Assembly (NCBI GenBank): GCA_963765495.1
Contig: CAVXWP010000007.1
Coordinates: forward strand, 96,001 to 160,000
Length of the DNA: 64,000 bases
Reading direction: 5' to 3'
Source of the DNA: Blastocatellia bacterium
GTDB taxonomy: Bacteria > Acidobacteriota > Blastocatellia > UBA7656
The notes beneath the pieces are model-generated. The model saw nothing but the letters and a program-made list of their open reading frames with translations. It did not search any database and was not told where the DNA came from. The translations under genes were made by a program, and so were the position numbers. Of the stretch, positions 1 through 64,000 are shown piece by piece (position 1 is the stretch's first letter; each line of letters begins with the position of its first letter).

Positions 1-954
1 TTTTGAAATATCAATGGCAGGAAAGATGCGGCGTTCGGCCAGGCGACGGTCTAACACGATTTCCAGATTTCCCGTGCCTTTGAACTCCTGAAAGATCACT
101 TCATCCATCTGGCTGCCCGTGTCTATAAGCGCGGTGCCCATGATGGTGAGCGAGCCGCCGCCTTCGGCATTGCGGGCCGCGCCAAAAAACTTTCGCGGAA
201 ATTCGAGCGCGCGCGAATCGACGCCGCCGCTCATGGTGCGGCCCCGGCGGCTCGTCTCTCTGTTTGATGCCCGCGCAAGCCGTGTGATCGAATCGAGCAG
301 GAGCACGACATCGCGCCCGCATTCGACCATGCGTTTTACTCGTTCGAGCACGAGTCGCGCAATCTGTAAATGCAGATCGGAACCCTGATCGGCCGATGAA
401 GCTGTGACCTCGCCGCGCACTCTGCGTTTCAGATGAGTGACCTCTTCCGGGCGCTCATCTATCAGCAGCACGGCCAGATGGATGTCGGGATGATTGTTTG
501 CGACCGCTTCGGCGATCTCTTCTATGATCGTGGTCTTTCCTGTCTTTGGCGGCGCTACGATCAGGCCGCGCTGCCCTTTGCCTATCGGCGCTATCAGATC
601 AAGCACGCGCATCGACATATTATCGTTGCCTGCCGAAAGCTCAAGCCTCTCGGTAGGGTCAATGCTTACGAGCTGACTGAAATCAGCAATCCTTGCGTAC
701 TCATCGGGGCTTACTCCGTTGATCTCTTCTACGGCGGTCATCTGATCCGATTGCTTCGCGCCACGCCCGTTTTGCGAAGGGCTGGCCTCGCCAATTACCT
801 GCACGCCCTCGCGCAGGGAAAATTTCTGAATCAGATTGCGTGAAACGAATATATCATTCTGGCCGGGAAGGTAGTTGTTTTCCGATTGTCTTAAAAATCC
901 AAATCCTTTTTCATTGATTTCGAGAACGCCCGAAGCGCGTTGTTCAGATTCCAT
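1..954 (-). CDS. rho: Transcription termination factor Rho, short form (3' end runs off window)
   Basis: Manual translation of minus strand (missing from the ORF track because it has no stop in the window): MESEQRASGVLEINEKGFGFLR...PRKFFGAARNAEGGGSLTIMGTALIDTGSQMDEVIFQEFKGTGNLEIVLDRRLAERRIFPAIDISK, which carries the canonical Rho motifs. Confidence 0.95.
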   Translation of the reverse strand, partial: MESEQRASGVLEINEKGFGFLRQSENNYLPGQNDIFVSRNLIQKFSLREGVQVIGEASPSQNGRGAKQSDQMTAVEEINGVSPDEYARIADFSQLVSIDPTERLELSAGNDNMSMRVLDLIAPIGKGQRGLIVAPPKTGKTTIIEEIAEAVANNHPDIHLAVLLIDERPEEVTHLKRRVRGEVTASSADQGSDLHLQIARLVLERVKRMVECGRDVVLLLDSITRLARASNRETSRRGRTMSGGVDSRALEFPRKFFGAARNAEGGGSLTIMGTALIDTGSQMDEVIFQEFKGTGNLEIVLDRRLAERRIFPAIDISK

Positions 955-974
955 ATTATCTCCGTGTGTTAATT

Positions 975-1067
975 GGTGGTCGGGGGTCGGGGGTCAGTCA
1001 TCCGGCGATACCTGGTATTGAGATTCCCAATTACCAGTAATCACCGACCACTGACCACCGACCACTG
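975..1067. repeat. Inverted heptamer-array element (GGGGTCG/GTGGTCR units)
   Basis: ggtggtcgggggtcgggggtcagt ... tcaccgaccactgaccaccgaccactg, with an inner ctggta/taccag stem; between recQ and rho. Confidence 0.8.
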
Positions 1068-1071
1068 TTTA

Positions 1072-3372
1072 TCAATGGGGCAGCTCGAGCATAACCTCCT
1101 GGCGGCTCATCATAACCTCGCGACCGAAATCCGTGAGGTCCACTGTAGGATAAGCGCCGTGCTCAACCTTGATGCAGTCTGCGCCGATCAGCGCCTTGAT
1201 AAACGAGGTGATCTCGTCCTGTGTCATGTTTTTGAGCAGACCGTAAGTAGACAGCTTGTTCAAATCGTTTTGAAGCACCTGTTTCGATGTAGAGCCGCGC
1301 AGCACCGCCGCGACCGTCCCTTTCCCAAACCGATTCTTCAACCGGGCGACGCAACTGAGTATCTTCTTGACTACGACAAGCTCGGCTTCGTTCAGATGCC
1401 GCGCTCCTTCCTGCCTGTCGTCCGAGCCCAGAGCCGTTTTTGCTGATCCTGTTTTTGCTGATCCCGGTTTAACTCCCTCGGCTTTGGCTGAACGCTCGGC
1501 CCGCCTGCGGAGATCGGCCCGTAGCTCTGCTCCCGTGGGCGCGTGATCAATTATGAAATTATCGAGCGCGGTCGCATCACCTATCTTCCGCGACTCTGAC
1601 GACCGGCCAAGGGTCAGAGTGCCCGCGGGCAGTCTGGTCCCCGTGCTCGTCTCTGATGCATCCAGATAGGAACCGGCATCGGGCGCGCAGCCGGAGCAGG
1701 TGCCGCAGTTTCCAAGATGCTTACGGTCTCCGAAGTAATTCAGGATGAAACGGCGCAGGCAGCCCTTATGGTAACAGAAATCAATCATCCTGCGTAGCTT
1801 CCACTGTTCGGCGGCGGCGCGCGCGGCCAGTTCCTTCTTATCTATCCTGAGCGCGCGGGCCGGTTGCTCATCGAGCAGCCGTATTCCGCGTCCCTGATAG
1901 ACGTTGCGGTAAGTGATAAGCCCTCGCGCCGAAAGACGCGAGAGCGCGCCTCGCGTCTGGGCCTCGCTCAGCCCCAGCACAGCCGAGATGGTATTGAGAT
2001 CAAGCTCGGTCGCTTCGCGTTCGTTGATGTTGCGATTAAAGATCAGGTCGCGAATGACGCCGCCTTCGTTCGTATCATCGGGCACGGCTTCGAGCGCCTT
2101 ATCGACGGGCACGGCCATCCAGGCGAGAAGCGTGGCGTCAGACGAGCGCCCGCGCTCTATGTGACCCGACTTCTCTAAAACCACGAGCGCCGAATATATC
2201 GACATGTCGTTTTTGATGCCGACTCGCTGGGCTATCTCGCGCGCTGACAACTCGATGCTTTGAGTGCCGAGCGAGGCGATTTCCTGATAGATGCGGCCTA
2301 TCAGTTCGGGCGGCGGGTGGCTGCCTTCTATGAAAAACTGCTGGGTTCGCGTGTCGGCATAATTGAAGAGCAGCGCGCAATCGGCTGGCAGCCCGTCGCG
2401 TCCTGCGCGGCCTACCTCCTGATAGTAAGCCTCTATCGAACCGGGCAGGTGGAAATGGACCACGAAACGTATGTCCGATTTATCAATCCCCATCCCGAAG
2501 GCATTCGTCGCCACTATGGCCTGCGACTGCCCGGTCATGAATCGATCCTGCGCGGCAGTGCGCTCGGCCTCTTCCATGCCGGCGTGGTATGCCTCTATGC
2601 TGAGGTCCATCATCTTGAGCTTCGCCGATATTTGCTCGACGCTCTTGCGCGTGGCGGCATAGATGATGCCCGAGCCCGAAGAGGCGGTGATGATGTTTTT
2701 GAGCGTAGCGAGTTTCTCTTTTTCGGTCGAGGTGTGGACGACTCTGAGCGCCAGATTGGGACGGTCGAAACCGGCTACGAAGACGCGCGGGTCGGTCAGG
2801 CCGAGTTGCTCGCTGATGTCGGCGCGGACCTGCTGGGTCGCGGTTGCGGTGAGCGCGATCACCTGCGGGCGGCCCAGTTGCTCTACGGCCTCTTTGAGCT
2901 TGAGGTAATCGGGTCTGAAATCGTGTCCCCAGTGCGATATGCAATGGGCTTCGTCAACGGCGAAAAGCTTTACCTTGACCTCCGAAATCGTCTGGGTGAA
3001 GGCCTCGCTTCGGAAACGTTCGGGCGCGATATAGATCAGTTTATACAGCCCCCGGCGTATCTCGCTCAGCCGCCGGTTTGCCTCCGCGTAGGTGAGAGAA
3101 CTGTTTATAAAAGTGGTGGGAATTCTTCGCGATGCGAGTTGATCGACCTGATCCTTCATGAGCGCGATGAGCGGAGAGACCACAAGCGTCACGCCCTCAA
3201 TCATCATCGCGGGCAACTGGAAACAGAGCGATTTGCCGCCGCCCGTAGGCATGACGACTACCGCATCCTGACCACCGAGAACGGCCTCGATGACCTCGGC
3301 TTGCCCTTCGCGAAAATCTGTAAATCCGAAGTGTTCGAGTAGAGCCTCGCGTGCTCTGCCAACTTCGCTCAA
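1072..3372 (-). CDS. recQ: ATP-dependent DNA helicase RecQ family
   Basis: MPTGGGKS Walker A, DEAHCISHWGHDFRP, GRAGRDG, CxRR...CGTCSGC Zn site, C-terminal RQC winged helix; no HRDC domain. Confidence 0.95.
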   Translation of the reverse strand: MSEVGRAREALLEHFGFTDFREGQAEVIEAVLGGQDAVVVMPTGGGKSLCFQLPAMMIEGVTLVVSPLIALMKDQVDQLASRRIPTTFINSSLTYAEANRRLSEIRRGLYKLIYIAPERFRSEAFTQTISEVKVKLFAVDEAHCISHWGHDFRPDYLKLKEAVEQLGRPQVIALTATATQQVRADISEQLGLTDPRVFVAGFDRPNLALRVVHTSTEKEKLATLKNIITASSGSGIIYAATRKSVEQISAKLKMMDLSIEAYHAGMEEAERTAAQDRFMTGQSQAIVATNAFGMGIDKSDIRFVVHFHLPGSIEAYYQEVGRAGRDGLPADCALLFNYADTRTQQFFIEGSHPPPELIGRIYQEIASLGTQSIELSAREIAQRVGIKNDMSIYSALVVLEKSGHIERGRSSDATLLAWMAVPVDKALEAVPDDTNEGGVIRDLIFNRNINEREATELDLNTISAVLGLSEAQTRGALSRLSARGLITYRNVYQGRGIRLLDEQPARALRIDKKELAARAAAEQWKLRRMIDFCYHKGCLRRFILNYFGDRKHLGNCGTCSGCAPDAGSYLDASETSTGTRLPAGTLTLGRSSESRKIGDATALDNFIIDHAPTGAELRADLRRRAERSAKAEGVKPGSAKTGSAKTALGSDDRQEGARHLNEAELVVVKKILSCVARLKNRFGKGTVAAVLRGSTSKQVLQNDLNKLSTYGLLKNMTQDEITSFIKALIGADCIKVEHGAYPTVDLTDFGREVMMSRQEVMLELPH

Positions 3373-3854
3373 GTGGAAACCCTCACATCTGTTCTAATTC
3401 AAGCGGGGTAAACTGTTCAGCAGTCTCTTTGCTAAGCTAGAAAGATAGCATACGGGCGGCTCGTTTCTCAAATTCAGCGGAAGTACACGACGCTGCGCCC
3501 ACTTCCATTCGATCTGGTTAGAACGGTACTTTAACAATCACGACCGTGTGATCCTTGCGGCTCGGCTCTATACGAACCCTGCCACCGAGCGATACGGCTC
3601 GCTCCGAGATCGAACGCGGGGTAAATCGCGCGGACGTGGCCGGGGCTGCGCCGTCTGCCTATCATATCATTGCGAAAATGGAGCGGAACGGTGACAAACG
3701 AAATTGCCTCAAACAGATTCGCGCGAAGACGCAAAGCCGCAAAGTACGCAAAGGTTCTTCATCGGGCGATCAGTAATTTCCTGCGATCTCGGCAGGTCAA
3801 TCTGAGAATTATTTAGCCCCGGGGCCTGACCCTATCAGGCATAGTAAAAGAATG

Positions 3855-4262
3855 CTACTGCTTTGCAATCAAGAGTGTAGCAATGTAATAACCTTTACTT
3901 GTAATGGTTTCGGCTTTTGGTCGAGGGTCCAGCTTGACCAGTGTAATCCTGTATTGCTTGTAGTCAACCTCTTTTGGTTCCGTAGTCGTGTTTAGTTGAG
4001 CAGAAACCGTCTCGCTATCGCTTTTCGTGGCTTTGACAGTTATCTTTGCGTTGCCGGCCCAGATGCAATCGACGCCTTCGGGACAACGCGAATCTTCATC
4101 TACAGAATTGAATCCGATCACAAGCCCCTCGCCCTTAATCAAGGCATTCTGGCCTATTTTCAGTTCGAACTCCTTGTTCAGAGAGATCGTCTTCACATCG
4201 CAATTCTGCTGCGCGAACCCTATAAGGAGCGCAAATAGCATCAGGGTTATAGTCATCGCCAT
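3855..4262 (-). CDS. Secreted hypothetical protein (DSRCP..V.CIWAG motif family)
   Basis: Signal-like N-terminus after GGAAGG RBS; EDSRCPEGVDCIWAGNA motif. Confidence 0.75.
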   Translation of the reverse strand: MAMTITLMLFALLIGFAQQNCDVKTISLNKEFELKIGQNALIKGEGLVIGFNSVDEDSRCPEGVDCIWAGNAKITVKATKSDSETVSAQLNTTTEPKEVDYKQYRITLVKLDPRPKAETITSKGYYIATLLIAKQ

Positions 4263-4461
4263 GGTTGCCGCCTTCCGGGCTGTCCGGGCTGATAGAATCA
4301 ATCGCCTGTTGAGCAGACGCTTCTCTAAAAGAATAGGCTCACCCGGGCGCAGGGGCAAGCGAGGCGGCGGAAAAAAGGGCGAAGCCCATACAGGGTTCGC
4401 CCGCAATAGACATATCCCGATTCCTGACAATTCGCGTGATTGGTAACCGGCTTCCCCGGCA

Positions 4462-5241
4462 TCAGCGCTTCAAGCGGAGGGCCAGAAACAGCGCGGGGCG
4501 GAAAATTTTCCACCAGTCAACAAGCGCCCGCATCTTTGTATAAGCCATCCCGTCGGCCTTCGGCGGATACTGTATCGTCACAGGCACTTCGATGACCTTA
4601 TATCCAAGCTTTAATGTCTTGAACAACAGATACGGCTCCAATTCATAACGATCCAACCAGTCCTGCCATAAATCTATTCGCCGGTCTTTAAACAGCGAGA
4701 CTCTCATGGCGCGAAATCCGCTTGATGCGTCGGTGACTTTTCGACCTGCCAGAAGCGAAAAAAGCGTGGTGTAAGCCCGGGTTCCCAGTCGTCGGCGAAA
4801 AGGCATGCGCAGGAACTCGCCGCCCTCTTTGTAACGCGAACCCTGAGCCAGATCGGCTTCGCCTCTGATTACCGGGTCCACGAGTCGCGGTATCTGTTCG
4901 GGCGGGGTCTTGCCGCCTCCCGATACCACTACCACGATTTCATAGCCGTGCTCTATCGCGTAATCGATTCCGCTGCGTATCGCCGCGCCCACTCCTCGAT
5001 TGCCGTGACTGCGGATGACAACGGCCCCGGCCGATTCGGCCAGATCAGCGGTGTCGTCGGTCGAGCCGTCATCGACGACGACGGTCGTTTCAACAGCCTC
5101 GGCGGGCACTGCGGCCACGACTCGTTTTATGCGCTCGCCTTCGTTCCAGGCAGGCGCTACGCACAGCACGCGGGGATGCTCTAATACGTGCGCTTTGACC
5201 GCGTTCACGCGGATGTCTGGTTCATGTGCTCGTTTAGCCAT
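4462..5241 (-). CDS. Glycosyltransferase family 2 (DPM1-like)
   Basis: VAPAWNE, VVDDGSTD, GSRY, DASSGFRA; start chosen at MAKRAHE. Confidence 0.9.
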   Translation of the reverse strand: MAKRAHEPDIRVNAVKAHVLEHPRVLCVAPAWNEGERIKRVVAAVPAEAVETTVVVDDGSTDDTADLAESAGAVVIRSHGNRGVGAAIRSGIDYAIEHGYEIVVVVSGGGKTPPEQIPRLVDPVIRGEADLAQGSRYKEGGEFLRMPFRRRLGTRAYTTLFSLLAGRKVTDASSGFRAMRVSLFKDRRIDLWQDWLDRYELEPYLLFKTLKLGYKVIEVPVTIQYPPKADGMAYTKMRALVDWWKIFRPALFLALRLKR

Positions 5242-6182
5242 TCGTATGTTCGCCTCAAACCCTGCTCTACGGTTATGCTGGGAACCCATCGCAGTTCGCG
5301 TCTTATTTTTTCGATGTTCACAACGCGACGCCGGATGTTATCAATATCACGGCGGTCAACATAAACGGGTTGCACCCCGGCTCCGGCGATTTCGATTATC
5401 ATTCGCGCCAGTTGATTTATAGTCGTTTCGCGCCCGGTTCCCACATTATAAACCTGGCCGTCGGCCTTGGCCGCAAAGGCCGCAAGCAGGGTAGCTTCTA
5501 CCACATCGTCGATGTATGTGAAATCGCGGGTCTGCTCGCCGTCTCCGTGTATGCGGGGAGCGGTGCCCGCCATCGCGGATTCAAAGAATTTCGACACAAC
5601 TCCGCAATAAGGATTATCGGGTCGCTGCCGCACGCCAAAGACGTTGGAGTACCTGACGACGGCGGTCGAAAGACCGTAGCTTTCATAAAAAGCCTTACAA
5701 TAATTTTCGCCCGCAAATTTCGAGACCGCGTAAGGGCTGAGCATATTCGTGGCGTCGTCTTCATTGATTGGCAGGTATCGGGGATTGCCGTAAACCGAGG
5801 CCGATGAGGAATAGACTACGCGGCGGATGCCAAGCTCGCGCGCGGCGAGCAAAACATTCAGAGTGCCGCCGATGTTGACCTCGTAATCTTCGCGAGGGTT
5901 GCGAGTAGAGACTATGATATTGCGCGCGGCCTCGTGAATTATTATGTCAGCGTCCTTGACTGTCCGGCGAACAAGTTCGAAATCCGTAACCGAGCCGCGA
6001 ATGATCTGAAGCGACGGATGAGATGAAGGCAGATTGTCTTCCATGCCGGTGTAAAAATCGTCCAGCACTATTACCGAGGCTCCATCCGCAAGCAGACGGC
6101 CTACGATGTTTGAGCCTACGAAACCGGCCCCTCCCGTAACGACTATGCGCTGGCCTTCTACATTATCAGAGTATTTCATCAC
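5205..6182 (-). CDS. NAD-dependent nucleotide-sugar epimerase/dehydratase
   Basis: TGGAGFVG, SSSASVYG, YAVSK, GDGEQTRDF. Confidence 0.93.
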   Translation of the reverse strand: MMKYSDNVEGQRIVVTGGAGFVGSNIVGRLLADGASVIVLDDFYTGMEDNLPSSHPSLQIIRGSVTDFELVRRTVKDADIIIHEAARNIIVSTRNPREDYEVNIGGTLNVLLAARELGIRRVVYSSSASVYGNPRYLPINEDDATNMLSPYAVSKFAGENYCKAFYESYGLSTAVVRYSNVFGVRQRPDNPYCGVVSKFFESAMAGTAPRIHGDGEQTRDFTYIDDVVEATLLAAFAAKADGQVYNVGTGRETTINQLARMIIEIAGAGVQPVYVDRRDIDNIRRRVVNIEKIRRELRWVPSITVEQGLRRTYEWLNEHMNQTSA

Positions 6183-6274
6183 TAATCCTTTAATATCTTA
6201 GAAAAACAGCTTCGTATAGGGGCTCGAAAAAAACTGACTCGGAAGGATACCTTATTTTGCTTCTACATTCCAAT

Positions 6275-6410
6275 GGTGGGGGCCAGGGGCCGGGGGTCGG
6301 GGGCCGGTTATTGATGAATGTAATCGTTAACCCGGAAAACCAATCACGGCTAACATAGGTCTGCGAAAAGATGAAAACCGGCCCCCGACCCCCGGCCCCT
6401 GGCCCCCGCC
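6275..6410. repeat. Inverted heptamer-array element (GGGGCCR units), 35-bp arms
   Basis: 6275-6309 and 6376-6410 are reverse complements except for one position. Confidence 0.9.
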
Positions 6411-6412
6411 GA

Positions 6413-6421
6413 TGCTATAAT
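6413..6421 (+). promoter_or_regulatory. Extended -10 promoter (TGCTATAAT) for probable leaderless hemW mRNA
   Basis: TGcTATAAT followed by 6 nt and then the GTG start; no SD. Confidence 0.6.
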
Positions 6422-6427
6422 CTCAGA

Positions 6428-7609
6428 GTGAGAAAACAGGCAGGCATCTATGTTCATATCCCTTTTTGTGAGCGGAAGTGCACCTATTGCAATTTCAACA
6501 CCACTGATTTTTTTGAAGGGCTGGCTGCGCGCTACGTCGAGGCCGTCTCGCGCGAAATCGCTTACTGGGGCCGCCGCCTTGCCGAGCGTGACGCGTGCGG
6601 ACGCGTTATCATTGATACGATTTTTTTCGGAGGCGGCACGCCTTCCATAATCGAGGCCGGTCAACTGGGCACACTCATCCAGGCTTGCCGCGAAGCATTC
6701 GAAGTCACGCCTGACGCCGAAATCACCATTGAAATAAACCCGGGCACTTTTTCGCCCGAAAAGTTTGCCCGATGGCGCAAGGAGGGCATCAATCGCGCAA
6801 GCATAGGCGTTCAGTCTTTTATCGATCGTGAGCTTGTCGCGCTCAGCCGCACCCACACGAGCCGGGACGCCCGTCGAACGATTCTCAAATTGCGCGAGGC
6901 GGGTTTCGAGAACATCAGCCTCGATCTGATAGCCGGGCTTCCCGATCAAACTCTGACCGACTGGGAATTCAATCTGAGTGAGGCGCTCAAACTCGACCCC
7001 GAACACCTGTCGCTTTATCTGCTCGAAGTAAAGGAAGGGACTCAATTATTCGCGCAGATAAAGCGAGGACAGCGCCCGCGCCCTGATGACGACCTGGCGG
7101 CGGAGATGTATCGTATGATCTCGGCTGCGACGCGAGCTTCGGGGTACGAGCATTATGAAATCTCGAATTTTGCCGTCATTGCCGGTAATCGAAAATCATC
7201 GCTTGCTTCATACCGGTCTAAACATAATATGAAGTACTGGACCGGAGCGCCGTATTATGGCGTTGGATGCGGCGCGCATTCTTACGATGCGCGCTCGCGC
7301 CGGGTGAACGTATTGAAGACCGAAACCTATATCGACCGCATAGCCGCGCACAATCACGCGATTGGCGAAGAGCATCATCTGTCGAAAGAAGACCGGGCGG
7401 CAGAGGCGCTGTTTATGGGATTGCGCCTGACCGAGGGGATAAGCCTGATCGGGTTTCTCAGCGAGTACGGTATAAACATACGGGAGCGCTACGCGGATGA
7501 GTTATTGCGACTGGAAGAGGCTGGATTGATAGAATTCAGCGACGACCATATGAGATTAACCGGGCGGGGGCTGTTGTTGTCGAACGAGGTTTTTCAGGTG
7601 TTTGTCTGA
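6428..7609 (+). CDS. hemW: Radical SAM heme chaperone HemW
   Basis: IYVHIPFCERKCTYCNF, FFGGGTPS, YEISNF, HNMKYW; start moved to GTG 6428 because the upstream extension is a translated repeat. Confidence 0.93.
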   Translation: MRKQAGIYVHIPFCERKCTYCNFNTTDFFEGLAARYVEAVSREIAYWGRRLAERDACGRVIIDTIFFGGGTPSIIEAGQLGTLIQACREAFEVTPDAEITIEINPGTFSPEKFARWRKEGINRASIGVQSFIDRELVALSRTHTSRDARRTILKLREAGFENISLDLIAGLPDQTLTDWEFNLSEALKLDPEHLSLYLLEVKEGTQLFAQIKRGQRPRPDDDLAAEMYRMISAATRASGYEHYEISNFAVIAGNRKSSLASYRSKHNMKYWTGAPYYGVGCGAHSYDARSRRVNVLKTETYIDRIAAHNHAIGEEHHLSKEDRAAEALFMGLRLTEGISLIGFLSEYGINIRERYADELLRLEEAGLIEFSDDHMRLTGRGLLLSNEVFQVFV

Positions 7610-7647
7610 ATAATATTTTTAACATCCATTCAGAAAGGGAGAAATTT

Positions 7648-7715
7648 GCCACAGAGACACAAAGGCACAGAGATTTTTTTGTAATCTTTTCTCTGTGTCT
7701 TTGTGCCTCTGTGGC
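7648..7715. repeat. Inverted 8-mer-array element (CACAGAGR units), copy 1
   Basis: gccacagagacacaaaggcacagag ... ctctgtgtctttgtgcctctgtggc. Confidence 0.85.
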
Positions 7716-7803
7716 TGTTGCGAACTCTTCCAATCTTTGGGTTAGATAGACAGGCGAAAGAGAATCCTGTATATCCTTAACTCTCTTTTTTATTGGAGAA
7801 GCG

Positions 7804-8856
7804 ATGAACTTCATAGATTTGCGTAGCGACACCGTGACAAAGCCTACCGACGAGATGCGCGAGGCGATGGCTCGCGCCGAAGTCGGCGATGATGTTTATC
7901 TGGAAGATCCGACGGTGAATCGGCTGCAAGATATGGCCGCCGCAATGCTCGGCAAAGAGGCCGCGCTTTTCGTCCCCTCAGGTACGATGGGCAATCAGAT
8001 ATGCGTACGCCTGCACACCGAGCCCGGCCAGGAAGTTATCACCGAAGAACGCAGTCACATATTCAATTATGAGATGGCCGCGATGTCTGCCTTGAGCGGG
8101 ACTCTTGCACGCCCGGTTCGCGGGGCTGACGGGTTGCTTGATTGGCCCTCTATCGAAGCGTCAATTCGCCCGACGAGCGCATATTACATTGCGCAGACGG
8201 GTCTGGTTACGCTCGAAAACACTCACAACATGGCGGGCGGTTCCATTATGCCGCTTGAGCGCGTGGAAGAGATATGCGAGCGGGCGCACGAAGCGGGTCT
8301 CCCGGTGCATCTTGACGGCGCGCGGATATTCAACGCAAGCGCAAGCCTGGGGCGCGATGTCTCGGAGCTTGTTCGTCCCGTCGATTCCGTGATGTTTTGT
8401 TTGTCGAAAGGGCTCGGCGCGCCCGTAGGCTCTCTCATCGCGGGTTCACGCTCGTTCATCACACGCGCCATCGTAGTGCGGAAGATGTTTGGCGGAGGGA
8501 TGCGTCAGGCGGGCGTGCTTGCTGCCGCTGGCATTGTCGCGCTTGAACAGATGACCACCCGCCTCGCCGAAGACCACGCCAACGCGCAACTTCTCGCTCG
8601 CGGCGCGGCCGAAATTCCCGGCGTAACGATTGATCCCGAAAAGGCGCAGACCAACATAGTGATATTCGACATCGGCGGTACGAGCATAACGACTGCGGAA
8701 TTATCGGAAAGGCTCAAACAGCAAGGCATCCTTGCAAACGGGATCAGCCCGCGAGAGATGCGAATGGTCACTCACAAGGACGTGAGCCGTCAAGATTGCC
8801 AGGTGGCGCTCGATGTTATGAAGGAGATAATGAGTGATGCGCACAGTGATGCGTGA
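7804..8856 (+). CDS. ltaE: Low-specificity L-threonine aldolase
   Basis: [35 protein letters not shown]. Confidence 0.95.
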
Positions 8857-8941
8857 TCCGTGATTCGTGATTTAGCAGACTTGCAAGTTGTTATTGACAG
8901 GCAAGCTTCCTGAAAATCACGGATCACGCATCACGCATCAC
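8846..8941. repeat. TGATGCG-family palindromic element, copy 1 (contains ltaE stop)
   Basis: gtgatgcgtgatccgtgattcgtgatt ... aatcacggatcacgcatcacgcatcac; core cagacttgcaagt. Confidence 0.88.
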
Positions 8942-8950
8942 TCTACACTT

Positions 8951-9619
8951 ATGAACAGACTTGTAATCGCTATTGACGGACCATCGGGCGCGGGCAAAAG
9001 CACCGTAGGCAAGGCGCTGGCTCGGCGGTTCGGGTACCTCTATATTGATTCGGGAGCTATCTATCGCGCGGTAGGCCGCAAGGCGCTTGACCGGGGCGTC
9101 TCTCTTGATGACGAGGCGGCGCTCGCTCGTCTTGCGCGCGAATCGGATATAAGACTCGAAGGCGACCCCGACCACCTGCGTGTCTTTCTGGACGGGCGCG
9201 ATGTCACAGCAGAAATCCGCCTGCCGGAGGCAAGCCGCGCTGCTTCCGTGGTTGCGACCCTCGCCGAAGTGCGCGAGGCCGTGGTCGAAAAGCTCCGAGA
9301 GATGAGCCGCGCAGGCGGCGTAGTGATGGACGGGCGCGATATCGGCACAAAGGTTTTTCCCCACGCGCAGGTGAAGGTCTTCCTCGATGCTTCGTTAGAG
9401 GTGCGTGCGCGCAGGCGATGGGATGAAGAGACGGCTCGCGGGCGCGCGGTCGAGGTCCGGCAGGTGAGCGCCGAGCTTGAAGACCGCGACCGCCGAGACC
9501 GTGAGCGTCAGGCGACCCCACTTGCAAAGGCCGAGGATGCTATCTTTTTAGATACTTCCGACCTCTCTTTGGACCGCGTAATTGACCGCGTGCTTGAAAT
9601 TGTCCAATCGCGCAGCTAA
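8951..9619 (+). CDS. cmk: Cytidylate kinase
   Basis: IAIDGPSGAGKST, DSGAIYR, DGRDIGT. Confidence 0.95.
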   Translation: MNRLVIAIDGPSGAGKSTVGKALARRFGYLYIDSGAIYRAVGRKALDRGVSLDDEAALARLARESDIRLEGDPDHLRVFLDGRDVTAEIRLPEASRAASVVATLAEVREAVVEKLREMSRAGGVVMDGRDIGTKVFPHAQVKVFLDASLEVRARRRWDEETARGRAVEVRQVSAELEDRDRRDRERQATPLAKAEDAIFLDTSDLSLDRVIDRVLEIVQSRS

Positions 9620-9788
9620 ACTTCTTATCGCTTTTGTCGGTACGCTTGGAAAATCTACCACTTCTCACTCGGTAACGAACTGAGATTGAAAAGAGAGTTT
9701 GTCACTGTATCTGCGCTAAAGAACGCGCTCGACCCGCAAGCAGTCCGGAGGGAATATTCACGGGCGCTCCTCGCATCATGAAAATTAT

Positions 9789-10442
9789 ATGGGTATATTC
9801 ACAGGTCTAATCATGGAGATTGGCCGCGTGCGGCGCATCGACCGACGCAGCGCGGGGGCATATCTCATCATCGAAGCCCGTCGAGTGCTCGAAGGGACTC
9901 GCCTTGGCGATTCGATTTCGATCAACGGCGTAGACCTGACCGTGGTAGAGATGAGCGCAGATCATTTCAGCGCGGACGCTTCGCTTGAGACTCTCAGACG
10001 GACCACGCTCGGAGAGCTTCGCGCGGGCGGTCGCGTCAATCTCGAACGCGCTCTCGGGGTAGGCGAGCGTTTAGGCGGCCACATGGTGCAGGGTCATGTA
10101 GACGCCACTGCCACGCTCGTATCAGTAAGGCCCGAAGGCAACGCCTACCGCGTGAGGTTTCGCTTCCCGGTCGAGCTTGGGCGCTATATCGCTCAGAAGG
10201 GTTCTATTACGGTTGACGGGATCAGTTTGACCGTCGCATTGCTTGGCGGCGATTGGTTTGAAGTGGCCGTCATCCCGCACACCTGGCGCGAAACCACTTT
10301 GCCGGATTTGCAGCCGGGCGACCGCGTAAACATCGAAGTGGACGTGCTGGCCAAGTACGTCGAGCGATTGATGCAACACGACAAACAGGCCGTCGGGGCT
10401 GGCAATCTGACGGTCGAGTATTTAATGGAGCACGGATATTAG
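9789..10442 (+). CDS. ribE: Riboflavin synthase (alpha chain)
   Basis: (M)FTGLI, GDSISING, VNLERAL, GGHMVQGHVD. Confidence 0.95.
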   Translation: MGIFTGLIMEIGRVRRIDRRSAGAYLIIEARRVLEGTRLGDSISINGVDLTVVEMSADHFSADASLETLRRTTLGELRAGGRVNLERALGVGERLGGHMVQGHVDATATLVSVRPEGNAYRVRFRFPVELGRYIAQKGSITVDGISLTVALLGGDWFEVAVIPHTWRETTLPDLQPGDRVNIEVDVLAKYVERLMQHDKQAVGAGNLTVEYLMEHGY

Positions 10443-10443
10443 A

Positions 10444-10566
10444 AGGGGGCCGGGGCCGATTGGCGCAAGATGCGTTATCGCGCGGCGCGGGGCCGGGGAA
10501 GAATTAGAGAGAGAGCTGATTTCCTTTCCTTTTTCCCTGGCCCCTGACCCCCGGCCCCCGGCCCCT
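10444..10566. repeat. Inverted heptamer-array element (GGGGCCR units), degenerate left arm
   Basis: ggggccggggcc ... ccctggcccctgacccccggcccccggcccct between ribE and ribBA. Confidence 0.7.
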
Positions 10567-10579
10567 ATCGAGGACGATT

Positions 10580-11797
10580 ATGGCATTCGCAACAGTTCAA
10601 GAAGCAGTAGAAGATTTTAAGGCGGGCCGGATGGTCATCATTGTGGATGATGAGGACCGCGAAAATGAAGGAGACCTGGCCTGCGCGGCTGAAAAGGTCA
10701 CACCCGACATCATCAATTTCATGGCGCGCTACGGGCGCGGGCTGATCTGTCTTTCGATGACCGGAGAGCGGCTCGATGAATTACAGATACCTTTGCAGGT
10801 GTCCGAGGCCGACAACACGGCGAGCCGGGGGACCGCTTTTTGCGTCTCCATAGAAGCGCGCCGGGGCGTGACCACAGGAATTTCGGCAGCCGACCGCGCC
10901 ACTACTATTCAGGTGGCGGTTGATTTGCGCACGCGACCTTCGGACCTTGCGCGGCCCGGCCATATCTTTCCGCTCAGGGCGCGGCGCGGTGGAGTTCTGG
11001 TCCGTCCCGGGCAGACCGAAGCCGTGGTCGATCTGGCAAGGATGGCGGGGCTGATGTCTGCGGGCGTTATTTGCGAAGTCATGAATGATGACGGCACGAT
11101 GGCGAGATTGCCCGAGTTGCGCGAGTTCGCCGATCTTCATGGGATAAAGATCATCTCGGTGGCCGATCTTGTGAGCTATCGCATGGCGCACGAACTCCTG
11201 GTGCACCGCGTTGGCGAGGCCAGAGTGCCTACCGTATACGGCGAATGGCGGGCAGTCGCTTTTACAAACGACATCAATTCGGATGTTCATCTGGCGCTTG
11301 TGAAAGGCGAAGTCTCTCCCGAAGAGAGCCTGCTCGTGCGTGTGCATTCGCAATGCGTGCTTGGCGATGTGTTTGGCTCGCTGCGCGATGATACGGGCTG
11401 GCAACTTCATCGGTCGCTTGAAATGATCGCCACCGAAGGCCGGGGCGTATTGCTCTACCTCAAACAGGAAGGCCGGGGCATAGGCTTGATCAATCAGCTT
11501 CGCGCTTACCGCCTGTCGGACGAGCAGGACAAAGACGCGGTGGAGGCGGACGCCGAGATAGTGGGACTTCACAACATGGACCCGCGCGATTACGGCATCG
11601 GCGCTCAAATACTTCACGAAATCGGAGTGCGTAAGATGCGGCTGATCACAAATCATCCGGTGAAGCGAGCAGCCATCGAAGGTTTCGGGCTCGAGATAAC
11701 CGACCGCGTGCCCATAGAGATTGAGCCGAACGAGACAAACGAGAAAGTGCTGCGCGCAAGAAAAGAAAAACTGGGTCATCTGCTTACGAAAGTCTAG
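10580..11797 (+). CDS. ribB: DHBP synthase fused to degenerate GTP cyclohydrolase II (RibBA/RibBX-like)
   Basis: [27 protein letters not shown]; GCH II region reads [18 protein letters not shown] instead of ...RCDCG. Confidence 0.9.
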
Positions 11798-11859
11798 TGA
11801 TTTTAGATTTTGGATTTTGGATTTTGGATTTCAAATCTAAAATCCAAAATCCAAAATCG
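11797..11859. repeat. Inverted heptamer-array hairpin (TTTTGGA units)
   Basis: gattttagattttggattttggattttggattt-c-aaatctaaaatccaaaatccaaaatc, directly after the ribB stop. Confidence 0.9.
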
Positions 11860-11927
11860 CGCTGCGCGAAGCGCATAATGCGCCAAGAAAATCCAATAAT
11901 TCATCGGGCCAGGGGATTGAATTACCT

Positions 11928-14900
11928 ATGAGGAGAAAAATACTGATCGGCGTCATCGCCCTGCTGAGCGTAATACTTTTAATCGTCATAGGGCTCTTCT
12001 GGTACATCCGCAGCGGTCGGCTCGATCTATTCGTTCAAAACCAGATCATCGTCGCCTTGAAGGATTTCGGTATCCGCACCGAAATAGGCAAGACTCATCT
12101 GGACCTTGGCGGCTATACGGTCACGCTCGATGACATAAAACTTTACGCGGGCGACGGGCAGAAGCCTTTCGGCTCGGTCCAGAACCTCAAGGTTCAATTC
12201 TCAATCGTGGATTACCTGAAACAGAAGATCAACATCACTCAGGTAGTCGTCACTCACCCTTCCATCTGGCTTGAGATAAACGAACAGGGCCAGACAAATC
12301 TCGACCAATTGCACGCGCCGCCCAAGAGCGATAAGGAATCAACGATCAGATTTCTAACGGCCTTTATAGAAGTCAATAACGGCGTGTTGAATTTCGTAGA
12401 CAATAAAAATAAAGTCGAAGCCACGCTGCCGGATTTCTACGCCAAGTTTGACCCGCGCGAGCCTGAGGCAATCGAAGACAAGATCAACCATACATTGAGC
12501 TTGAATTTCGATGACGCGAGCGCGAAATATCAAGGCCGCCCCATCGAGAAGATCAAGGCCGATATCGAAGCCATAGTCACGGGCGAGTCTGCCGAGATAA
12601 ACAAGTTCCAGATCGCTTCGGATGTCGGAGACATCGAGGTAACCGATACGCCCGCCCGCGTCACAAGCTATGACCCTCTGAAGTACAACTTCGCGATAAA
12701 GGCCGATGCCCGGCTTGCCGAAATCTCTCGCGTGTTCCTGCCCGAACAGCAGATGAGCGGCGCGGCCACCATCGTAGCCCGCGTCGAGGGCACGGGTGCC
12801 GATTATCGAATCAACAATGCCTCGGTCAACGCCGATTCGCTTACCGTCGAAGGCTTTCGCATAGCAGAGGTTCGCGTGACATCGGACGCAAACGGTGAAG
12901 GCGAAAAATATGACGCGACTCTCGATTTGAAGGCGGGGCCGATCAACGGAAAGGATATCGACATCGCTTCGATTCGTCTGAGCGATGCTCGGGTGAGCGG
13001 CGTGGCCGAAAACTTCGACATAACCGGAGGGCTTACGCTCGATTCGCTCAAGAGCGGAAAGATCACCGTGAAGAATCTGCGCGGACGTCTGGACGCGGAC
13101 CCAGATAAAGTCAGCCTGTCAAACCTCTCTGCCTCGGCGCTGGGCGGCAACATCTCCGGCTCGGCCACGGTCGCCTACGGCGGAGGTCAGTCTCGCGTGG
13201 ATGTTCAATTCAGTTCGATAGACCTGAATCAAGTGGCTACGCTTGCGGCGAAAAGCGATGTCGATGTTCGCGGGACGGCAAACGGCACGGCGCGTCTCAC
13301 ATTTCCAGGCGTGAATTTCGAAGCGGCCACAGGCCCCATCAACGCCACCTTCGAAGCCGCCGTTTCGCCCACGCAGCCGGGCGCAGAGACATTGCCCGCT
13401 CAGGGGCGCATCAGTGTCGTGGCAAGCGGCGGCGGGTTCAATATCAACGAAGCATATGTCAAATCCAACCAGAGCGAGCTTACCGTGTCGGGCCGGGTGA
13501 GTTCGAACCTCACGGCTTCGCTCGATGTGAATCTGAAGTCTGATGACATGGCCGAAGTTCAGCGCGCAGTCGAAGGCTTTGGCCTGATACCCGCAGATAT
13601 TCAAGAGAAATATCAGGTCGCACTCACAGGCCCCGGCCAGTTTAACGGACGCGTGGAGGGGCGCGTAACTCAGCCGCGAGTGACCGGCCATGTCAGGCTT
13701 GAAAACGTGCAGGCGCAAAATGAACTGATAGGTTCTTTTGAATCCGATGTGAGCTTTACACCTGCCGAGTTCAATCTGGAAAATGCCGAACTCGTTCGCC
13801 CCGATCAATCCCGCGTCAGTTTCAATGTGAACGGTCCCATCGGCACCGCAGAAGGCGCGGGCGGCATATCTTTGCACGCCAATGTAGATAGCTTCGATCT
13901 TTCCACGCTTGCGCGGCTGGCTGCGCCCGAACTCGGCGACATAGTGGGCGGCGGCAAGGTGAGCGGGCGCATCGACCTTTCAGGGTTGCCCGGCCCTCGC
14001 GGCATAAGCGGGACCGCAGACGTCACGGTGACAAGCGCTGCCTTCAACCTCCCATCCGCAGAGGAAGGGAAGGAATCCGAAAAGCTGGAGGTTCCTCTGT
14101 TCAAAGGCCAGGTGAGTATAGAAAACAGCGTGTTGACGGCCAGAGACTTGCAGGTCGAAGTGGGCGGCAGCCAGATAACCGGAGAGTTGACCTTCAATCT
14201 CGATACCTATGCTTATTCGGTAGACGCGCAGGGCAAAGGTATCGATCTCTCTCAGGTGGCCGGAGCTTTTTCTGACAGCGTCAACCTGACTGGCACAGCC
14301 GATGTCAATATCACAGGCCGGGGCGACTGGGATGATCTGTCAACCGCTAATTTGAACGCGACGATTCAGGGACAGAACGTAGCCTTAAACGGGCGCGACC
14401 TCGGCGATGCGAAGATCGTAGCCTTTACCGAAGGCGGACAGTTGAAGGTCGAGGCTACGGGGAATGTGCTGAATGAGCAACGCACCCTGCGGGCGTCAAT
14501 AGATTTGACCGACCGCAAGAACTATCCCATCACCTCTACGATTGAATTGAATAACGAAGAACTCGGTCCGTATCTGGAATTGATTTCGCCGGGTCTTTCG
14601 ACTGTTACGGGCCGCGCAACAGGGACGATTAGCCTGAGCGGACCTCTGCAAAACCCCGATCAGTTGCAGGCTACGATCAACCTGAGCCAGCTTGTAATCG
14701 GCGGCAAGGTGTCTGAGGCCCAGACATACACTCTGACAAATCAGGGCGATGTCGTAATCACCGCCTCACCGAAAGAGGTCACGCTCAAATCGGTCACCTT
14801 TACGGGCGAAGGAACCAGCATCTCGCTTGGAGGCACCATCTCGCGCGAAGAGACGGTCAAGTCGAATTTGACGATAGACGGCGAGATCAATCTGCGGCTG

Positions 14901-16199
14901 ATCTCTTCATTCACGCAGGATATTTTTGTGACCGGCATCGCCAAAGTAGATGCCTCCATCACGGGGGCGCTCACCAGTCCGCGACTGCTCGGCACGGTGG
15001 ATTTGAGAGATGTCGGTGCGCGAGTGGTCGGTGTGCCTGTCTCAATAAATCAGGGGCAGGGCTTGATCAGATTCACGGCCAGTCAGGTGGTAATAGATAA
15101 CTTCAACGCTTCGACTCCGGGCGGCGGAACCCTATCGCTAAACGGAGGGGCGGCTGCGCCTTCTGACTCCCTTGTGCCCAATCGCTGGCGAATTGAGGCC
15201 CGAGCCGATCAGGTGGGTATGGAATACCCGCGCGATACGTTGACCGTATTTGACGCCGATCTCGTATTGCAGGGCAATCCCCGATTCCAGTTGCTTTCAG
15301 GCAACGTGGATGTGCGGCGCGCTGCTTACACAAAAGACATAACGCTTCAGGACCTGGTTTCGGGCGGCGGCCCGTTCGGCTCGGATTTCCTCGATGTAGG
15401 ACCGGGCGGCGGCAGCGGCGGCGGTGTAGGCGGCGGCGTAGGCGGGGGGCCTGCCTTATCGCTCGATATTCGCGTAAACGCAAACGAGACGCTGATAATC
15501 CGCAACAATCTGGCCGATGCGGTTGGGAGCGCATTTATCAACATACGTGGAACGGTTAATGAGCCGCAGCCGTCGGGTCGCATTCAACTGTCGCGCGGGA
15601 CACTCGAATTTCGCAACGACCGTTATGAGATAACGCGAGGATTGATCACGCTGCCGCCGGGGCGCAATGCCGACCCGATCTTTGACGTAAAGGCGGAAGC
15701 GGAAGTGAGCGGCTATCAGATAAGAATAGGTTTTTCGGGGCCGCTCGCAAAACTGAAGACCACCCTGGAATCGGACCCGAACCTGCCCGAGGGCGATATA
15801 GTCTCTCTGGTTTTGACGGGCAATCTGTCGAGCAACTCTTCGACGAGCGCCGCCGCCACTCAGACCGGGCTTGGACTTGCGCAGTCGCTTTTGTCGGCTT
15901 CGCTTTCAGCAAAGCTTGAAGAGGGAGCGCAACGATTGTTCGGACTGAGCCGATTCTCGGTTGATCCGCTCATCGTAGGCCGGGGCAGCGACCCGACCGC
16001 GAGAATCACCATAGGGCAGCGTATCGCCAAAAACCTGACCGTCACCTATTCGCAAAACCTGACATCGGGTTCGGGTCAGTCGGGCGTCGACCGCATAATC
16101 CTGGTCGAGTATCGAATCAGCAATCGTTTTTCGGTAGTCGGTTTCCGCAACGAGCGCGGCGAACTCGGATTCGATGTGCGCGTGCGAAAGAGATTCTGA
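11928..16199 (+). CDS. tamB: Translocation/assembly module TamB family protein
   Basis: N-terminal membrane anchor, long beta-rich AsmA-like body, C-terminal DUF490-like end (TIGQRI...TYS...EYR...RKRF); upstream of an Omp85 gene. Confidence 0.85.
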   Translation: MRRKILIGVIALLSVILLIVIGLFWYIRSGRLDLFVQNQIIVALKDFGIRTEIGKTHLDLGGYTVTLDDIKLYAGDGQKPFGSVQNLKVQFSIVDYLKQKINITQVVVTHPSIWLEINEQGQTNLDQLHAPPKSDKESTIRFLTAFIEVNNGVLNFVDNKNKVEATLPDFYAKFDPREPEAIEDKINHTLSLNFDDASAKYQGRPIEKIKADIEAIVTGESAEINKFQIASDVGDIEVTDTPARVTSYDPLKYNFAIKADARLAEISRVFLPEQQMSGAATIVARVEGTGADYRINNASVNADSLTVEGFRIAEVRVTSDANGEGEKYDATLDLKAGPINGKDIDIASIRLSDARVSGVAENFDITGGLTLDSLKSGKITVKNLRGRLDADPDKVSLSNLSASALGGNISGSATVAYGGGQSRVDVQFSSIDLNQVATLAAKSDVDVRGTANGTARLTFPGVNFEAATGPINATFEAAVSPTQPGAETLPAQGRISVVASGGGFNINEAYVKSNQSELTVSGRVSSNLTASLDVNLKSDDMAEVQRAVEGFGLIPADIQEKYQVALTGPGQFNGRVEGRVTQPRVTGHVRLENVQAQNELIGSFESDVSFTPAEFNLENAELVRPDQSRVSFNVNGPIGTAEGAGGISLHANVDSFDLSTLARLAAPELGDIVGGGKVSGRIDLSGLPGPRGISGTADVTVTSAAFNLPSAEEGKESEKLEVPLFKGQVSIENSVLTARDLQVEVGGSQITGELTFNLDTYAYSVDAQGKGIDLSQVAGAFSDSVNLTGTADVNITGRGDWDDLSTANLNATIQGQNVALNGRDLGDAKIVAFTEGGQLKVEATGNVLNEQRTLRASIDLTDRKNYPITSTIELNNEELGPYLELISPGLSTVTGRATGTISLSGPLQNPDQLQATINLSQLVIGGKVSEAQTYTLTNQGDVVITASPKEVTLKSVTFTGEGTSISLGGTISREETVKSNLTIDGEINLRLISSFTQDIFVTGIAKVDASITGALTSPRLLGTVDLRDVGARVVGVPVSINQGQGLIRFTASQVVIDNFNASTPGGGTLSLNGGAAAPSDSLVPNRWRIEARADQVGMEYPRDTLTVFDADLVLQGNPRFQLLSGNVDVRRAAYTKDITLQDLVSGGGPFGSDFLDVGPGGGSGGGVGGGVGGGPALSLDIRVNANETLIIRNNLADAVGSAFINIRGTVNEPQPSGRIQLSRGTLEFRNDRYEITRGLITLPPGRNADPIFDVKAEAEVSGYQIRIGFSGPLAKLKTTLESDPNLPEGDIVSLVLTGNLSSNSSTSAAATQTGLGLAQSLLSASLSAKLEEGAQRLFGLSRFSVDPLIVGRGSDPTARITIGQRIAKNLTVTYSQNLTSGSGQSGVDRIILVEYRISNRFSVVGFRNERGELGFDVRVRKRF

Positions 16200-16202
16200 A
16201 AT

Positions 16203-19345
<3,143 letters not shown>

Positions 19346-19347
19346 AT

Positions 19348-20058
19348 ATGCTGAACAGATCGTCAAACTCATCTTCGCCCAAAGCCCTCTGCGCACGGTT
19401 CACGCATTGCCTCATCCTGTTGTTTTTGGTCGCGGCTGGTTTAGGCATTCATGCTACGGCTCGGGCTCAACAGGTAGTCGATCAGATTCTTGCGCTTGTA
19501 AACGACGAAGTTGTGACGAAAAGCGATCTGTTGTGGAGCATAGCCCTCGACCCGGACGCGCCCAACCCGGCAGGCCCAATTGGCTCTGATATGCTGCGCC
19601 GCAAACTGGAAACGATGATTGATGAGCGGCTGGTTTTGCAGGAAGCGCGCAAAGTGCCGGGGCCGGAGACTTCTCAGGATGACCTCGACAAAAAGCGAAA
19701 CGAACTGATAGCCCGCTTCCCGTCGGAAACCGCCTTTCGCGAGCGCATTCAATCGGTAGGGCTTACGCCTGAAAGGCTCGACGATCTATTGCGGCAGAGG
19801 ATTCGCATAGATCAATTCGTAGACTTCCGTTTTCGCTCATTCGTCTTTGTGACCGATCAGCAGATAAAGCAGTACTACGAAAAAGAGTTAGCGCCAAAGA
19901 TACGCGAACAGGGGCAGGTTCCGCCCGGGCTTGAGGAAGGCGACATCCGCGACCGCATAGAGCAGATATTGCGCCAGCAAAAAATAAACGAAGAGATAGA
20001 CACTTTTCTGAGAGATGCCCGCCAGCGCGCCGACGTAGTCATTCTGGCCGAGCCCTGA
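19348..20058 (+). CDS. SurA N-terminal-domain chaperone-like protein
   Basis: Signal peptide then VVDQILALVNDEVVTKSDL, LETMIDERLVLQEA. Confidence 0.8.
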   Translation: MLNRSSNSSSPKALCARFTHCLILLFLVAAGLGIHATARAQQVVDQILALVNDEVVTKSDLLWSIALDPDAPNPAGPIGSDMLRRKLETMIDERLVLQEARKVPGPETSQDDLDKKRNELIARFPSETAFRERIQSVGLTPERLDDLLRQRIRIDQFVDFRFRSFVFVTDQQIKQYYEKELAPKIREQGQVPPGLEEGDIRDRIEQILRQQKINEEIDTFLRDARQRADVVILAEP

Positions 20059-20081
20059 AATCAAGAAGTGATGGGGTGAAA

Positions 20082-20612
20082 ATGGAAGACCTTCGCTATC
20101 CAATCGGGCCGTTCAAGTTTGAAGAGAGCGTGAGCGCAGGCGCTCGCCCGCACCTGATTGACCAGATCGCCGAGACCCCGGCAAAGCTTCGCCTCGCGGT
20201 CGAAGATTTGTCGCCCGAACAGCTTGATACGCCTTACCGCCCCGGCGGCTGGACCGTCCGACAGGTAGTCCATCATCTGCCGGATAGCCATCTGAACAGC
20301 TATGTCCGGTTCCGCCTCGCCGTGACCGAAGACGAGCCCACGATACGCCCGTATCACGAAGACCTCTGGGCGGAACTCGAAGACGCGCGAACCGCGCCCG
20401 TCGATGTCTCGCTTGCGCTGCTTGAGGCTCTGCATCACAGGTGGGTGTTGTTTTTGAGGTCGCTCACAGATGCGGATTACCATCGCTCTTTCAAGCACCC
20501 TGAACTCGGACTCGTCCCGCTTGATAAGAATCTGGCGCTTTATGCGTGGCACGGTCGCCACCACGTCGCCCAGATCACATCGCTTTGCGAGCGCATGGGA
20601 TGGAAGCAGTGA
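20082..20612 (+). CDS. yfiT: YfiT/BstA family DinB-fold thiol transferase
   Basis: DLRYPIG, DTPYRPGGWTVRQVVHHLPDSH, YAWHGRHH. Confidence 0.92.
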   Translation: MEDLRYPIGPFKFEESVSAGARPHLIDQIAETPAKLRLAVEDLSPEQLDTPYRPGGWTVRQVVHHLPDSHLNSYVRFRLAVTEDEPTIRPYHEDLWAELEDARTAPVDVSLALLEALHHRWVLFLRSLTDADYHRSFKHPELGLVPLDKNLALYAWHGRHHVAQITSLCERMGWKQ

Positions 20613-20620
20613 ACTTTTTG

Positions 20621-20692
20621 AACCACGAAATACACGAAACACAAGAAACAAACATATAAATCTATTTCGTGTGTTTCGCGTGTTTCGTGGTT
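20621..20692. repeat. Inverted 9-mer-array element (CACGAAAYA units) between convergent genes
   Basis: aaccacgaaatacacgaaacac ... tttcgtgtgtttcgcgtgtttcgtggtt. Confidence 0.88.
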
Positions 20693-23600
20693 TTATAACC
20701 CCGTATTTAGCGGCGACAGCCCGGCTTTTCGGAGTTGTTCGTTGAGCGCATTCACATCCTTGCTCTTGATTTCGTTCCATTGCTCAAGCAGACGGGTCAT
20801 AGCCTTTTGCAACTCGTCGGATGCGGTGACGGCCGAGGCGGTCGGTCGGGCATCCGCGCCCTGCAATACATCCAGCAGTTGAATCATCTCTCTGTTCAGT
20901 CTGGAAAGACTTTCCTCCCCTCCTGCGCCCGCGCCTGCCGGGCCGCGCCCCCTGCCGCTTTCGCCTTCAACCGCTGCCGCTTTTTTGTCGAGCGCGGCAA
21001 CCTGATCGGCCAACGCCTTCCGACCTTTGAGATCGCCGAGCGTCTTGATCTGTGCCCTCAACTTCTGCACCTGCTCAAGCGTCGCTCGCGTTTTTCCCGC
21101 CCCTTCGTAAGCTTGCATGGAAAGCGCGTACTGCTGCTCCAACACCTGCCCGCCCGTATCTACGCGAGGGTCCATCTTTACCGTGAGCGTCTCGGTGTAG
21201 CTCTCTCCCCCGGCGCTCAGTTTGATCGTGTACTCTCCGGGCATCACCCACGGGCCGGGCGGAACGGGCGGCGTGTCGCGGTAAATGGCCGAGATTGGAT
21301 AGGATGTTCGGTCCGTCTCAGGCTGCGGATAATGCAAATCCCAGACGAAGCGTTGCATCCCGGCTCCGGTCGAAAGTATTTGCGGAGGGCGTATCCAAAA
21401 AGTAGGAAGGGCCAGTTCCGTCTCAACCACAGGATCGGGTTTATCTTCGCTTGAAAAGCGCCGCACAAGTCTGTTCGATTTGTCGAAAATTTCAAGCGTC
21501 ACCGGCCCCGACACGGCCTGCTTCAGATAGTAATTTATGATGGCCCCGTCGGGCGGATTCTTTCCCGCCGGCTCATCGGGCGGCAGGGGCGTATCGGTAT
21601 TCAGGTTCCATCTGACGCGATAAGCCACCTGCGGTTTGAAGAGATGAACGCTTGACTCGGCCACCTGATCGGTTATCTGACGGAGCGGCGTGATGTCGTC
21701 AAGTATCCAGAATGATCGCCCGTGTGTCCCTACGACTACGTCGTCGTCGTGAATAACCAAATCGCGTATCGAGGTCGCGGGCATGTTCAGCCGCAGAGGT
21801 TGCCACTGATCGCCGTCGTTGAACGAGACATAGACCGCGCGTTCGGTTCCGGCAAACAGGAGCCCCCGGCGAACGGGGTCTTCGCGCACGGTGTTGACGG
21901 GGCCGTTATCGGGCAAGCCTCTGGTAATCTCTTTCCACGTCTTGCCGCCGTCGTGTGTGCGATAGACGTGCGGGCGCTGATCGTCCAGGCGAATCCTGTT
22001 GATTGCCGCGTAGGCCGTTTCGGTATCGAAATGGCCCGCGTCCATCATTGATACTTTGCTCCAGGCAGTGAGGTCGGCGGGGGTGACATCTGTCCAGTTT
22101 TTGCCGCCGTCTCGAGTCAGGTGAATCAACCCGTCGTCGGTTCCGGCCCAGATCAGGTTCACATCTTTGTGCGAAGGGGCTACGGCATAGATGACTCCCC
22201 GGCGCGGCATGCGCGCCATCTCAGGCGTTCGATAGACGCCGATGCTTGCGGGCACTTCCGGGGACGGGCGCGAAAGATCGGGGCTGATTACGTCCCAGCT
22301 ATGGCCGCCGTTTGTTGTCTTAAAAAGCACGTTGCCCGCCAGGTAAAGGATGTGCGGGTCTACGGGTGAAAAAAGGAGTGGCATCGTTCGAATAAAGCGG
22401 TACTTGCCCGAGCGCAGGGCTTCGGGCGCGATTGATTGCGTCTGTCCGGTGCGGCGGTCGTAACGGCTTGCCTTGCCTCCATAAATGATGTCGGGATTGA
22501 GCGGATCGGGCGCGACAAAGCCGTACTCTTCAACGCCTACGGGATGCCATTCGCGGAATGTGATCTGCCCGTCATTACCCCGGCTTGCGATTCCAACCGA
22601 GCCGCTCTCCTGCTGGCCGCCGTACACATAGTAAGGGAACTGGTTGTCGGTAGAGACGTGATAAAACTGGGCGGTCGGCTGGTTGTACCAAGAACTCCAG
22701 GTCGCGCCGCCGTTGACGGTTATGACCGCGCCCTGATCGCTTGCAATCAAAATGATGTCAGTGTCGTCGGGGTTGATCCAAACGGTGTGATAATCGTCGC
22801 CGCCCGGCGCTCCTTTGAATGCAGTGAAACTCTTTCCGCCGTCGGTCGAGCGATACGAAGCGATATTGGCTATATAGACTATATCTCTGTTTTTGGGATC
22901 GACCTTTACTTCGGCAAAATCACTTCCACGGCTCCACACCCTGGCTTCATTTGTGATGCGCTGCCAGCTTTCACCCGCGTCATCCGAGCGATACAGCCCG
23001 CCGAGGTCGGGCGCATCGACCACCGCGTAGATGCGATTTGGATCGCTCGGAGCTACGCCTATGCCTATGCGTCCAAGTCCCTGTTCGACCGTAGGCAATC
23101 CCTTTGTCAGTTGTCGCCACGAAGTGCCTCCATCTGTAGATTTGTACAACCCGCTGCCCGGTCCCTGCCACGCGCCGTTCTCCCACGGTCCCTGACGAGC
23201 GGCCCACAGATCGGTGTAGATGATTTGCGGGTTTACGGGGTCAAAGGCCAGCGCAATCGCTCCCGTGTTTTCATCTTTATAGAGGACCTTCTCCCAGTTC
23301 TTTCCGCCGTCCGTAGATCGAAACACGCCTCGCTCCTGGTTTGCGCCGTAAGGGTGTCCGAGCACGGCGACAAATACCCGGTCAGGGTTGCGCGGGTCAA
23401 CTATGATCGCGCCGATCTGCTCTCCGTCGCGAAGCCCAAGATGTTGCCAAGTCTTTCCTGCGTCGATGGATTTATACATCCCGTCGCCGGTTGAAAGATC
23501 GGGCCGTTGCAAGCCTTCGCCGCTGCCTACATAGATTATATTGGGGTTGGAAGGGGCGACTGCGAGCGCGCCTATTGACCCCGTTGGCTGGTCATCGAAA

Positions 23601-23851
23601 ATAGGAGTCCAGACGCGCCCGTAATCATCGCTCTTCCACACACCGCCGTTGTTGACGCCTATGTAAAACAGATTAGGCTGGCCGGGCACGCCGGTTGCGC
23701 CGACGGTGCGGCCTCCACGATGAGGGCCGATCATTCGCCAGCGCATATTTTGATAGAGAGCCGGGTCGTATTGTTGCGCCGATGCAGGCTGAGGCAACCA
23801 GCCCGCGATGAGTAATCCAAATAAGGCCAGCAGAGAGCCGCGTCCTTTCAC
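20693..23851 (-). CDS. Secreted BNR/Asp-box (VPS10-like) glycosyl-hydrolase-like protein
   Basis: Signal peptide, WRMIGPHRGGR, many SxDGGxxW Asp boxes. Confidence 0.88.
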   Translation of the reverse strand: MKGRGSLLALFGLLIAGWLPQPASAQQYDPALYQNMRWRMIGPHRGGRTVGATGVPGQPNLFYIGVNNGGVWKSDDYGRVWTPIFDDQPTGSIGALAVAPSNPNIIYVGSGEGLQRPDLSTGDGMYKSIDAGKTWQHLGLRDGEQIGAIIVDPRNPDRVFVAVLGHPYGANQERGVFRSTDGGKNWEKVLYKDENTGAIALAFDPVNPQIIYTDLWAARQGPWENGAWQGPGSGLYKSTDGGTSWRQLTKGLPTVEQGLGRIGIGVAPSDPNRIYAVVDAPDLGGLYRSDDAGESWQRITNEARVWSRGSDFAEVKVDPKNRDIVYIANIASYRSTDGGKSFTAFKGAPGGDDYHTVWINPDDTDIILIASDQGAVITVNGGATWSSWYNQPTAQFYHVSTDNQFPYYVYGGQQESGSVGIASRGNDGQITFREWHPVGVEEYGFVAPDPLNPDIIYGGKASRYDRRTGQTQSIAPEALRSGKYRFIRTMPLLFSPVDPHILYLAGNVLFKTTNGGHSWDVISPDLSRPSPEVPASIGVYRTPEMARMPRRGVIYAVAPSHKDVNLIWAGTDDGLIHLTRDGGKNWTDVTPADLTAWSKVSMMDAGHFDTETAYAAINRIRLDDQRPHVYRTHDGGKTWKEITRGLPDNGPVNTVREDPVRRGLLFAGTERAVYVSFNDGDQWQPLRLNMPATSIRDLVIHDDDVVVGTHGRSFWILDDITPLRQITDQVAESSVHLFKPQVAYRVRWNLNTDTPLPPDEPAGKNPPDGAIINYYLKQAVSGPVTLEIFDKSNRLVRRFSSEDKPDPVVETELALPTFWIRPPQILSTGAGMQRFVWDLHYPQPETDRTSYPISAIYRDTPPVPPGPWVMPGEYTIKLSAGGESYTETLTVKMDPRVDTGGQVLEQQYALSMQAYEGAGKTRATLEQVQKLRAQIKTLGDLKGRKALADQVAALDKKAAAVEGESGRGRGPAGAGAGGEESLSRLNREMIQLLDVLQGADARPTASAVTASDELQKAMTRLLEQWNEIKSKDVNALNEQLRKAGLSPLNTGL

Positions 23852-23990
23852 GTTTCACCTCCGAAGAAAAATATGAGAATTGAAGCCAGTTGATTCTATT
23901 CGAGAGAAACCAAAATCGCCAACGTCACGGCGCAGATGCGACTGGACTACAACCGTCTCTGCGGCCTATGATGGGCACTCGAAACAGGTT

Positions 23991-24091
23991 TGATACGTGA
24001 TGTGTGATGCGTGATGCATGACTTTCAGGCGAGTACTTGTTGATAAGTTCACAGCTAACTTAATCAATCACGCATCACGCATCACGTATCA
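23991..24091. repeat. TGATGCG-family palindromic element, copy 2 (diverged core)
   Basis: tgatacgtgatgtgtgatgcgtgatgcatga ... tcacgcatcacgcatcacgtatca. Confidence 0.85.
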
Positions 24092-24115
24092 TCCCCCTCA
24101 TAACAGGAGATCTTC

Positions 24116-26176
24116 ATGAAGCGACAGGCAAAAATAACCCTCCTATTTCTGCTCGTTATTTCCACAATCTCTCTGCCCGTGCTCAAGGCGCAGAAGAAGT
24201 CTATCAATGATACGACGCTTCGCAACGCCGACCAACGCAAAGGCGAGTGGTTGACTCACGGGCGGAATTACGCTGAAACACGCTTCAGCCCGCTCAAGCA
24301 AATCAACGCCGCGAATGTCGCGAGGCTCGGCCTTGCCTGGTCATTTGATACCGAGACCACTCGCGGGCTTGAGGCCACGCCAATCGTTGCCGACGGAACG
24401 CTCTACGCCACGGGAAGCTGGAGTGTGGTCTTTGCTTTAGATGCGCGAACCGGCAGGGAGATTTGGAAATGGGACCCGGAAGTGCCCCGCACCTACGGTC
24501 AGAAGGGCTGCTGCGATGTGGTCAACCGGGGCGTAGCGCTCTATGAAGACAAGGTCTACGTAGGCACATTCGACGGTCGACTTGCCGCGCTTGACCGAAA
24601 GACGGGCAAGGTGATCTGGCAGGCGCAGACGGTTGATCGGGATCAGCCGTACACGATCACGGGCGCGCCGCGCATCGTCAAAGGGAAGGTGATAATAGGC
24701 AACGGCGGGGCCGAGTTCGGCGTGCGCGGGTATGTTTCGGCTTACGATGCGCGGACGGGCAAGCTGGCGTGGCGGTTCTATACCGTGCCGGGAGACCCTT
24801 CGAAGCCCTTCGAATCACCCGAGATGGAGAGCGCGGCAAAGACGTGGAAGGGAGAATGGTGGAAGTACGGCGGAGGCGGGACGGCCTGGGACTCTTTTGC
24901 CTATGATGCGGAGCTTGATCTGCTTTACGTGGGAACAGGAAACGGCTCTCCGTGGAATCAGGAGATTCGCTCACCGGGCGGCGGAGACAATCTCTACCTC
25001 TCATCTATTCTCGCTTTGCGCCCGGACACGGGCAAGCTCGTATGGTATTACCAGACCACGCCAGGCGAGTCGTGGGATTTCACCGCTACGCAACACATGA
25101 TACTGGCCGATTTGAAGATCGGCGGACGCGTGCGCAAGGTGTTAATGCAGGCTCCAAAAAACGGCTTCTTTTATGTGCTTGATAGAAAGACCGGAGAGTT
25201 GATCTCTGCCGAAGCCTATGTGCCTATGACGTGGGCAAAGGGGATTGATAAGAAGACCGGGCGACCCATCGAAGACCCGGCGGCGCGGTATAAAGACGCG
25301 CTTGCGATAATGAAGCCGGGGCCCTTTGGCGGGCATAACTGGCAGCCTATGTCTTACAACCCTGAAACGGGTCTGGTTTACATACCGGCTCAGGACCCGT
25401 TTTTCGCCTACACTCAGGACGCGAAATTTCAATACAGGCCCGGCAGTTGGAACACGGGGGTGGATTTCGGGGTCCTCAAAGACCCGCTACCCTCTATCCC
25501 CACGGGCCATCTGTTAGCCTGGGATCCAGTCGCTCAAAAGGAACGGTGGAGAGTTCAGTACACGAGCATCTGGAACGGCGGCACGCTCACGACGGCGGGC
25601 AATCTGGTTTTTCAGGGGACGGCTGACGGGCGCTTTGTAGCCTACAGCGCCGACAAAGGAGAAAAGCTCTGGGAAGTCGCGGTTGGAACCGGGGTAATCG
25701 CACCGCCCGTCACTTATGAAGTGGACGGCGCGCAGTACGTCTCGGTACTGGCCGGCTGGGGTGGATCGTTTGCGATGGCGGGAGGTACGGCGACGGGAGG
25801 CATCCCTGCGCCCGGCAGGCTTCTGACTTTCCGGCTCGATGGAAAGCAGAAGCTTCCATTTACGATGGCGCAAAAACTCCCCGATGTGAAGACAATCGAA
25901 TTTGAGGCTTCGCCTGAGACTATCACGGCGGGCGCGGTTCTGTTCGCCCAACAATGCGCGACCTGTCACGGGCTGGCCGCGATGAGCGGAGGCGCGACGC
26001 CGGACCTGCGCTACTCTCAAACGGGAATATTCGACAGGTACAAACAGATTGTGCTCGAAGGCTTGTTTGCCGATGCGGGGATGCCTTCTTTCAAAGGGCG
26101 ACTCAGCGCCGAAGAGGTAGATGCGATTCGCGCTTATGTGCTCAAGCGCCGGTCTGAAATCGCTTCCAAAGAGTGA
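24116..26176 (+). CDS. PQQ-dependent quinohemoprotein alcohol dehydrogenase (type II)
   Basis: [36 protein letters not shown]-terminal CATCH heme c motif. Confidence 0.93.
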
Positions 26177-26193
26177 TAAAAGCACCCTTGATA

Positions 26194-26277
26194 TTGAGTT
26201 ATGAGTTATGAATTTTGAGTTTTGAATTTAAGCAAGTCATCTGAATTCAAAACTCAAAACTCAAAACTCATAACTTA
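26194..26277. repeat. Inverted heptamer-array element (TTWTGAR units) between convergent genes
   Basis: tgagttatgagttatgaattttgagttttgaatt ... aattcaaaactcaaaactcaaaactcataactta. Confidence 0.88.
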
Positions 26278-26284
26278 GTCAGCG

Positions 26285-27175
26285 TCATCGGAGGATGGTT
26301 GACTGGAAGCCCAGGCGCGCCCGGCAGTTTTCGCTGTCGAGTTCGTAAGGAAATCCATCGGGGTCAACGGGTGTCATCCGTTCATCGAGTGAAAGCCCGG
26401 CAGCACTAAACACCCGCGCCAGGGGTCCAAAACTCTGAGGGCAAGAGCCGGTCTGCTCGCGGTATCGCGCAAGAGTTGAATCTATAAAATCCCTTTCATC
26501 GAGTGAGCGTAGTTGTTTCAATCGCTCAATCGCCTGATTGCGGATAAGTTCGTCTTCGCTGTTGAGATAACTCTTATAGACGGCGCGGGCCGCCTCCCGG
26601 CTTCCACCCTGTATCTTCATAAACCCGGCCAGATCGCGCATCCACCACTCGGCACCCGGTATCTGGCTTCCTCGCTCATACCATATTGCCGCATTCTGGT
26701 AATCGCCCGACTGCCAGTAAATGTAGGCAAGGTCTTGATAGAGCCGCCAGTTGTCGGGGTTTGCGCTGATGCCGCGTTCGAGCAGGGCGATGGCGGCGGG
26801 CAGATCGCGTTCGGGCAGAAATATTGCGCCGAAACGATAGGCCGGAAGATGATGCGGATCAAGCGTAACGATTATGTTGAGCATAGGCGCAAGCAGATCC
26901 ATGCGGATATCGGCTGTCGTTCGGGCCGTCTGCTGGTTTTCGATTACCTTGTTGCCGAAGTATTGCACCGCCCTGATCCAGTAAATATCGGCGACCATCG
27001 GATCGAGCCCCAGACTCATCTTTTTGACCGTTTCGCCGGAAGCGAAATAGAGAGTCTCTTCGCCTATCACCTCAGCGGGCGAGGTCGCGTCAATCCACCT
27101 CTGCAAAGGGTAAAGCAATGCCAGAGCGAGAATCAAAACAATTGCCGGTACGACTCTTCTCATGGGCAAAGACAT
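26285..27175 (-). CDS. Membrane-anchored TPR-like protein, partner of adjacent ABC permease
   Basis: ADIYWIRAVQYFG, TLDP, LLERGISANPDNWRL, DPDG..Y; resembles PilG-like partners of PilI permeases (from recall). Confidence 0.65.
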   Translation of the reverse strand: MSLPMRRVVPAIVLILALALLYPLQRWIDATSPAEVIGEETLYFASGETVKKMSLGLDPMVADIYWIRAVQYFGNKVIENQQTARTTADIRMDLLAPMLNIIVTLDPHHLPAYRFGAIFLPERDLPAAIALLERGISANPDNWRLYQDLAYIYWQSGDYQNAAIWYERGSQIPGAEWWMRDLAGFMKIQGGSREAARAVYKSYLNSEDELIRNQAIERLKQLRSLDERDFIDSTLARYREQTGSCPQSFGPLARVFSAAGLSLDERMTPVDPDGFPYELDSENCRARLGFQSTILR

Positions 27176-27205
27176 AACCAGTTATGTGTAACGCGCTAAT
27201 CGCGC

Positions 27206-28051
27206 TTACTTGAAATTCCTCTTCTGAAATATCAACACCGCAGCCGAAAGCAACAAACCGACATATACCACCGCGTAAATCGTGGATGTCCAGATCATAT
27301 GCAGAGGAACCACCTGCCCGCGTGATGCTCCGGCGAAGCTGAAATTCGACAGGTTCGGAAACAGATAATAAAGCGACCTGAGCACCGCGCGCACGACCAT
27401 CGAATCAGACAACGCGGCAGCCAGCCGCAGGTCGCCGCTGAAATGGCCTATTACATAGACCGCCAGCGAAAACAGCGCGGCCAGCAACGGCGTTGTGAAG
27501 CTTGAAAACATCAAGGCCACGGCGACCACAATCGCAAGCTCCAGATAAATGAGATAAGCGGCCGGAAGCAATGTGAGTTGCAGATTCACAAACCCGCCGT
27601 TCACATAGATGAGGGCAAGCTCTGTGCCTAAGACCATGACGGCCGAATTCACAAGCAACGTCAGACACAAGCCCAGATACTTGCCGATGATAAATTCGTG
27701 GCGATGGACGGGTTTTGACAGCAGGTTGTAGATTGTGCGCCGGTCTATTTCCTTGTAGACCAGCGCCACGCCTATAAAGATGGCGATCAAAGCGCCGAAG
27801 ACCAGCATGGAACTGAGCCCGAGATCGGCGATGAATTTGCTCTCTTCATTGATTGAAAGCTCGCTGACGAAAATCGACGCGCCGACCAGAATGAGAACGA
27901 ATAATATGAGGTTATAGAGTACGCGGTCGCGCACCGATTCTCGAAAAGTATTGCGCGCGATGGTCCGTATCTTCGCAATCGCGCCTGGTCTGTTGCCGGG
28001 GTTTACTTGAGCAATCCCCACATTGCTCATGCCAGTGCTTGCCATATTCAT
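27206..28051 (-). CDS. ABC-2 type transporter permease (PilI-like)
   Basis: IARNTFRESVRDR, EIDRRTIYNLLSKP..R.EFIIGKYLG, about 6 TM segments. Confidence 0.88.
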   Translation of the reverse strand: MNMASTGMSNVGIAQVNPGNRPGAIAKIRTIARNTFRESVRDRVLYNLILFVLILVGASIFVSELSINEESKFIADLGLSSMLVFGALIAIFIGVALVYKEIDRRTIYNLLSKPVHRHEFIIGKYLGLCLTLLVNSAVMVLGTELALIYVNGGFVNLQLTLLPAAYLIYLELAIVVAVALMFSSFTTPLLAALFSLAVYVIGHFSGDLRLAAALSDSMVVRAVLRSLYYLFPNLSNFSFAGASRGQVVPLHMIWTSTIYAVVYVGLLLSAAVLIFQKRNFK

Positions 28052-28124
28052 CTCTCAGAATAATCCATTATCGCTCAAATTTCCAAAGTTGAAAGAATAA
28101 ACCTCGTCAGGCACTCAATAATCT

Positions 28125-28227
28125 CAGGGCCATTCAGTTTTCCGCATTGTCGCGGCCTATTTCAACTGACCTTTCCTTCAACTCAACATTTATACTATTG
28201 CACGCGGGTCCAGAACTGAATGGCCTG
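28125..28227. mobile_element. Short, internally deleted copy of the CAGGG-ended MITE
   Basis: cagggccattcagtt ... aactgaatggcctg; interior cgcggcctatttcaac...aactcaac matches the reverse complement of 35740-35776; no TSD seen. Confidence 0.75.
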
Positions 28228-28289
28228 GTGCGTAGGCCTCCCTGATTGGTGTAGAATGAATTTGGAGTTTTGGCTGTAGCGCCGAATCA

Positions 28290-30065
28290 GTGGAGGGAAA
28301 AGATATCAGCAACATAGAAGGAAACATCCAGGGACTAAAGGCCAATCAAGTTCACCGCCTCGAAAAGCTCTATCAGAGGCGCATCCCGCCGCGAGAGATC
28401 GTAACTCAGGAATTCGCGCGCCAGATGTCGGAATTGTCGCACGAGATCAACCGTCAGATAGGTGTGCTCGTAAATCGGAAGGGCTACGTTGAGTATGTCA
28501 TCGTGGGCAACGCTCGCGGAATCGTCCTGCCTGATCTGAAGCGCGTTCGCGTAAGCGCAGAGCGTTTTCGCGGGTTGCGATGTCTGCACACGCATCTTGC
28601 GGGCGAAGAGTTGACGCAAGATGATCTGACCGACCTTGCCTTGCTCAGGCTCGATTTGATGGCGGCAATCAATGTTCGAAGCGACGGGTTGCCCGGCCTT
28701 GTCCGAGCCGCGCATCTGCTGCCGGCTCACACGGACGGACAAAGCGGCGAAGACGGAAACCTACCCTACCTTGAAACGGATTCTGATTCGGATTCGCCCG
28801 AGGTATGGGGATTTCTCGAGCCGCGTGTGCCAAGCCAGCTTGATGTGGATTTTCTTGATTTGATCGCTTCGCTCGAAGAGGAGCTTGCGCGAGTCCGCCA
28901 CGTCCGCTCTCCTCGCGACAATCGCGACCGGGCCATCCTTGTCGGCGTGACTACCGAAAGCGTAGCCGCCGCGCAGGAATCGCTTGAAGAGTTGAGAGAG
29001 CTTGCGCGCTCGGCCGGTGTAGTCGTGCTTGACCGCTTTGTGCAGAGGCGACCGAAACTCGATCCGCGCTCGCTCGTGGGAAAGGGCAAGCTCGAAGAGT
29101 TGATCATCCGCAGCCTGCAACTTGGCGCTGACGTTATCATATTCGATCAGAACCTTTCGCCCGCGCAGGTGCGCGCAATAAATCAGGCTACGGATTTGAA
29201 GATCGTAGACCGCACGCAGCTTATACTCGACATCTTTGCCCAGCGCGCCCAGAGCCGCGAGGGAAAGATTCAGGTCGAGCTTGCGCAGTTGAAATATATG
29301 TTGCCTCGCCTCACGGGATCGGGCACGGAGATGTCACGGCTGATGGGCGGAATCGGCGGGCGCGGACCCGGCGAGACAAAGCTCGAAGTTGATCGCCGCC
29401 GCGTGCGTGACCGTATCAACCTGCTGGAAAAACAGATCGAGCAAATACGCACAAGCCGCCGCGTGCAGCGCGCCCGCCGCGAACGGCGTGATGTGCCTAT
29501 TATCTCGATAGTCGGTTACACAAACGCGGGCAAATCGACTCTGCTGAACGCGCTCACCGAGTCTTCTGTCACGGCAGAAGACCGCATGTTTGCCACGCTC
29601 GATCCGACGAGCCGCCGTCTCAGGCTGCCGCGCGACCAGGAAGTGATAATCAACGACACGGTCGGATTTATAAGAGACTTGCCGCCCGATTTGATAACGG
29701 CCTTTCGCGCCACGCTCGAAGAGATGGAAGGCTCGGACCTGCTCCTGCATCTGGTAGACGCGAGTAGCTCTCAGCTTGACTCTCACATAGCCTCCGTCAG
29801 GCAATTGCTTGAAGAGTTGAATTTGTCAGAGATACCGAGGCTTCTCGTCTTCAACAAGGCCGATTTACTCGATGAGGGCGAGCTTGAAAATCTTGAACGC
29901 GCTTATGAAGCGGTGATGGTTTCGGCGCTTGATCGCCGGACGCTACCGCCTATGCTTGAGCGCATAGGCGGCATGCTCGACAGCAGCGATACTGCGCGGG
30001 CTTCGCTTTACACGCGAAAAGAACAGGACGCGGATAAAAAGGTGCCATTGCCCGCCATCGAGTAG
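28290..30065 (+). CDS. hflX: Ribosome-splitting GTPase HflX (long N-terminal form); true start may be ATC 28305
   Basis: ILDIFAQRA, GGRGPGETKLE, GYTNAGKS, FATLDPT, DTVGFI, NKAD. Confidence 0.95.
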   Translation: MEGKDISNIEGNIQGLKANQVHRLEKLYQRRIPPREIVTQEFARQMSELSHEINRQIGVLVNRKGYVEYVIVGNARGIVLPDLKRVRVSAERFRGLRCLHTHLAGEELTQDDLTDLALLRLDLMAAINVRSDGLPGLVRAAHLLPAHTDGQSGEDGNLPYLETDSDSDSPEVWGFLEPRVPSQLDVDFLDLIASLEEELARVRHVRSPRDNRDRAILVGVTTESVAAAQESLEELRELARSAGVVVLDRFVQRRPKLDPRSLVGKGKLEELIIRSLQLGADVIIFDQNLSPAQVRAINQATDLKIVDRTQLILDIFAQRAQSREGKIQVELAQLKYMLPRLTGSGTEMSRLMGGIGGRGPGETKLEVDRRRVRDRINLLEKQIEQIRTSRRVQRARRERRDVPIISIVGYTNAGKSTLLNALTESSVTAEDRMFATLDPTSRRLRLPRDQEVIINDTVGFIRDLPPDLITAFRATLEEMEGSDLLLHLVDASSSQLDSHIASVRQLLEELNLSEIPRLLVFNKADLLDEGELENLERAYEAVMVSALDRRTLPPMLERIGGMLDSSDTARASLYTRKEQDADKKVPLPAIE

Positions 30066-30140
30066 GTCGCTCGATTTCAAAATTGATGGATGGCAGGCGC
30101 TAGGATGATATTGATTTATTTCGACACGGGGGAGGAAAGG

Positions 30141-30809
30141 ATGAACGATTTTTACGATAAGCAGGGAACCGACCTGCGCGACCAATTTCAACAGGAATAT
30201 GTATCTCAGCAAGCCGCGATGGAGCACAAACGCAAATCGCGCTCTATGATCTGGATAGGGGTCGCGGCGGCCTTGGTACTGCTGATGTTGATAATCGGCG
30301 GGACGGCTGTAGGCACATATAATTCGCTGACGACCAAACACGAAAAAATAGCGCAGGATCGATCCGACATCGAAACATTGCTGCAACGCCGTGCCGACCT
30401 GATTCCGAATCTGGTGAATACGGTTAAAGGATACGCGGCGCACGAAGATAAGATTTTTGGCGAGATAGCCGAGGCGCGCGCGAGGCTTGTCGGCGCTGGT
30501 ACGCTCGACGAAAAACTGGCCGCCAATCAACAATTGTCAAATGCCATCAGAGGGCTGACCGTGGTCGTAGAGAATTATCCTAATCTGAAAGCCAACGAAC
30601 AGTTTCTTGAGCTTCAGAAACAGCTTGAAGGAACCGAGAATCGCATCAGCGTCGCCCGGCAGGATTACAATGAGACTGTGACAGTTTATAACACTTCGCG
30701 GCAGCAGTTCCCAACCGTCATAATGGCGAATCTGTTCGGATTTCAGCGAGAAGAGCCTTTCAAGGCGCAGCCGGGTTCAGAGAAAGCATCAGATGTTGAT
30801 TTTAAATAA
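30141..30809 (+). CDS. lemA: LemA family protein
   Basis: LQRRADLIPNLV..VKGY..HE, VENYPNLKAN, TENRI; GGAGG RBS. Confidence 0.93.
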   Translation: MNDFYDKQGTDLRDQFQQEYVSQQAAMEHKRKSRSMIWIGVAAALVLLMLIIGGTAVGTYNSLTTKHEKIAQDRSDIETLLQRRADLIPNLVNTVKGYAAHEDKIFGEIAEARARLVGAGTLDEKLAANQQLSNAIRGLTVVVENYPNLKANEQFLELQKQLEGTENRISVARQDYNETVTVYNTSRQQFPTVIMANLFGFQREEPFKAQPGSEKASDVDFK

Positions 30810-30937
30810 TGTCTGCGCGTGACGAGATGATTTCAATCGCGTTTAATCCTTACGGGTTTAACTGACACAACCGGAGCGGCGGCCTCAACGGGTCGCCGCT
30901 TTGTTATAACCGGCCAACATCCACAGAAAGGAAGACT

Positions 30938-31708
30938 ATGACTGTCAGAGTCGAAAAGAACGGCCCCGTAACGACCGTCATCCTGAGCCGCCCCGAAGTG
31001 CGAAACGCCGTTGACCGCCAGACGGCCGAAGCTCTGGTCGATGCCTTCCGCGCATTCGACGCCGATGATGAATCCTCGGTCGGAGTCTTTTATGGCGACA
31101 ACGGTACGTTTTGCGCCGGAGCTGATTTGAAGGCAATTGCCGAAGGCCGGGGCAATCGAACCGCAATCACAGGCGATGGCCCGATGGGGCCTACGAGGTT
31201 GATGCTTCAAAAGCCGGTCATAGCCGCGATTTCCGGTTATGCCGTCGCCGGGGGGCTGGAACTGGCGCTCTGGTGCGACCTGCGAGTGGTGGAAGAGAGC
31301 GCCGTCCTGGGGGTGTTTTGTCGCAGGTGGGGAGTGCCCCTGATAGATGGAGGCACGATTCGATTGCCGCGTTTGATCGGCCTCAGCCGGGCGCTCGATA
31401 TTATCCTCACAGGCCGCCCGGTTGATGCAAAAGAAGCCTTGAGCATGGGGCTTGCGAATCGCGTAGTGGAGGATGGAACAGCGCGTCAGGCTGCCGAAAG
31501 GCTCGCCCTTGAAATCGCCCGGTTCCCACAGGTGTGCATGCAAAATGATCGAATGTCTGCTTACGAACAATTTGATCTGAGTTTTGATCAAGCGATTGCA
31601 AACGAGTTCACTCATGGTCTTGCCTCGCTCGAAGCCGAAGGCCGAACCGGAGCAGGCCGTTTTGCGGGAGGAGCAGGCCGCCACGGCGCTTTTGAGAAAG
31701 GCGAATAA
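30938..31708 (+). CDS. Enoyl-CoA hydratase/isomerase family protein
   Basis: FCAGADL, AVAGGLELALWCD, RWGVPLIDGG. Confidence 0.93.
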   Translation: MTVRVEKNGPVTTVILSRPEVRNAVDRQTAEALVDAFRAFDADDESSVGVFYGDNGTFCAGADLKAIAEGRGNRTAITGDGPMGPTRLMLQKPVIAAISGYAVAGGLELALWCDLRVVEESAVLGVFCRRWGVPLIDGGTIRLPRLIGLSRALDIILTGRPVDAKEALSMGLANRVVEDGTARQAAERLALEIARFPQVCMQNDRMSAYEQFDLSFDQAIANEFTHGLASLEAEGRTGAGRFAGGAGRHGAFEKGE

Positions 31709-31786
31709 ACGAGCAAGGGGAAAATATATTTACACCGGCAACTTTATCTTGACTTCCTTTATGCGAAGGCGTATTAGTGAAGCATT

Positions 31787-32071
31787 ATGGATGACGAAGA
31801 CATAGTAACGAAACCGACTATCGAAACCGTGCTTGATCGCATAAGCGCATTAGGCCAGAGTCTACAGGATTTTCGAGACCACTTCGAACAAAGAATGGAC
31901 GGTCTTGAAAAGAGGATGGAGAGTTTTGAAAAGAGGGGGATAGATGTTGAATATCGCCTTGATCGCATCGAGTCACGGGTAGATCGTACTGTGAGTATGA
32001 TAATGGAATCGCGCGCCGATATGCGGGATTTATATCTTCAACTCAAGGCCCGTATCCCGGAACCGAAATAA
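31787..32071 (+). CDS. Small coiled-coil hypothetical protein
   Basis: 94-aa ORF with heptad pattern (RMDGLEKRMESFEK...RLDRIESR). Confidence 0.65.
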   Translation: MDDEDIVTKPTIETVLDRISALGQSLQDFRDHFEQRMDGLEKRMESFEKRGIDVEYRLDRIESRVDRTVSMIMESRADMRDLYLQLKARIPEPK

Positions 32072-32087
32072 CGTCTCTCGACTTCTA

Positions 32088-32957
32088 TCACCGCTCCTTG
32101 AGCGATTCATTGAGCGAGCCTGTCCTATAGCCTTCCAGATCCAGAGTCACAAACTTAAATCCAATCGTCTTCAATGCTGACGACATCTGTCGAGCCATCG
32201 CCCTGTCGAGCGCGCGCGGCAGTTCGTCTTCTGCGACTTCGATGCGGGCTATATCGCCGTGATGGCGCACGCGGACCTGCCGGAAACCTAACTGCTTGAG
32301 CGCGATTTCTGCTTTGTCAACCATTGAGAGTTTTTCGATAGTTACCACCTGTCCATAAGGAACTCGCGAAGACAGACACGCAGAGGCGGGCTCGTCCCAG
32401 GTGGGAAGCCCTCGCCGCCGCGACATTTCGCGGATGTCGGCCTTGGTCATCCGGCATTCCAGAAGCGGTGAGCGCACGCCAAGCTCCCGTGCGGCCTGTC
32501 GGCCCGGTCTGTAATCTCCCACATCGTCGGCGTTCGTCCCGTCGCAGATCGTACGGTAACCGCGCTCCCGGGCAAACCGGGTGAGCTTTGAGTAAAGCTC
32601 CGACTTGCAGTAGTAGCATCGGTTCGGCGGATTGCTTGTGTAGTTTGAATCCTGAAACTCTTCGGTAAAGATTATCTCGTGGCGGATACCGAAATCCTTT
32701 GTGAGACGATCTGCCAGTTCGCGCTGAAAGCTCGGATAAGAGGCGCTGTCTCCGGTGACAGCAAGCGCATTCTCTTTCAATTCGCTATGCGCGACATAGG
32801 CCAGATAGGCGCTATCCACACCGCCTGAAAAAGCTACTATCGTCGAACCATAGCTGCGGAGCAGGGCGCGAAGTTTCTGCTCTTTTACCTCGGCGGATTC
32901 AGCCGGTTGAAGGCTGATAGCGCCTGCCGAATTTATGTCTGATCGGGTAAAACTCAC
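32088..32957 (-). CDS. larE: ATP-dependent sacrificial sulfur transferase LarE
   Basis: AFSGGVDS, NRCYYCK, DGTNADD..DYRPG, ACLSSR, LDLEGYRTGS. Confidence 0.93.
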   Translation of the reverse strand: MSFTRSDINSAGAISLQPAESAEVKEQKLRALLRSYGSTIVAFSGGVDSAYLAYVAHSELKENALAVTGDSASYPSFQRELADRLTKDFGIRHEIIFTEEFQDSNYTSNPPNRCYYCKSELYSKLTRFARERGYRTICDGTNADDVGDYRPGRQAARELGVRSPLLECRMTKADIREMSRRRGLPTWDEPASACLSSRVPYGQVVTIEKLSMVDKAEIALKQLGFRQVRVRHHGDIARIEVAEDELPRALDRAMARQMSSALKTIGFKFVTLDLEGYRTGSLNESLKER

Positions 32958-33031
32958 AGGATGATGTTAGCCGTTTGCCCGGGCGTTCGGCAACCTGCCA
33001 GGAAGATATATAGGAAAGTTCTGAAAGAGAG

Positions 33032-33412
33032 TCACGCAACAAGAGTCAGGTATTTATCCGAGTGATGGTTTTGAGATTCGGTCAAGATGCGCCAGGATTG
33101 ATCGGCGCTATTTCTTTGAATGGGGTGCAGATTGCCCTCGACAAATGCTTTGCCGCAGAATCCTTCATCCCTGGCGGCAATTTCCCAGATGCTTGTGACA
33201 ACCGTCTTATTGTCAATCATCACCTGTTGATCTAACAATCTCTGAACCGGAATAATGCTGACATGACAATCTATGCCCGTGCCATCGGTTATCGCCTGCG
33301 CTAATCGTTCGGCCTCAGCCCGAAAAAGGTAAGGGCCGGTTGAAGCCAGAAAATGGCGAGGGAGATTTGAAGAGCCAGGTTTCTTGTGAATTATGTATCC
33401 GTTAACAGGCAT
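33032..33412 (-). CDS. Hypothetical protein (AT-richer, start uncertain)
   Basis: Open frame filling the gap; no recognised motif. Confidence 0.4.
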   Translation of the reverse strand: MPVNGYIIHKKPGSSNLPRHFLASTGPYLFRAEAERLAQAITDGTGIDCHVSIIPVQRLLDQQVMIDNKTVVTSIWEIAARDEGFCGKAFVEGNLHPIQRNSADQSWRILTESQNHHSDKYLTLVA

Positions 33413-33681
33413 TGACTGAATATCCTTTTGAATTCTGCTCAGGCTCCCCCTCTCTTTTATTGAATATTGACAATGGGCGCAAATCTCCACTTATCTGTTT
33501 GACGGCAGCGCTCACCTGAGATTTGAGATTTCAGATGACCGCGAATGAGAGGAAATAATTTCAGCCTACATAACCTCAGGTGTTCAAATCTATTTGCAAC
33601 ACAGGGCGTAATTAGGTAGATATTCATATCCGGCCTCGATCTTGTAAAAGGCGAACTTCTACCGGGGATGCTCTAAGGCTT

Positions 33682-35013
33682 ATGAAAATGACAATAAAAA
33701 GCTCTCTTGTAATTCTGCTGTCTGCGCTCTTCTTTTTTGCGATGCCTGCGCCTGCGCTGACTCAAGCCTCATACCAGCCGAGCGCTGCAAACCTTGAAGC
33801 CAGGCGATGGTTTCAGGATGCGAGGTTTGGGCTCTTCATTCACTGGGGAGTCTATAGCACACTGGGCGACGGCGAGTGGGTGATGAACAATCGCAGAATA
33901 CCTATAAGCGATTATGAAAAGCTTCCATCGCAATTCAACCCAATCGAGTTCGACCCTGCCGAATGGGTTGCGCTGGCGAAGGCCGCCGGGATGAAATACA
34001 TCACCATCACAAGCAAGCATCACGATGGATTCGCGATGTTCGATTCAAAGGTTTCCGACTACGATATTGTAGATCGCACTCCTTACAAGAAAGACGTGCT
34101 CAAGATGCTTGCCGATGAATGCCACAGGCAGGGAATAAAACTCTTCTTCTACTATTCACAACTCGACTGGCATAACCCCAATTATTTCCCGAGGGGGGGG
34201 ACGGGCCGTGATGCGGGACGCCCTGACAGGGGCGACTGGCCGAAATATATTGATTACATGAACGCGCAGCTAAAGGAGTTGTTGACCGGTTACGGCGAGA
34301 TTGGCGGGATATGGTTCGACGGATGGTGGGACCGCCCCGATGCGGACTGGCGTCTTGATGAAACATATAAGCTCATTCACGACCTCCGGCCCGCCGCCCT
34401 TATCGGCTCGAATCATCATCGTCGTCCGAACCCCGGCGAAGATTTTCAGATGTTCGAAAAAGATTTGCCCGGAGCAAACACTGCCGGTTTCAACAAGGAT
34501 TCCGAGATCGGCTCTCTTCCACTTGAAACCTGCGAGACGATGAACAACTCGTGGGGGTTTAATATCACCGACAGGAAATATAAGAGCACGCGCGAATTGA
34601 TTCAATATCTGGCGCGAGCGGCGGGCAATAACGCAAATTTTCTGTTGAACGTCGGCCCGATGCCAAACGGAAGGATTCAGCCCGAATTTGCAGCGCACCT
34701 TCGAGAGATGGGCAAGTGGCTTGATAAGTACGGCGAGGCGATATACGGCACGCGGGGCGGCCCTGTTTCACCTCGCCTCTGGGGTGTGACTACTCAAAAA
34801 GAGAACATAGTCTATCTGCATGTGCTCGACTGGAATTTTTCGGACGCGCTCTGGGTTCCCCTCTCTCATCGAGTCAAATCGGCAAGGTTCCTGAAGGATG
34901 GAAGCAATGCCGAGTTTCTTCAGGTTGATAACGGGGTTTTGTTGAAAGCGATCCCACAGCGCGCAATTGACGAATACGATACGGTAATCGCGCTTGAGCT
35001 AGACAATAAGTGA
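33682..35013 (+). CDS. Alpha-L-fucosidase (GH29)
   Basis: FGLFIHWG, TSKHHDGF, IWFDG, LLNVGP; signal peptide. Confidence 0.93.
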   Translation: MKMTIKSSLVILLSALFFFAMPAPALTQASYQPSAANLEARRWFQDARFGLFIHWGVYSTLGDGEWVMNNRRIPISDYEKLPSQFNPIEFDPAEWVALAKAAGMKYITITSKHHDGFAMFDSKVSDYDIVDRTPYKKDVLKMLADECHRQGIKLFFYYSQLDWHNPNYFPRGGTGRDAGRPDRGDWPKYIDYMNAQLKELLTGYGEIGGIWFDGWWDRPDADWRLDETYKLIHDLRPAALIGSNHHRRPNPGEDFQMFEKDLPGANTAGFNKDSEIGSLPLETCETMNNSWGFNITDRKYKSTRELIQYLARAAGNNANFLLNVGPMPNGRIQPEFAAHLREMGKWLDKYGEAIYGTRGGPVSPRLWGVTTQKENIVYLHVLDWNFSDALWVPLSHRVKSARFLKDGSNAEFLQVDNGVLLKAIPQRAIDEYDTVIALELDNK

Positions 35014-35094
35014 AGCCGGATGACAACCGATGGCCATCGCCTTTGCGCCGGGGCCGTTTACGAGTCTCCTGATGAATAGAGGTAAAATGTGGGC

Positions 35095-35640
35095 TCAGTT
35101 TGTCTGGTATCCAGGTGGCGGAAAGTTGCGCGCCCGGTCATCGAGAACCAGTACCCAGTCATTGCCACGCCCGCTTGTTGAAGGCACAAATTCTCGATCT
35201 TCCATTCTTGTGAAGCTCGCGATTTTCGTGCTTTTCCCCGTTCTGGGATTATACCAGTAGGCCATCAGTCTTTGCCCTTTTAACCTGCCTGTTGCAATCC
35301 TCACGGGCCTGCCTGTAGGTATGTAAACAAATGCAAAGCTGCCGTCTTCGGCGCGAGCCGCATTTATATAATCCTGCCCCTTGCCCGGGTTGCTAACGAT
35401 CATTGCCTGATCCGGCACAAGCTTTGTGAAGGGCCGCGACTGGAAAAGTCTACGCAGGTATTTCATCTGCACAGCGCCGGGTTGATTTAACGCCTCCCGC
35501 CAGGGAGTCCTGGCCGCCGTGATAGGCTCGCGCCCCGGTCGCCACATCTGCCATATATTGTGATTGCCGTAGGTGTGTCCGCACGCTCCCGCCAACAAAG
35601 ACCAGTAGGCAGCCTGCCTCGCCTCCGAGTATCCGGGCAG
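35095..35640 (-). pseudogene. C-terminal fragment of a GH140/DUF4038 glycoside hydrolase
   Basis: RQAAYWSLLAGACGHTYG..IWQ...WYNPRTG...DWVLVL; N-terminal catalytic part absent. Confidence 0.75.
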
Positions 35641-35686
35641 GTCGAAACGGCTGGCAGACGAGCAGCGTAGCGGCAAATTGAGTATC

Positions 35687-35907
35687 CAGGGCCATTCAAT
35701 TTTTGAGTAGCAGGCACGAGGCGGAAGAAATGTTGAAAGTTGAGTTCAAGCAAAGGCGTGTTGAAATAGGCCGCGGATAACGCGGATCGGGCGGATTTTC
35801 GCGGATTTGCTCATAAAGAGTCAGATCCGCGTAGATCCGCCCGATCCGCGTCCGTCCCGGTCTATTCCCAGTCTCCTTATCTACACTTTGAAAACTGAAT
35901 GGCCCTG
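35687..35907. mobile_element. 221-bp MITE with 17-bp TIRs and 10-bp target site duplication
   Basis: TIRs cagggccattcaatttt / aaaactgaatggccctg (16/17 match); direct repeat attgagtatc at 35677-35686 and 35908-35917. Confidence 0.9.
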
Positions 35908-35934
35908 ATTGAGTATCGTATTTACCTGCCGATA

Positions 35935-35971
35935 TTTCTTGAAATAATAGAGGGCATTCCTGTGTCTAAAT
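35935..35971 (+). promoter_or_regulatory. Putative ECF sigma autoregulatory promoter TTTCTTGAAATA-N16-TGTCTAAAT
   Basis: Identical bipartite motif and spacing at 41487-41523 (-). Confidence 0.8.
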
Positions 35972-35986
35972 GGTAGTGTAAATAAA

Positions 35987-36568
35987 GTGAATGACCGCAA
36001 CACCGACATCAACGCTTTGATGGATGAAGAACTGGTGGAGATGATCGTCGCCGGCCAGGGTGAAGTGTTTAGTCTTATATATAATCGTTATTACTCTCGT
36101 GTTTATCGTATGGCTTACGCAATGACAGGCAGCCATCATTCCGCAGAAGATATGGCCCAGGAGGTTTTCATGAGAGCCTACCAAAAGATAACGCTCTTTG
36201 GCGGAAAATCGAAATTCTCGACCTGGCTGTACCGACTTGCGCATAACCACTGTTTGAATCATTGCAAACGCGAGCATGTGCAAGACAATATGCAATTCGA
36301 TGAAATGAGGTCATCGCCGCTAAACACTTCCTTCGAGTCTGCGGAAAGCAGGCTCCTGCAAACACAGGTTCAGAGCGAAATACAGAAAGCTCTGCTCAGT
36401 CTGAAACCCGAGGTGAGATTGATTATCATTCTCAGAGATATTGAGGGGCTGACTTATGCAGAGATATGCGAGCAATTGAACTGTTCGACAGGAACCCTGG
36501 CCGCACAACTGAATCGCGCACGGAAGTTAATAGCCAGAAAGCTGGAACATCTTCGAGGCACAATTTAG
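35987..36568 (+). CDS. ECF RNA polymerase sigma factor
   Basis: AEDMAQEVFMRAY, SKFSTWLYRLA.N, LRDIEGLTYAEI; 193 aa. Confidence 0.93.
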   Translation: MNDRNTDINALMDEELVEMIVAGQGEVFSLIYNRYYSRVYRMAYAMTGSHHSAEDMAQEVFMRAYQKITLFGGKSKFSTWLYRLAHNHCLNHCKREHVQDNMQFDEMRSSPLNTSFESAESRLLQTQVQSEIQKALLSLKPEVRLIIILRDIEGLTYAEICEQLNCSTGTLAAQLNRARKLIARKLEHLRGTI

Positions 36569-36570
36569 CT

Positions 36571-38784
36571 ATGCTGGTATCATACAAACAACTTGGCGAA
36601 TATCTGTTCTGTGTTGCCTATTTTCGACGCCTGCTTACTCCCTATATTGATGGAGAGCTTGACGCGTTGAAACAAACTCGCGTGCAACGGCATCTAGGGA
36701 AATGTGAAAGGTGCCAGCGCGAATACGACCACCTGCTGTTTGCTTCTCGGGTGGTATCTCATCTGATCTTGCCCGTTGAACCGCCGACAGGGATGCCTGC
36801 CTGGTTTGCGCCCGTCCGTGTTGAGGATAAGTTTCGCTCGTATTGGCGGCCATGGAAGATACTCGTGCCGTTTGCCGCAGCAACCCTGGCGACTCTCCTC
36901 ATCGCCGTCGTGTTGATTCATCGGCGTCACATGGATCAGCAAAATGGTTCCTTGAATCAGGAGGTTTCCTGGAATGTCGTACGCCTGGCGGGCACGCCGC
37001 TGATCAACTCAAGCCGGATGAGTAAAACAAATGAGATTAAAGTGGGCGACTGGCTTGAGACCGACAAGAGCTCCCGAGCCCTGCTCAATATGGGAATCCT
37101 GGGGCAGGTCGAAGTGGACCCCGACACGCGCATCAGGCTGGTCGAGTCGCGCTCGAATGAGCAAAGACTCTCCATAACTCGCGGTCGCGTCTACGCGACC
37201 ATCCTTGCTCCGCCACGCATTTTTTTCATTGAGACGCCGTCGGGAATCGCGATAGATCTTGGCTGCGCCTACACGCTTGAGGTTGATGAATCGGGGCAGA
37301 GCACCGTCTACGTCTTTTCCGGGGGGGTCGCCTTTGCCTATCGAGGCCGGGAATCTACAATCCCAGCAAACATGGCTTGTCGCGCAAGACCCGGTAGCGG
37401 GCCGGGGACTCCTTACGACAGGGGCGCTTCGGAGTCGTTTCAAAACGCGCTTGCGGAATTCGATTTTGAAAGCGGAGGTTCACAGGCTCTTCAAAAGGTA
37501 CTGGCAGAGACACAGGCGTCGGATGCCCTTACGCTCTGGAATTTGTTGAAGCGTGTCGAAGGCCGAGACCGGGATCGGGTTTATGAGAAGCTTGCCAGGT
37601 TTGTTCCTCCCCCCGATGCTTCAACGAAGGAAGGGATACTTCGGCTCGATCAGCCAATGCTCGACCTGTGGCTGCAAAAGGTCGATGAAGCAAGAGCAGG
37701 TCACGAGTCAAAACGGAGACCCGCACCAGGCACAATAAGGCTTACGGGCAATATGGAGGTTGACCGTTCCTGGCACAGGGCGATTTTGTTGCCCAATGGA
37801 AAGGTATTGGTCACAGGCGGGCTCGACAGCTACGGGAACGCTCTGGCGAGCGCAGAGCTTTACGATCCTGCAACCGGCGAATTTACCGATGCAGGAAAGA
37901 TGAACTCAAGACGCTATGCTCATAGCGCGACGTTACTCAAAAACGGTAAGGTGTTGTTTGTCGGAGGCGGAGAAGGCAAAGAGACAAGGGATACTTTATC
38001 GAGCGCCGAAATCTATGACCCCAACACAGGTCTCTTTACTCCAACAGGTATGTTAAAGACTGCGCGCCTTGCGCACGAAGCCACCCTGCTTGCTGATGGA
38101 AGAGTGCTCATCACCGGCGGTATGGGAGGGAACGGCGATGCGTCCTGGCTGGCGAGCGCAGAGATTTACGATCCCGCTACTGAAACATTCAACGAGACTG
38201 GGAAGATGCGCGAGGCGCGGGTAGATCACACCGCAACGTTGCTAAATAATGGCAAGACGCTCATTGCCGGTGGATACGGCAATACAGGCGCAAGAAACGG
38301 CGTGACCTCAAGCGCAGAGCTTTACGATCCTCAGACAGGCAGCTTCTCGCTTGTGTCGAACATGAACTTTCATCGCTTCAAGCATTCGGCAGTACTGCTC
38401 AATGATGGCAAGGTTCTCATCGTGGGAGGCATAGCCTCTTCCAGCAATCCGCGCCAATATACGACGGCAGAGCTTTTTGATCCTGCAACCAACAGCTTTG
38501 TAAATACAGGCGACATGGTTTTGGACCGCTACAAGGTTAGAAATGCCGCCGTGCGGTTGCAAAACGGCAAAGTGTTTATCGCCGGCGGAAGTTGGGGTTT
38601 TGAGATTTACGACCCGGCTACGGGCACATTCAGCATGAACACAGGCAGGATGAACATGACGCGATATTATTCGACGGCCACACTGCTGCCAAACGGCGAT
38701 GTCGTAATCATCGGTGGTTATAGCGGCATTCAGCCCGAAGATTTCTATCACTCAAGCGCGAGCGCGTGGATCTATAGCCCCTGA
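36571..38784 (+). CDS. Anti-sigma factor: zf-HC2 + TM + FecR-like + Kelch beta-propeller
   Basis: YIDGEL...HLGKCERC; TM ILVPFAAATLATLLIAVVLI; FecR-like FFIETPSG...G; about 7 repeats H.ATLL.NGKVL..GG...SAE.YDP. Confidence 0.88.
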   Translation: MLVSYKQLGEYLFCVAYFRRLLTPYIDGELDALKQTRVQRHLGKCERCQREYDHLLFASRVVSHLILPVEPPTGMPAWFAPVRVEDKFRSYWRPWKILVPFAAATLATLLIAVVLIHRRHMDQQNGSLNQEVSWNVVRLAGTPLINSSRMSKTNEIKVGDWLETDKSSRALLNMGILGQVEVDPDTRIRLVESRSNEQRLSITRGRVYATILAPPRIFFIETPSGIAIDLGCAYTLEVDESGQSTVYVFSGGVAFAYRGRESTIPANMACRARPGSGPGTPYDRGASESFQNALAEFDFESGGSQALQKVLAETQASDALTLWNLLKRVEGRDRDRVYEKLARFVPPPDASTKEGILRLDQPMLDLWLQKVDEARAGHESKRRPAPGTIRLTGNMEVDRSWHRAILLPNGKVLVTGGLDSYGNALASAELYDPATGEFTDAGKMNSRRYAHSATLLKNGKVLFVGGGEGKETRDTLSSAEIYDPNTGLFTPTGMLKTARLAHEATLLADGRVLITGGMGGNGDASWLASAEIYDPATETFNETGKMREARVDHTATLLNNGKTLIAGGYGNTGARNGVTSSAELYDPQTGSFSLVSNMNFHRFKHSAVLLNDGKVLIVGGIASSSNPRQYTTAELFDPATNSFVNTGDMVLDRYKVRNAAVRLQNGKVFIAGGSWGFEIYDPATGTFSMNTGRMNMTRYYSTATLLPNGDVVIIGGYSGIQPEDFYHSSASAWIYSP

Positions 38785-38886
38785 TCAACTCTTTGCCAAA
38801 TCGAACTGCACAAGATTGGCACAGTTGAATCAGCAAGGATATCCAAAGCAACAGATAGGCTTGTGATCATTAAAGCCCTACAGTTA

Positions 38887-40017
38887 TCAATACACGGCTC
38901 TCAGAATGTCTGAATAAAGAAAATCAACCGGTTCGGCGAAGGTTGATGAGGTGTTTCCAGTAATGACAACTACCATGTCGTATTTCGGGATGACAAAGAT
39001 CCACTGATCGCGTGCGCCAGAGGCCGTGTAGATGTCTCCGTCAGCATCTTGCACCTTGCCTGATCCATCGAGCGGCAACAGCCACCATAGATAGCCGTAG
39101 TCCACCGGGTGCGAGTTGAATGTTCGCGGATTTCTCACCCAGTGTTGCAACGACTCTTGCAGCCATTCTTCGGAAATGACCTGCTCGTCTTGCCACCTTC
39201 CTTTTCTAAGTACCAGGTAGCCAATCTTTGCCATATCCTTTGCCCGAAGATACAAGCCGCCACCCATGTGCGGTAAACCTTCCGGGCGTCCCTGAACCCA
39301 CCGCGCCGTCGTGATGCCGAGCGGGTAGAAAAGGAAGCGTTGCGCGAAGTCGTCTACCGAAGTGCCTGCGACATTGAGAATGATCCCACCGAGCACGATC
39401 ACGCCGCCACTGTTATATTCGAAACGCAGGCCGGGCGGTTCGCGCATCGGCCAATTAAGTACGAACCGCAGCCAATTGCAGCCGCAGGTGTTCAACTGTT
39501 GCAAGGGTGATCCGGCATAAATCGATTCGCTCCAATCCAAGCCAGTTCGCATCGTGAGCAGGTCTTGTAGGCGGAGGGCGGTTTTGCGCTCGTCAAGATT
39601 CCTGACGTTTGGGTATTCGGGGAAATAATCTAACACTCGATCATCCACGCTGTGAATCTTTCCCTGTTCGAGAGCGATGCCGATGAGCAGTGACGTGATG
39701 CTCTTGGTGTCCGATTGTAACGTATGCACATCATCCGGCGTGGAGCCGTTGAAATATTTTTCAACAACCAGGTAGCCGTTGCGCACTATCAAGAGGCTAT
39801 TGAGGTCTCTGATCTCGTTTCTGCGGATTCGTTTGACGAGCTTCTTCAAGATCTTCTTATCCAGCATCTGATCTTCCGGTTTAGATCTTCGCCACTCGCC
39901 GGTCGGCCAATAATCGGTCTGACTCTGCGCCGCGACTTGCAAGGAAATGCAACCAAGGGCAAACAGAGAGAGCGAAAAGATTACCAGAGTCCTTTTTAGG
40001 CTGCATATGTGTGCCAT
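38887..40017 (-). CDS. Secreted serine hydrolase (beta-lactamase class C-like)
   Basis: SxxK (SDTK), YxS (YNS), YGYLWW; signal peptide. Confidence 0.9.
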   Translation of the reverse strand: MAHICSLKRTLVIFSLSLFALGCISLQVAAQSQTDYWPTGEWRRSKPEDQMLDKKILKKLVKRIRRNEIRDLNSLLIVRNGYLVVEKYFNGSTPDDVHTLQSDTKSITSLLIGIALEQGKIHSVDDRVLDYFPEYPNVRNLDERKTALRLQDLLTMRTGLDWSESIYAGSPLQQLNTCGCNWLRFVLNWPMREPPGLRFEYNSGGVIVLGGIILNVAGTSVDDFAQRFLFYPLGITTARWVQGRPEGLPHMGGGLYLRAKDMAKIGYLVLRKGRWQDEQVISEEWLQESLQHWVRNPRTFNSHPVDYGYLWWLLPLDGSGKVQDADGDIYTASGARDQWIFVIPKYDMVVVITGNTSSTFAEPVDFLYSDILRAVY

Positions 40018-40140
40018 ATCTAAATCTCCGTTCCTCACTCATCACCCCCCACATACTGGGTTAGTTCGTCAAAGCAAACCTCTCCACATCTGCTTGATCA
40101 ACGCCAGGATTGCGACAAAACCCGGTAGCCCGTTTCGTCG

Positions 40141-40198
40141 GCCTTAACGATGAGCCTTAACGATGAGCCTTAACGGTGGGCCTTAACGGTGGGCCTCA
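40141..40198. repeat. 13-nt tandem repeat x4
   Basis: gccttaacgatga x2, gccttaacggtgg x2, gcctca. Confidence 0.9.
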
Positions 40199-41428
40199 TT
40201 CAATGGCGTACAAAGTTCCTGTCGCTCCGACATTGGTGGCAAAATAGATTGCCCCATCGCCGATTGCCGCACCCGCGATGATTCTGCCGTCGGCCTGAAA
40301 CCTCCAAAGCTGCTCGCCCGTCTGCGCGTCCACGCCATAAAAATAACGCTGTTCGATTGTGTCATCAAAATTGGCTTCTCCGAAATAAACGACTCCACCT
40401 GCCACAATCGGATCGGCCGTGGCTGAGGCTTCAGCCTTGAAACGCCACACCATCTCGCCTGTCTGTTTATTGAGAGCAGTTACATACTGATCCTTATTTC
40501 CAATATAGACAAGATCGTCGGCTACGGCGGGGCGAGACCATGCGAAATCGCCTCCTCCTCCTGAATAACTCCAAATGACTTCCCCGGTTTGACTGTCCAG
40601 CGCTTGAAACATCCCATCCACACTGCCGATATAGAGCAGCTCGTCGGCAAAAGCGATGCCGGTCGTCCAGGCCGATGAAGCAGGTCTGTCTATCTTCCAT
40701 TTTTGCTGGCCGGTCTCGCTGTCTATAGCATAAACAGAATAAACGCTTGTCGTAGAGTCGGCCGCTGAAAGATAAATCGTGCCGTTATCATAGACCGGCG
40801 GCGTATCCGAATCTCCGATGGTGATCGTCCACCTCTTCTCACCGGTGGTTGCATTAACGGCATAGAGCTTGTTGTCAAAGCAACTAAAATAGACGGTTGG
40901 GCCGACAACAAGAGGCGCGGTTAAGGCCAATCCCTTGGTCTTGATTTTCCAGACTTTCTTGCCCGTTCTAGCATTCAGGGCATAGAGGCGCAGGTTCTGA
41001 CCGACATAAACGACTCCGTCAGCAACAGCGACGGCAGAAAACAACGGCGTGGCCGGCTTGGGTTTAAACGCCCAGACTCTATTACCGGTGGCACTATCAA
41101 TTGCTTGCAGCCGACCGTTGCTGCCCATCAGATAAACGAGCCCGTCTGCAAATACCGCCGGGCCATGAGTAATCTCGCCGACTGCCGTCTGCCATCGGAC
41201 GCGGCTCATTGTCCGCAGCCCCGGCCCCTCATATGCTCCGGTTCGATGAGCGTCCCCACGATAAAGCACTACCTGCGAGGCGCTTTGCAAAGGCGCAGGG
41301 TTGAGATCAAGCCTATGACTCTTTGCAGCTACACTTATGGCTAAAACGTACCCTAAGATACACACTACTGAAATGATGGAAAGAAAGCCCAGAGCCACTT
41401 GCACGCTCTTCTCTTCGTTAATCCTCAT
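40196..41428 (-). CDS. Secreted PQQ-like (BamB-type) beta-propeller protein
   Basis: YRGDAHRTG and 8 repeats of LYA.D..TG...W. Confidence 0.88.
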   Translation of the reverse strand: MRINEEKSVQVALGFLSIISVVCILGYVLAISVAAKSHRLDLNPAPLQSASQVVLYRGDAHRTGAYEGPGLRTMSRVRWQTAVGEITHGPAVFADGLVYLMGSNGRLQAIDSATGNRVWAFKPKPATPLFSAVAVADGVVYVGQNLRLYALNARTGKKVWKIKTKGLALTAPLVVGPTVYFSCFDNKLYAVNATTGEKRWTITIGDSDTPPVYDNGTIYLSAADSTTSVYSVYAIDSETGQQKWKIDRPASSAWTTGIAFADELLYIGSVDGMFQALDSQTGEVIWSYSGGGGDFAWSRPAVADDLVYIGNKDQYVTALNKQTGEMVWRFKAEASATADPIVAGGVVYFGEANFDDTIEQRYFYGVDAQTGEQLWRFQADGRIIAGAAIGDGAIYFATNVGATGTLYAIE

Positions 41429-41486
41429 GGACGGTTTCCTCCTGAAGCGATATTCCTTGATGCAGATGCAACAACTCCCAACTTCG

Positions 41487-41523
41487 ATTTAGACAGCTTA
41501 GGAGGAGAGAATATTTCAAGAAA
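41487..41523 (-). promoter_or_regulatory. Putative ECF target promoter TTTCTTGAAATA-N16-TGTCTAAAT
   Basis: Minus strand tttcttgaaata ttctctcctcctaagc tgtctaaat, about 58 nt upstream of ATG 41428. Confidence 0.8.
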
Positions 41524-41686
41524 AGAGAGTTAGTTCTGTTACGCTATCAGCCGTCAGGCGAATAGATATTCAGCTTCTAAACACAAGTTGTTAGTTCAGA
41601 TGAGATTTTCGGAAAAGCCAGTCACCATAGCGTTACCGCTCCAAAGGCATTGACTGTTGGATTGGCTGTAAATAATTGAAGATAGA

Positions 41687-41762
41687 TGGTGACTCGTACG
41701 GGATTTGAACCCGTGTTGCCGCCGTGAAAGGGCGGTGTCCTAGGCCTCTAGACGAACGAGTC
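41687..41762 (-). tRNA. tRNA-Glu(TTC)
   Basis: GACTCGTTCGTCTAGAGGCCTAGGACACCGCCCTTTCACGGCGGCAACACGGGTTCAAATCCCGTACGAGTCACCA. Confidence 0.97.
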
Positions 41763-41788
41763 AAACGGAGATTGTCAAAACTTACTTG

Positions 41789-41819
41789 TGAGCCCTGTAA
41801 GACTCAAACTCGCGACCCC
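41789..41819 (-). other. Degenerate duplicate of tRNA-Lys 3' half (att-like scar)
   Basis: tgagccctgtaagactcaaactcgcgacccc vs tgagccgtgtaggactcgaacctacgacccg at 42088. Confidence 0.65.
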
Positions 41820-42034
41820 TTAATCAAGGCAATAAGCTTGCGTGTTACAGCTAGTCGCCAAGTTCATAAACTAACAAATCATGTGCTGTCCTGTCCATAG
41901 CTTGTTGCCGATTTTATTTTGCCTGCCGTCAAGATCACCGGGCCAAACCGAACTCCTTCATAAGTTAGCATTTTGCGCGGTTTCGAAGGTAAAACACGTA
42001 TGGTCTTGCGGGAGTTCAATCAGGCGTTTCGGCT

Positions 42035-42080
42035 CTCAAATGAAAAAGGGAAGACATTCGATCTCCCCTTTTCATTTGAG
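42035..42080 (-). terminator. Stem-loop downstream of tRNA-Lys
   Basis: ctcaaatgaaaaaggg ... ccccttttcatttgag. Confidence 0.65.
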
Positions 42081-42084
42081 TTTA

Positions 42085-42160
<76 letters not shown>

Positions 42161-42333
42161 AATTTATCAAGTTTGAATGTCACTCATGCGTAAATATCGG
42201 TGACAAATTCAAAATTGCATCTTAGCAATTGGGGTTCGACCCGTCAACCCTGGCATTACTCCTCATTCTGCTCTCTGCAAACGACACGGCTGCTTGTCTC
42301 AAAGCTATTTTCAAGCTCCCGGCCAGAACCGGC

Positions 42334-43119
42334 CTAAAGCATGAAATTGAAGGTGATCGTGCCTATGACTTTTACACCTACGCCGTTGAGCATAGTTGGG
42401 TTCCACCTCCACTTTAGCGCCGCCGCGAGAGATACATCCTTTAACAACGGGTGGCCCGAAAGCACCCGCGCCGAAGACACATTACCCTGCTCATCAATCA
42501 AAACCTCGACTACTACAGCACCGCTGACGCAAGCGGCCTTTGCAAGCGCTGGGTATGAAGGCTCAACTTTCCTGATTGCAGTCCCTTGCAACATCTGGCT
42601 TGCCCGGCGAACAATCTGAACCTCGACGGGGGGCATCTGTCTTTTAGCCTCAGGCGGCTTGGGTGGAGGCGGCGCAGCAGATTTGTCTCCATACGGGCTG
42701 CCCGTATCTATTCCTTCGGGTATGCCTTTTGCAGAGCCAAAGGGTGAACCCGTATCGGCTCCATTCCTGTTGACCCCTACTGATATTGTTTCGATTTGAG
42801 GGAAATCCGGTGGCGTTTGTCTGGGCGCAGAAATCTTATCGGGGACAGTCAGTACAGACTGAATTCTTTCGACCGGCTGTGTCTTATCCGATGCCGACGG
42901 TCTGTGTTCTGAAACCCGTCGCAACGGGGCTGGCGGCGGTGTGGGTGTGGCAAGGGCTGTCAGTGTGTACTGATCGTTGAGGCGCGCGTCATAGGCGAAT
43001 ATTCCCGTGGCTATAATCATAGTGAGCGCCATCATCCATACAGTCGCTGTTGCTGTGAAGTAGGGCCATCTCTTGCCCCTTTTCCTGGCAGACGAGGATT
43101 CTACTAATTTTTCAAACAT
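42334..43119 (-). CDS. tonB: Energy transducer TonB family protein
   Basis: TM, Pro-rich linker, P.YP..AK...VSG.VVVEVLIDEQGNV...L...A......W.W.P. Confidence 0.9.
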   Translation of the reverse strand: MFEKLVESSSARKRGKRWPYFTATATVWMMALTMIIATGIFAYDARLNDQYTLTALATPTPPPAPLRRVSEHRPSASDKTQPVERIQSVLTVPDKISAPRQTPPDFPQIETISVGVNRNGADTGSPFGSAKGIPEGIDTGSPYGDKSAAPPPPKPPEAKRQMPPVEVQIVRRASQMLQGTAIRKVEPSYPALAKAACVSGAVVVEVLIDEQGNVSSARVLSGHPLLKDVSLAAALKWRWNPTMLNGVGVKVIGTITFNFML

Positions 43120-43224
43120 TACTCTCCCTCCAATGTTTTGCTAAGGATCACGGCGCTGACTACTTTGGCGCTCCCGCTCGAAACAGGGTGATTTGACAAG
43201 TGAGTGGAATCAAACTCCGCAGCC

Positions 43225-43254
43225 TTAGACTCCGGCCACGCTCTCTTTGTTCCC
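43225..43254 (-). promoter_or_regulatory. Putative sigmaE-like ECF promoter GGAACA-N16-AGTCTAA for tonB
   Basis: Minus strand gggaaca aagagagcgtggccgg agtctaa. Confidence 0.55.
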
Positions 43255-43389
43255 ATTCGTCTTTAACTGATTGAAAGGTTTATTGCTCAGGCATAAAATA
43301 GCCTCGCCGCGCAGAAGGATCAGCCGCTGATTCGAACAATCAATTTCTCGGCCCTCTTTTTGCGCACTTTTGAGCACAGGGAATCAACG

Positions 43390-45111
43390 ATGAAAGTGGA
43401 CCCGGTCAAACTCGAAATATTCAAATCGCTCTACTCTTCGGTAGCCGAGGAGATGGGCGTATCTTTGCGGCGGTCGGCCTTCTCTCCAAACATAAAAGAG
43501 CGCCGCGATTATTCCTGCGCCGTCTTTAACAGCGAAGGCGTTCTTATAGCTCAGGGCGATCATATGCCTGTTCATCTCGGCTCGATGCCGATGTCTGTCC
43601 GCGCAGCCCTCGATCTGTTACAACTCGCGCCCGGTGACATAGCGGTTCTCAACGATCCTTACGCGGGCGGAACCCATCTGCCCGATGTGACTATGGTGGC
43701 CGCCGTATTCGGGGGCCAGGGGCCGGGAGCCAGGGCAGGGGCCGGGGGCCGGGGGCCGGGGGCCGGGGCACAAAGGTTAGTAGTCACTGACAGACACGCA
43801 ACAGCCAGGTTGAAGAGGTCGGAATGGAACACCCATAAGGGTACAAAACAAACGCAAGTCAAATACTGGCCCCCGGCCCCTGGCCCCCGGCCCCTCTTCT
43901 ACGTTGCCAACCGCGCCCACCATGCCGACATTGGAGGTGCGACGCCGGGTTCTATGGGAAGGGCCGAAGAGATTTATCAGGAAGGGCTGAGGATACCACC
44001 CGTTCGATTGATGAGGGGCGGGCGCATCAACGATGATGTGATGCGATTGATTGCGGCAAACGTCCGTCTGCCCGAAGAGCGCGAGGGAGATTTGACGGCA
44101 CAACTCGGGGCGATCAATACGGGCGCGGCTCGGCTCGTTGAAATAGTCGAGCGATACGGGTTCAGGGAAGCCGATCTTTATGCCTCGCATTTGATCAATT
44201 ATACCGCTCGGATGATGCGGAGCGTCATCGCCAGCCTGCCCGACGGTCTTTACAAAGCCGAAGACTTTCTTGATGACGACGGGTTTTCAGACGAGCCTGT
44301 CCGTATAGCCGTGAGCATCGAGATCAAAGGCGAACAGGCAATCGTAGATTTCACAGGCAGCGCGCCGCAGGTTCGCGGCCCTGTCAATGCTGTCGAAGCA
44401 ATCACGGTCTCGGCAGTCTATTACGTATTCCGGTGCCTTATACCTATGGACGTTCCCGCAAGCCAGGGGATACTCGAACCGATTAGAGTAATCGCGCCCG
44501 TTGCGACCGTGGTCAATGCCCGTCCGCCCGCTGCGGTCGCGGGCGGAAATGTCGAAACCTCTCAGCGAATAGTCGATGTGCTGCTGCTCGCGCTCTCAAA
44601 AGCCTCGGCTGGCGTGCCTGCCGCAAGCCAGGGCACTATGAACAATCTGACCATAGGCGGCGTAGACGCGCGCACAAATCGGCAGTTCGCCTACTATGAA
44701 ACGATAGCGGGCGGAATGGGTGCCCGGCCCTCAAGCGACGGGCTTGATGCGATCCATACTCACATGACTAATTCATTGAATACGCCCGCCGAGGCGATGG
44801 AATACGCCTATCCCATGCGAGTGCGGCGATATGAGATACGACGCGGATCGGGCGGTGGTGGCCGGTTTCGCGGCGGCGATGGGATTGTGCGAGAGATAGA
44901 ACTGTTAACACGCGCGCAGGTTACTATACTGGCTGACCGGCGCAAGACTCGACCCTACGGGCTTGCCGGCGGAGAGAAGGGGGCGCCGGGCCGCACGCTT
45001 CTGATAAGCGATAAGGGCGAACGGTTGCTTGCGGGAAAAGATTCGGTTCACGCAAGCGCGGGCGACCGTATCCGCGTAGAGACGCCCGGCGGTGGCGGGT
45101 ACGGAAAGTGA
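43390..45111 (+). CDS. Hydantoinase B/oxoprolinase family protein with in-frame repeat insertion
   Basis: SPNIKERRDYSC, NDPYAGGTHLPD, RAHHADIGG, QGTMNN, TPGGGGYG. Confidence 0.93.
   Translation: MKVDPVKLEIFKSLYSSVAEEMGVSLRRSAFSPNIKERRDYSCAVFNSEGVLIAQGDHMPVHLGSMPMSVRAALDLLQLAPGDIAVLNDPYAGGTHLPDVTMVAAVFGGQGPGARAGAGGRGPGAGAQRLVVTDRHATARLKRSEWNTHKGTKQTQVKYWPPAPGPRPLFYVANRAHHADIGGATPGSMGRAEEIYQEGLRIPPVRLMRGGRINDDVMRLIAANVRLPEEREGDLTAQLGAINTGAARLVEIVERYGFREADLYASHLINYTARMMRSVIASLPDGLYKAEDFLDDDGFSDEPVRIAVSIEIKGEQAIVDFTGSAPQVRGPVNAVEAITVSAVYYVFRCLIPMDVPASQGILEPIRVIAPVATVVNARPPAAVAGGNVETSQRIVDVLLLALSKASAGVPAASQGTMNNLTIGGVDARTNRQFAYYETIAGGMGARPSSDGLDAIHTHMTNSLNTPAEAMEYAYPMRVRRYEIRRGSGGGGRFRGGDGIVREIELLTRAQVTILADRRKTRPYGLAGGEKGAPGRTLLISDKGERLLAGKDSVHASAGDRIRVETPGGGGYGK
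43711..43895. repeat. GGGGCCR inverted heptamer element inside CDS
   Basis: gggggccaggggccgggagccagggcaggggccgggggccgggggccggggg ... tggcccccggcccctggcccccggcccct. Confidence 0.88.
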
Positions 45112-45208
45112 TACGTGATTCGATTTCTGATGCGTGATGCGTGAGTTCAGGCAGGCCGCAGGTTCAAGACTACTTGCAAGTCTGGTAAATCACGTATCAC
45201 GCATCACG
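45109..45208. repeat. TGATGCG-family palindromic element, copy 3 (reverse orientation)
   Basis: Starts at the hydantoinase stop TGA; core acttgcaagtctg is the reverse complement of the copy 1 core. Confidence 0.85.
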
Positions 45209-47392
45209 CTATACTTCTTCAAGGATCAGGTTTGAAGAATCCTGTTTGCTTCGAACTTCTTCAATCAGGTTTTGTACGATTTCAGTCAGCTTCTGGATGG
45301 AAGTCGGATTGAGAAACACTTTCTTGATACCGAGTTCGCGTGCAGTCTCTTTGTCTTGAGTGCGGATGTAGCCTGTGGCCATAACTATAGGCACATCCCG
45401 GCGAATTTTCTGGATAAGACGAATAAGCTCAGGCCCTTCAAACTCCGGCGGACATATCGGTTATGACTATGTCATAGCGGTCGGGTTCGGCGCGAAATGC
45501 CATCAGTGCCTCCTGAGGGCGGTCGAATCCGGCCACCTCATAGCCCTGTCGCTCAAGCATTCGCTTGGCCAGAAAGACGAGCGGTTCCTCATCATCCACA
45601 AACATGATGCATCCGCGAGAGTGGCGCGTTTTGCACTTTGACTCCGGTTTCGAATGCTCTACCCCGGCTTCGACCGTCGGGAAATAGAGATTGAAGAGAG
45701 TCCCCTTTCCCGGTTCGCTGTAAACGGTCACGGCCCCGTCATGGCTTTTCATAATGCCATGCACCTGCGAGAGCCCCAGACCTGTCCCTTCGCCCGAGGG
45801 TTTGGTAGTGAAAAACGGCTCAAAGATGTGTCGTTGTGTCTGCGTGTCCATGCCGCAGCCGGTGTCGCTTACCGACAGACGCAGATAACGCCTTGGGCGC
45901 ACGCCCATCGCCGAGGCTTCTTCGTCGCCGAGCATAACCTCAGACAAATCGATCTCTATCTGCCCGCCGTGTTCTTTCATCGCATGAGCGGCGTTCGTCC
46001 CGAGGTTCATCAGCACCTGATGAATCTGAGTGGGATCGGCCGACACAAGCCGGGGTTCAATGTCCTCATGGCTTGAGGTAATCTTGATCTTTGCCGGAAG
46101 AACCGCCCGCAGGAATCCGAGCGCCTCTTCGATTATCGGCTCCAGCCTGATGATCTTGCGCATCGTCTTTTGATTGCGGCTGATCGTCAAAATCTGCTGC
46201 ACTATGTCGGTAGCCCTATCAACGGCCTTCTCGATCTCGGCGAGGCTTACCTGCGCGGTATGTTCGATCGGTATGTCGAGCCGCGCAAGTTTTACATTTC
46301 CGGCAAGCGCCGCAAGGATATTGTTGAAGTCGTGCGCTATGCCTCCCGCCAGCCGCCCGATGGCTTCCATCTTCTGCGATTGACGCAGGTGGTCGGCCAG
46401 TCTCCTTTGCTCGGTCGTGTCGCGGAAGGAGGCCAGCAGCACCGGCTTTCTGTTCCTTTCCACCTGCACAACGTGCATATCCGCACTGCGGGTCTCGCCG
46501 TCTCGCCATATCTGGATTTCGCAGAATTGCCCTTCCTGTACGGAGAACCCCAGCAGTTCACCTATAAAATCTTCGCGGCTCTTGCCGAACATATTGTGCA
46601 TTCCTTTATTGTCAATCGTGTACTCACGAATCTGCTTGTCGTGCCAGGTGCCGCGCATCTTAAGCACGGTGAGCCCCCGGCGCATCTCGCCCTGCAACTC
46701 CACGTATCGCAGAAGGATGATCGTGTCGGTGATCGTCGAGATGTGCGTCTCGGTGATCGATTCGCCTCCCAGAGGCATCGAGGTCGTGTTTGTGAACAAT
46801 CCGGTTATTTCCTGATGCTTGATAAAGCTTGTGATGCCGATGACGAATTCGCGGAATGACTTGATTGTCGAAACGCGCTCAAAGGCCGACATGCTGTCTA
46901 CGGCTACGCGGCTCGGGTTAAAATCCTTGATGTCTCGTTTCATTTGCAACAGGTGGTCTTCAAGCCCCATGACCTCCGGGTATCGGCAGATGATTCGCAG
47001 CAACCCGTCTTTTTCAGCCTTTTCCAGATCGACGCCCCACGAAGTCGCGTTGCGTGTGAGTTGCTCGCGGCTCTCTTCGGCCCCGAACAAAATGGCGCGC
47101 TCGCCCGCGTTTATGGCCGCCTTTATGTACTCGGTGACCATAAGCGTCTTGCCCGTTCCGGTAGCACCGCTGACGAGGATGATCGAGTCGCGGTACATGC
47201 CGTGTATCCGTAAAGGCGTTCGGCGGCAGGATTCCAACTGGTGAGCGTTCCATCGAGTGTCTTTGTCAGAATCGCATCATCGGAAGATTCGATGATGGTT
47301 CTGTAAAGCCGTTCTCTTGTGGCCTGTTGCTCTTCGCGGCTTAGAGTTTTTTCGTTAATAACCTGCATAAGATTCAACCATTCATAAAGCAT
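45209..47392 (-). pseudogene. kaiC: Collapsed kai locus: PAS fragment / KaiC CII domain fused in frame to PAS-HisKA-HATPase-REC, frameshifted
   Basis: GATGTGKT, EES, HISTITDTIILLRYVE, KMRGTWHDK (46596-47201), then QSQKMEAIGRLAGGIAHDFNN; frame breaks near 47201 and 45449. Confidence 0.85.
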
Positions 47393-47762
47393 GGACCGAT
47401 AATCTTTGCCCTCGCCCTCACCGATATGCGGGACTCGGATTTTGTATCGGGCCAGTTATAGTACGCCGGTTTTCTTTTGGGGGCCGTTTCCATTATTCGG
47501 GGGACCTGGAACCAGCATTCTTCCACTCTTACTATATCCCACCTCTCTTATCAATGCATATCGTTGCCGGAGATCAAGTGTGAACAGCAAGGCCATGTAG
47601 TTCTCAGATGGGTTTGTTTGCGACTTTGCAGGCAACTATTTCTCGCAAAATCGCCAGGTGCCCTCGGTACGCCAGGAATTTCTAAATGGCCCTGAATCTC
47701 TGGATTTTTGCGGCATCCTTTACTTTTACAACCTGAAGGGGGCTTTGCTAAAATTCATACGC

Positions 47763-48464
47763 ATGCTCGAAGAGATAACAGAGCGACTTGCGCGGGTAAA
47801 CGAACGTATAGAGCGGGCTGCCCGCAGCGCCGGACGCAGCGCCGAAGAGATTACTCTCGTCACCGTATCAAAGACATTTGATCACGCAACGGTTCAGCAG
47901 GCGGTAGAGGCGGGCGCGCGCGACCTGGGCGAAAACCGCGTGCAGGAGGCGGTGGCTAAAGCGCCGCACATCAGAGGCGAAAACCTCAGATGGCATCTGA
48001 TCGGCCCCCTGCAATCAAACAAGGCCAGGGCGGCCGTTTCTACGTTTGATGTTATCCACACTGTAGATTCCGCGCGTCTGGCAGATCGCCTTGACCGCGT
48101 CGCGGCGGAAGAAGGCCGCCGCGTGGAAGTGCTGATACAAATTGACCTCGCGGGCGAGCCTCGAAAATCGGGCGCAACCGAAGCCGAATTGCCCAGAGTC
48201 GTAGAGGCACTCGACCGGGCCAGAGCGCTCGACTTTCGAGGCCTGATGACCTTGCCGCCTTTTTTTGAATCGGCGGAAGAGACGCGCCCTTACTTTCAAA
48301 GACTTCGGCACTTGCTTGAAAGCCTGAACCACAGCCGCCCGGCTGAAAGCAGGCTCACTGCTCTTTCGATGGGAATGAGTCACGATTTCGAGGTGGCAAT
48401 AGAGGAGGGCGCGACGATTATCCGCGTAGGCACGGCCATTTTCGGATCGCGCCAAAAGAGATAA
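47763..48464 (+). CDS. yggS: PLP homeostasis protein YggS
   Basis: VTVSK, GENRVQE, WHLIGPLQSNK, SMGMSHDF, RVGTAIFG. Confidence 0.95.
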   Translation: MLEEITERLARVNERIERAARSAGRSAEEITLVTVSKTFDHATVQQAVEAGARDLGENRVQEAVAKAPHIRGENLRWHLIGPLQSNKARAAVSTFDVIHTVDSARLADRLDRVAAEEGRRVEVLIQIDLAGEPRKSGATEAELPRVVEALDRARALDFRGLMTLPPFFESAEETRPYFQRLRHLLESLNHSRPAESRLTALSMGMSHDFEVAIEEGATIIRVGTAIFGSRQKR

Positions 48465-48526
48465 ACTAAAAGGAAATAAAGACCGGTTGGCGCGGGCGAG
48501 AGTTTTGCGCCACAATCAATAATGAT

Positions 48527-49114
48527 ATGGACTTAATCATCGCTGCGCTCAATTTTCTTGGAAAGATAGTCTTCTGGGCTACTATAGTCTTTGCGTCGCT
48601 GTTTTTCTTGCGCGTGATCGTGACCTGGATCGGAGTCAATCCTTTCGGGCGAATCACTTATAACCTGACTCGAATAACCGAGCCGCTCGTGCGCCCGCTC
48701 CGGTCTCAATTCAGCAACAGATACATGCGTTATGATCTGCTGCCGCTCGTGTTAGGAGTAATGATCCTCTTTATAGGATTGTTCATCGCCAGCATGATCT
48801 GGCAACTCACGGGGATATTTGCAAACATCGCCTTCACCCTTATGAGGGGCACGCTCACCGCCGGGTTCCTGCTTGGCAACCTGATAAACCTGCTGGGATT
48901 GCTCTATGTGGTAGCGATCTTTTTGAGGTTCTTTCTGCCGTTTTTCGGAGTCGGTTACAGCAACAACCTTATGCGCTTTTTGTATGCGATAACCGAGCCG
49001 ATACTAAAACCGCTTCGCCGCATCTTTGTGGCCGGAATGTTCGATTTCTCGCCGCTCATCGCAATGGTCATAGTCCAGGTGTTCACTACGGTGCTTGCAA
49101 ACATGCTTATCTGA
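48527..49114 (+). CDS. yggT: YggT family membrane protein (two repeats)
   Basis: ITEPLVRPLR / ITEPILKPLRR...DFSPLI; follows yggS. Confidence 0.9.
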   Translation: MDLIIAALNFLGKIVFWATIVFASLFFLRVIVTWIGVNPFGRITYNLTRITEPLVRPLRSQFSNRYMRYDLLPLVLGVMILFIGLFIASMIWQLTGIFANIAFTLMRGTLTAGFLLGNLINLLGLLYVVAIFLRFFLPFFGVGYSNNLMRFLYAITEPILKPLRRIFVAGMFDFSPLIAMVIVQVFTTVLANMLI

Positions 49115-49128
49115 ACCGGCGAAAATTA

Positions 49129-49419
49129 ATGATCGAACTCACTGAAAGAGACGGGACCGTTACGTTCGCGGTTCGAGTCCAGCCTCGGGCCTCGCGGACC
49201 GAATCGGCGGGCGAACAGTCGGGCGCGCTGAAGCTCAGAGTAACCGCGCCGCCCGTGGACGGCAAAGCCAATGAAGAGTGCCGCAGGTTTCTGGCCAGGT
49301 TGATAGGCGTTCCCGCCCGGTCTGTAGAGATCATTTCAGGCGATTCATCACGAAATAAAATCATCCGCATCCACAACTCAAGCGCCGCCCGTGTCCGCGA
49401 TGCGCTGGCTGATGCGTGA
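49129..49419 (+). CDS. DUF167 (YggU) family protein
   Basis: VRVQPRAS, APPVDGKAN, G..SRNK. Confidence 0.92.
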   Translation: MIELTERDGTVTFAVRVQPRASRTESAGEQSGALKLRVTAPPVDGKANEECRRFLARLIGVPARSVEIISGDSSRNKIIRIHNSSAARVRDALADA

Positions 49420-49499
49420 TGCGTGATCCGTGACGCAAGCAGGCTTGCAAGTCCGCTTAAACCTGCGGCCTGTCTGAAAGTCACGCATCACGCATCACA
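49410..49499. repeat. TGATGCG-family palindromic element, copy 4 (contains DUF167 stop)
   Basis: tgatgcgtgatgcgtgatccgtgac-gcaagcaggcttgcaagtccgcttaaacctgcggcctgtctgaaa-gtcacgcatcacgcatcac. Confidence 0.88.
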
Positions 49500-49508
49500 T
49501 GAACGGGT

Positions 49509-50330
49509 CTAATTCTTGATCGCATAAGTCACGTTGACCGTCACTCCGTCTTTACCGCTTACGGCGTTGACGACGGCCGTGCGCTTTTTGTTTGCGTCAT
49601 CGGCGACAAGGGTTCGCGACGGCTCTTCGCTTTGCTGCGTGAGGTTTGTGCGAATCTTCAGCCCGGCTTCTTCCAGCGCCCTTTGATAAAAGGCCGCGAC
49701 ATCGTCTATGGAATCATTTGTAGTAAAACTGAAGGACCCGCTTCTCCCGTCTTTGCCATCGGCCGAATAGTTGCCTCGAATAGTCGCTCCCGGATACGAA
49801 GGCAACCATTCGGGCAGATTTGCCGGGGCTCCGCTGCCCAATTTGACCGTGCCTTCTTCGGATTTCACCTCTACGCCGCCCGAATCGCCCTCGCCCTTTG
49901 CCTCTATTGTGACGGCTTCTTTGCCTTCTTCTTTAAACTCGATCTTTCCCCGGCGCGCATCTTCCAGGTTTACGGTTACGGTCTTGCCTGTCTTCTTATC
50001 CCTGACCGTTATGAGTCCCTTCTCTTCATCAACCGAGACGAGTTCGAGATCGGGGTTTGTGGCCGTTATAAATTTCGCCATCGCAAGCGCGGGTTGTTTC
50101 TCCATCAACTCCGGGTCAAGCCCCGCTTCCTTAGCCATTCGCGAGGCTTTTTGATAAGCAAAGTAACCTGCAATGGCGAACCCGATCACCGATATGATTA
50201 TTAGCGAGCCGCAGCCTAGCAGTATGTATAGCCATGTCTTCTTCTTTTTCGGCGGCTCGCCCTGTGGATACTGCGAATACTGCGGCGGCGGCCCGGGCTG
50301 ATATTGCTGTTGAGTATCGTAATTAGACAT
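49509..50330 (-). CDS. Single-pass membrane hypothetical protein
   Basis: Pro/Gln N-terminus, KKKK-TM, LPEWLPSYPGA, DDVAAFY; AGGAG RBS. Confidence 0.8.
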   Translation of the reverse strand: MSNYDTQQQYQPGPPPQYSQYPQGEPPKKKKTWLYILLGCGSLIIISVIGFAIAGYFAYQKASRMAKEAGLDPELMEKQPALAMAKFITATNPDLELVSVDEEKGLITVRDKKTGKTVTVNLEDARRGKIEFKEEGKEAVTIEAKGEGDSGGVEVKSEEGTVKLGSGAPANLPEWLPSYPGATIRGNYSADGKDGRSGSFSFTTNDSIDDVAAFYQRALEEAGLKIRTNLTQQSEEPSRTLVADDANKKRTAVVNAVSGKDGVTVNVTYAIKN

Positions 50331-50508
50331 TCACTCTCCTTAAATCATTTCGGCACACATCCCCGGAAAAAATCTCCGGGCTGCATGCGCTGTTCTTCGC
50401 ACGCGCTTCGTCTGAGTAAGGGGTTCTTCAGAAAGCATTGCAGAGCAAACATACCATCTTCCGAAGTGGAGGCCAACTCCGGGTCGTATCGGTTTGAGTT
50501 CAACAGTT

Positions 50509-50576
50509 GCCACAGAAGCACAGAGACACAGAGATTCTTTTATTTTCTTCTCTCTGTGCCTCTGTGCCTCTGTGGC
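50509..50576. repeat. Inverted 8-mer-array element (CACAGAGR units), copy 2
   Basis: gccacagaagcacagagacacagag ... ctctgtgcctctgtgcctctgtggc; flanks match copy 1 in reverse orientation. Confidence 0.85.
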
Positions 50577-50756
50577 AAATTTTCTCTCTCTTAACAGCTA
50601 CCCGGATTCTTTGCCCGCCTGTGATTAGCTTTGACAGGATCGCGCCCCGTATGCCACTCTTTTACCGGGCCAATCCGCTGATTGGCCCTTTGCAGTATGT
50701 AAGTGGAGTAACCAATAGAAAGGTGACACAGATTTTACAATCTGTTACTGAAAGAG

Positions 50757-51995
50757 ATGATAGAGCCGGCTAGAAGGACAGAGAATTTTCATTATGCTAT
50801 TCGCAATCTGGTCCGCGCCGCCGAGACCGAAGAGCGCGCCGGGCGTAATGTCATTTACTTAAACATAGGGGACCCGCAACGCTACGGATTCCAGCCGCCC
50901 GCCCTGTTGTCTGAGGTGGTCGCGCGTGCGCTCTCGGATCGCTTTACCGGGTATGCCCATTCGCTCGGTCTGCTTGAAGCCAGGGAAGCGGTCGCCCGCT
51001 TTGCGACGGCACTTGGCGCGCCCACCGGCCCAAACGATGTTCTTATAACATCAGGCGCGAGCGAGGCAGCCGACCTCATACTGACCGCGCTTGTAAACGA
51101 AGGCGATGAAGTCTTATTGCCCGCGCCGGGTTATCCGCTCTATTCGGCCATCCTGAGCAAGTACGGCGCGGTGGCGCGTTACTACAATCTGGACGGCGAG
51201 CGAGGGTGGCAGCCTTCTACAGACGAAGTTCGTTCGCTCATCAATGACCGCACGCGGGCGCTGATTCTGATAAATCCCAATAACCCCACGGGCTCTATCA
51301 TCCCTGATGAAATCACCGTAGAGTTGCTGGAACTGGCCGCCGAACACAACCTGCTTGTGATTGCCGACGAAGTCTACAGGGACCTCTGCTTTGGCCCGCA
51401 GCCCTCCCCCTCTTCGGTGCTGGCCGAGGCAGCGGGCGTTCCGCTCGTTACGCTTGAGAGTCTGTCGAAGACGCACATGATACCGGGATGGCGAGTCGGC
51501 TGGATGCGTTACACAAACGCGGACAAGATGCGCGATGTTATCGCCTCGGTCAATCGCCTTGCCGATGGACGGCTCTGCTCGCCTACGCCAACGCAATATG
51601 CCGTGCGGCCCGCGCTCGAAGAGAGCCGCGAGCATCTGGCCGGGTTCATGAGCGAGATCAGAAGAAGGCGCGATCTGGCTCTTTCGCACATAGCCGGTAT
51701 CGACGGGTTATCTTGCGAGACACCGCAGGCGGCGTTTTACATGATGATCAAGGCATCCGATCTCAACGGGCGGACGGATGAAGAATTCGTGCTCGATATG
51801 TTGAGGGAATCGGGTGTTCTTGTCGTACACGGGTCAGGATTTGGTTCCGACCCCGTGCAGGGTTATTTCCGGCTCGTATACCTTGCCGATGAAGAGATGC
51901 TAAACGCGGCATTCACCGGGATTCGCCGTTTTATGGAGATGGAACCGATGCGCCCGACCCCGGGTCTTGAGCACGCGCAGATAATTACCAGATAA
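50757..51995 (+). CDS. Aminotransferase class I/II (alanine transaminase-like)
   Basis: YAIR, LNIGDP, INPNNPTG, DEVY, SLSK...PGWRVG. Confidence 0.92.
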   Translation: MIEPARRTENFHYAIRNLVRAAETEERAGRNVIYLNIGDPQRYGFQPPALLSEVVARALSDRFTGYAHSLGLLEAREAVARFATALGAPTGPNDVLITSGASEAADLILTALVNEGDEVLLPAPGYPLYSAILSKYGAVARYYNLDGERGWQPSTDEVRSLINDRTRALILINPNNPTGSIIPDEITVELLELAAEHNLLVIADEVYRDLCFGPQPSPSSVLAEAAGVPLVTLESLSKTHMIPGWRVGWMRYTNADKMRDVIASVNRLADGRLCSPTPTQYAVRPALEESREHLAGFMSEIRRRRDLALSHIAGIDGLSCETPQAAFYMMIKASDLNGRTDEEFVLDMLRESGVLVVHGSGFGSDPVQGYFRLVYLADEEMLNAAFTGIRRFMEMEPMRPTPGLEHAQIITR

Positions 51996-52007
51996 CAAGC
52001 GCGTGTC

Positions 52008-52466
52008 TCAATCTTCCGGCTTCTGATTGCGGACGATCTCGACCGAGCAGTTTGCCTGCGAGGCCACAGCCTGCGACACCGAGCCGAGCAGCAACCGCGT
52101 GAGACCGCGATAGCCGTGCGAGCCCAGGACAATCAGATCAGCGCCCCAGCGGTCCGCCTCTTCCACGATGGCGTGTTTGGGATAGCCGTGAATGATCTCG
52201 GCTGTGACGACAGGCGCGGTCGTCGCGGATGAGCTGATACGCGAGGCCGCGACTTCAAGAGCCTTGCGAGCCTGTTCTTCACCGGCCTTTATTAGCTCGT
52301 TGTAATAATTTTCTGGCAGGGTCCACGTCTCCGAAGTAGGCATAACAGGCGGCTCGACCACAGAAATAATTCTGATTTCGCTTCCATCGGGCCACGGCCT
52401 GCGGCTCACGGATTCGACCGCCGCGTCGCTGAAGGGGGAACCGTCTACGGCTAATAGAATTTTCAT
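52008..52466 (-). CDS. Universal stress protein
   Basis: MKILLAVDGS, DLIVLGSHG, LLGSVS; GGAGG RBS. Confidence 0.93.
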   Translation of the reverse strand: MKILLAVDGSPFSDAAVESVSRRPWPDGSEIRIISVVEPPVMPTSETWTLPENYYNELIKAGEEQARKALEVAASRISSSATTAPVVTAEIIHGYPKHAIVEEADRWGADLIVLGSHGYRGLTRLLLGSVSQAVASQANCSVEIVRNQKPED

Positions 52467-52655
52467 CTCAAACCTCCGAGACAATTCTATCACTTCAAAC
52501 TCGAAGTCAGTCCAGAGGTAAAGCAATCATGCTACGGTGACGTTAACGGTCTGCACTTTTAGAATATGTTTCGTATCCAGTTGCATTGTGGCGTAATGGT
52601 TTGCTTATTCGTTAGAATGAAGCTGCCGATCAACGAATTGAAAGGAGCCGAACCG

Positions 52656-52839
52656 ATGGAAACTGTGAGCGTCGAACTACCGTTGCAACTGGCTGATGAA
52701 CTGCACCGGCTGGTTTCAAAATGAACAGGAAGCCATCCGTCTGGCTTTGAGCGAGTTTGTGCGCCGCAATCAATTCACGCTGATCGAACGTTTTCAGCGT
52801 GAAGACATCGCCTGGGCACTCTCTCAAAAGATTACGTGA
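52656..52839 (+). pseudogene. Frameshifted ribbon-helix-helix (CopG-like) antitoxin-like gene
   Basis: AAAGGAG RBS; METVSVELPLQLADELHRLV then, in another frame, GWFQNEQEAIRLALSEFVRR...REDIAWAL*. Confidence 0.65.
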
Positions 52840-52857
52840 CTCTAATCAGCCATCAAT

Positions 52858-55698
52858 CTATTCGTGTCGCAATGCATCAAGCGGATCAACTCTTGATGCG
52901 CGGCGAGCGGGTATCCAGCAGGCCGCGAGCGCCACAAGCAACAACACTCCCGCTATCGCTCCGAATAGCAGTGGGTCGGCCCCCTTTACTCCATAAAGCT
53001 GTTCGGCCATCTCGTGCTGCCACGTCTCGGGGCCGTAATACTGGGTCGCCATCAGTCGCTTTACCGCGTACGCAGCAAGCCCGCCTGCCGCAAGGCCAAG
53101 CAATACGAGTTTCATTCCCTGCCAGATCACAAGTCGCAGGACGTTCCCCGGCTGCGCGCCAAGCGCCATCCGTATGCCTATCTCGTTTGTGCGTTGCGCT
53201 ACCGAATATGCAAGCACGCCCGATAGACCTATGGCCGCAAGCAAGAGCGCCAGTATCCCGAAAAAGCTGAGTAACTGCGCATAAAGCCTCTCCTGACTCA
53301 AGGATGCTTCGGAGCGGGCTGTCTGCGATGAGACTTCCGTTATCGGCAGATTGCCGTCGAGTTCCTGCACCGTCTGGCGCACGGCCTCCGTGAGCGCGGT
53401 TGGCTCTCCCTCGGTCCGCAGCGCAAAATACATGCCTCCGATGTTGTCTACTTCCTGTTGCCACGGCGTGTAAAGCAACGGCTCCATATCTTCGCGCTGG
53501 CTGTTGTATTTGCTGTCGGCCACTATGCCTACGATTTCGAGATCGTTTTTTGCCCGGTTTAACTTTACACGTTTGCCGAGCGCTCCTTCATCGGGAAAGA
53601 ACTGGCGCGCAAAGGTTTCATTGACGATGGCGACCTTCGGAGCATTCCGGTCATCCTGCGGAGTGAAATCGCGCCCGGCATGCAACGGAATCTGCAAGGT
53701 CGAAAAGTAGTTTTCGCGCACCATCTGACGGTTGGCTATATGGTCACTGGCTGTTTGTTCCGTTTCACCCGGCAGCAATAGGCCCGTGTTCCAGGTGTAG
53801 TGGGAGATCAGAGGAACTATGCCGAATGTGGCCGAGCGCACGCCGGGCGTGGTATCGAGCCGCGCAAACAATTGTTTATAGAAGTCGATCAGCCGGTCAT
53901 CTTTATATCCGCCCTTTTCCGGCTGCAATGCAAACGTCAGCAGGTTTTCCTGATTGAAACCGAGATCAATCTTTTGCAGGTTGCTCAAAGTGCGGATGAA
54001 TAACCCCGCGCCGATCAAAAGCATCAGAGACAGCCCGACCTGCGCCACGATCAAGCCTTTGCTCAAGCGCGATACGCCGCCCGTCGTGCGGCGGCTGCCT
54101 TTGAGCGAGCTTGCCAGATCGGTCTTTGTAGCGCGCAGGGCCGGAACCAGACCAAACAGAAGGCCGGTCAGAAGCGAAACGCCCAGAGTAAATCCAAGCA
54201 CCCGCCAGCTTAGATTCGGCTCGATGCCGTCGGGCAAAAAGTCTGTGTTCCGCCCGCCAAGCGACGCCAGCACGTTCTTGCCCCACAATGCCACCAGAAC
54301 TCCCGCCGCCCCGCCAATCGCCGCAAGCAACAGGCTCTCCGTCAACAGTTGTCGAATCAGTCGCCATCGTCCCGCTCCAACGGCCAGGCGTATGCTGATC
54401 TCCGGCCCTCTTAGTGCCGCTCGCGCAAGCAAGAGATTGGCTACGTTGGCGCACGCGATCAGCAACACAAGCACCACCACGGCGAACAGACCGTATATCG
54501 TTTTCGCATAGATTTTGCGAATCTCCAACAACCCGCGTCCGCCCGATATCGCCATCAGTTGAGGATATTGCGCGGGGTCTATCTGCGCCGCTTCGCTCTC
54601 TTTGCGCGGGGGCGGCATTATCTCAAGCGCGGTGGCCTGGAAAGCGCCGCCAAGACTGTCGCGCGCCTGTTCAAATGTAGCCCCGGGTTTCAATCGCCCC
54701 ATCAGATGAACCCACCAGTAGCCCGGCTTGTCTGCCTGCGCCATTGCGGAACTCTCACCCAGCAGCACAGGCTCAAATGCGAGCGGCACCGTGACCTCAG
54801 GGTGCGTGCTCACTTGCAGAGTGCCGCTGAAGCCGGGAGGCGTTACGCCGATAATGGTAAACGATGTCTTATTGAGCTTGATCTGCTGGCCGACTGCGTC
54901 GGGGTCGGAGTTGAATCTCTTCTGCCAGTAATCGTAATCGAGGACGACTACAGGCGTAGCCGCCGTATTGTCGTCCTCCGCTGTGATTGCGCGCCCGTAA
55001 ATCGGGTGTACGCCAAGCCCCGTGTAGTAGTCGCCCGAAACTCCCTGCCCGTGAACATTCTCCGCCTGTTCATTCATCACGGCGGTCAGTTCGTACAGCG
55101 GCGCAAAGGCGAAGAGGTCGCTCAACGGATCGTCGGCCAACTGCGCCCGCGCCTGCCGTAGTTTTTCGATTATGTCGTAACGAAAGACCGAGGCGTGCCG
55201 CCTGCCCGGCATATCATTGACAAAGGTGCCGCGGCTTCCGTTGGTCCTGAAATCGCGACCCGCCTGCCATTCAAACAGCACAAGCCGATCAGGTTCAGCC
55301 ACCGGCAGCATCCTGAGCAATACGGTATCAACCAGGCTAAACTGCGCGGTGTTTGCGCCTATGCCGAGCGCAAGCGAAAGCACAGCGACGATGGTGAAGC
55401 CTTTGTGTTTGAGCAGCATTCGCCAGCCATAACGCAGGTCTTGAAACATCTCGTCCTCCAATCTTTTCGGTTGTAAGAGTAATGCATCCAAAAACGCGCC
55501 CAGACTACGCCTGAGCAGATCGAGTTTCGCCCGCCAGTCGAGACGGTTCCACTCCGAAAGCAACAGTTCACGATAATACAACTCGGCTTCCCACTCGCGC
55601 CGCCAGTTTGCGCGAAGCCGGCGCGGCACGATCACGCCGATCAGACGGATCAGCCAGAGCCAGAATCGAAAGCGGGCAATGCGAGTCCGATCAGCCAT
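52858..55698 (-). CDS. ADOP-type (acidobacterial duplicated orphan) MacB-like ABC permease
   Basis: Prefix domain, [47 protein letters not shown]. Confidence 0.93.
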
Positions 55699-55771
55699 CA
55701 GATTTACTCGTGGCGAAGCGCGGTTAAGGGATCAACCCTCGTAGCCCGCCGCGCAGGTATCCAGCAGGCCA
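55648..55771. repeat. 124-bp permease-junction repeat, copy 1
   Basis: Matches 58317-58440 at 123/124 positions by eye. Confidence 0.9.
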
Positions 55772-58367
55772 GAAGCGCAACGCCTGTCAGCAGGAAAGCA
55801 ACTCCCACAAACGTCAGCGGGTCAGTTGCGCTCACCCCAAACAGCAACGACTTCAGCCATCGCGTCAAAATCAGAGCGCCTGTCAAACCAAAACCCACAC
55901 CCGGCAGCGTCAGTTTCATCCCTTGCCCGATGATCAGGCGCAGTACATCTTGCGACTGTGCGCCCAACGCCATACGAATGCCGATCTCATGCTTGCGCTG
56001 CGTAACGGTGTAGGCGAGCACACCGTAAATCCCCAGGGCCGCCATCAAAAGCGCCACCCCCGCAAAGATCGCCATCAACAACAGCGTGAAGCGGCGTGGG
56101 GCGAGTGAGGCCGAGAGCAGTTGCCGCATCAGGGTGACTTCGTAAGCAGGCAGATCAGGATCAAGCGCGTGGATGGCCTGTCGAACAGCGCCCGTCAGAG
56201 CGCTTGGCTCGACCGAGGTGCGCACAACCAATTGCATATACGAATCCGTCAACTGCGCGTGCGGAACGTAAACCTGTAAATCGGGTGGCGTTTCCAGGCC
56301 ATAGTGGTTGACATCACCGACAATGCCTACGATAACGCGCGGCGGATCGTCAATTCCACCCAGCCTTATCTGCTTTCCAACGGGGTCTTCATCCGGCCAG
56401 ATGCGACGAGCCGCGGTCTGATTGATGAGGGCCACAAGCGTATTGTTTTCGTTATCCTGATCGGTAAAGCCACGACCACGTAAGACCGGAATCCCCATCG
56501 CACGCAGATAATCGGGGGTGATACCGTAACGTTCCGCGCTGGGCGCTTCGGCCGGATTTGCCAGCGGTTTTTCCTCGACGTGAAACCCGCTTGTGTCCAT
56601 ATTGCCGCCAAACGGCAGATTGCTGACAAGGCCAACTGCCTCGACGCCGGGCAGCGCTTCGATACGTTTGATGGCTTCGCTGTGAAAGGCGCGTTTCTGC
56701 GCCTCCTCACTGTACTTTGCGCCAAGGGCCGGCACCGGCATCGTCAACAGATTGCGCGCTTCGAACCCCGGCGTTACATCCAGCACGCGCGCGAAACTGC
56801 GGATGAGCAAACCCGCTCCGGCCAGCAGCACCAGCGCGAAGACAATTTCAGCCACCACAAACATCTCGCGCGCTCGGCGCTGTCCTTTGCCTGATGAGCC
56901 TCTGGCTTTTTCCTTCAAGGCAAGCTGGACATCCTGCCGCGCTGCCTGCCACGCCGGGGCCAGGCCAAAGAGCAAACCCGTCAGCAATGCCGACAGGAAC
57001 GTAAAGCCCAGCACGCGCGCATCAATCGTGACTGTCTGTACCTGCAACATCCTGGCGGGGCTGAGCCGCGTGAGCAGATCCGTCCCCCACAGCGCCAGCA
57101 ACAATCCAGCGCCCGCCCCGAGCGATGACAGCAGCAGACTCTCAATCAGCAATTGCCGCATAATGCGCAACGCGGGAGCGCCCAGCGCCGCGCGAATCGC
57201 CATCTCCATTCGTCGCTCATTTGCGCGTGCCAGCAACAGGCTGCCGATGTTTGCGCACGCGATCAGCAAGACTCCTCCCACCGCCGCCAGCAGCAGGTAC
57301 AGGGCCGAACGGATGGCGTTTACAAACTGATCCTGAAGGCGCGCAATGCTGACGGCAGATGTTGCATAGATTTTCGGATGCTCGGTCTGCATCACGCTCA
57401 TAATCGCGCTCATCTCGTTTCTGGCCTGCTCCATCGAAACATCGGATTTGAGACGGGCGATAGTCTTAAGGTGCTGGCAATCGCGACAGGCAAACGGCTG
57501 CGTCACGTCATATCCAAGCGGTACCCAGATGTCGGCTGTCTTGTAAAAATTCGCGGCGAGCAGATCGGTAAACCCTGATGGCATGACGCCTATAATCGTG
57601 TATGGTTGATCGCTCAGGCTGAGTTGTTTGCCTAAAACGTTCGGATCAGAGTTGAAACGCCGCTGCCAGAGCGAATGGCTGATGATAACGACAAAGCGCG
57701 TCGCCGGGCGGTCTTCGGCAGCCGCGAAATCACGGCCCAGTTCCGGGCTGACGCCCAGCAGATTGAAGTAGTCGGCAGACACGCGCAATCCCTGAATCAT
57801 CTCTGATTCACCCTGCCCGGTCATCACCCCTCCCCAATACCGGATCGCCACCATCGACTCGAACGAGTGGCTGCGCTCGCGCCAGTCTGCCAGAGTGGCA
57901 TATCCGGTGTTGCCCAGCACCCCTCCACTTTCGTCCGTCGATAGCATTACCAGCCGATCAGCATCCTGATACGGCAGCGGGCGTAGCAACACGGCGTTGA
58001 CTACGCTGAAGATCGCCGTGCTCGCGCCGATCCCAAGCGCGAGAGTGAAGACCGCAACAAGAGTGAAACCGGGATTCTTCCATAACATCCGCACGCCGAA
58101 ACGCAGATCTTGAAACATCTCATCCTCCCATCTGTAGGATTGCAACCAGAGCGCATCCCAGAATGCGCCGAGTGAGCGCCTGAGCAGATCGAGCCGTGCC
58201 CGCCACCCGAGACGGTCCCACTCCGAAAGCAACAGTTCGCGATAGCGCAACTCGGCCTGCCACTCCTCGCGCCAGTCTCGGCGAAGCCTTCCGGGGACGA
58301 TCACGCCTATGAGCGCGATCAGCCAGAGCCAGAAACGAAAGCGGGCAATGCGAGTCCGATCAGCCAT
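55704..58367 (-). CDS. ADOP-type MacB-like ABC permease
   Basis: Same architecture, 887 aa. Confidence 0.93.
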
Positions 58368-58440
58368 CAGATTTACTCGTGGCGAAGCGCGGTTAAGGGA
58401 TCAACCCTCGTAGCCCGCCGCGCAGGTATCCAGCAGGCCA
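58317..58440. repeat. 124-bp permease-junction repeat, copy 2
   Basis: See 55648-55771. Confidence 0.9.
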
Positions 58441-61084
58441 CAAACGCGACGGCGATAAGCAAAATCGCTACACCCGCGAATGTGACGGGATCGGTTGCGC
58501 CTACGCCTAAGAGCAGACTCGCCAGTACGCGGGTTACGGCGAAAGCTCCAACGAGGCCGATCACAATACCGGCAATCACGAGCGTCATTCCCTGGCGGAG
58601 AATAATCCGCAGCACATCGCGGATTTGCGCGCCTAATGCCATGCGGATGCCGATCTCGCGTGTTCGCTGGCTGACCGTGTAGGTCATCACGCTGTAAAGT
58701 CCCATCGTTGCCAGTAGCAACGCAAGCAGGCCAAAGGTCGTAGCCATCCCGGCGGCCAGTCGCGGACCCCAGTAGGCATACGATAAATTCTGCTCAGCCG
58801 TCTGCACGCCAAAGACCGGCACACGCGAATCTATCTGCCCTATTTCGCGCCGAACGCTTTCGGCTATGGCTTTTAAATCGCCCGCAGAATTCGCGCCGAC
58901 AAGCAAGGTCATCTCCGACTGGTATTGCTGATATTCGGGCAGGTACATGTACATCTGCGGATCTTCGTATAGATTGCGGTACAGACCATCTTTGGCGATT
59001 CCGATAATCTCATTCAGCGGCTCCTTATTGCTCCAGAATCGAATGCGTTTTCCAAGTGCCGCCTGCTCGCTGCCGTAAAACCGGCGCGCAAATTCTTGAT
59101 TGACGATCACGACACGGGGCGTGTCAATCGTGTCGCGTTCGGTGAAATCGCGTCCCGACACGAGAGGCGTTTTTACAGTTTTAAAATATCCGGGCGCAAC
59201 CCAGTTGCAGGGAACAGTTACTCCCTGATTTGGCGGAGGGTCGGGCTCGCCTTCCTTTATCACCGGGCCTTTGCTGGAGTTGTTGTCACTGAGCGGCAAA
59301 TAAGCCGCAAGCGAAGCCGCGCGCACGCCGGGCTGCGCCTCTACGCGCCTCAGAGTTTCGGTATAAAACCGCTTTCCATCGGCGTCGTCATAGCCAAGCA
59401 ATCCCGGGTCAAGCCTCATCGTCACAAGCCTGTCGGCGCTGAATCCCAGATCGGTCTTCAGAACCTTATCCAGGCTTCTCAGAAACAACCCCGCGCATAC
59501 CAGCACTATGATCGAAATAGCCACCTGCGCGACTACGAGCGAGCCGCGCAGATTCCATCGCCGCCCCGTCCTGCCCGAAGACTGTCCGGCTATGCCGCCT
59601 TTGATCACAGCAACCAGATCGGTACGCGACGCAAGCCACGCCGGAGCCAGCCCAAAGATCAAGCCCGTCATCAGCGTAATAATGATCATCCATTTCAGCA
59701 CCGCAAGATCGGGACTGACGCCGAGATCAACAGGATAGGGAATCGGTGGAACCGAAGCATTAATCAGACTCGCCCCACCATAAGCAAAACACCATCCGAG
59801 CGCGCCGCCAAGGCTCGCGAGCAGAACGCTTTCGGTCAGCAGTTGTCGTATGATGCGAAACCGTCCCGCGCCAATCGCCAGACGGATGCCGATCTCTTTA
59901 GCGCGAGTAGCGGCTCGCGCAAGCATAAGATTCGCTACATTCGCGCAGGCCACGATCAGCACGAGACCGGAAACGCACAGCGCCAGCAATGCGCTGAATT
60001 TGAATGCGCCTACAGTATCCCCAAACCGCCCATCCGGTTCAGAAACGATTCGAACTTTCGTATCCGCGTTATTTTCCGGGTAAAGCCGGGCCAGATTTTC
60101 CGCGATCAGATTCAAATCCGCCTCGGCCTGCTCCATAGTGACGCCGGGTTTGAGCCGCCCTATCACGTTTAGGTTTGTCCACCCTCGGTTGGTTTCCCAT
60201 TCCGCGCCCATTTTGAATTTTGAGCGCATCATCAAAGGCGTCCAGAAGGACTGCTGTAATGGGAATTTCACGCCCTTAAATGCTTCGGGCGCTACGCCGA
60301 TTATCGTAAATGGAAACCCGTTCATGTAAATCGTTTTGCCCACAACCGAAGCATCGGCATTGAAACGACGCTGCCAGAGCGAATGGCTTATCACTACCAC
60401 CGGATGCGCATCCTGCGTGCGGTCTTCTTCGGGCAGAAAACCGCGACCCAGGATAGGTTTGACGCCGAGTACATCGAAGTAATTGCCGCTGACTATTTCG
60501 CCCCAGCCGATTTCCGCCCGTTCATTGTCGCCGGTACTGTGATTCTCGCCCGAACTGATCCCCGCCGAGGTCATACTCCACGCAAGTAAACCGGAAAGGC
60601 TCTTGTTCTGATCGCGCAGGTCAATATAGTTAGGGTAAGAAAAGTCGCCCCAGACCTCGCTGTCTGTCTTGCCGCCCCAGAACCCCACAACCAGTTCGTC
60701 CGGCTTTTCAACCGGCAGCGGACGAATAAGGAAACTGTTGACTGTACTCAATATCGCCGTATTCACGCCAATGCCGAGCGCAAGCGTGAGCACCGCCACA
60801 GCCGTGAACGCCTTGTCCTTTACCAGCATCCGCAGGCCGAAACGCAGGTCTTGAAACATCTCATCCTCCCATCTGTAGGATTGCAACCAGAGCGCATCCC
60901 AGAACGCGCCGAGACTGAGTCGCCTGAGCAGATCGAGCCGTGCCCGCCAGCCGAGACGGTCCCACTCCGAAAGCAACAGTTCGCGATAACGCAACTCGGC
61001 CTGCCACTCTTCGCGCCAGTCCGCGCGTACCCGGCGCGGCACGATCAGACCAATAAAGTTTATGAACCAGAGATGAGGCTTCAC
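58373..61084 (-). CDS. ADOP-type MacB-like ABC permease
   Basis: Same architecture, 903 aa. Confidence 0.93.
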   Translation of the reverse strand: MKPHLWFINFIGLIVPRRVRADWREEWQAELRYRELLLSEWDRLGWRARLDLLRRLSLGAFWDALWLQSYRWEDEMFQDLRFGLRMLVKDKAFTAVAVLTLALGIGVNTAILSTVNSFLIRPLPVEKPDELVVGFWGGKTDSEVWGDFSYPNYIDLRDQNKSLSGLLAWSMTSAGISSGENHSTGDNERAEIGWGEIVSGNYFDVLGVKPILGRGFLPEEDRTQDAHPVVVISHSLWQRRFNADASVVGKTIYMNGFPFTIIGVAPEAFKGVKFPLQQSFWTPLMMRSKFKMGAEWETNRGWTNLNVIGRLKPGVTMEQAEADLNLIAENLARLYPENNADTKVRIVSEPDGRFGDTVGAFKFSALLALCVSGLVLIVACANVANLMLARAATRAKEIGIRLAIGAGRFRIIRQLLTESVLLASLGGALGWCFAYGGASLINASVPPIPYPVDLGVSPDLAVLKWMIIITLMTGLIFGLAPAWLASRTDLVAVIKGGIAGQSSGRTGRRWNLRGSLVVAQVAISIIVLVCAGLFLRSLDKVLKTDLGFSADRLVTMRLDPGLLGYDDADGKRFYTETLRRVEAQPGVRAASLAAYLPLSDNNSSKGPVIKEGEPDPPPNQGVTVPCNWVAPGYFKTVKTPLVSGRDFTERDTIDTPRVVIVNQEFARRFYGSEQAALGKRIRFWSNKEPLNEIIGIAKDGLYRNLYEDPQMYMYLPEYQQYQSEMTLLVGANSAGDLKAIAESVRREIGQIDSRVPVFGVQTAEQNLSYAYWGPRLAAGMATTFGLLALLLATMGLYSVMTYTVSQRTREIGIRMALGAQIRDVLRIILRQGMTLVIAGIVIGLVGAFAVTRVLASLLLGVGATDPVTFAGVAILLIAVAFVACWIPARRATRVDPLTALRHE

Positions 61085-61097
61085 ATAATGCCTTTCA

Positions 61098-63746
61098 TCA
61101 TTCGTGTCGAAGCGCCCTCATCGGGTCCACCTTCGTAGCGCGCTGCGCGGGTATCCAGCAGGCCATCAATGCGACGAATATCAACAGTGACGCGATCAGA
61201 ACGAATGTCATCGGATCGGTCGCGCTCACGTTGAACAACAAGCTCTTTATCAATCGCGTCAGGGCAAGCGATGCGGCAAGACCGATGCCTACGCCGATAA
61301 TTGCCAGTGTCATTCCCTGTTTCACAACCAGCTTCAACACATCGCTCGTTTGCGCCCCCAGCGCCATCCGAATTCCGATTTCGTGTGTGCGTTGATTAAC
61401 CGAGTAAGAGATGACCGCATAGATTCCCGTCGCCGCAAGTATCAACGCAAGCCCCGCCAGAATCGCTATCAAAAGCGCGGGATAGCGTCGCAGAAAGGCT
61501 GAAGGCGTATCGCTTATCAGTTGCTCCATCGTCGCTGCCGAATAGAGCGCGAGGTCCGGGTCTATCGCCTGCACTTCACCGCGCACCGCGCTCACAATGT
61601 TCTGGGGGTCGCCTGCGGTTCGCACCACCAGATTGAGCTTTGTCCAGGGCTCTTGCAGGAAGGGGCGATAGATCACCGAGTCGGGCTCTTCATCGAGCGC
61701 GCCGACCCTCTCGTCATCTACCACGCCGATAATCTCAAGCGGCCTCGGCTCGTCGCCCGCGAAGTTGATGCGGTGCCCTATCGGGTCCTGATCTGCGAAG
61801 AGCCGATTGGCGAGCGCGGCGTTGATGATGATCGCATCGGGCGAGGCCGGATTGTCCTGTTCCGTAAACTCGCGTCCGCGCAGGAGGGCGATCCCCATCG
61901 TGCGAAAGTAAGTCGAACTGACCGTGCGCGTGCTTGCCTTTGGCTCTGTACCCGGAGCCGGTGGTGGTTGCCCTTCGACAAGCAGCAGATCGCCGGGGCC
62001 GGGCTGCATGGGCAGCCAGTTGACGGTAGCGGCCCCGACTACGCCGGGCAAATTTTCGATGCGCGAAAGCATTTGCTGATGAAATGCGCGCGTCTGATCG
62101 TCTTCGGAGTATCTGCCCGGGGGCAACTCCAATTGCAGGGTCAGCAACTGCTCGGGCTGAAACCCTAGCTTGACTTCCAACAATCGCAACGTGCTCTTTA
62201 TCATCAAACCCGCTCCGACAAGCAGCACAAGCGCCAGAGCGATTTCCGAGATCATAAGCAGCCCGCGAAATCCATAACGGCCCGCAGCCGTATTTGCGCG
62301 GCTGCCGTCCTTGAGCGAGGATTGCAGATCGAGCTTTGATGCCTGCCAGGCCGGAGCTAGCCCGAAAACTATCCCCGTCAAAGCCGACAATGCGCCCGTA
62401 AAGGCGAAGACCCGCCCGCTGAGCGTAAGCCCTCGGAGGTAAGGCATCGTATCGAGTTGCGCAGCCGGAATGGCCGCGATCAGAAACTTGATTCCCCAGA
62501 CGGCAATCGCGAGCCCGACGACTCCTCCCAGAAGCGTCAGCAGCAGGCTTTCGCTGATGAGTTGCCGCACAAGTCGCCAGCGGGTTGCGCCGAGGGCTAA
62601 TCTTACTGCGATCTCTTTGCGCCGCGCCGCAGCGCGAACGAGAAGGAGATTTGCGACGTTGGCGCAGGCTATGGCAAGCACGAATCCTACTGCTCCAAAC
62701 AGGACAAGCAGAAGCGGGCGAACAGAGCCTATGATCTGATCGTGCAGGGGGACTATCCTGATGCCCGCGCCCGTGTGCGAATCGGGGTTGTCGTGCTCGA
62801 TGCGAGAAGCAATCGCGCTCATCTGCGTCTGAGCCTGTTCGATGCTTACGCCGGGCTTCAGCCTGACTATAACATCCAGCCAGTGCATGAAGCGCCGCGT
62901 TACCTGCCCCTCGCTCGGGCGCAAGGGAACCCAGAGTTCAGCCTTTCCCATCGGCGCGAATTGGAAACTCCGGGGCAGCACTCCGAGCACCGTGTAGGCG
63001 TCTCCATCGAGCATCAGCCGCTGCCCTATGATGTTCGGGTCAGCGCCGAAACGTCTTTGCCAGAGCCCGTAGCTCAAAATGACATTTGCCGCTGCGCCGG
63101 GTTTGTCTTCATCAGGCAGAAACGAGCGGCCCAAAACGGGGTCTACGCCGAGCACGGAAAAGAAACCTGCGGTGATGCGCGCGCCCTCGATGCGTTCGGG
63201 TTCGGCCCTGCCTGTGAGGGTGAACGAGCCGCCCCAGCCCGTGTAACCGCATATGCCTTCGATGACATCGGTCTGGCTGCCCCAGTCCAGATAATCGGGA
63301 TAGGAGGCGTCTACCTGTTTGATTTCATAACCGGGGCGAGTCTCCCAGATTTGAACCAGCCGGTCAGGATTTCTGTATGGCAACGCGCGTAAAAGCGCCG
63401 CATCGACTACCGTAAATATCGCGGTGTTAGCGCCGATGCCCAATCCGAGCATGAGCATGGCAACGGCGGTAAAGCCCGGCTTTTTCAAAAGCATTCGCAC
63501 GCCGAAACGTATGTCTTGAATCATTTCGTCCTCCCAACGGTAGGATTGGAGCCAGAGCGCATCCCAGAATGCGCCGAGACTGCGTCGCCATAAATCCAGT
63601 CTGTTTTTCCAGTCGAGTCTGTCCCAGTCCGCCAGGAGCAACTCGCGGTATTGCAACTCGGCTTCCCACTCATCGCGCCAGTCCGCGCGCAGACGGCGAG
63701 GGACAATCAAACCGATAAATTGAATCAGCCTCAGATGCGTCTTCAC
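61098..63746 (-). CDS. ADOP-type MacB-like ABC permease
   Basis: Same architecture, 882 aa. Confidence 0.93.
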
Positions 63747-63773
63747 ATTTACCTTTAATCACTCGTGCTTTAA

Positions 63774-64000
63774 TTACTCGTGCCGCAGGGCCGTCAGCGG
63801 ATCGACCTTCGTAGCTCTGTGCGCGGGCAGAAAACCTGCCAGCGCCGCCACCGCGATCAACAGCAAAATAGCCGAAACGAGAGTCAGCGGATCGTTTGGT
63901 TTTAGCCCAAACAGTAAACTGTCAGCCATCTTTGTGACGGGCGAGGCGACGGCCAGCCCGATGCCTACGCCTATGAGAACCATCAACATCGCTTCGCGGA
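63774..64000 (-). CDS. ADOP-type permease, C-terminal end (start outside window)
   Basis: ...LLFGLKPNDP...[17 protein letters not shown]. Confidence 0.88.
   Translation of the reverse strand, partial: REAMLMVLIGVGIGLAVASPVTKMADSLLFGLKPNDPLTLVSAILLLIAVAALAGFLPAHRATKVDPLTALRHE

Follow-up and report, generated by a model that had tools for sequence, protein, structure and literature searches.

Gene-less hairpins with tandem 7–9-nt repeat arms in a soil acidobacterium, and the small genes enclosed by arms of the same kinds

Hairpin elements in the window

Fifteen palindromic elements lie between positions 975 and 50583 of the window, the 64,000-nt stretch of Blastocatellia DNA analysed here, and an inverted pair of tandem arrays is present at all 15 of the positions at which the original prediction had placed them. 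Four belong to the GTGATNC family: 8845–8942 (40-nt loop of a semi-conserved, family-specific type, overlapping the stop codon of ORF 7804–8856), 23991–24091 (51-nt loop, between divergent ORFs), 45109–45209 (at the stop of ORF 43360–45111, between convergent ORFs) and 49410–49498 (45-nt loop, between convergent ORFs). Three are of the GGGGCCG family. That at 6275–6410 lies between divergent ORFs and has 35-nt arms, 97% complementary, around a 66-nt loop; that at 10444–10566, starting 1 nt past the stop of ORF 9789–10442, has a left arm that is degenerate, with about 2 units; and that at 43710–43895, with a left array of about 8.7 units and a loop of about 103 nt, lies between divergent genes and is covered by the long ORF 43360–45111, whose true start is probably after the element. 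The CACAGAGR 8-mer family is represented at 7648–7715 and, between divergent ORFs, at 50502–50583, both with T-rich 16-nt loops.

The remaining six elements each have a different unit. The element at 975–1065, between ORFs that are both on the minus strand, has about 46 nt between its arrays; its units are a mixture of GGGGTCG and GTGGTCG, and the pairing is imperfect. The GGATTTT element at 11799–11858 starts 1 nt past the stop of ORF 10580–11797 and has a loop of a single nucleotide, whereas the AGGCAGT element at 16203–16547 has a 289-nt loop with no recognisable gene, within which a non-periodic, REP-type double hairpin is nested (16340–16443). The CACGAAAYA 9-mer element at 20621–20692 fills the spacer of two convergent ORFs, and the GAGTTTT/GAGTTAT element at 26195–26275 (15-nt loop) is likewise between convergent ORFs. 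The element at 35753–35878, of the CGCGGATnn 9-mer family, has 57-nt arms that are 75% complementary.

A uniform search (TRF arrays of period 6–10, paired if the partner unit is the reverse complement with at most 1 mismatch) finds 13 of the 15 elements, the two not found being 10444–10566 and 35753–35878. The array pairs that it delimits are 978–1065, 6278–6408, 7650–7713, 8846–8941, 11799–11858, 16203–16547, 20624–20687, 23991–24091, 26195–26275, 43710–43894, 45128–45209, 49410–49498 and 50511–50574. DNA folding of eight elements gives z-scores of -6.6 to -9.9, with none of 200 shuffles folding as well. Contig C7 contains 85 inverted array pairs and its first-order Markov simulation contains none, and the whole 7.3-Mb genome has at least 543 inverted pairs of tandem 7–9-nt arrays against 34 direct pairs. 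Arms have 2 to 17 units. The units had been described as unrelated in sequence; rather, they form families, each with its own type and length of loop.

Genes enclosed by inverted arrays

All five TIGR02436 and TIGR04256 genes of this genome are exactly enclosed by inverted arrays, each with a different unit (GGGGCC, GAGTTTT, AGGGATG, GGATTTT and the 9-mer CGCGGATnn) that recurs in a gene-less family of the genome. The TIGR02436 (PF05635) genes encode an Avd-like four-helix-bundle protein, for which we know of no catalytic activity, and whose closest solved homologue is XCC0516 (PDB 2GSC, E 2.6e-26). The TIGR04256 genes encode a nuclease-fold protein (GxxExxY/PDDEXK_3) whose nuclease motif keeps its D, E and K residues unchanged in all nine aligned proteins. 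Several window elements can be matched to such cassettes. The unit family of 6275–6410 also brackets the four-helix-bundle cassette at C1:724983–725426, that of 26195–26275 brackets the cassette at C1:1070893–1071326, and the left arm of 11799–11858 resembles its counterpart in the four-helix-bundle cassette at C1:951863–952300. The 35753–35878 element has the ends GAAATAGGCC...GGTCTATTCC and the GxxExxY cassette at C8:160855–161386 the ends GAAATAGGCC...GGCCTATTTC, 1–2 mismatches apart. In relatives, PDDEXK_3/GxxExxY genes are bracketed by the CACAGAGR unit, and one PDDEXK_3 gene (genome G002, locus L189) by arms of the CACGAAAYA type.

The association extends well beyond this genome, and the 'filled versions' with four-helix-bundle and GxxExxY genes that the original prediction suggested are borne out for most such genes in relatives and other phyla. 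Periodic inverted arms flank 63 of the 72 full-length TIGR02436 genes in 15 related genomes, and inverted arms flank 16 of the 28 PDDEXK_3 genes of related genomes and 46 of 77 in a set from many phyla. In both PDDEXK_3 sets the score of these arms exceeds that of every mismatched-flank control. Cargo genes mostly share the direction of the ORF upstream, at 25 of the 28 loci for TIGR02436 and at 18 of 26 for PDDEXK_3.

Gene-less copies outnumber the cassettes by about 100 to 1 (at least 505 against 5). With the sole exception of GTGATNC, each of the window's unit classes also occurs around a cargo gene, either in this genome or in a relative. GTGATNC is the largest family (231 of the 505 copies), and no cargo-bearing copy of it was found in this genome (G000), among the 72 TIGR02436 genes of the relatives, or among further genes of G003 and G007. 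Cargo copies of AGGCAGT are similarly lacking from G000 and G020, so a population can be maintained without its cognate gene. None of the gene-less loops is matched by the interior of any of the four heptamer cassettes, and in the 9-mer family just one gene-less copy retains about 24 nt of the cassette trailer; with so little shared interior, derivation of the gene-less copies by internal deletion is only one possibility, and it is equally possible that the gene entered a hairpin that already existed. One related genome, G008, has no arrays within the 300 kb sampled despite having two PDDEXK_3 genes.

Repeat period and unit follow the enclosed protein

The repeat period depends on the family of the enclosed protein. 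Among the 63 TIGR02436 genes with arms in relatives it is 7 in 50, 8 in 12 and 9 in one, with 11 of the 12 period-8 cases falling in one protein cluster. The PDDEXK_3 arms have periods of 8, 9 or 10 (32 cases) or 6 (one case), never 7, and 13 are non-periodic by the measure used. The unit also co-varies with the protein: when each protein is compared with its nearest neighbour from another genome, the units are 2.29 apart, as against 3.66 for shuffled labels, and none of 1000 shuffles reaches 2.29. Units are within 1 mismatch for about a third of protein pairs with at least 70% identity but for only 1–2% of pairs below 50%, and in one protein lineage the unit drifts stepwise from GGATTTT through GGATTTC and GGATTGC to GGAATGC. 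The proposal that periodicity and not sequence is recognised thus does not hold up well; a unit that drifts with its protein lineage is probably recognised by sequence, beyond mere periodicity. Taken together, the two dependences point to a sequence-specific pairing of protein and arm, judging from sequence comparison, although co-variation among kin may reflect co-inheritance alone.

The hairpins, whether selfish or host-made, could be the older component and the two small gene families passengers that home into their loops; GxxExxY would then cut an empty hairpin like a homing endonuclease, and the gene-less copies would be empty targets and not derivatives. The lack of matches between cassette interiors and gene-less loops fits this order of events, as do the large families without any cargo copy, the 11799–11858 copy that consists of cassette arms and one nucleotide, the invariant nuclease triad, and the demonstrable insertion of the 9-mer element and of a REP-type hairpin in hairpin loops. 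We nonetheless consider it unlikely. Cargo lineage and unit co-diverge across genera with the period fixed for each protein clade, which would require each gene lineage to have kept to a single hairpin family; filled copies are oddly rare for efficient homing; and the four-helix-bundle protein has no nuclease motif.

Gene context and turnover

By crude longest-ORF calls, 312 of the 505 short-loop copies are between co-directional, 109 between convergent and 56 between divergent ORFs. For the co-directional copies the median distance from the stop codon to the start of the element is about 1 nt, and 277 of the 312 are within 20 nt of the stop. Stops in all three frames are present in the first arm of 344 of the 505 copies but in the second arm of only four. 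Of 27 copies called within ORFs, 17 are of the GGGGCCG type, and the copies deep within long ORFs are of this stop-free type. The prediction that the elements are not only terminators stands, since no copy matches a terminator pattern (hairpin plus T-run) above shuffle expectation, and 56 copies lie between divergent ORFs.

Comparisons with relatives, all of which are of different genera, show that the elements come and go. In other genera, five junctions of the window and one of a cassette have instead a hairpin with a different unit, a non-periodic hairpin, or a spacer of only 14–43 nt; one relative, for example, has only about 14 nt at the 10444–10566 junction. Four other families have the 9-mer element nested within their loops. 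Counts of GTGATNC trimers are 195 in G000, 300 in G003, 16 in G001, one in G009 and zero in the 17 other genomes, and AGGCAGT trimers number 449 in G004, 198 in G020, 141 in G000, 32 in G009 and 23 in G007; families thus amplify genus by genus. The elements are therefore neither confined to gene 3′ ends nor fixed at orthologous sites, and they do enclose cargo, in keeping with the dispersed, mobile-like behaviour that had been proposed. Target duplications at the elements do not exceed the control.

The close fit to stop codons could indicate that the hairpins are host RNA elements, selected as operon punctuation for mRNA 3′-end protection, RNase III processing or translational insulation, with the cassette genes merely exploiting them as do the ORFs of 23S rRNA intervening sequences. 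The stability of the hairpins, the three-frame stops of the first arm, and the naming of a cargo family after those intervening sequences are all compatible with such a role; stop-codon adjacency is expected in any case, because empty spacers are only about 14 nt. However, G.T mispairs, which are G.U-compatible in RNA, are no commoner than A.C mispairs on the sense strand of the 312 co-directional copies (138 versus 167), leaving the 'RNA-structure system' of the original prediction unsupported. The 56 copies between divergent ORFs, orthologous junctions with another family or with no hairpin, families with hundreds of matches in one genus that are not found in the next, the related genome with no arrays in 300 kb, the lack of a terminator pattern, and the failure to find an Rfam family for the hairpins also argue against it, and we regard this role as improbable. 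An origin in place, in which replication slippage extends a seed palindrome without copying between sites, might be suggested by an empty junction at which a palindrome of one unit (AGTGGCCACT) remains, in the place of the full GGTCAGT hairpin of a relative, and by the variable unit number, but is already hard to hold and very improbable given nesting, genus-specific bursts, families with common non-periodic termini such as GAAATAGGCC, and at least 55 AGGGATG copies at unrelated sites, in both orientations, whose loops of about 70 nt are homologous and would, on this view, have to be convergent.

A proposed foldback cassette model

The explanation we favour, with some reserve, is that the elements are the gene-less population of small foldback cassettes, whose arms would be tandem recognition sites for the cargo protein. 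A full cassette is about 0.45–0.55 kb and consists, in order, of a G/T-rich array of 3–6 units, a leader of about 40 nt with a ribosome-binding site, the small gene, a short trailer and the inverse array. The two kinds of cargo gene are unrelated, four-helix-bundle genes being paired with 7-nt units (8-nt in one clade) and GxxExxY/PDDEXK_3 genes with 8–10-nt units. A gene-less copy comprises the arms and a loop, between 1 and about 120 nt long, whose type depends on the family. By analogy with REPIN-RAYT systems, each family may be a protein and repeat pair, in which the cargo protein is predicted to bind the arms and, either itself or through a host factor that it recruits, to copy or maintain them. 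Copying would occur at the DNA level, with copies inserting, without duplication of the target, into other hairpin loops or into the few bases that separate a stop codon from the ribosome-binding site that follows, and with families amplifying and decaying lineage by lineage. The cargo would be expressed via read-through from the upstream host gene, and the three-frame stops of the first arm may serve to end incoming translation. The bracketing of cargo genes by such arms ties 7-to-10-base intergenic bacterial repeats that have lacked an explanation to two protein families of unknown function.

Comparison with known systems

REP/REPIN elements and their RAYT genes (REPtrons) are similar in that a single-copy gene is flanked invertedly by a palindrome that is also scattered gene-less in intergenic regions, in that several gene and repeat pairs can occur per genome, and in that targets are not duplicated. 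They differ in that the cargo here is a four-helix-bundle or PD-(D/E)XK-fold protein and not an HUH Y1 transposase, and in that the arms are tandem arrays of a 7–10-nt unit and not one imperfect palindrome. We note that this genome also contains a classical REPtron, with a Y1_Tnp gene at C17:144209–144484 and hairpins GTAGGGGCA...TGCCCGGAT on its flanks; neither of the two Y1 genes of the genome has tandem-array arms nearby. MITEs are likewise short, numerous, intergenic and gene-less, with terminal inverted repeats and ends common to a rarer gene-bearing form, but the elements here have no target-site duplication and no known transposase, and what the heptamer families have in their loops is not the residue of a deletion in the gene-bearing form.

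The four-helix-bundle protein is a distant sequence relative of Avd, the accessory protein of diversity-generating retroelements, and the two solved relatives each have five chains per entry. Its matches to the bAvd profile PF22296 (38.4 bits, cut-off 40) and to NF033474 (30.1 bits, cut-off 80) are, however, below the family cut-offs, and the cassettes contain no reverse transcriptase, the reverse-transcriptase genes of this genome being located away from them. ORF-bearing 23S rRNA intervening sequences, the source of the Pfam name 23S_rRNA_IVP, carry the same protein family inside a long stem of inverted flanks as a passenger in a host transcript, whereas the elements here are between protein genes and show no sign of RNA-level constraint in the wobble test.

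The STRR heptamers of cyanobacteria are among the known analogues. Published paired inverted arrays of heptamers or octamers include the GGGAATC arrays of Xanthomonas (Rehm et al. 2015, PMC4692102) and those of Geobacter metallireducens, described as 'global regulator binding sites' (Aklujkar et al. 2009, PMC2700814). Both have about four tandem units per strand, convergent and 21–135 nt apart, and are intergenic, near the upstream ORF and not conserved in position between species (PMC4692102, PMC2700814); Geobacter also has several unit classes within one genome (PMC2700814). In the parts of these accounts considered here, they are interpreted as G-quadruplex formers or regulator sites, with no link to enclosed genes (PMC4692102, PMC2700814). 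Such a link is nevertheless visible in the table of Rehm et al., where GGGAATC repeat no. 15 is placed 6 nt away from XCC0517 and overlapping the annotated start codon region of XCC0516 (PMC4692102, supplementary file 2), the gene whose product was noted above as the cassette protein's nearest homologue of known structure. Paired heptamer arrays as such are thus already on record; the dependence of the repeat period on the cargo and the stepwise drift of the unit with its protein lineage are new.

Paired inverted arrays in the window and across the genome

The 15 gene-less elements of the window share a simple organization, in which tandem units of 7–9 nt (the first arm) are followed by a loop and then by the inverse array (the second arm). 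All of those listed in the original prediction are real, with TRF reporting arrays of period 7–9 at each position and inspection of all 15 sequences in agreement. The arms are 19–57 nt long and 75–100% complementary in an inverted-repeat scan of the window, and DNA folding of eight elements gave z-scores between −6.6 and −9.9. A uniform pipeline, in which TRF arrays of period 6–10 are paired when the partner unit is the reverse complement with no more than one mismatch and lies no more than 1500 nt away, recovers 13 of the 15; those missed are a degenerate GGGGCCG element (10444–10566) and a 9-mer element (35753–35878).

The genome that carries the window (G000; 7.30 Mb, 17 contigs, 54% G+C) contains 4540 TRF arrays, including 1641 of period 7, and these yield 543 inverted pairs versus 34 direct pairs. 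The inverted pairs are predominantly of period 7 (507 pairs, with 22 of period 8 and 14 of period 9), their median loop is 45 nt, and the modal number of units per array is four. On contig C7 there are 85 real pairs versus none in a Markov simulation of the same contig; the pairing of the arrays is confirmed, and is far beyond chance. A DNA contig set (X1) compared with window positions 900–20800 gives low and patchy cover, and its one joint (16226/16513) has just 24 nt on one side and is not trusted.

Other features of the window include two tRNA genes on the reverse strand at 41690–41762 and 42088–42160 (Rfam RF00005, 61 and 69.5 bits), and a non-palindromic tandem array at 40141–40196 (unit GCCTTAACGATGA, 13 nt, 4.3 copies, 95% matches) that adjoins the start of the ORF at 40196–41428.

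Unit families, loops and gene context

The units are not arbitrary: they fall into families, each with its own loop. Among the 505 copies in G000 with a loop shorter than 150 nt, the largest family is GTGATNC (231 copies, and four of the 15 window elements), followed by AGGGATG (66), AGGCAGT (53), GGGGCCG (49), GAGTTTT (38), GGATTTT/AGATTTT (22), the 8-mer CACAGAGR (17) and the heptamer GAGATTT (9), with other units in the remaining 20. The AGGGATG loop is about 70 nt and homologous among copies in either orientation, that of GTGATNC is about 43 nt and semi-conserved, and that of CACAGAGR is 16 nt and T-rich; the GGGGCCG loops are unrelated to one another. The presence of the same loop at unrelated sites shows that there has been copying between sites, and not local slippage alone. 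The G+T-rich arm comes first in 476 of the 505 copies, a rule that holds on both strands because the element is a palindrome. A heptamer containing a stop codon places a stop in all three frames within 21 nt, and such three-frame stops are present in the first arm of 344 copies and in the second arm of four.

Gene context was taken from crude calls (greedy longest ORFs, n = 5689), and places 312 copies in co-directional spacers (of 3799), 109 in convergent spacers (of 938) and 56 in divergent spacers (of 935), with 27 overlapping an ORF interior and one at a contig edge. The distance from the stop codon to the first arm has a median of about 1 nt, and is within 20 nt in 277 of the 312 co-directional copies; since the whole spacer is about 14 nt in relatives without the element, this tight adjacency needs no special targeting. 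The stop-free GGGGCCG type accounts for 17 of the 27 in-ORF calls, including all of those deep inside long ORFs, as would be expected if a unit could persist within a gene only when it lacks a stop. A terminator pattern (a G+C-rich hairpin followed by a T run) occurs at 24 sites versus 21.9 ± 5.0 in shuffles, and none of these is an element; together with the 56 copies between divergent ORFs this agrees with the earlier contention that the elements are not only terminators. No element matches an Rfam family, and PADLOC returned nothing useful.

Gene-bearing cassettes

Similar arrays had been predicted to flank genes for four-helix-bundle and GxxExxY proteins, and G000 contains four profile matches to TIGR02436 and one to TIGR04256, all five of which lie exactly between inverted arrays. 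Each of these cassettes has a different unit (CAGGGGC, TTTTGAG, AGGGATG, GATTTTG, and the 9-mer GCCGCGGAT) and all have the same order, with an arm, a leader of about 40 nt containing a Shine-Dalgarno-like motif, the ORF, and a stop codon 10–70 nt before the other arm. The four-helix-bundle cargo belongs to PF05635 (3.9e-36) and has an additional sub-threshold match to bAvd; the GxxExxY cargo belongs to PF13366, PDDEXK_3 (2.5e-39). The ends of the window 9-mer element, GAAATAGGCC...GGTCTATTCC, are those of the GxxExxY cassette save for one or two mismatches, and the window GGATTTT element corresponds to cassette arms with a 1-nt loop between them. All of the window copies and all five cassettes are located between or beside protein-coding ORFs.

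Remnants of cassette interiors were sought in the gene-less loops, with no match for the four heptamer cassettes and one for the 9-mer cassette; approximate matching with 23 nt of the 9-mer cassette trailer gave one clear copy. Cassette interiors are, apart from this 9-mer case, without homologues in the gene-less loops, which speaks against derivation of the latter by deletion; a gene could equally have arrived in a pre-existing hairpin.

Arm period and unit sequence in related genomes

The comparison set comprises the 20 nearest species genomes (G001–G020), all from other genera and with 65–81% DNA identity in genes. TIGR02436 genes number 0–21 per genome and are present in 15 of the 21 genomes, and 63 of the 72 full-length genes examined have periodic inverted arms by the criteria applied, with periods of 7 (50 genes), 8 (12) and 9 (one). 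Eleven of the 12 period-8 cases form a single protein cluster (by average linkage) that extends across nine genomes. PF13366 genes number 0–7 per genome and are present in 16 of the 21; at 16 of the 28 loci in relatives the inverted arms score above 14, the highest value reached by mismatched flanks as a control. Their units (CACAGAGR, GCAAAGGC-like, CACGAAGAA, CAGGATTTT and CGCGGATnn) correspond to the 8-mer and 9-mer classes found in the window. For PDDEXK_3 genes in other phyla, 46 of 77 usable loci score above every control, and these have periods of 10 (13 loci), 8 (13), 9 (6) and 6 (one), with 13 non-periodic by the measure used and none of period 7. Since the periods differ by cargo family and clade, each period is characteristic of the protein between the arms.

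The unit sequence also follows the protein. First, units are no more than one mismatch apart in about one third of protein pairs at 70% identity or more, versus 1–2% of pairs below 50%. Secondly, the mean unit distance to the nearest protein neighbor in another genome is 2.29 mismatches, versus 3.66 for shuffled labels (none of 1000 shuffles reaches the observed value), and nearest neighbors agree in period in 92% of cases versus 66% for shuffles. Thirdly, one lineage can be followed from GGATTTT (G000 and G012) through GGATTTC (G019) and GGATTGC (G002 and G003) to GGAATGC (G011), as protein identity drops from 75% to about 60%. Because kin share labels, what this co-variation demonstrates is joint inheritance, with all the units of both arms changing in concert; by itself it does not establish recognition. 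It had been proposed that periodicity, not sequence, is recognized; the co-variation of unit and protein sequences argues against periodicity alone mattering.

Across the genomes sampled, array density is only loosely related to gene number. G008 has no arrays in 300 kb and no TIGR02436 gene. In G014, 300 kb of contig C1 contain 19 palindromic arrays, nearly all of them 8-mers (AAAGGCGC/AGAGGCGC), and the genome has three PDDEXK_3 genes and no TIGR02436 gene, which matches the period rule. Other array counts are 7 in G006, 16 in G009, 15 in G019 and 18–33 in G000.

No cargo copy with GTGATNC units is present in G000, among the 72 TIGR02436 genes, or among further TIGR02436 genes of G003 and G007, whose units are of other kinds. 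Three long-loop GTGATNC pairs with the right arm order were considered as cargo copies and rejected, because the genes within them are ordinary host genes that have separate and complete hairpins on their flanks. For AGGCAGT there is a cargo copy in G009 and another in G004, the latter judged from one arm at a contig end, and none in G000 or G020.

Turnover, patchiness and nesting

Five window junctions were compared with 11 syntenic loci. The junction occupied by GTGATNC in G000 has CAGTTGC in G007, a non-periodic hairpin in G003 and about 16 nt in G005. The GGGGCCG junction has GTGCTGA in G006, CTTGTCC in G003, GTTCTGA/GTGCTGA in G004, a complex array in G011 and 14 nt in G001. At the GGATTTT junction the unit in G012 is a related one and its loop is about 140 nt, while G007 has GGTCAGT and G011 has 14 nt. 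At two further compared junctions the relatives carry an extra gene.

Several of these loci have features of their own. The interval 7609–7804 is 194 nt with a CACAGAGR hairpin in G000, and five syntenic relatives have an extra 1.27–2.3 kb, apparently a gene; at 6182–6413, two relatives have about 410–455 nt with an ORF-like stretch in place of the GGGGCCG hairpin. In G011 the 14-nt spacer orthologous to 11797–11928 (locus L017) keeps a 10-nt perfect palindrome, AGTGGCCACT, consisting of one unit and its inverse. This palindrome is either a seed or a scar left when a hairpin was deleted; G007 has a full GGTCAGT hairpin at the junction.

The junction of the GGGGCC cassette (C1:725 kb) is similarly variable: G001 and G006 have hairpins of TCAGNNN and GAGATTT units, respectively, the hairpin of G003 is non-periodic, and G005 has 43 nt. 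The eight relatives compared there hold other families or nothing, and thus no filled and empty pair of one family is seen at this site.

The families are patchily distributed. GTGATNC trimers number 300 in G003, 195 in G000, 16 in G001 and one in G009, with none in the other 17 genomes, and AGGCAGT trimers number 449 in G004, 198 in G020, 141 in G000, 32 in G009 and 23 in G007; reversed-pattern controls gave zero, save for one match in G010. The 9-mer element is found nested in the loops of GGGGCCG, GTGATNC, CCACTGA and AGGCAGT hairpins. A composite sub-family has AGGCAGT arms and a loop of about 115 nt that always contains one CGCGGAT 9-mer arm together with additional shared sequence (e.g. 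G000 C1:585936–586096, 735076–735267 and 795519–795697), and here a nested pair seems to have been copied further as a single entity.

Target duplication, pairing and expression

The flanking direct repeats of the 505 copies are no longer than those of mismatched-flank controls, also at offsets of ±4 nt, and there is thus no target duplication. Arm positions are paired on the sense strand at 93.3% in the 312 co-directional copies, with 138 G·T and 167 A·C mispairs (p = 0.11). A selected RNA hairpin should favor G·U, and as there is no such excess this wobble test gives no RNA-level signature. The original interpretation of a non-autonomous mobile or RNA-structure system survives in part: the mobile-like and non-autonomous character stands, as do the gene-bearing versions, and the RNA signature and recognition of periodicity only are set aside.

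Cargo gene and upstream ORF have the same orientation at 25 of 28 TIGR02436 loci and 18 of 26 PDDEXK_3 loci, which fits read-through expression. Eight RVT_1 matches are present in G000, at C2:555493–558553 and at the starts of C8 and C9, several of them at contig ends and at near-identical places on C8 and C9; they resemble group II intron-type elements present in several copies, at which the assembly breaks.

Interpretation

We consider it somewhat probable that the elements are the gene-less partners of one-gene foldback cassettes, and that the arms of the latter consist of tandem words recognized by the cargo protein. Several findings count against this reading: GTGATNC, the largest family, has no cargo copy among the genes surveyed; AGGCAGT has none in G000 or G020; the interiors of the heptamer cassettes are not recovered in gene-less loops; and array density tracks gene number only loosely. 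A broader proposal, which we put forward tentatively and think rather less probable than the first, is that there are two parallel and so far undescribed kinds of prokaryotic foldback element, mobile or self-maintaining, in which a non-transposase protein of about 120 residues reads a tandem array of its own 7–10-nt word at both ends and drives copying. In one kind this protein would be a four-helix-bundle oligomer resembling Avd, and in the other a minimal PD-(D/E)XK nuclease. Under its action the cassette and its gene-less versions would be copied into hairpin loops and the spacers between genes, with the target left unduplicated.

Were this so, it would account for the surplus of 7-nt repeats in the spacers of bacterial genomes, such as the cyanobacterial STRR, the Xanthomonas GGGAATC repeats and the Geobacter 'regulator sites', and would provide a function for PF05635 and PF13366, which are large families of unknown function in many phyla. 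A single genome here presents side by side about 540 gene-less hairpins (nine families or more), the gene-bearing forms that go with them, a rule linking period to protein family, and stepwise co-drift of word and protein. A vague puzzle about repeats becomes a set of bench questions, namely whether each protein binds its own word, and whether it moves the hairpin or protects it. The hairpins also matter for gene calling and assembly, as they close frames in three phases, make false N-terminal extensions, and sit within genes if stop-free.

Comparison with known systems

The REPIN/RAYT systems (REPtrons) have a gene flanked in inverted orientation by a repeat that is also dispersed without the gene, and the cassettes share this arrangement (five of five in G000, and 63 of 72 and 16 of 28 in relatives). 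However, the flanked gene does not encode the HUH Y1 (IS200-like) transposase, so that the cassettes work like REPIN/RAYT systems and yet are not members. G000 has two Y1_Tnp matches, both without tandem arrays nearby. One of the Y1_Tnp (RAYT/IS200-like) genes, C17:144209–144484, forms a classical REPtron, with inverted hairpins GTAGGGGCA...TGCCCGGAT on its flanks (C17:143990–144640); the repeat is non-periodic, and its hairpin core has 22 matches in G000, counting both strands. A double copy of this REP-type hairpin (16340–16443) is nested in the loop of the window AGGCAGT element.

The elements resemble MITEs in their terminal inverted repeats, small size and lack of a gene, but they have neither the target-site duplication nor a transposase-encoding parent, the only cargo genes being those of PF05635/TIGR02436 and PF13366/TIGR04256. 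The cassettes, although not the gene-less window elements, share with 23S rRNA intervening sequences a PF05635-family ORF within an inverted-flank stem, but lie among protein-coding ORFs and not in a 23S rRNA helix. Diversity-generating retroelements also differ, with a score to the Avd model NF033474 of 30.1 bits versus a cut-off of 80 and a single gene per cassette. Intrinsic terminators differ in their G+C-rich hairpin and T run at gene 3′ ends, and CRISPR arrays are dismissed, as there are no spacers and no cas context.

Tandem heptamers between cyanobacterial genes have been described without a mechanism since about 1990, and small dispersed repeats of Nostoc, reportedly described by Elhai and colleagues in 2008, are also relevant. 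Our search of the available literature found no paper linking TIGR02436, PF05635, GxxExxY or TIGR04256 to flanking repeat arrays. Paired arrays have been published for Xanthomonas campestris, with 186 GGGAATC repeats, 70 of them in convergent pairs; these mostly have four units, are 89% intergenic and close to the upstream ORF, and are discussed as quadruplex formers (PMC4692102, Rehm et al. 2015), with pair spacings of 21–135 nt among the first 74 table rows of supplementary file 2. The elements described here have the same convergent arrays of about four units on both strands, and the same intergenic position near an upstream ORF. They are unlike the Xanthomonas repeats in that most families lack quadruplex-capable G-tracts, which discounts G-quadruplex elements as an explanation: a run of three G residues is present only in GGGGCCG and AGGGATG units, and absent from those of GTGATNC, GAGTTTT, GGATTTT, AGGCAGT and CACAGAGR. 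In Geobacter metallireducens, paired sites that contain four octanucleotide or five heptanucleotide repeats were reported as putative global-regulator sites (PMC2700814, Aklujkar et al. 2009); regulator operators were rejected for the present elements, which occur in hundreds of copies and are genus-specific. Enclosed genes are not linked to the arrays in the available portions of either paper, and no mechanism is given there. The closest solved homologue of the cassette protein is XCC0516 (PDB 2GSC), and in the Xanthomonas table GGGAATC repeat no. 15 is six bases from XCC0517 and lies over the annotated start of XCC0516 (PMC4692102). Paired inverted arrays themselves are thus already in print, and the period rule, the tests of co-variation, wobble and target duplication, and the XCC0516 link are new here.
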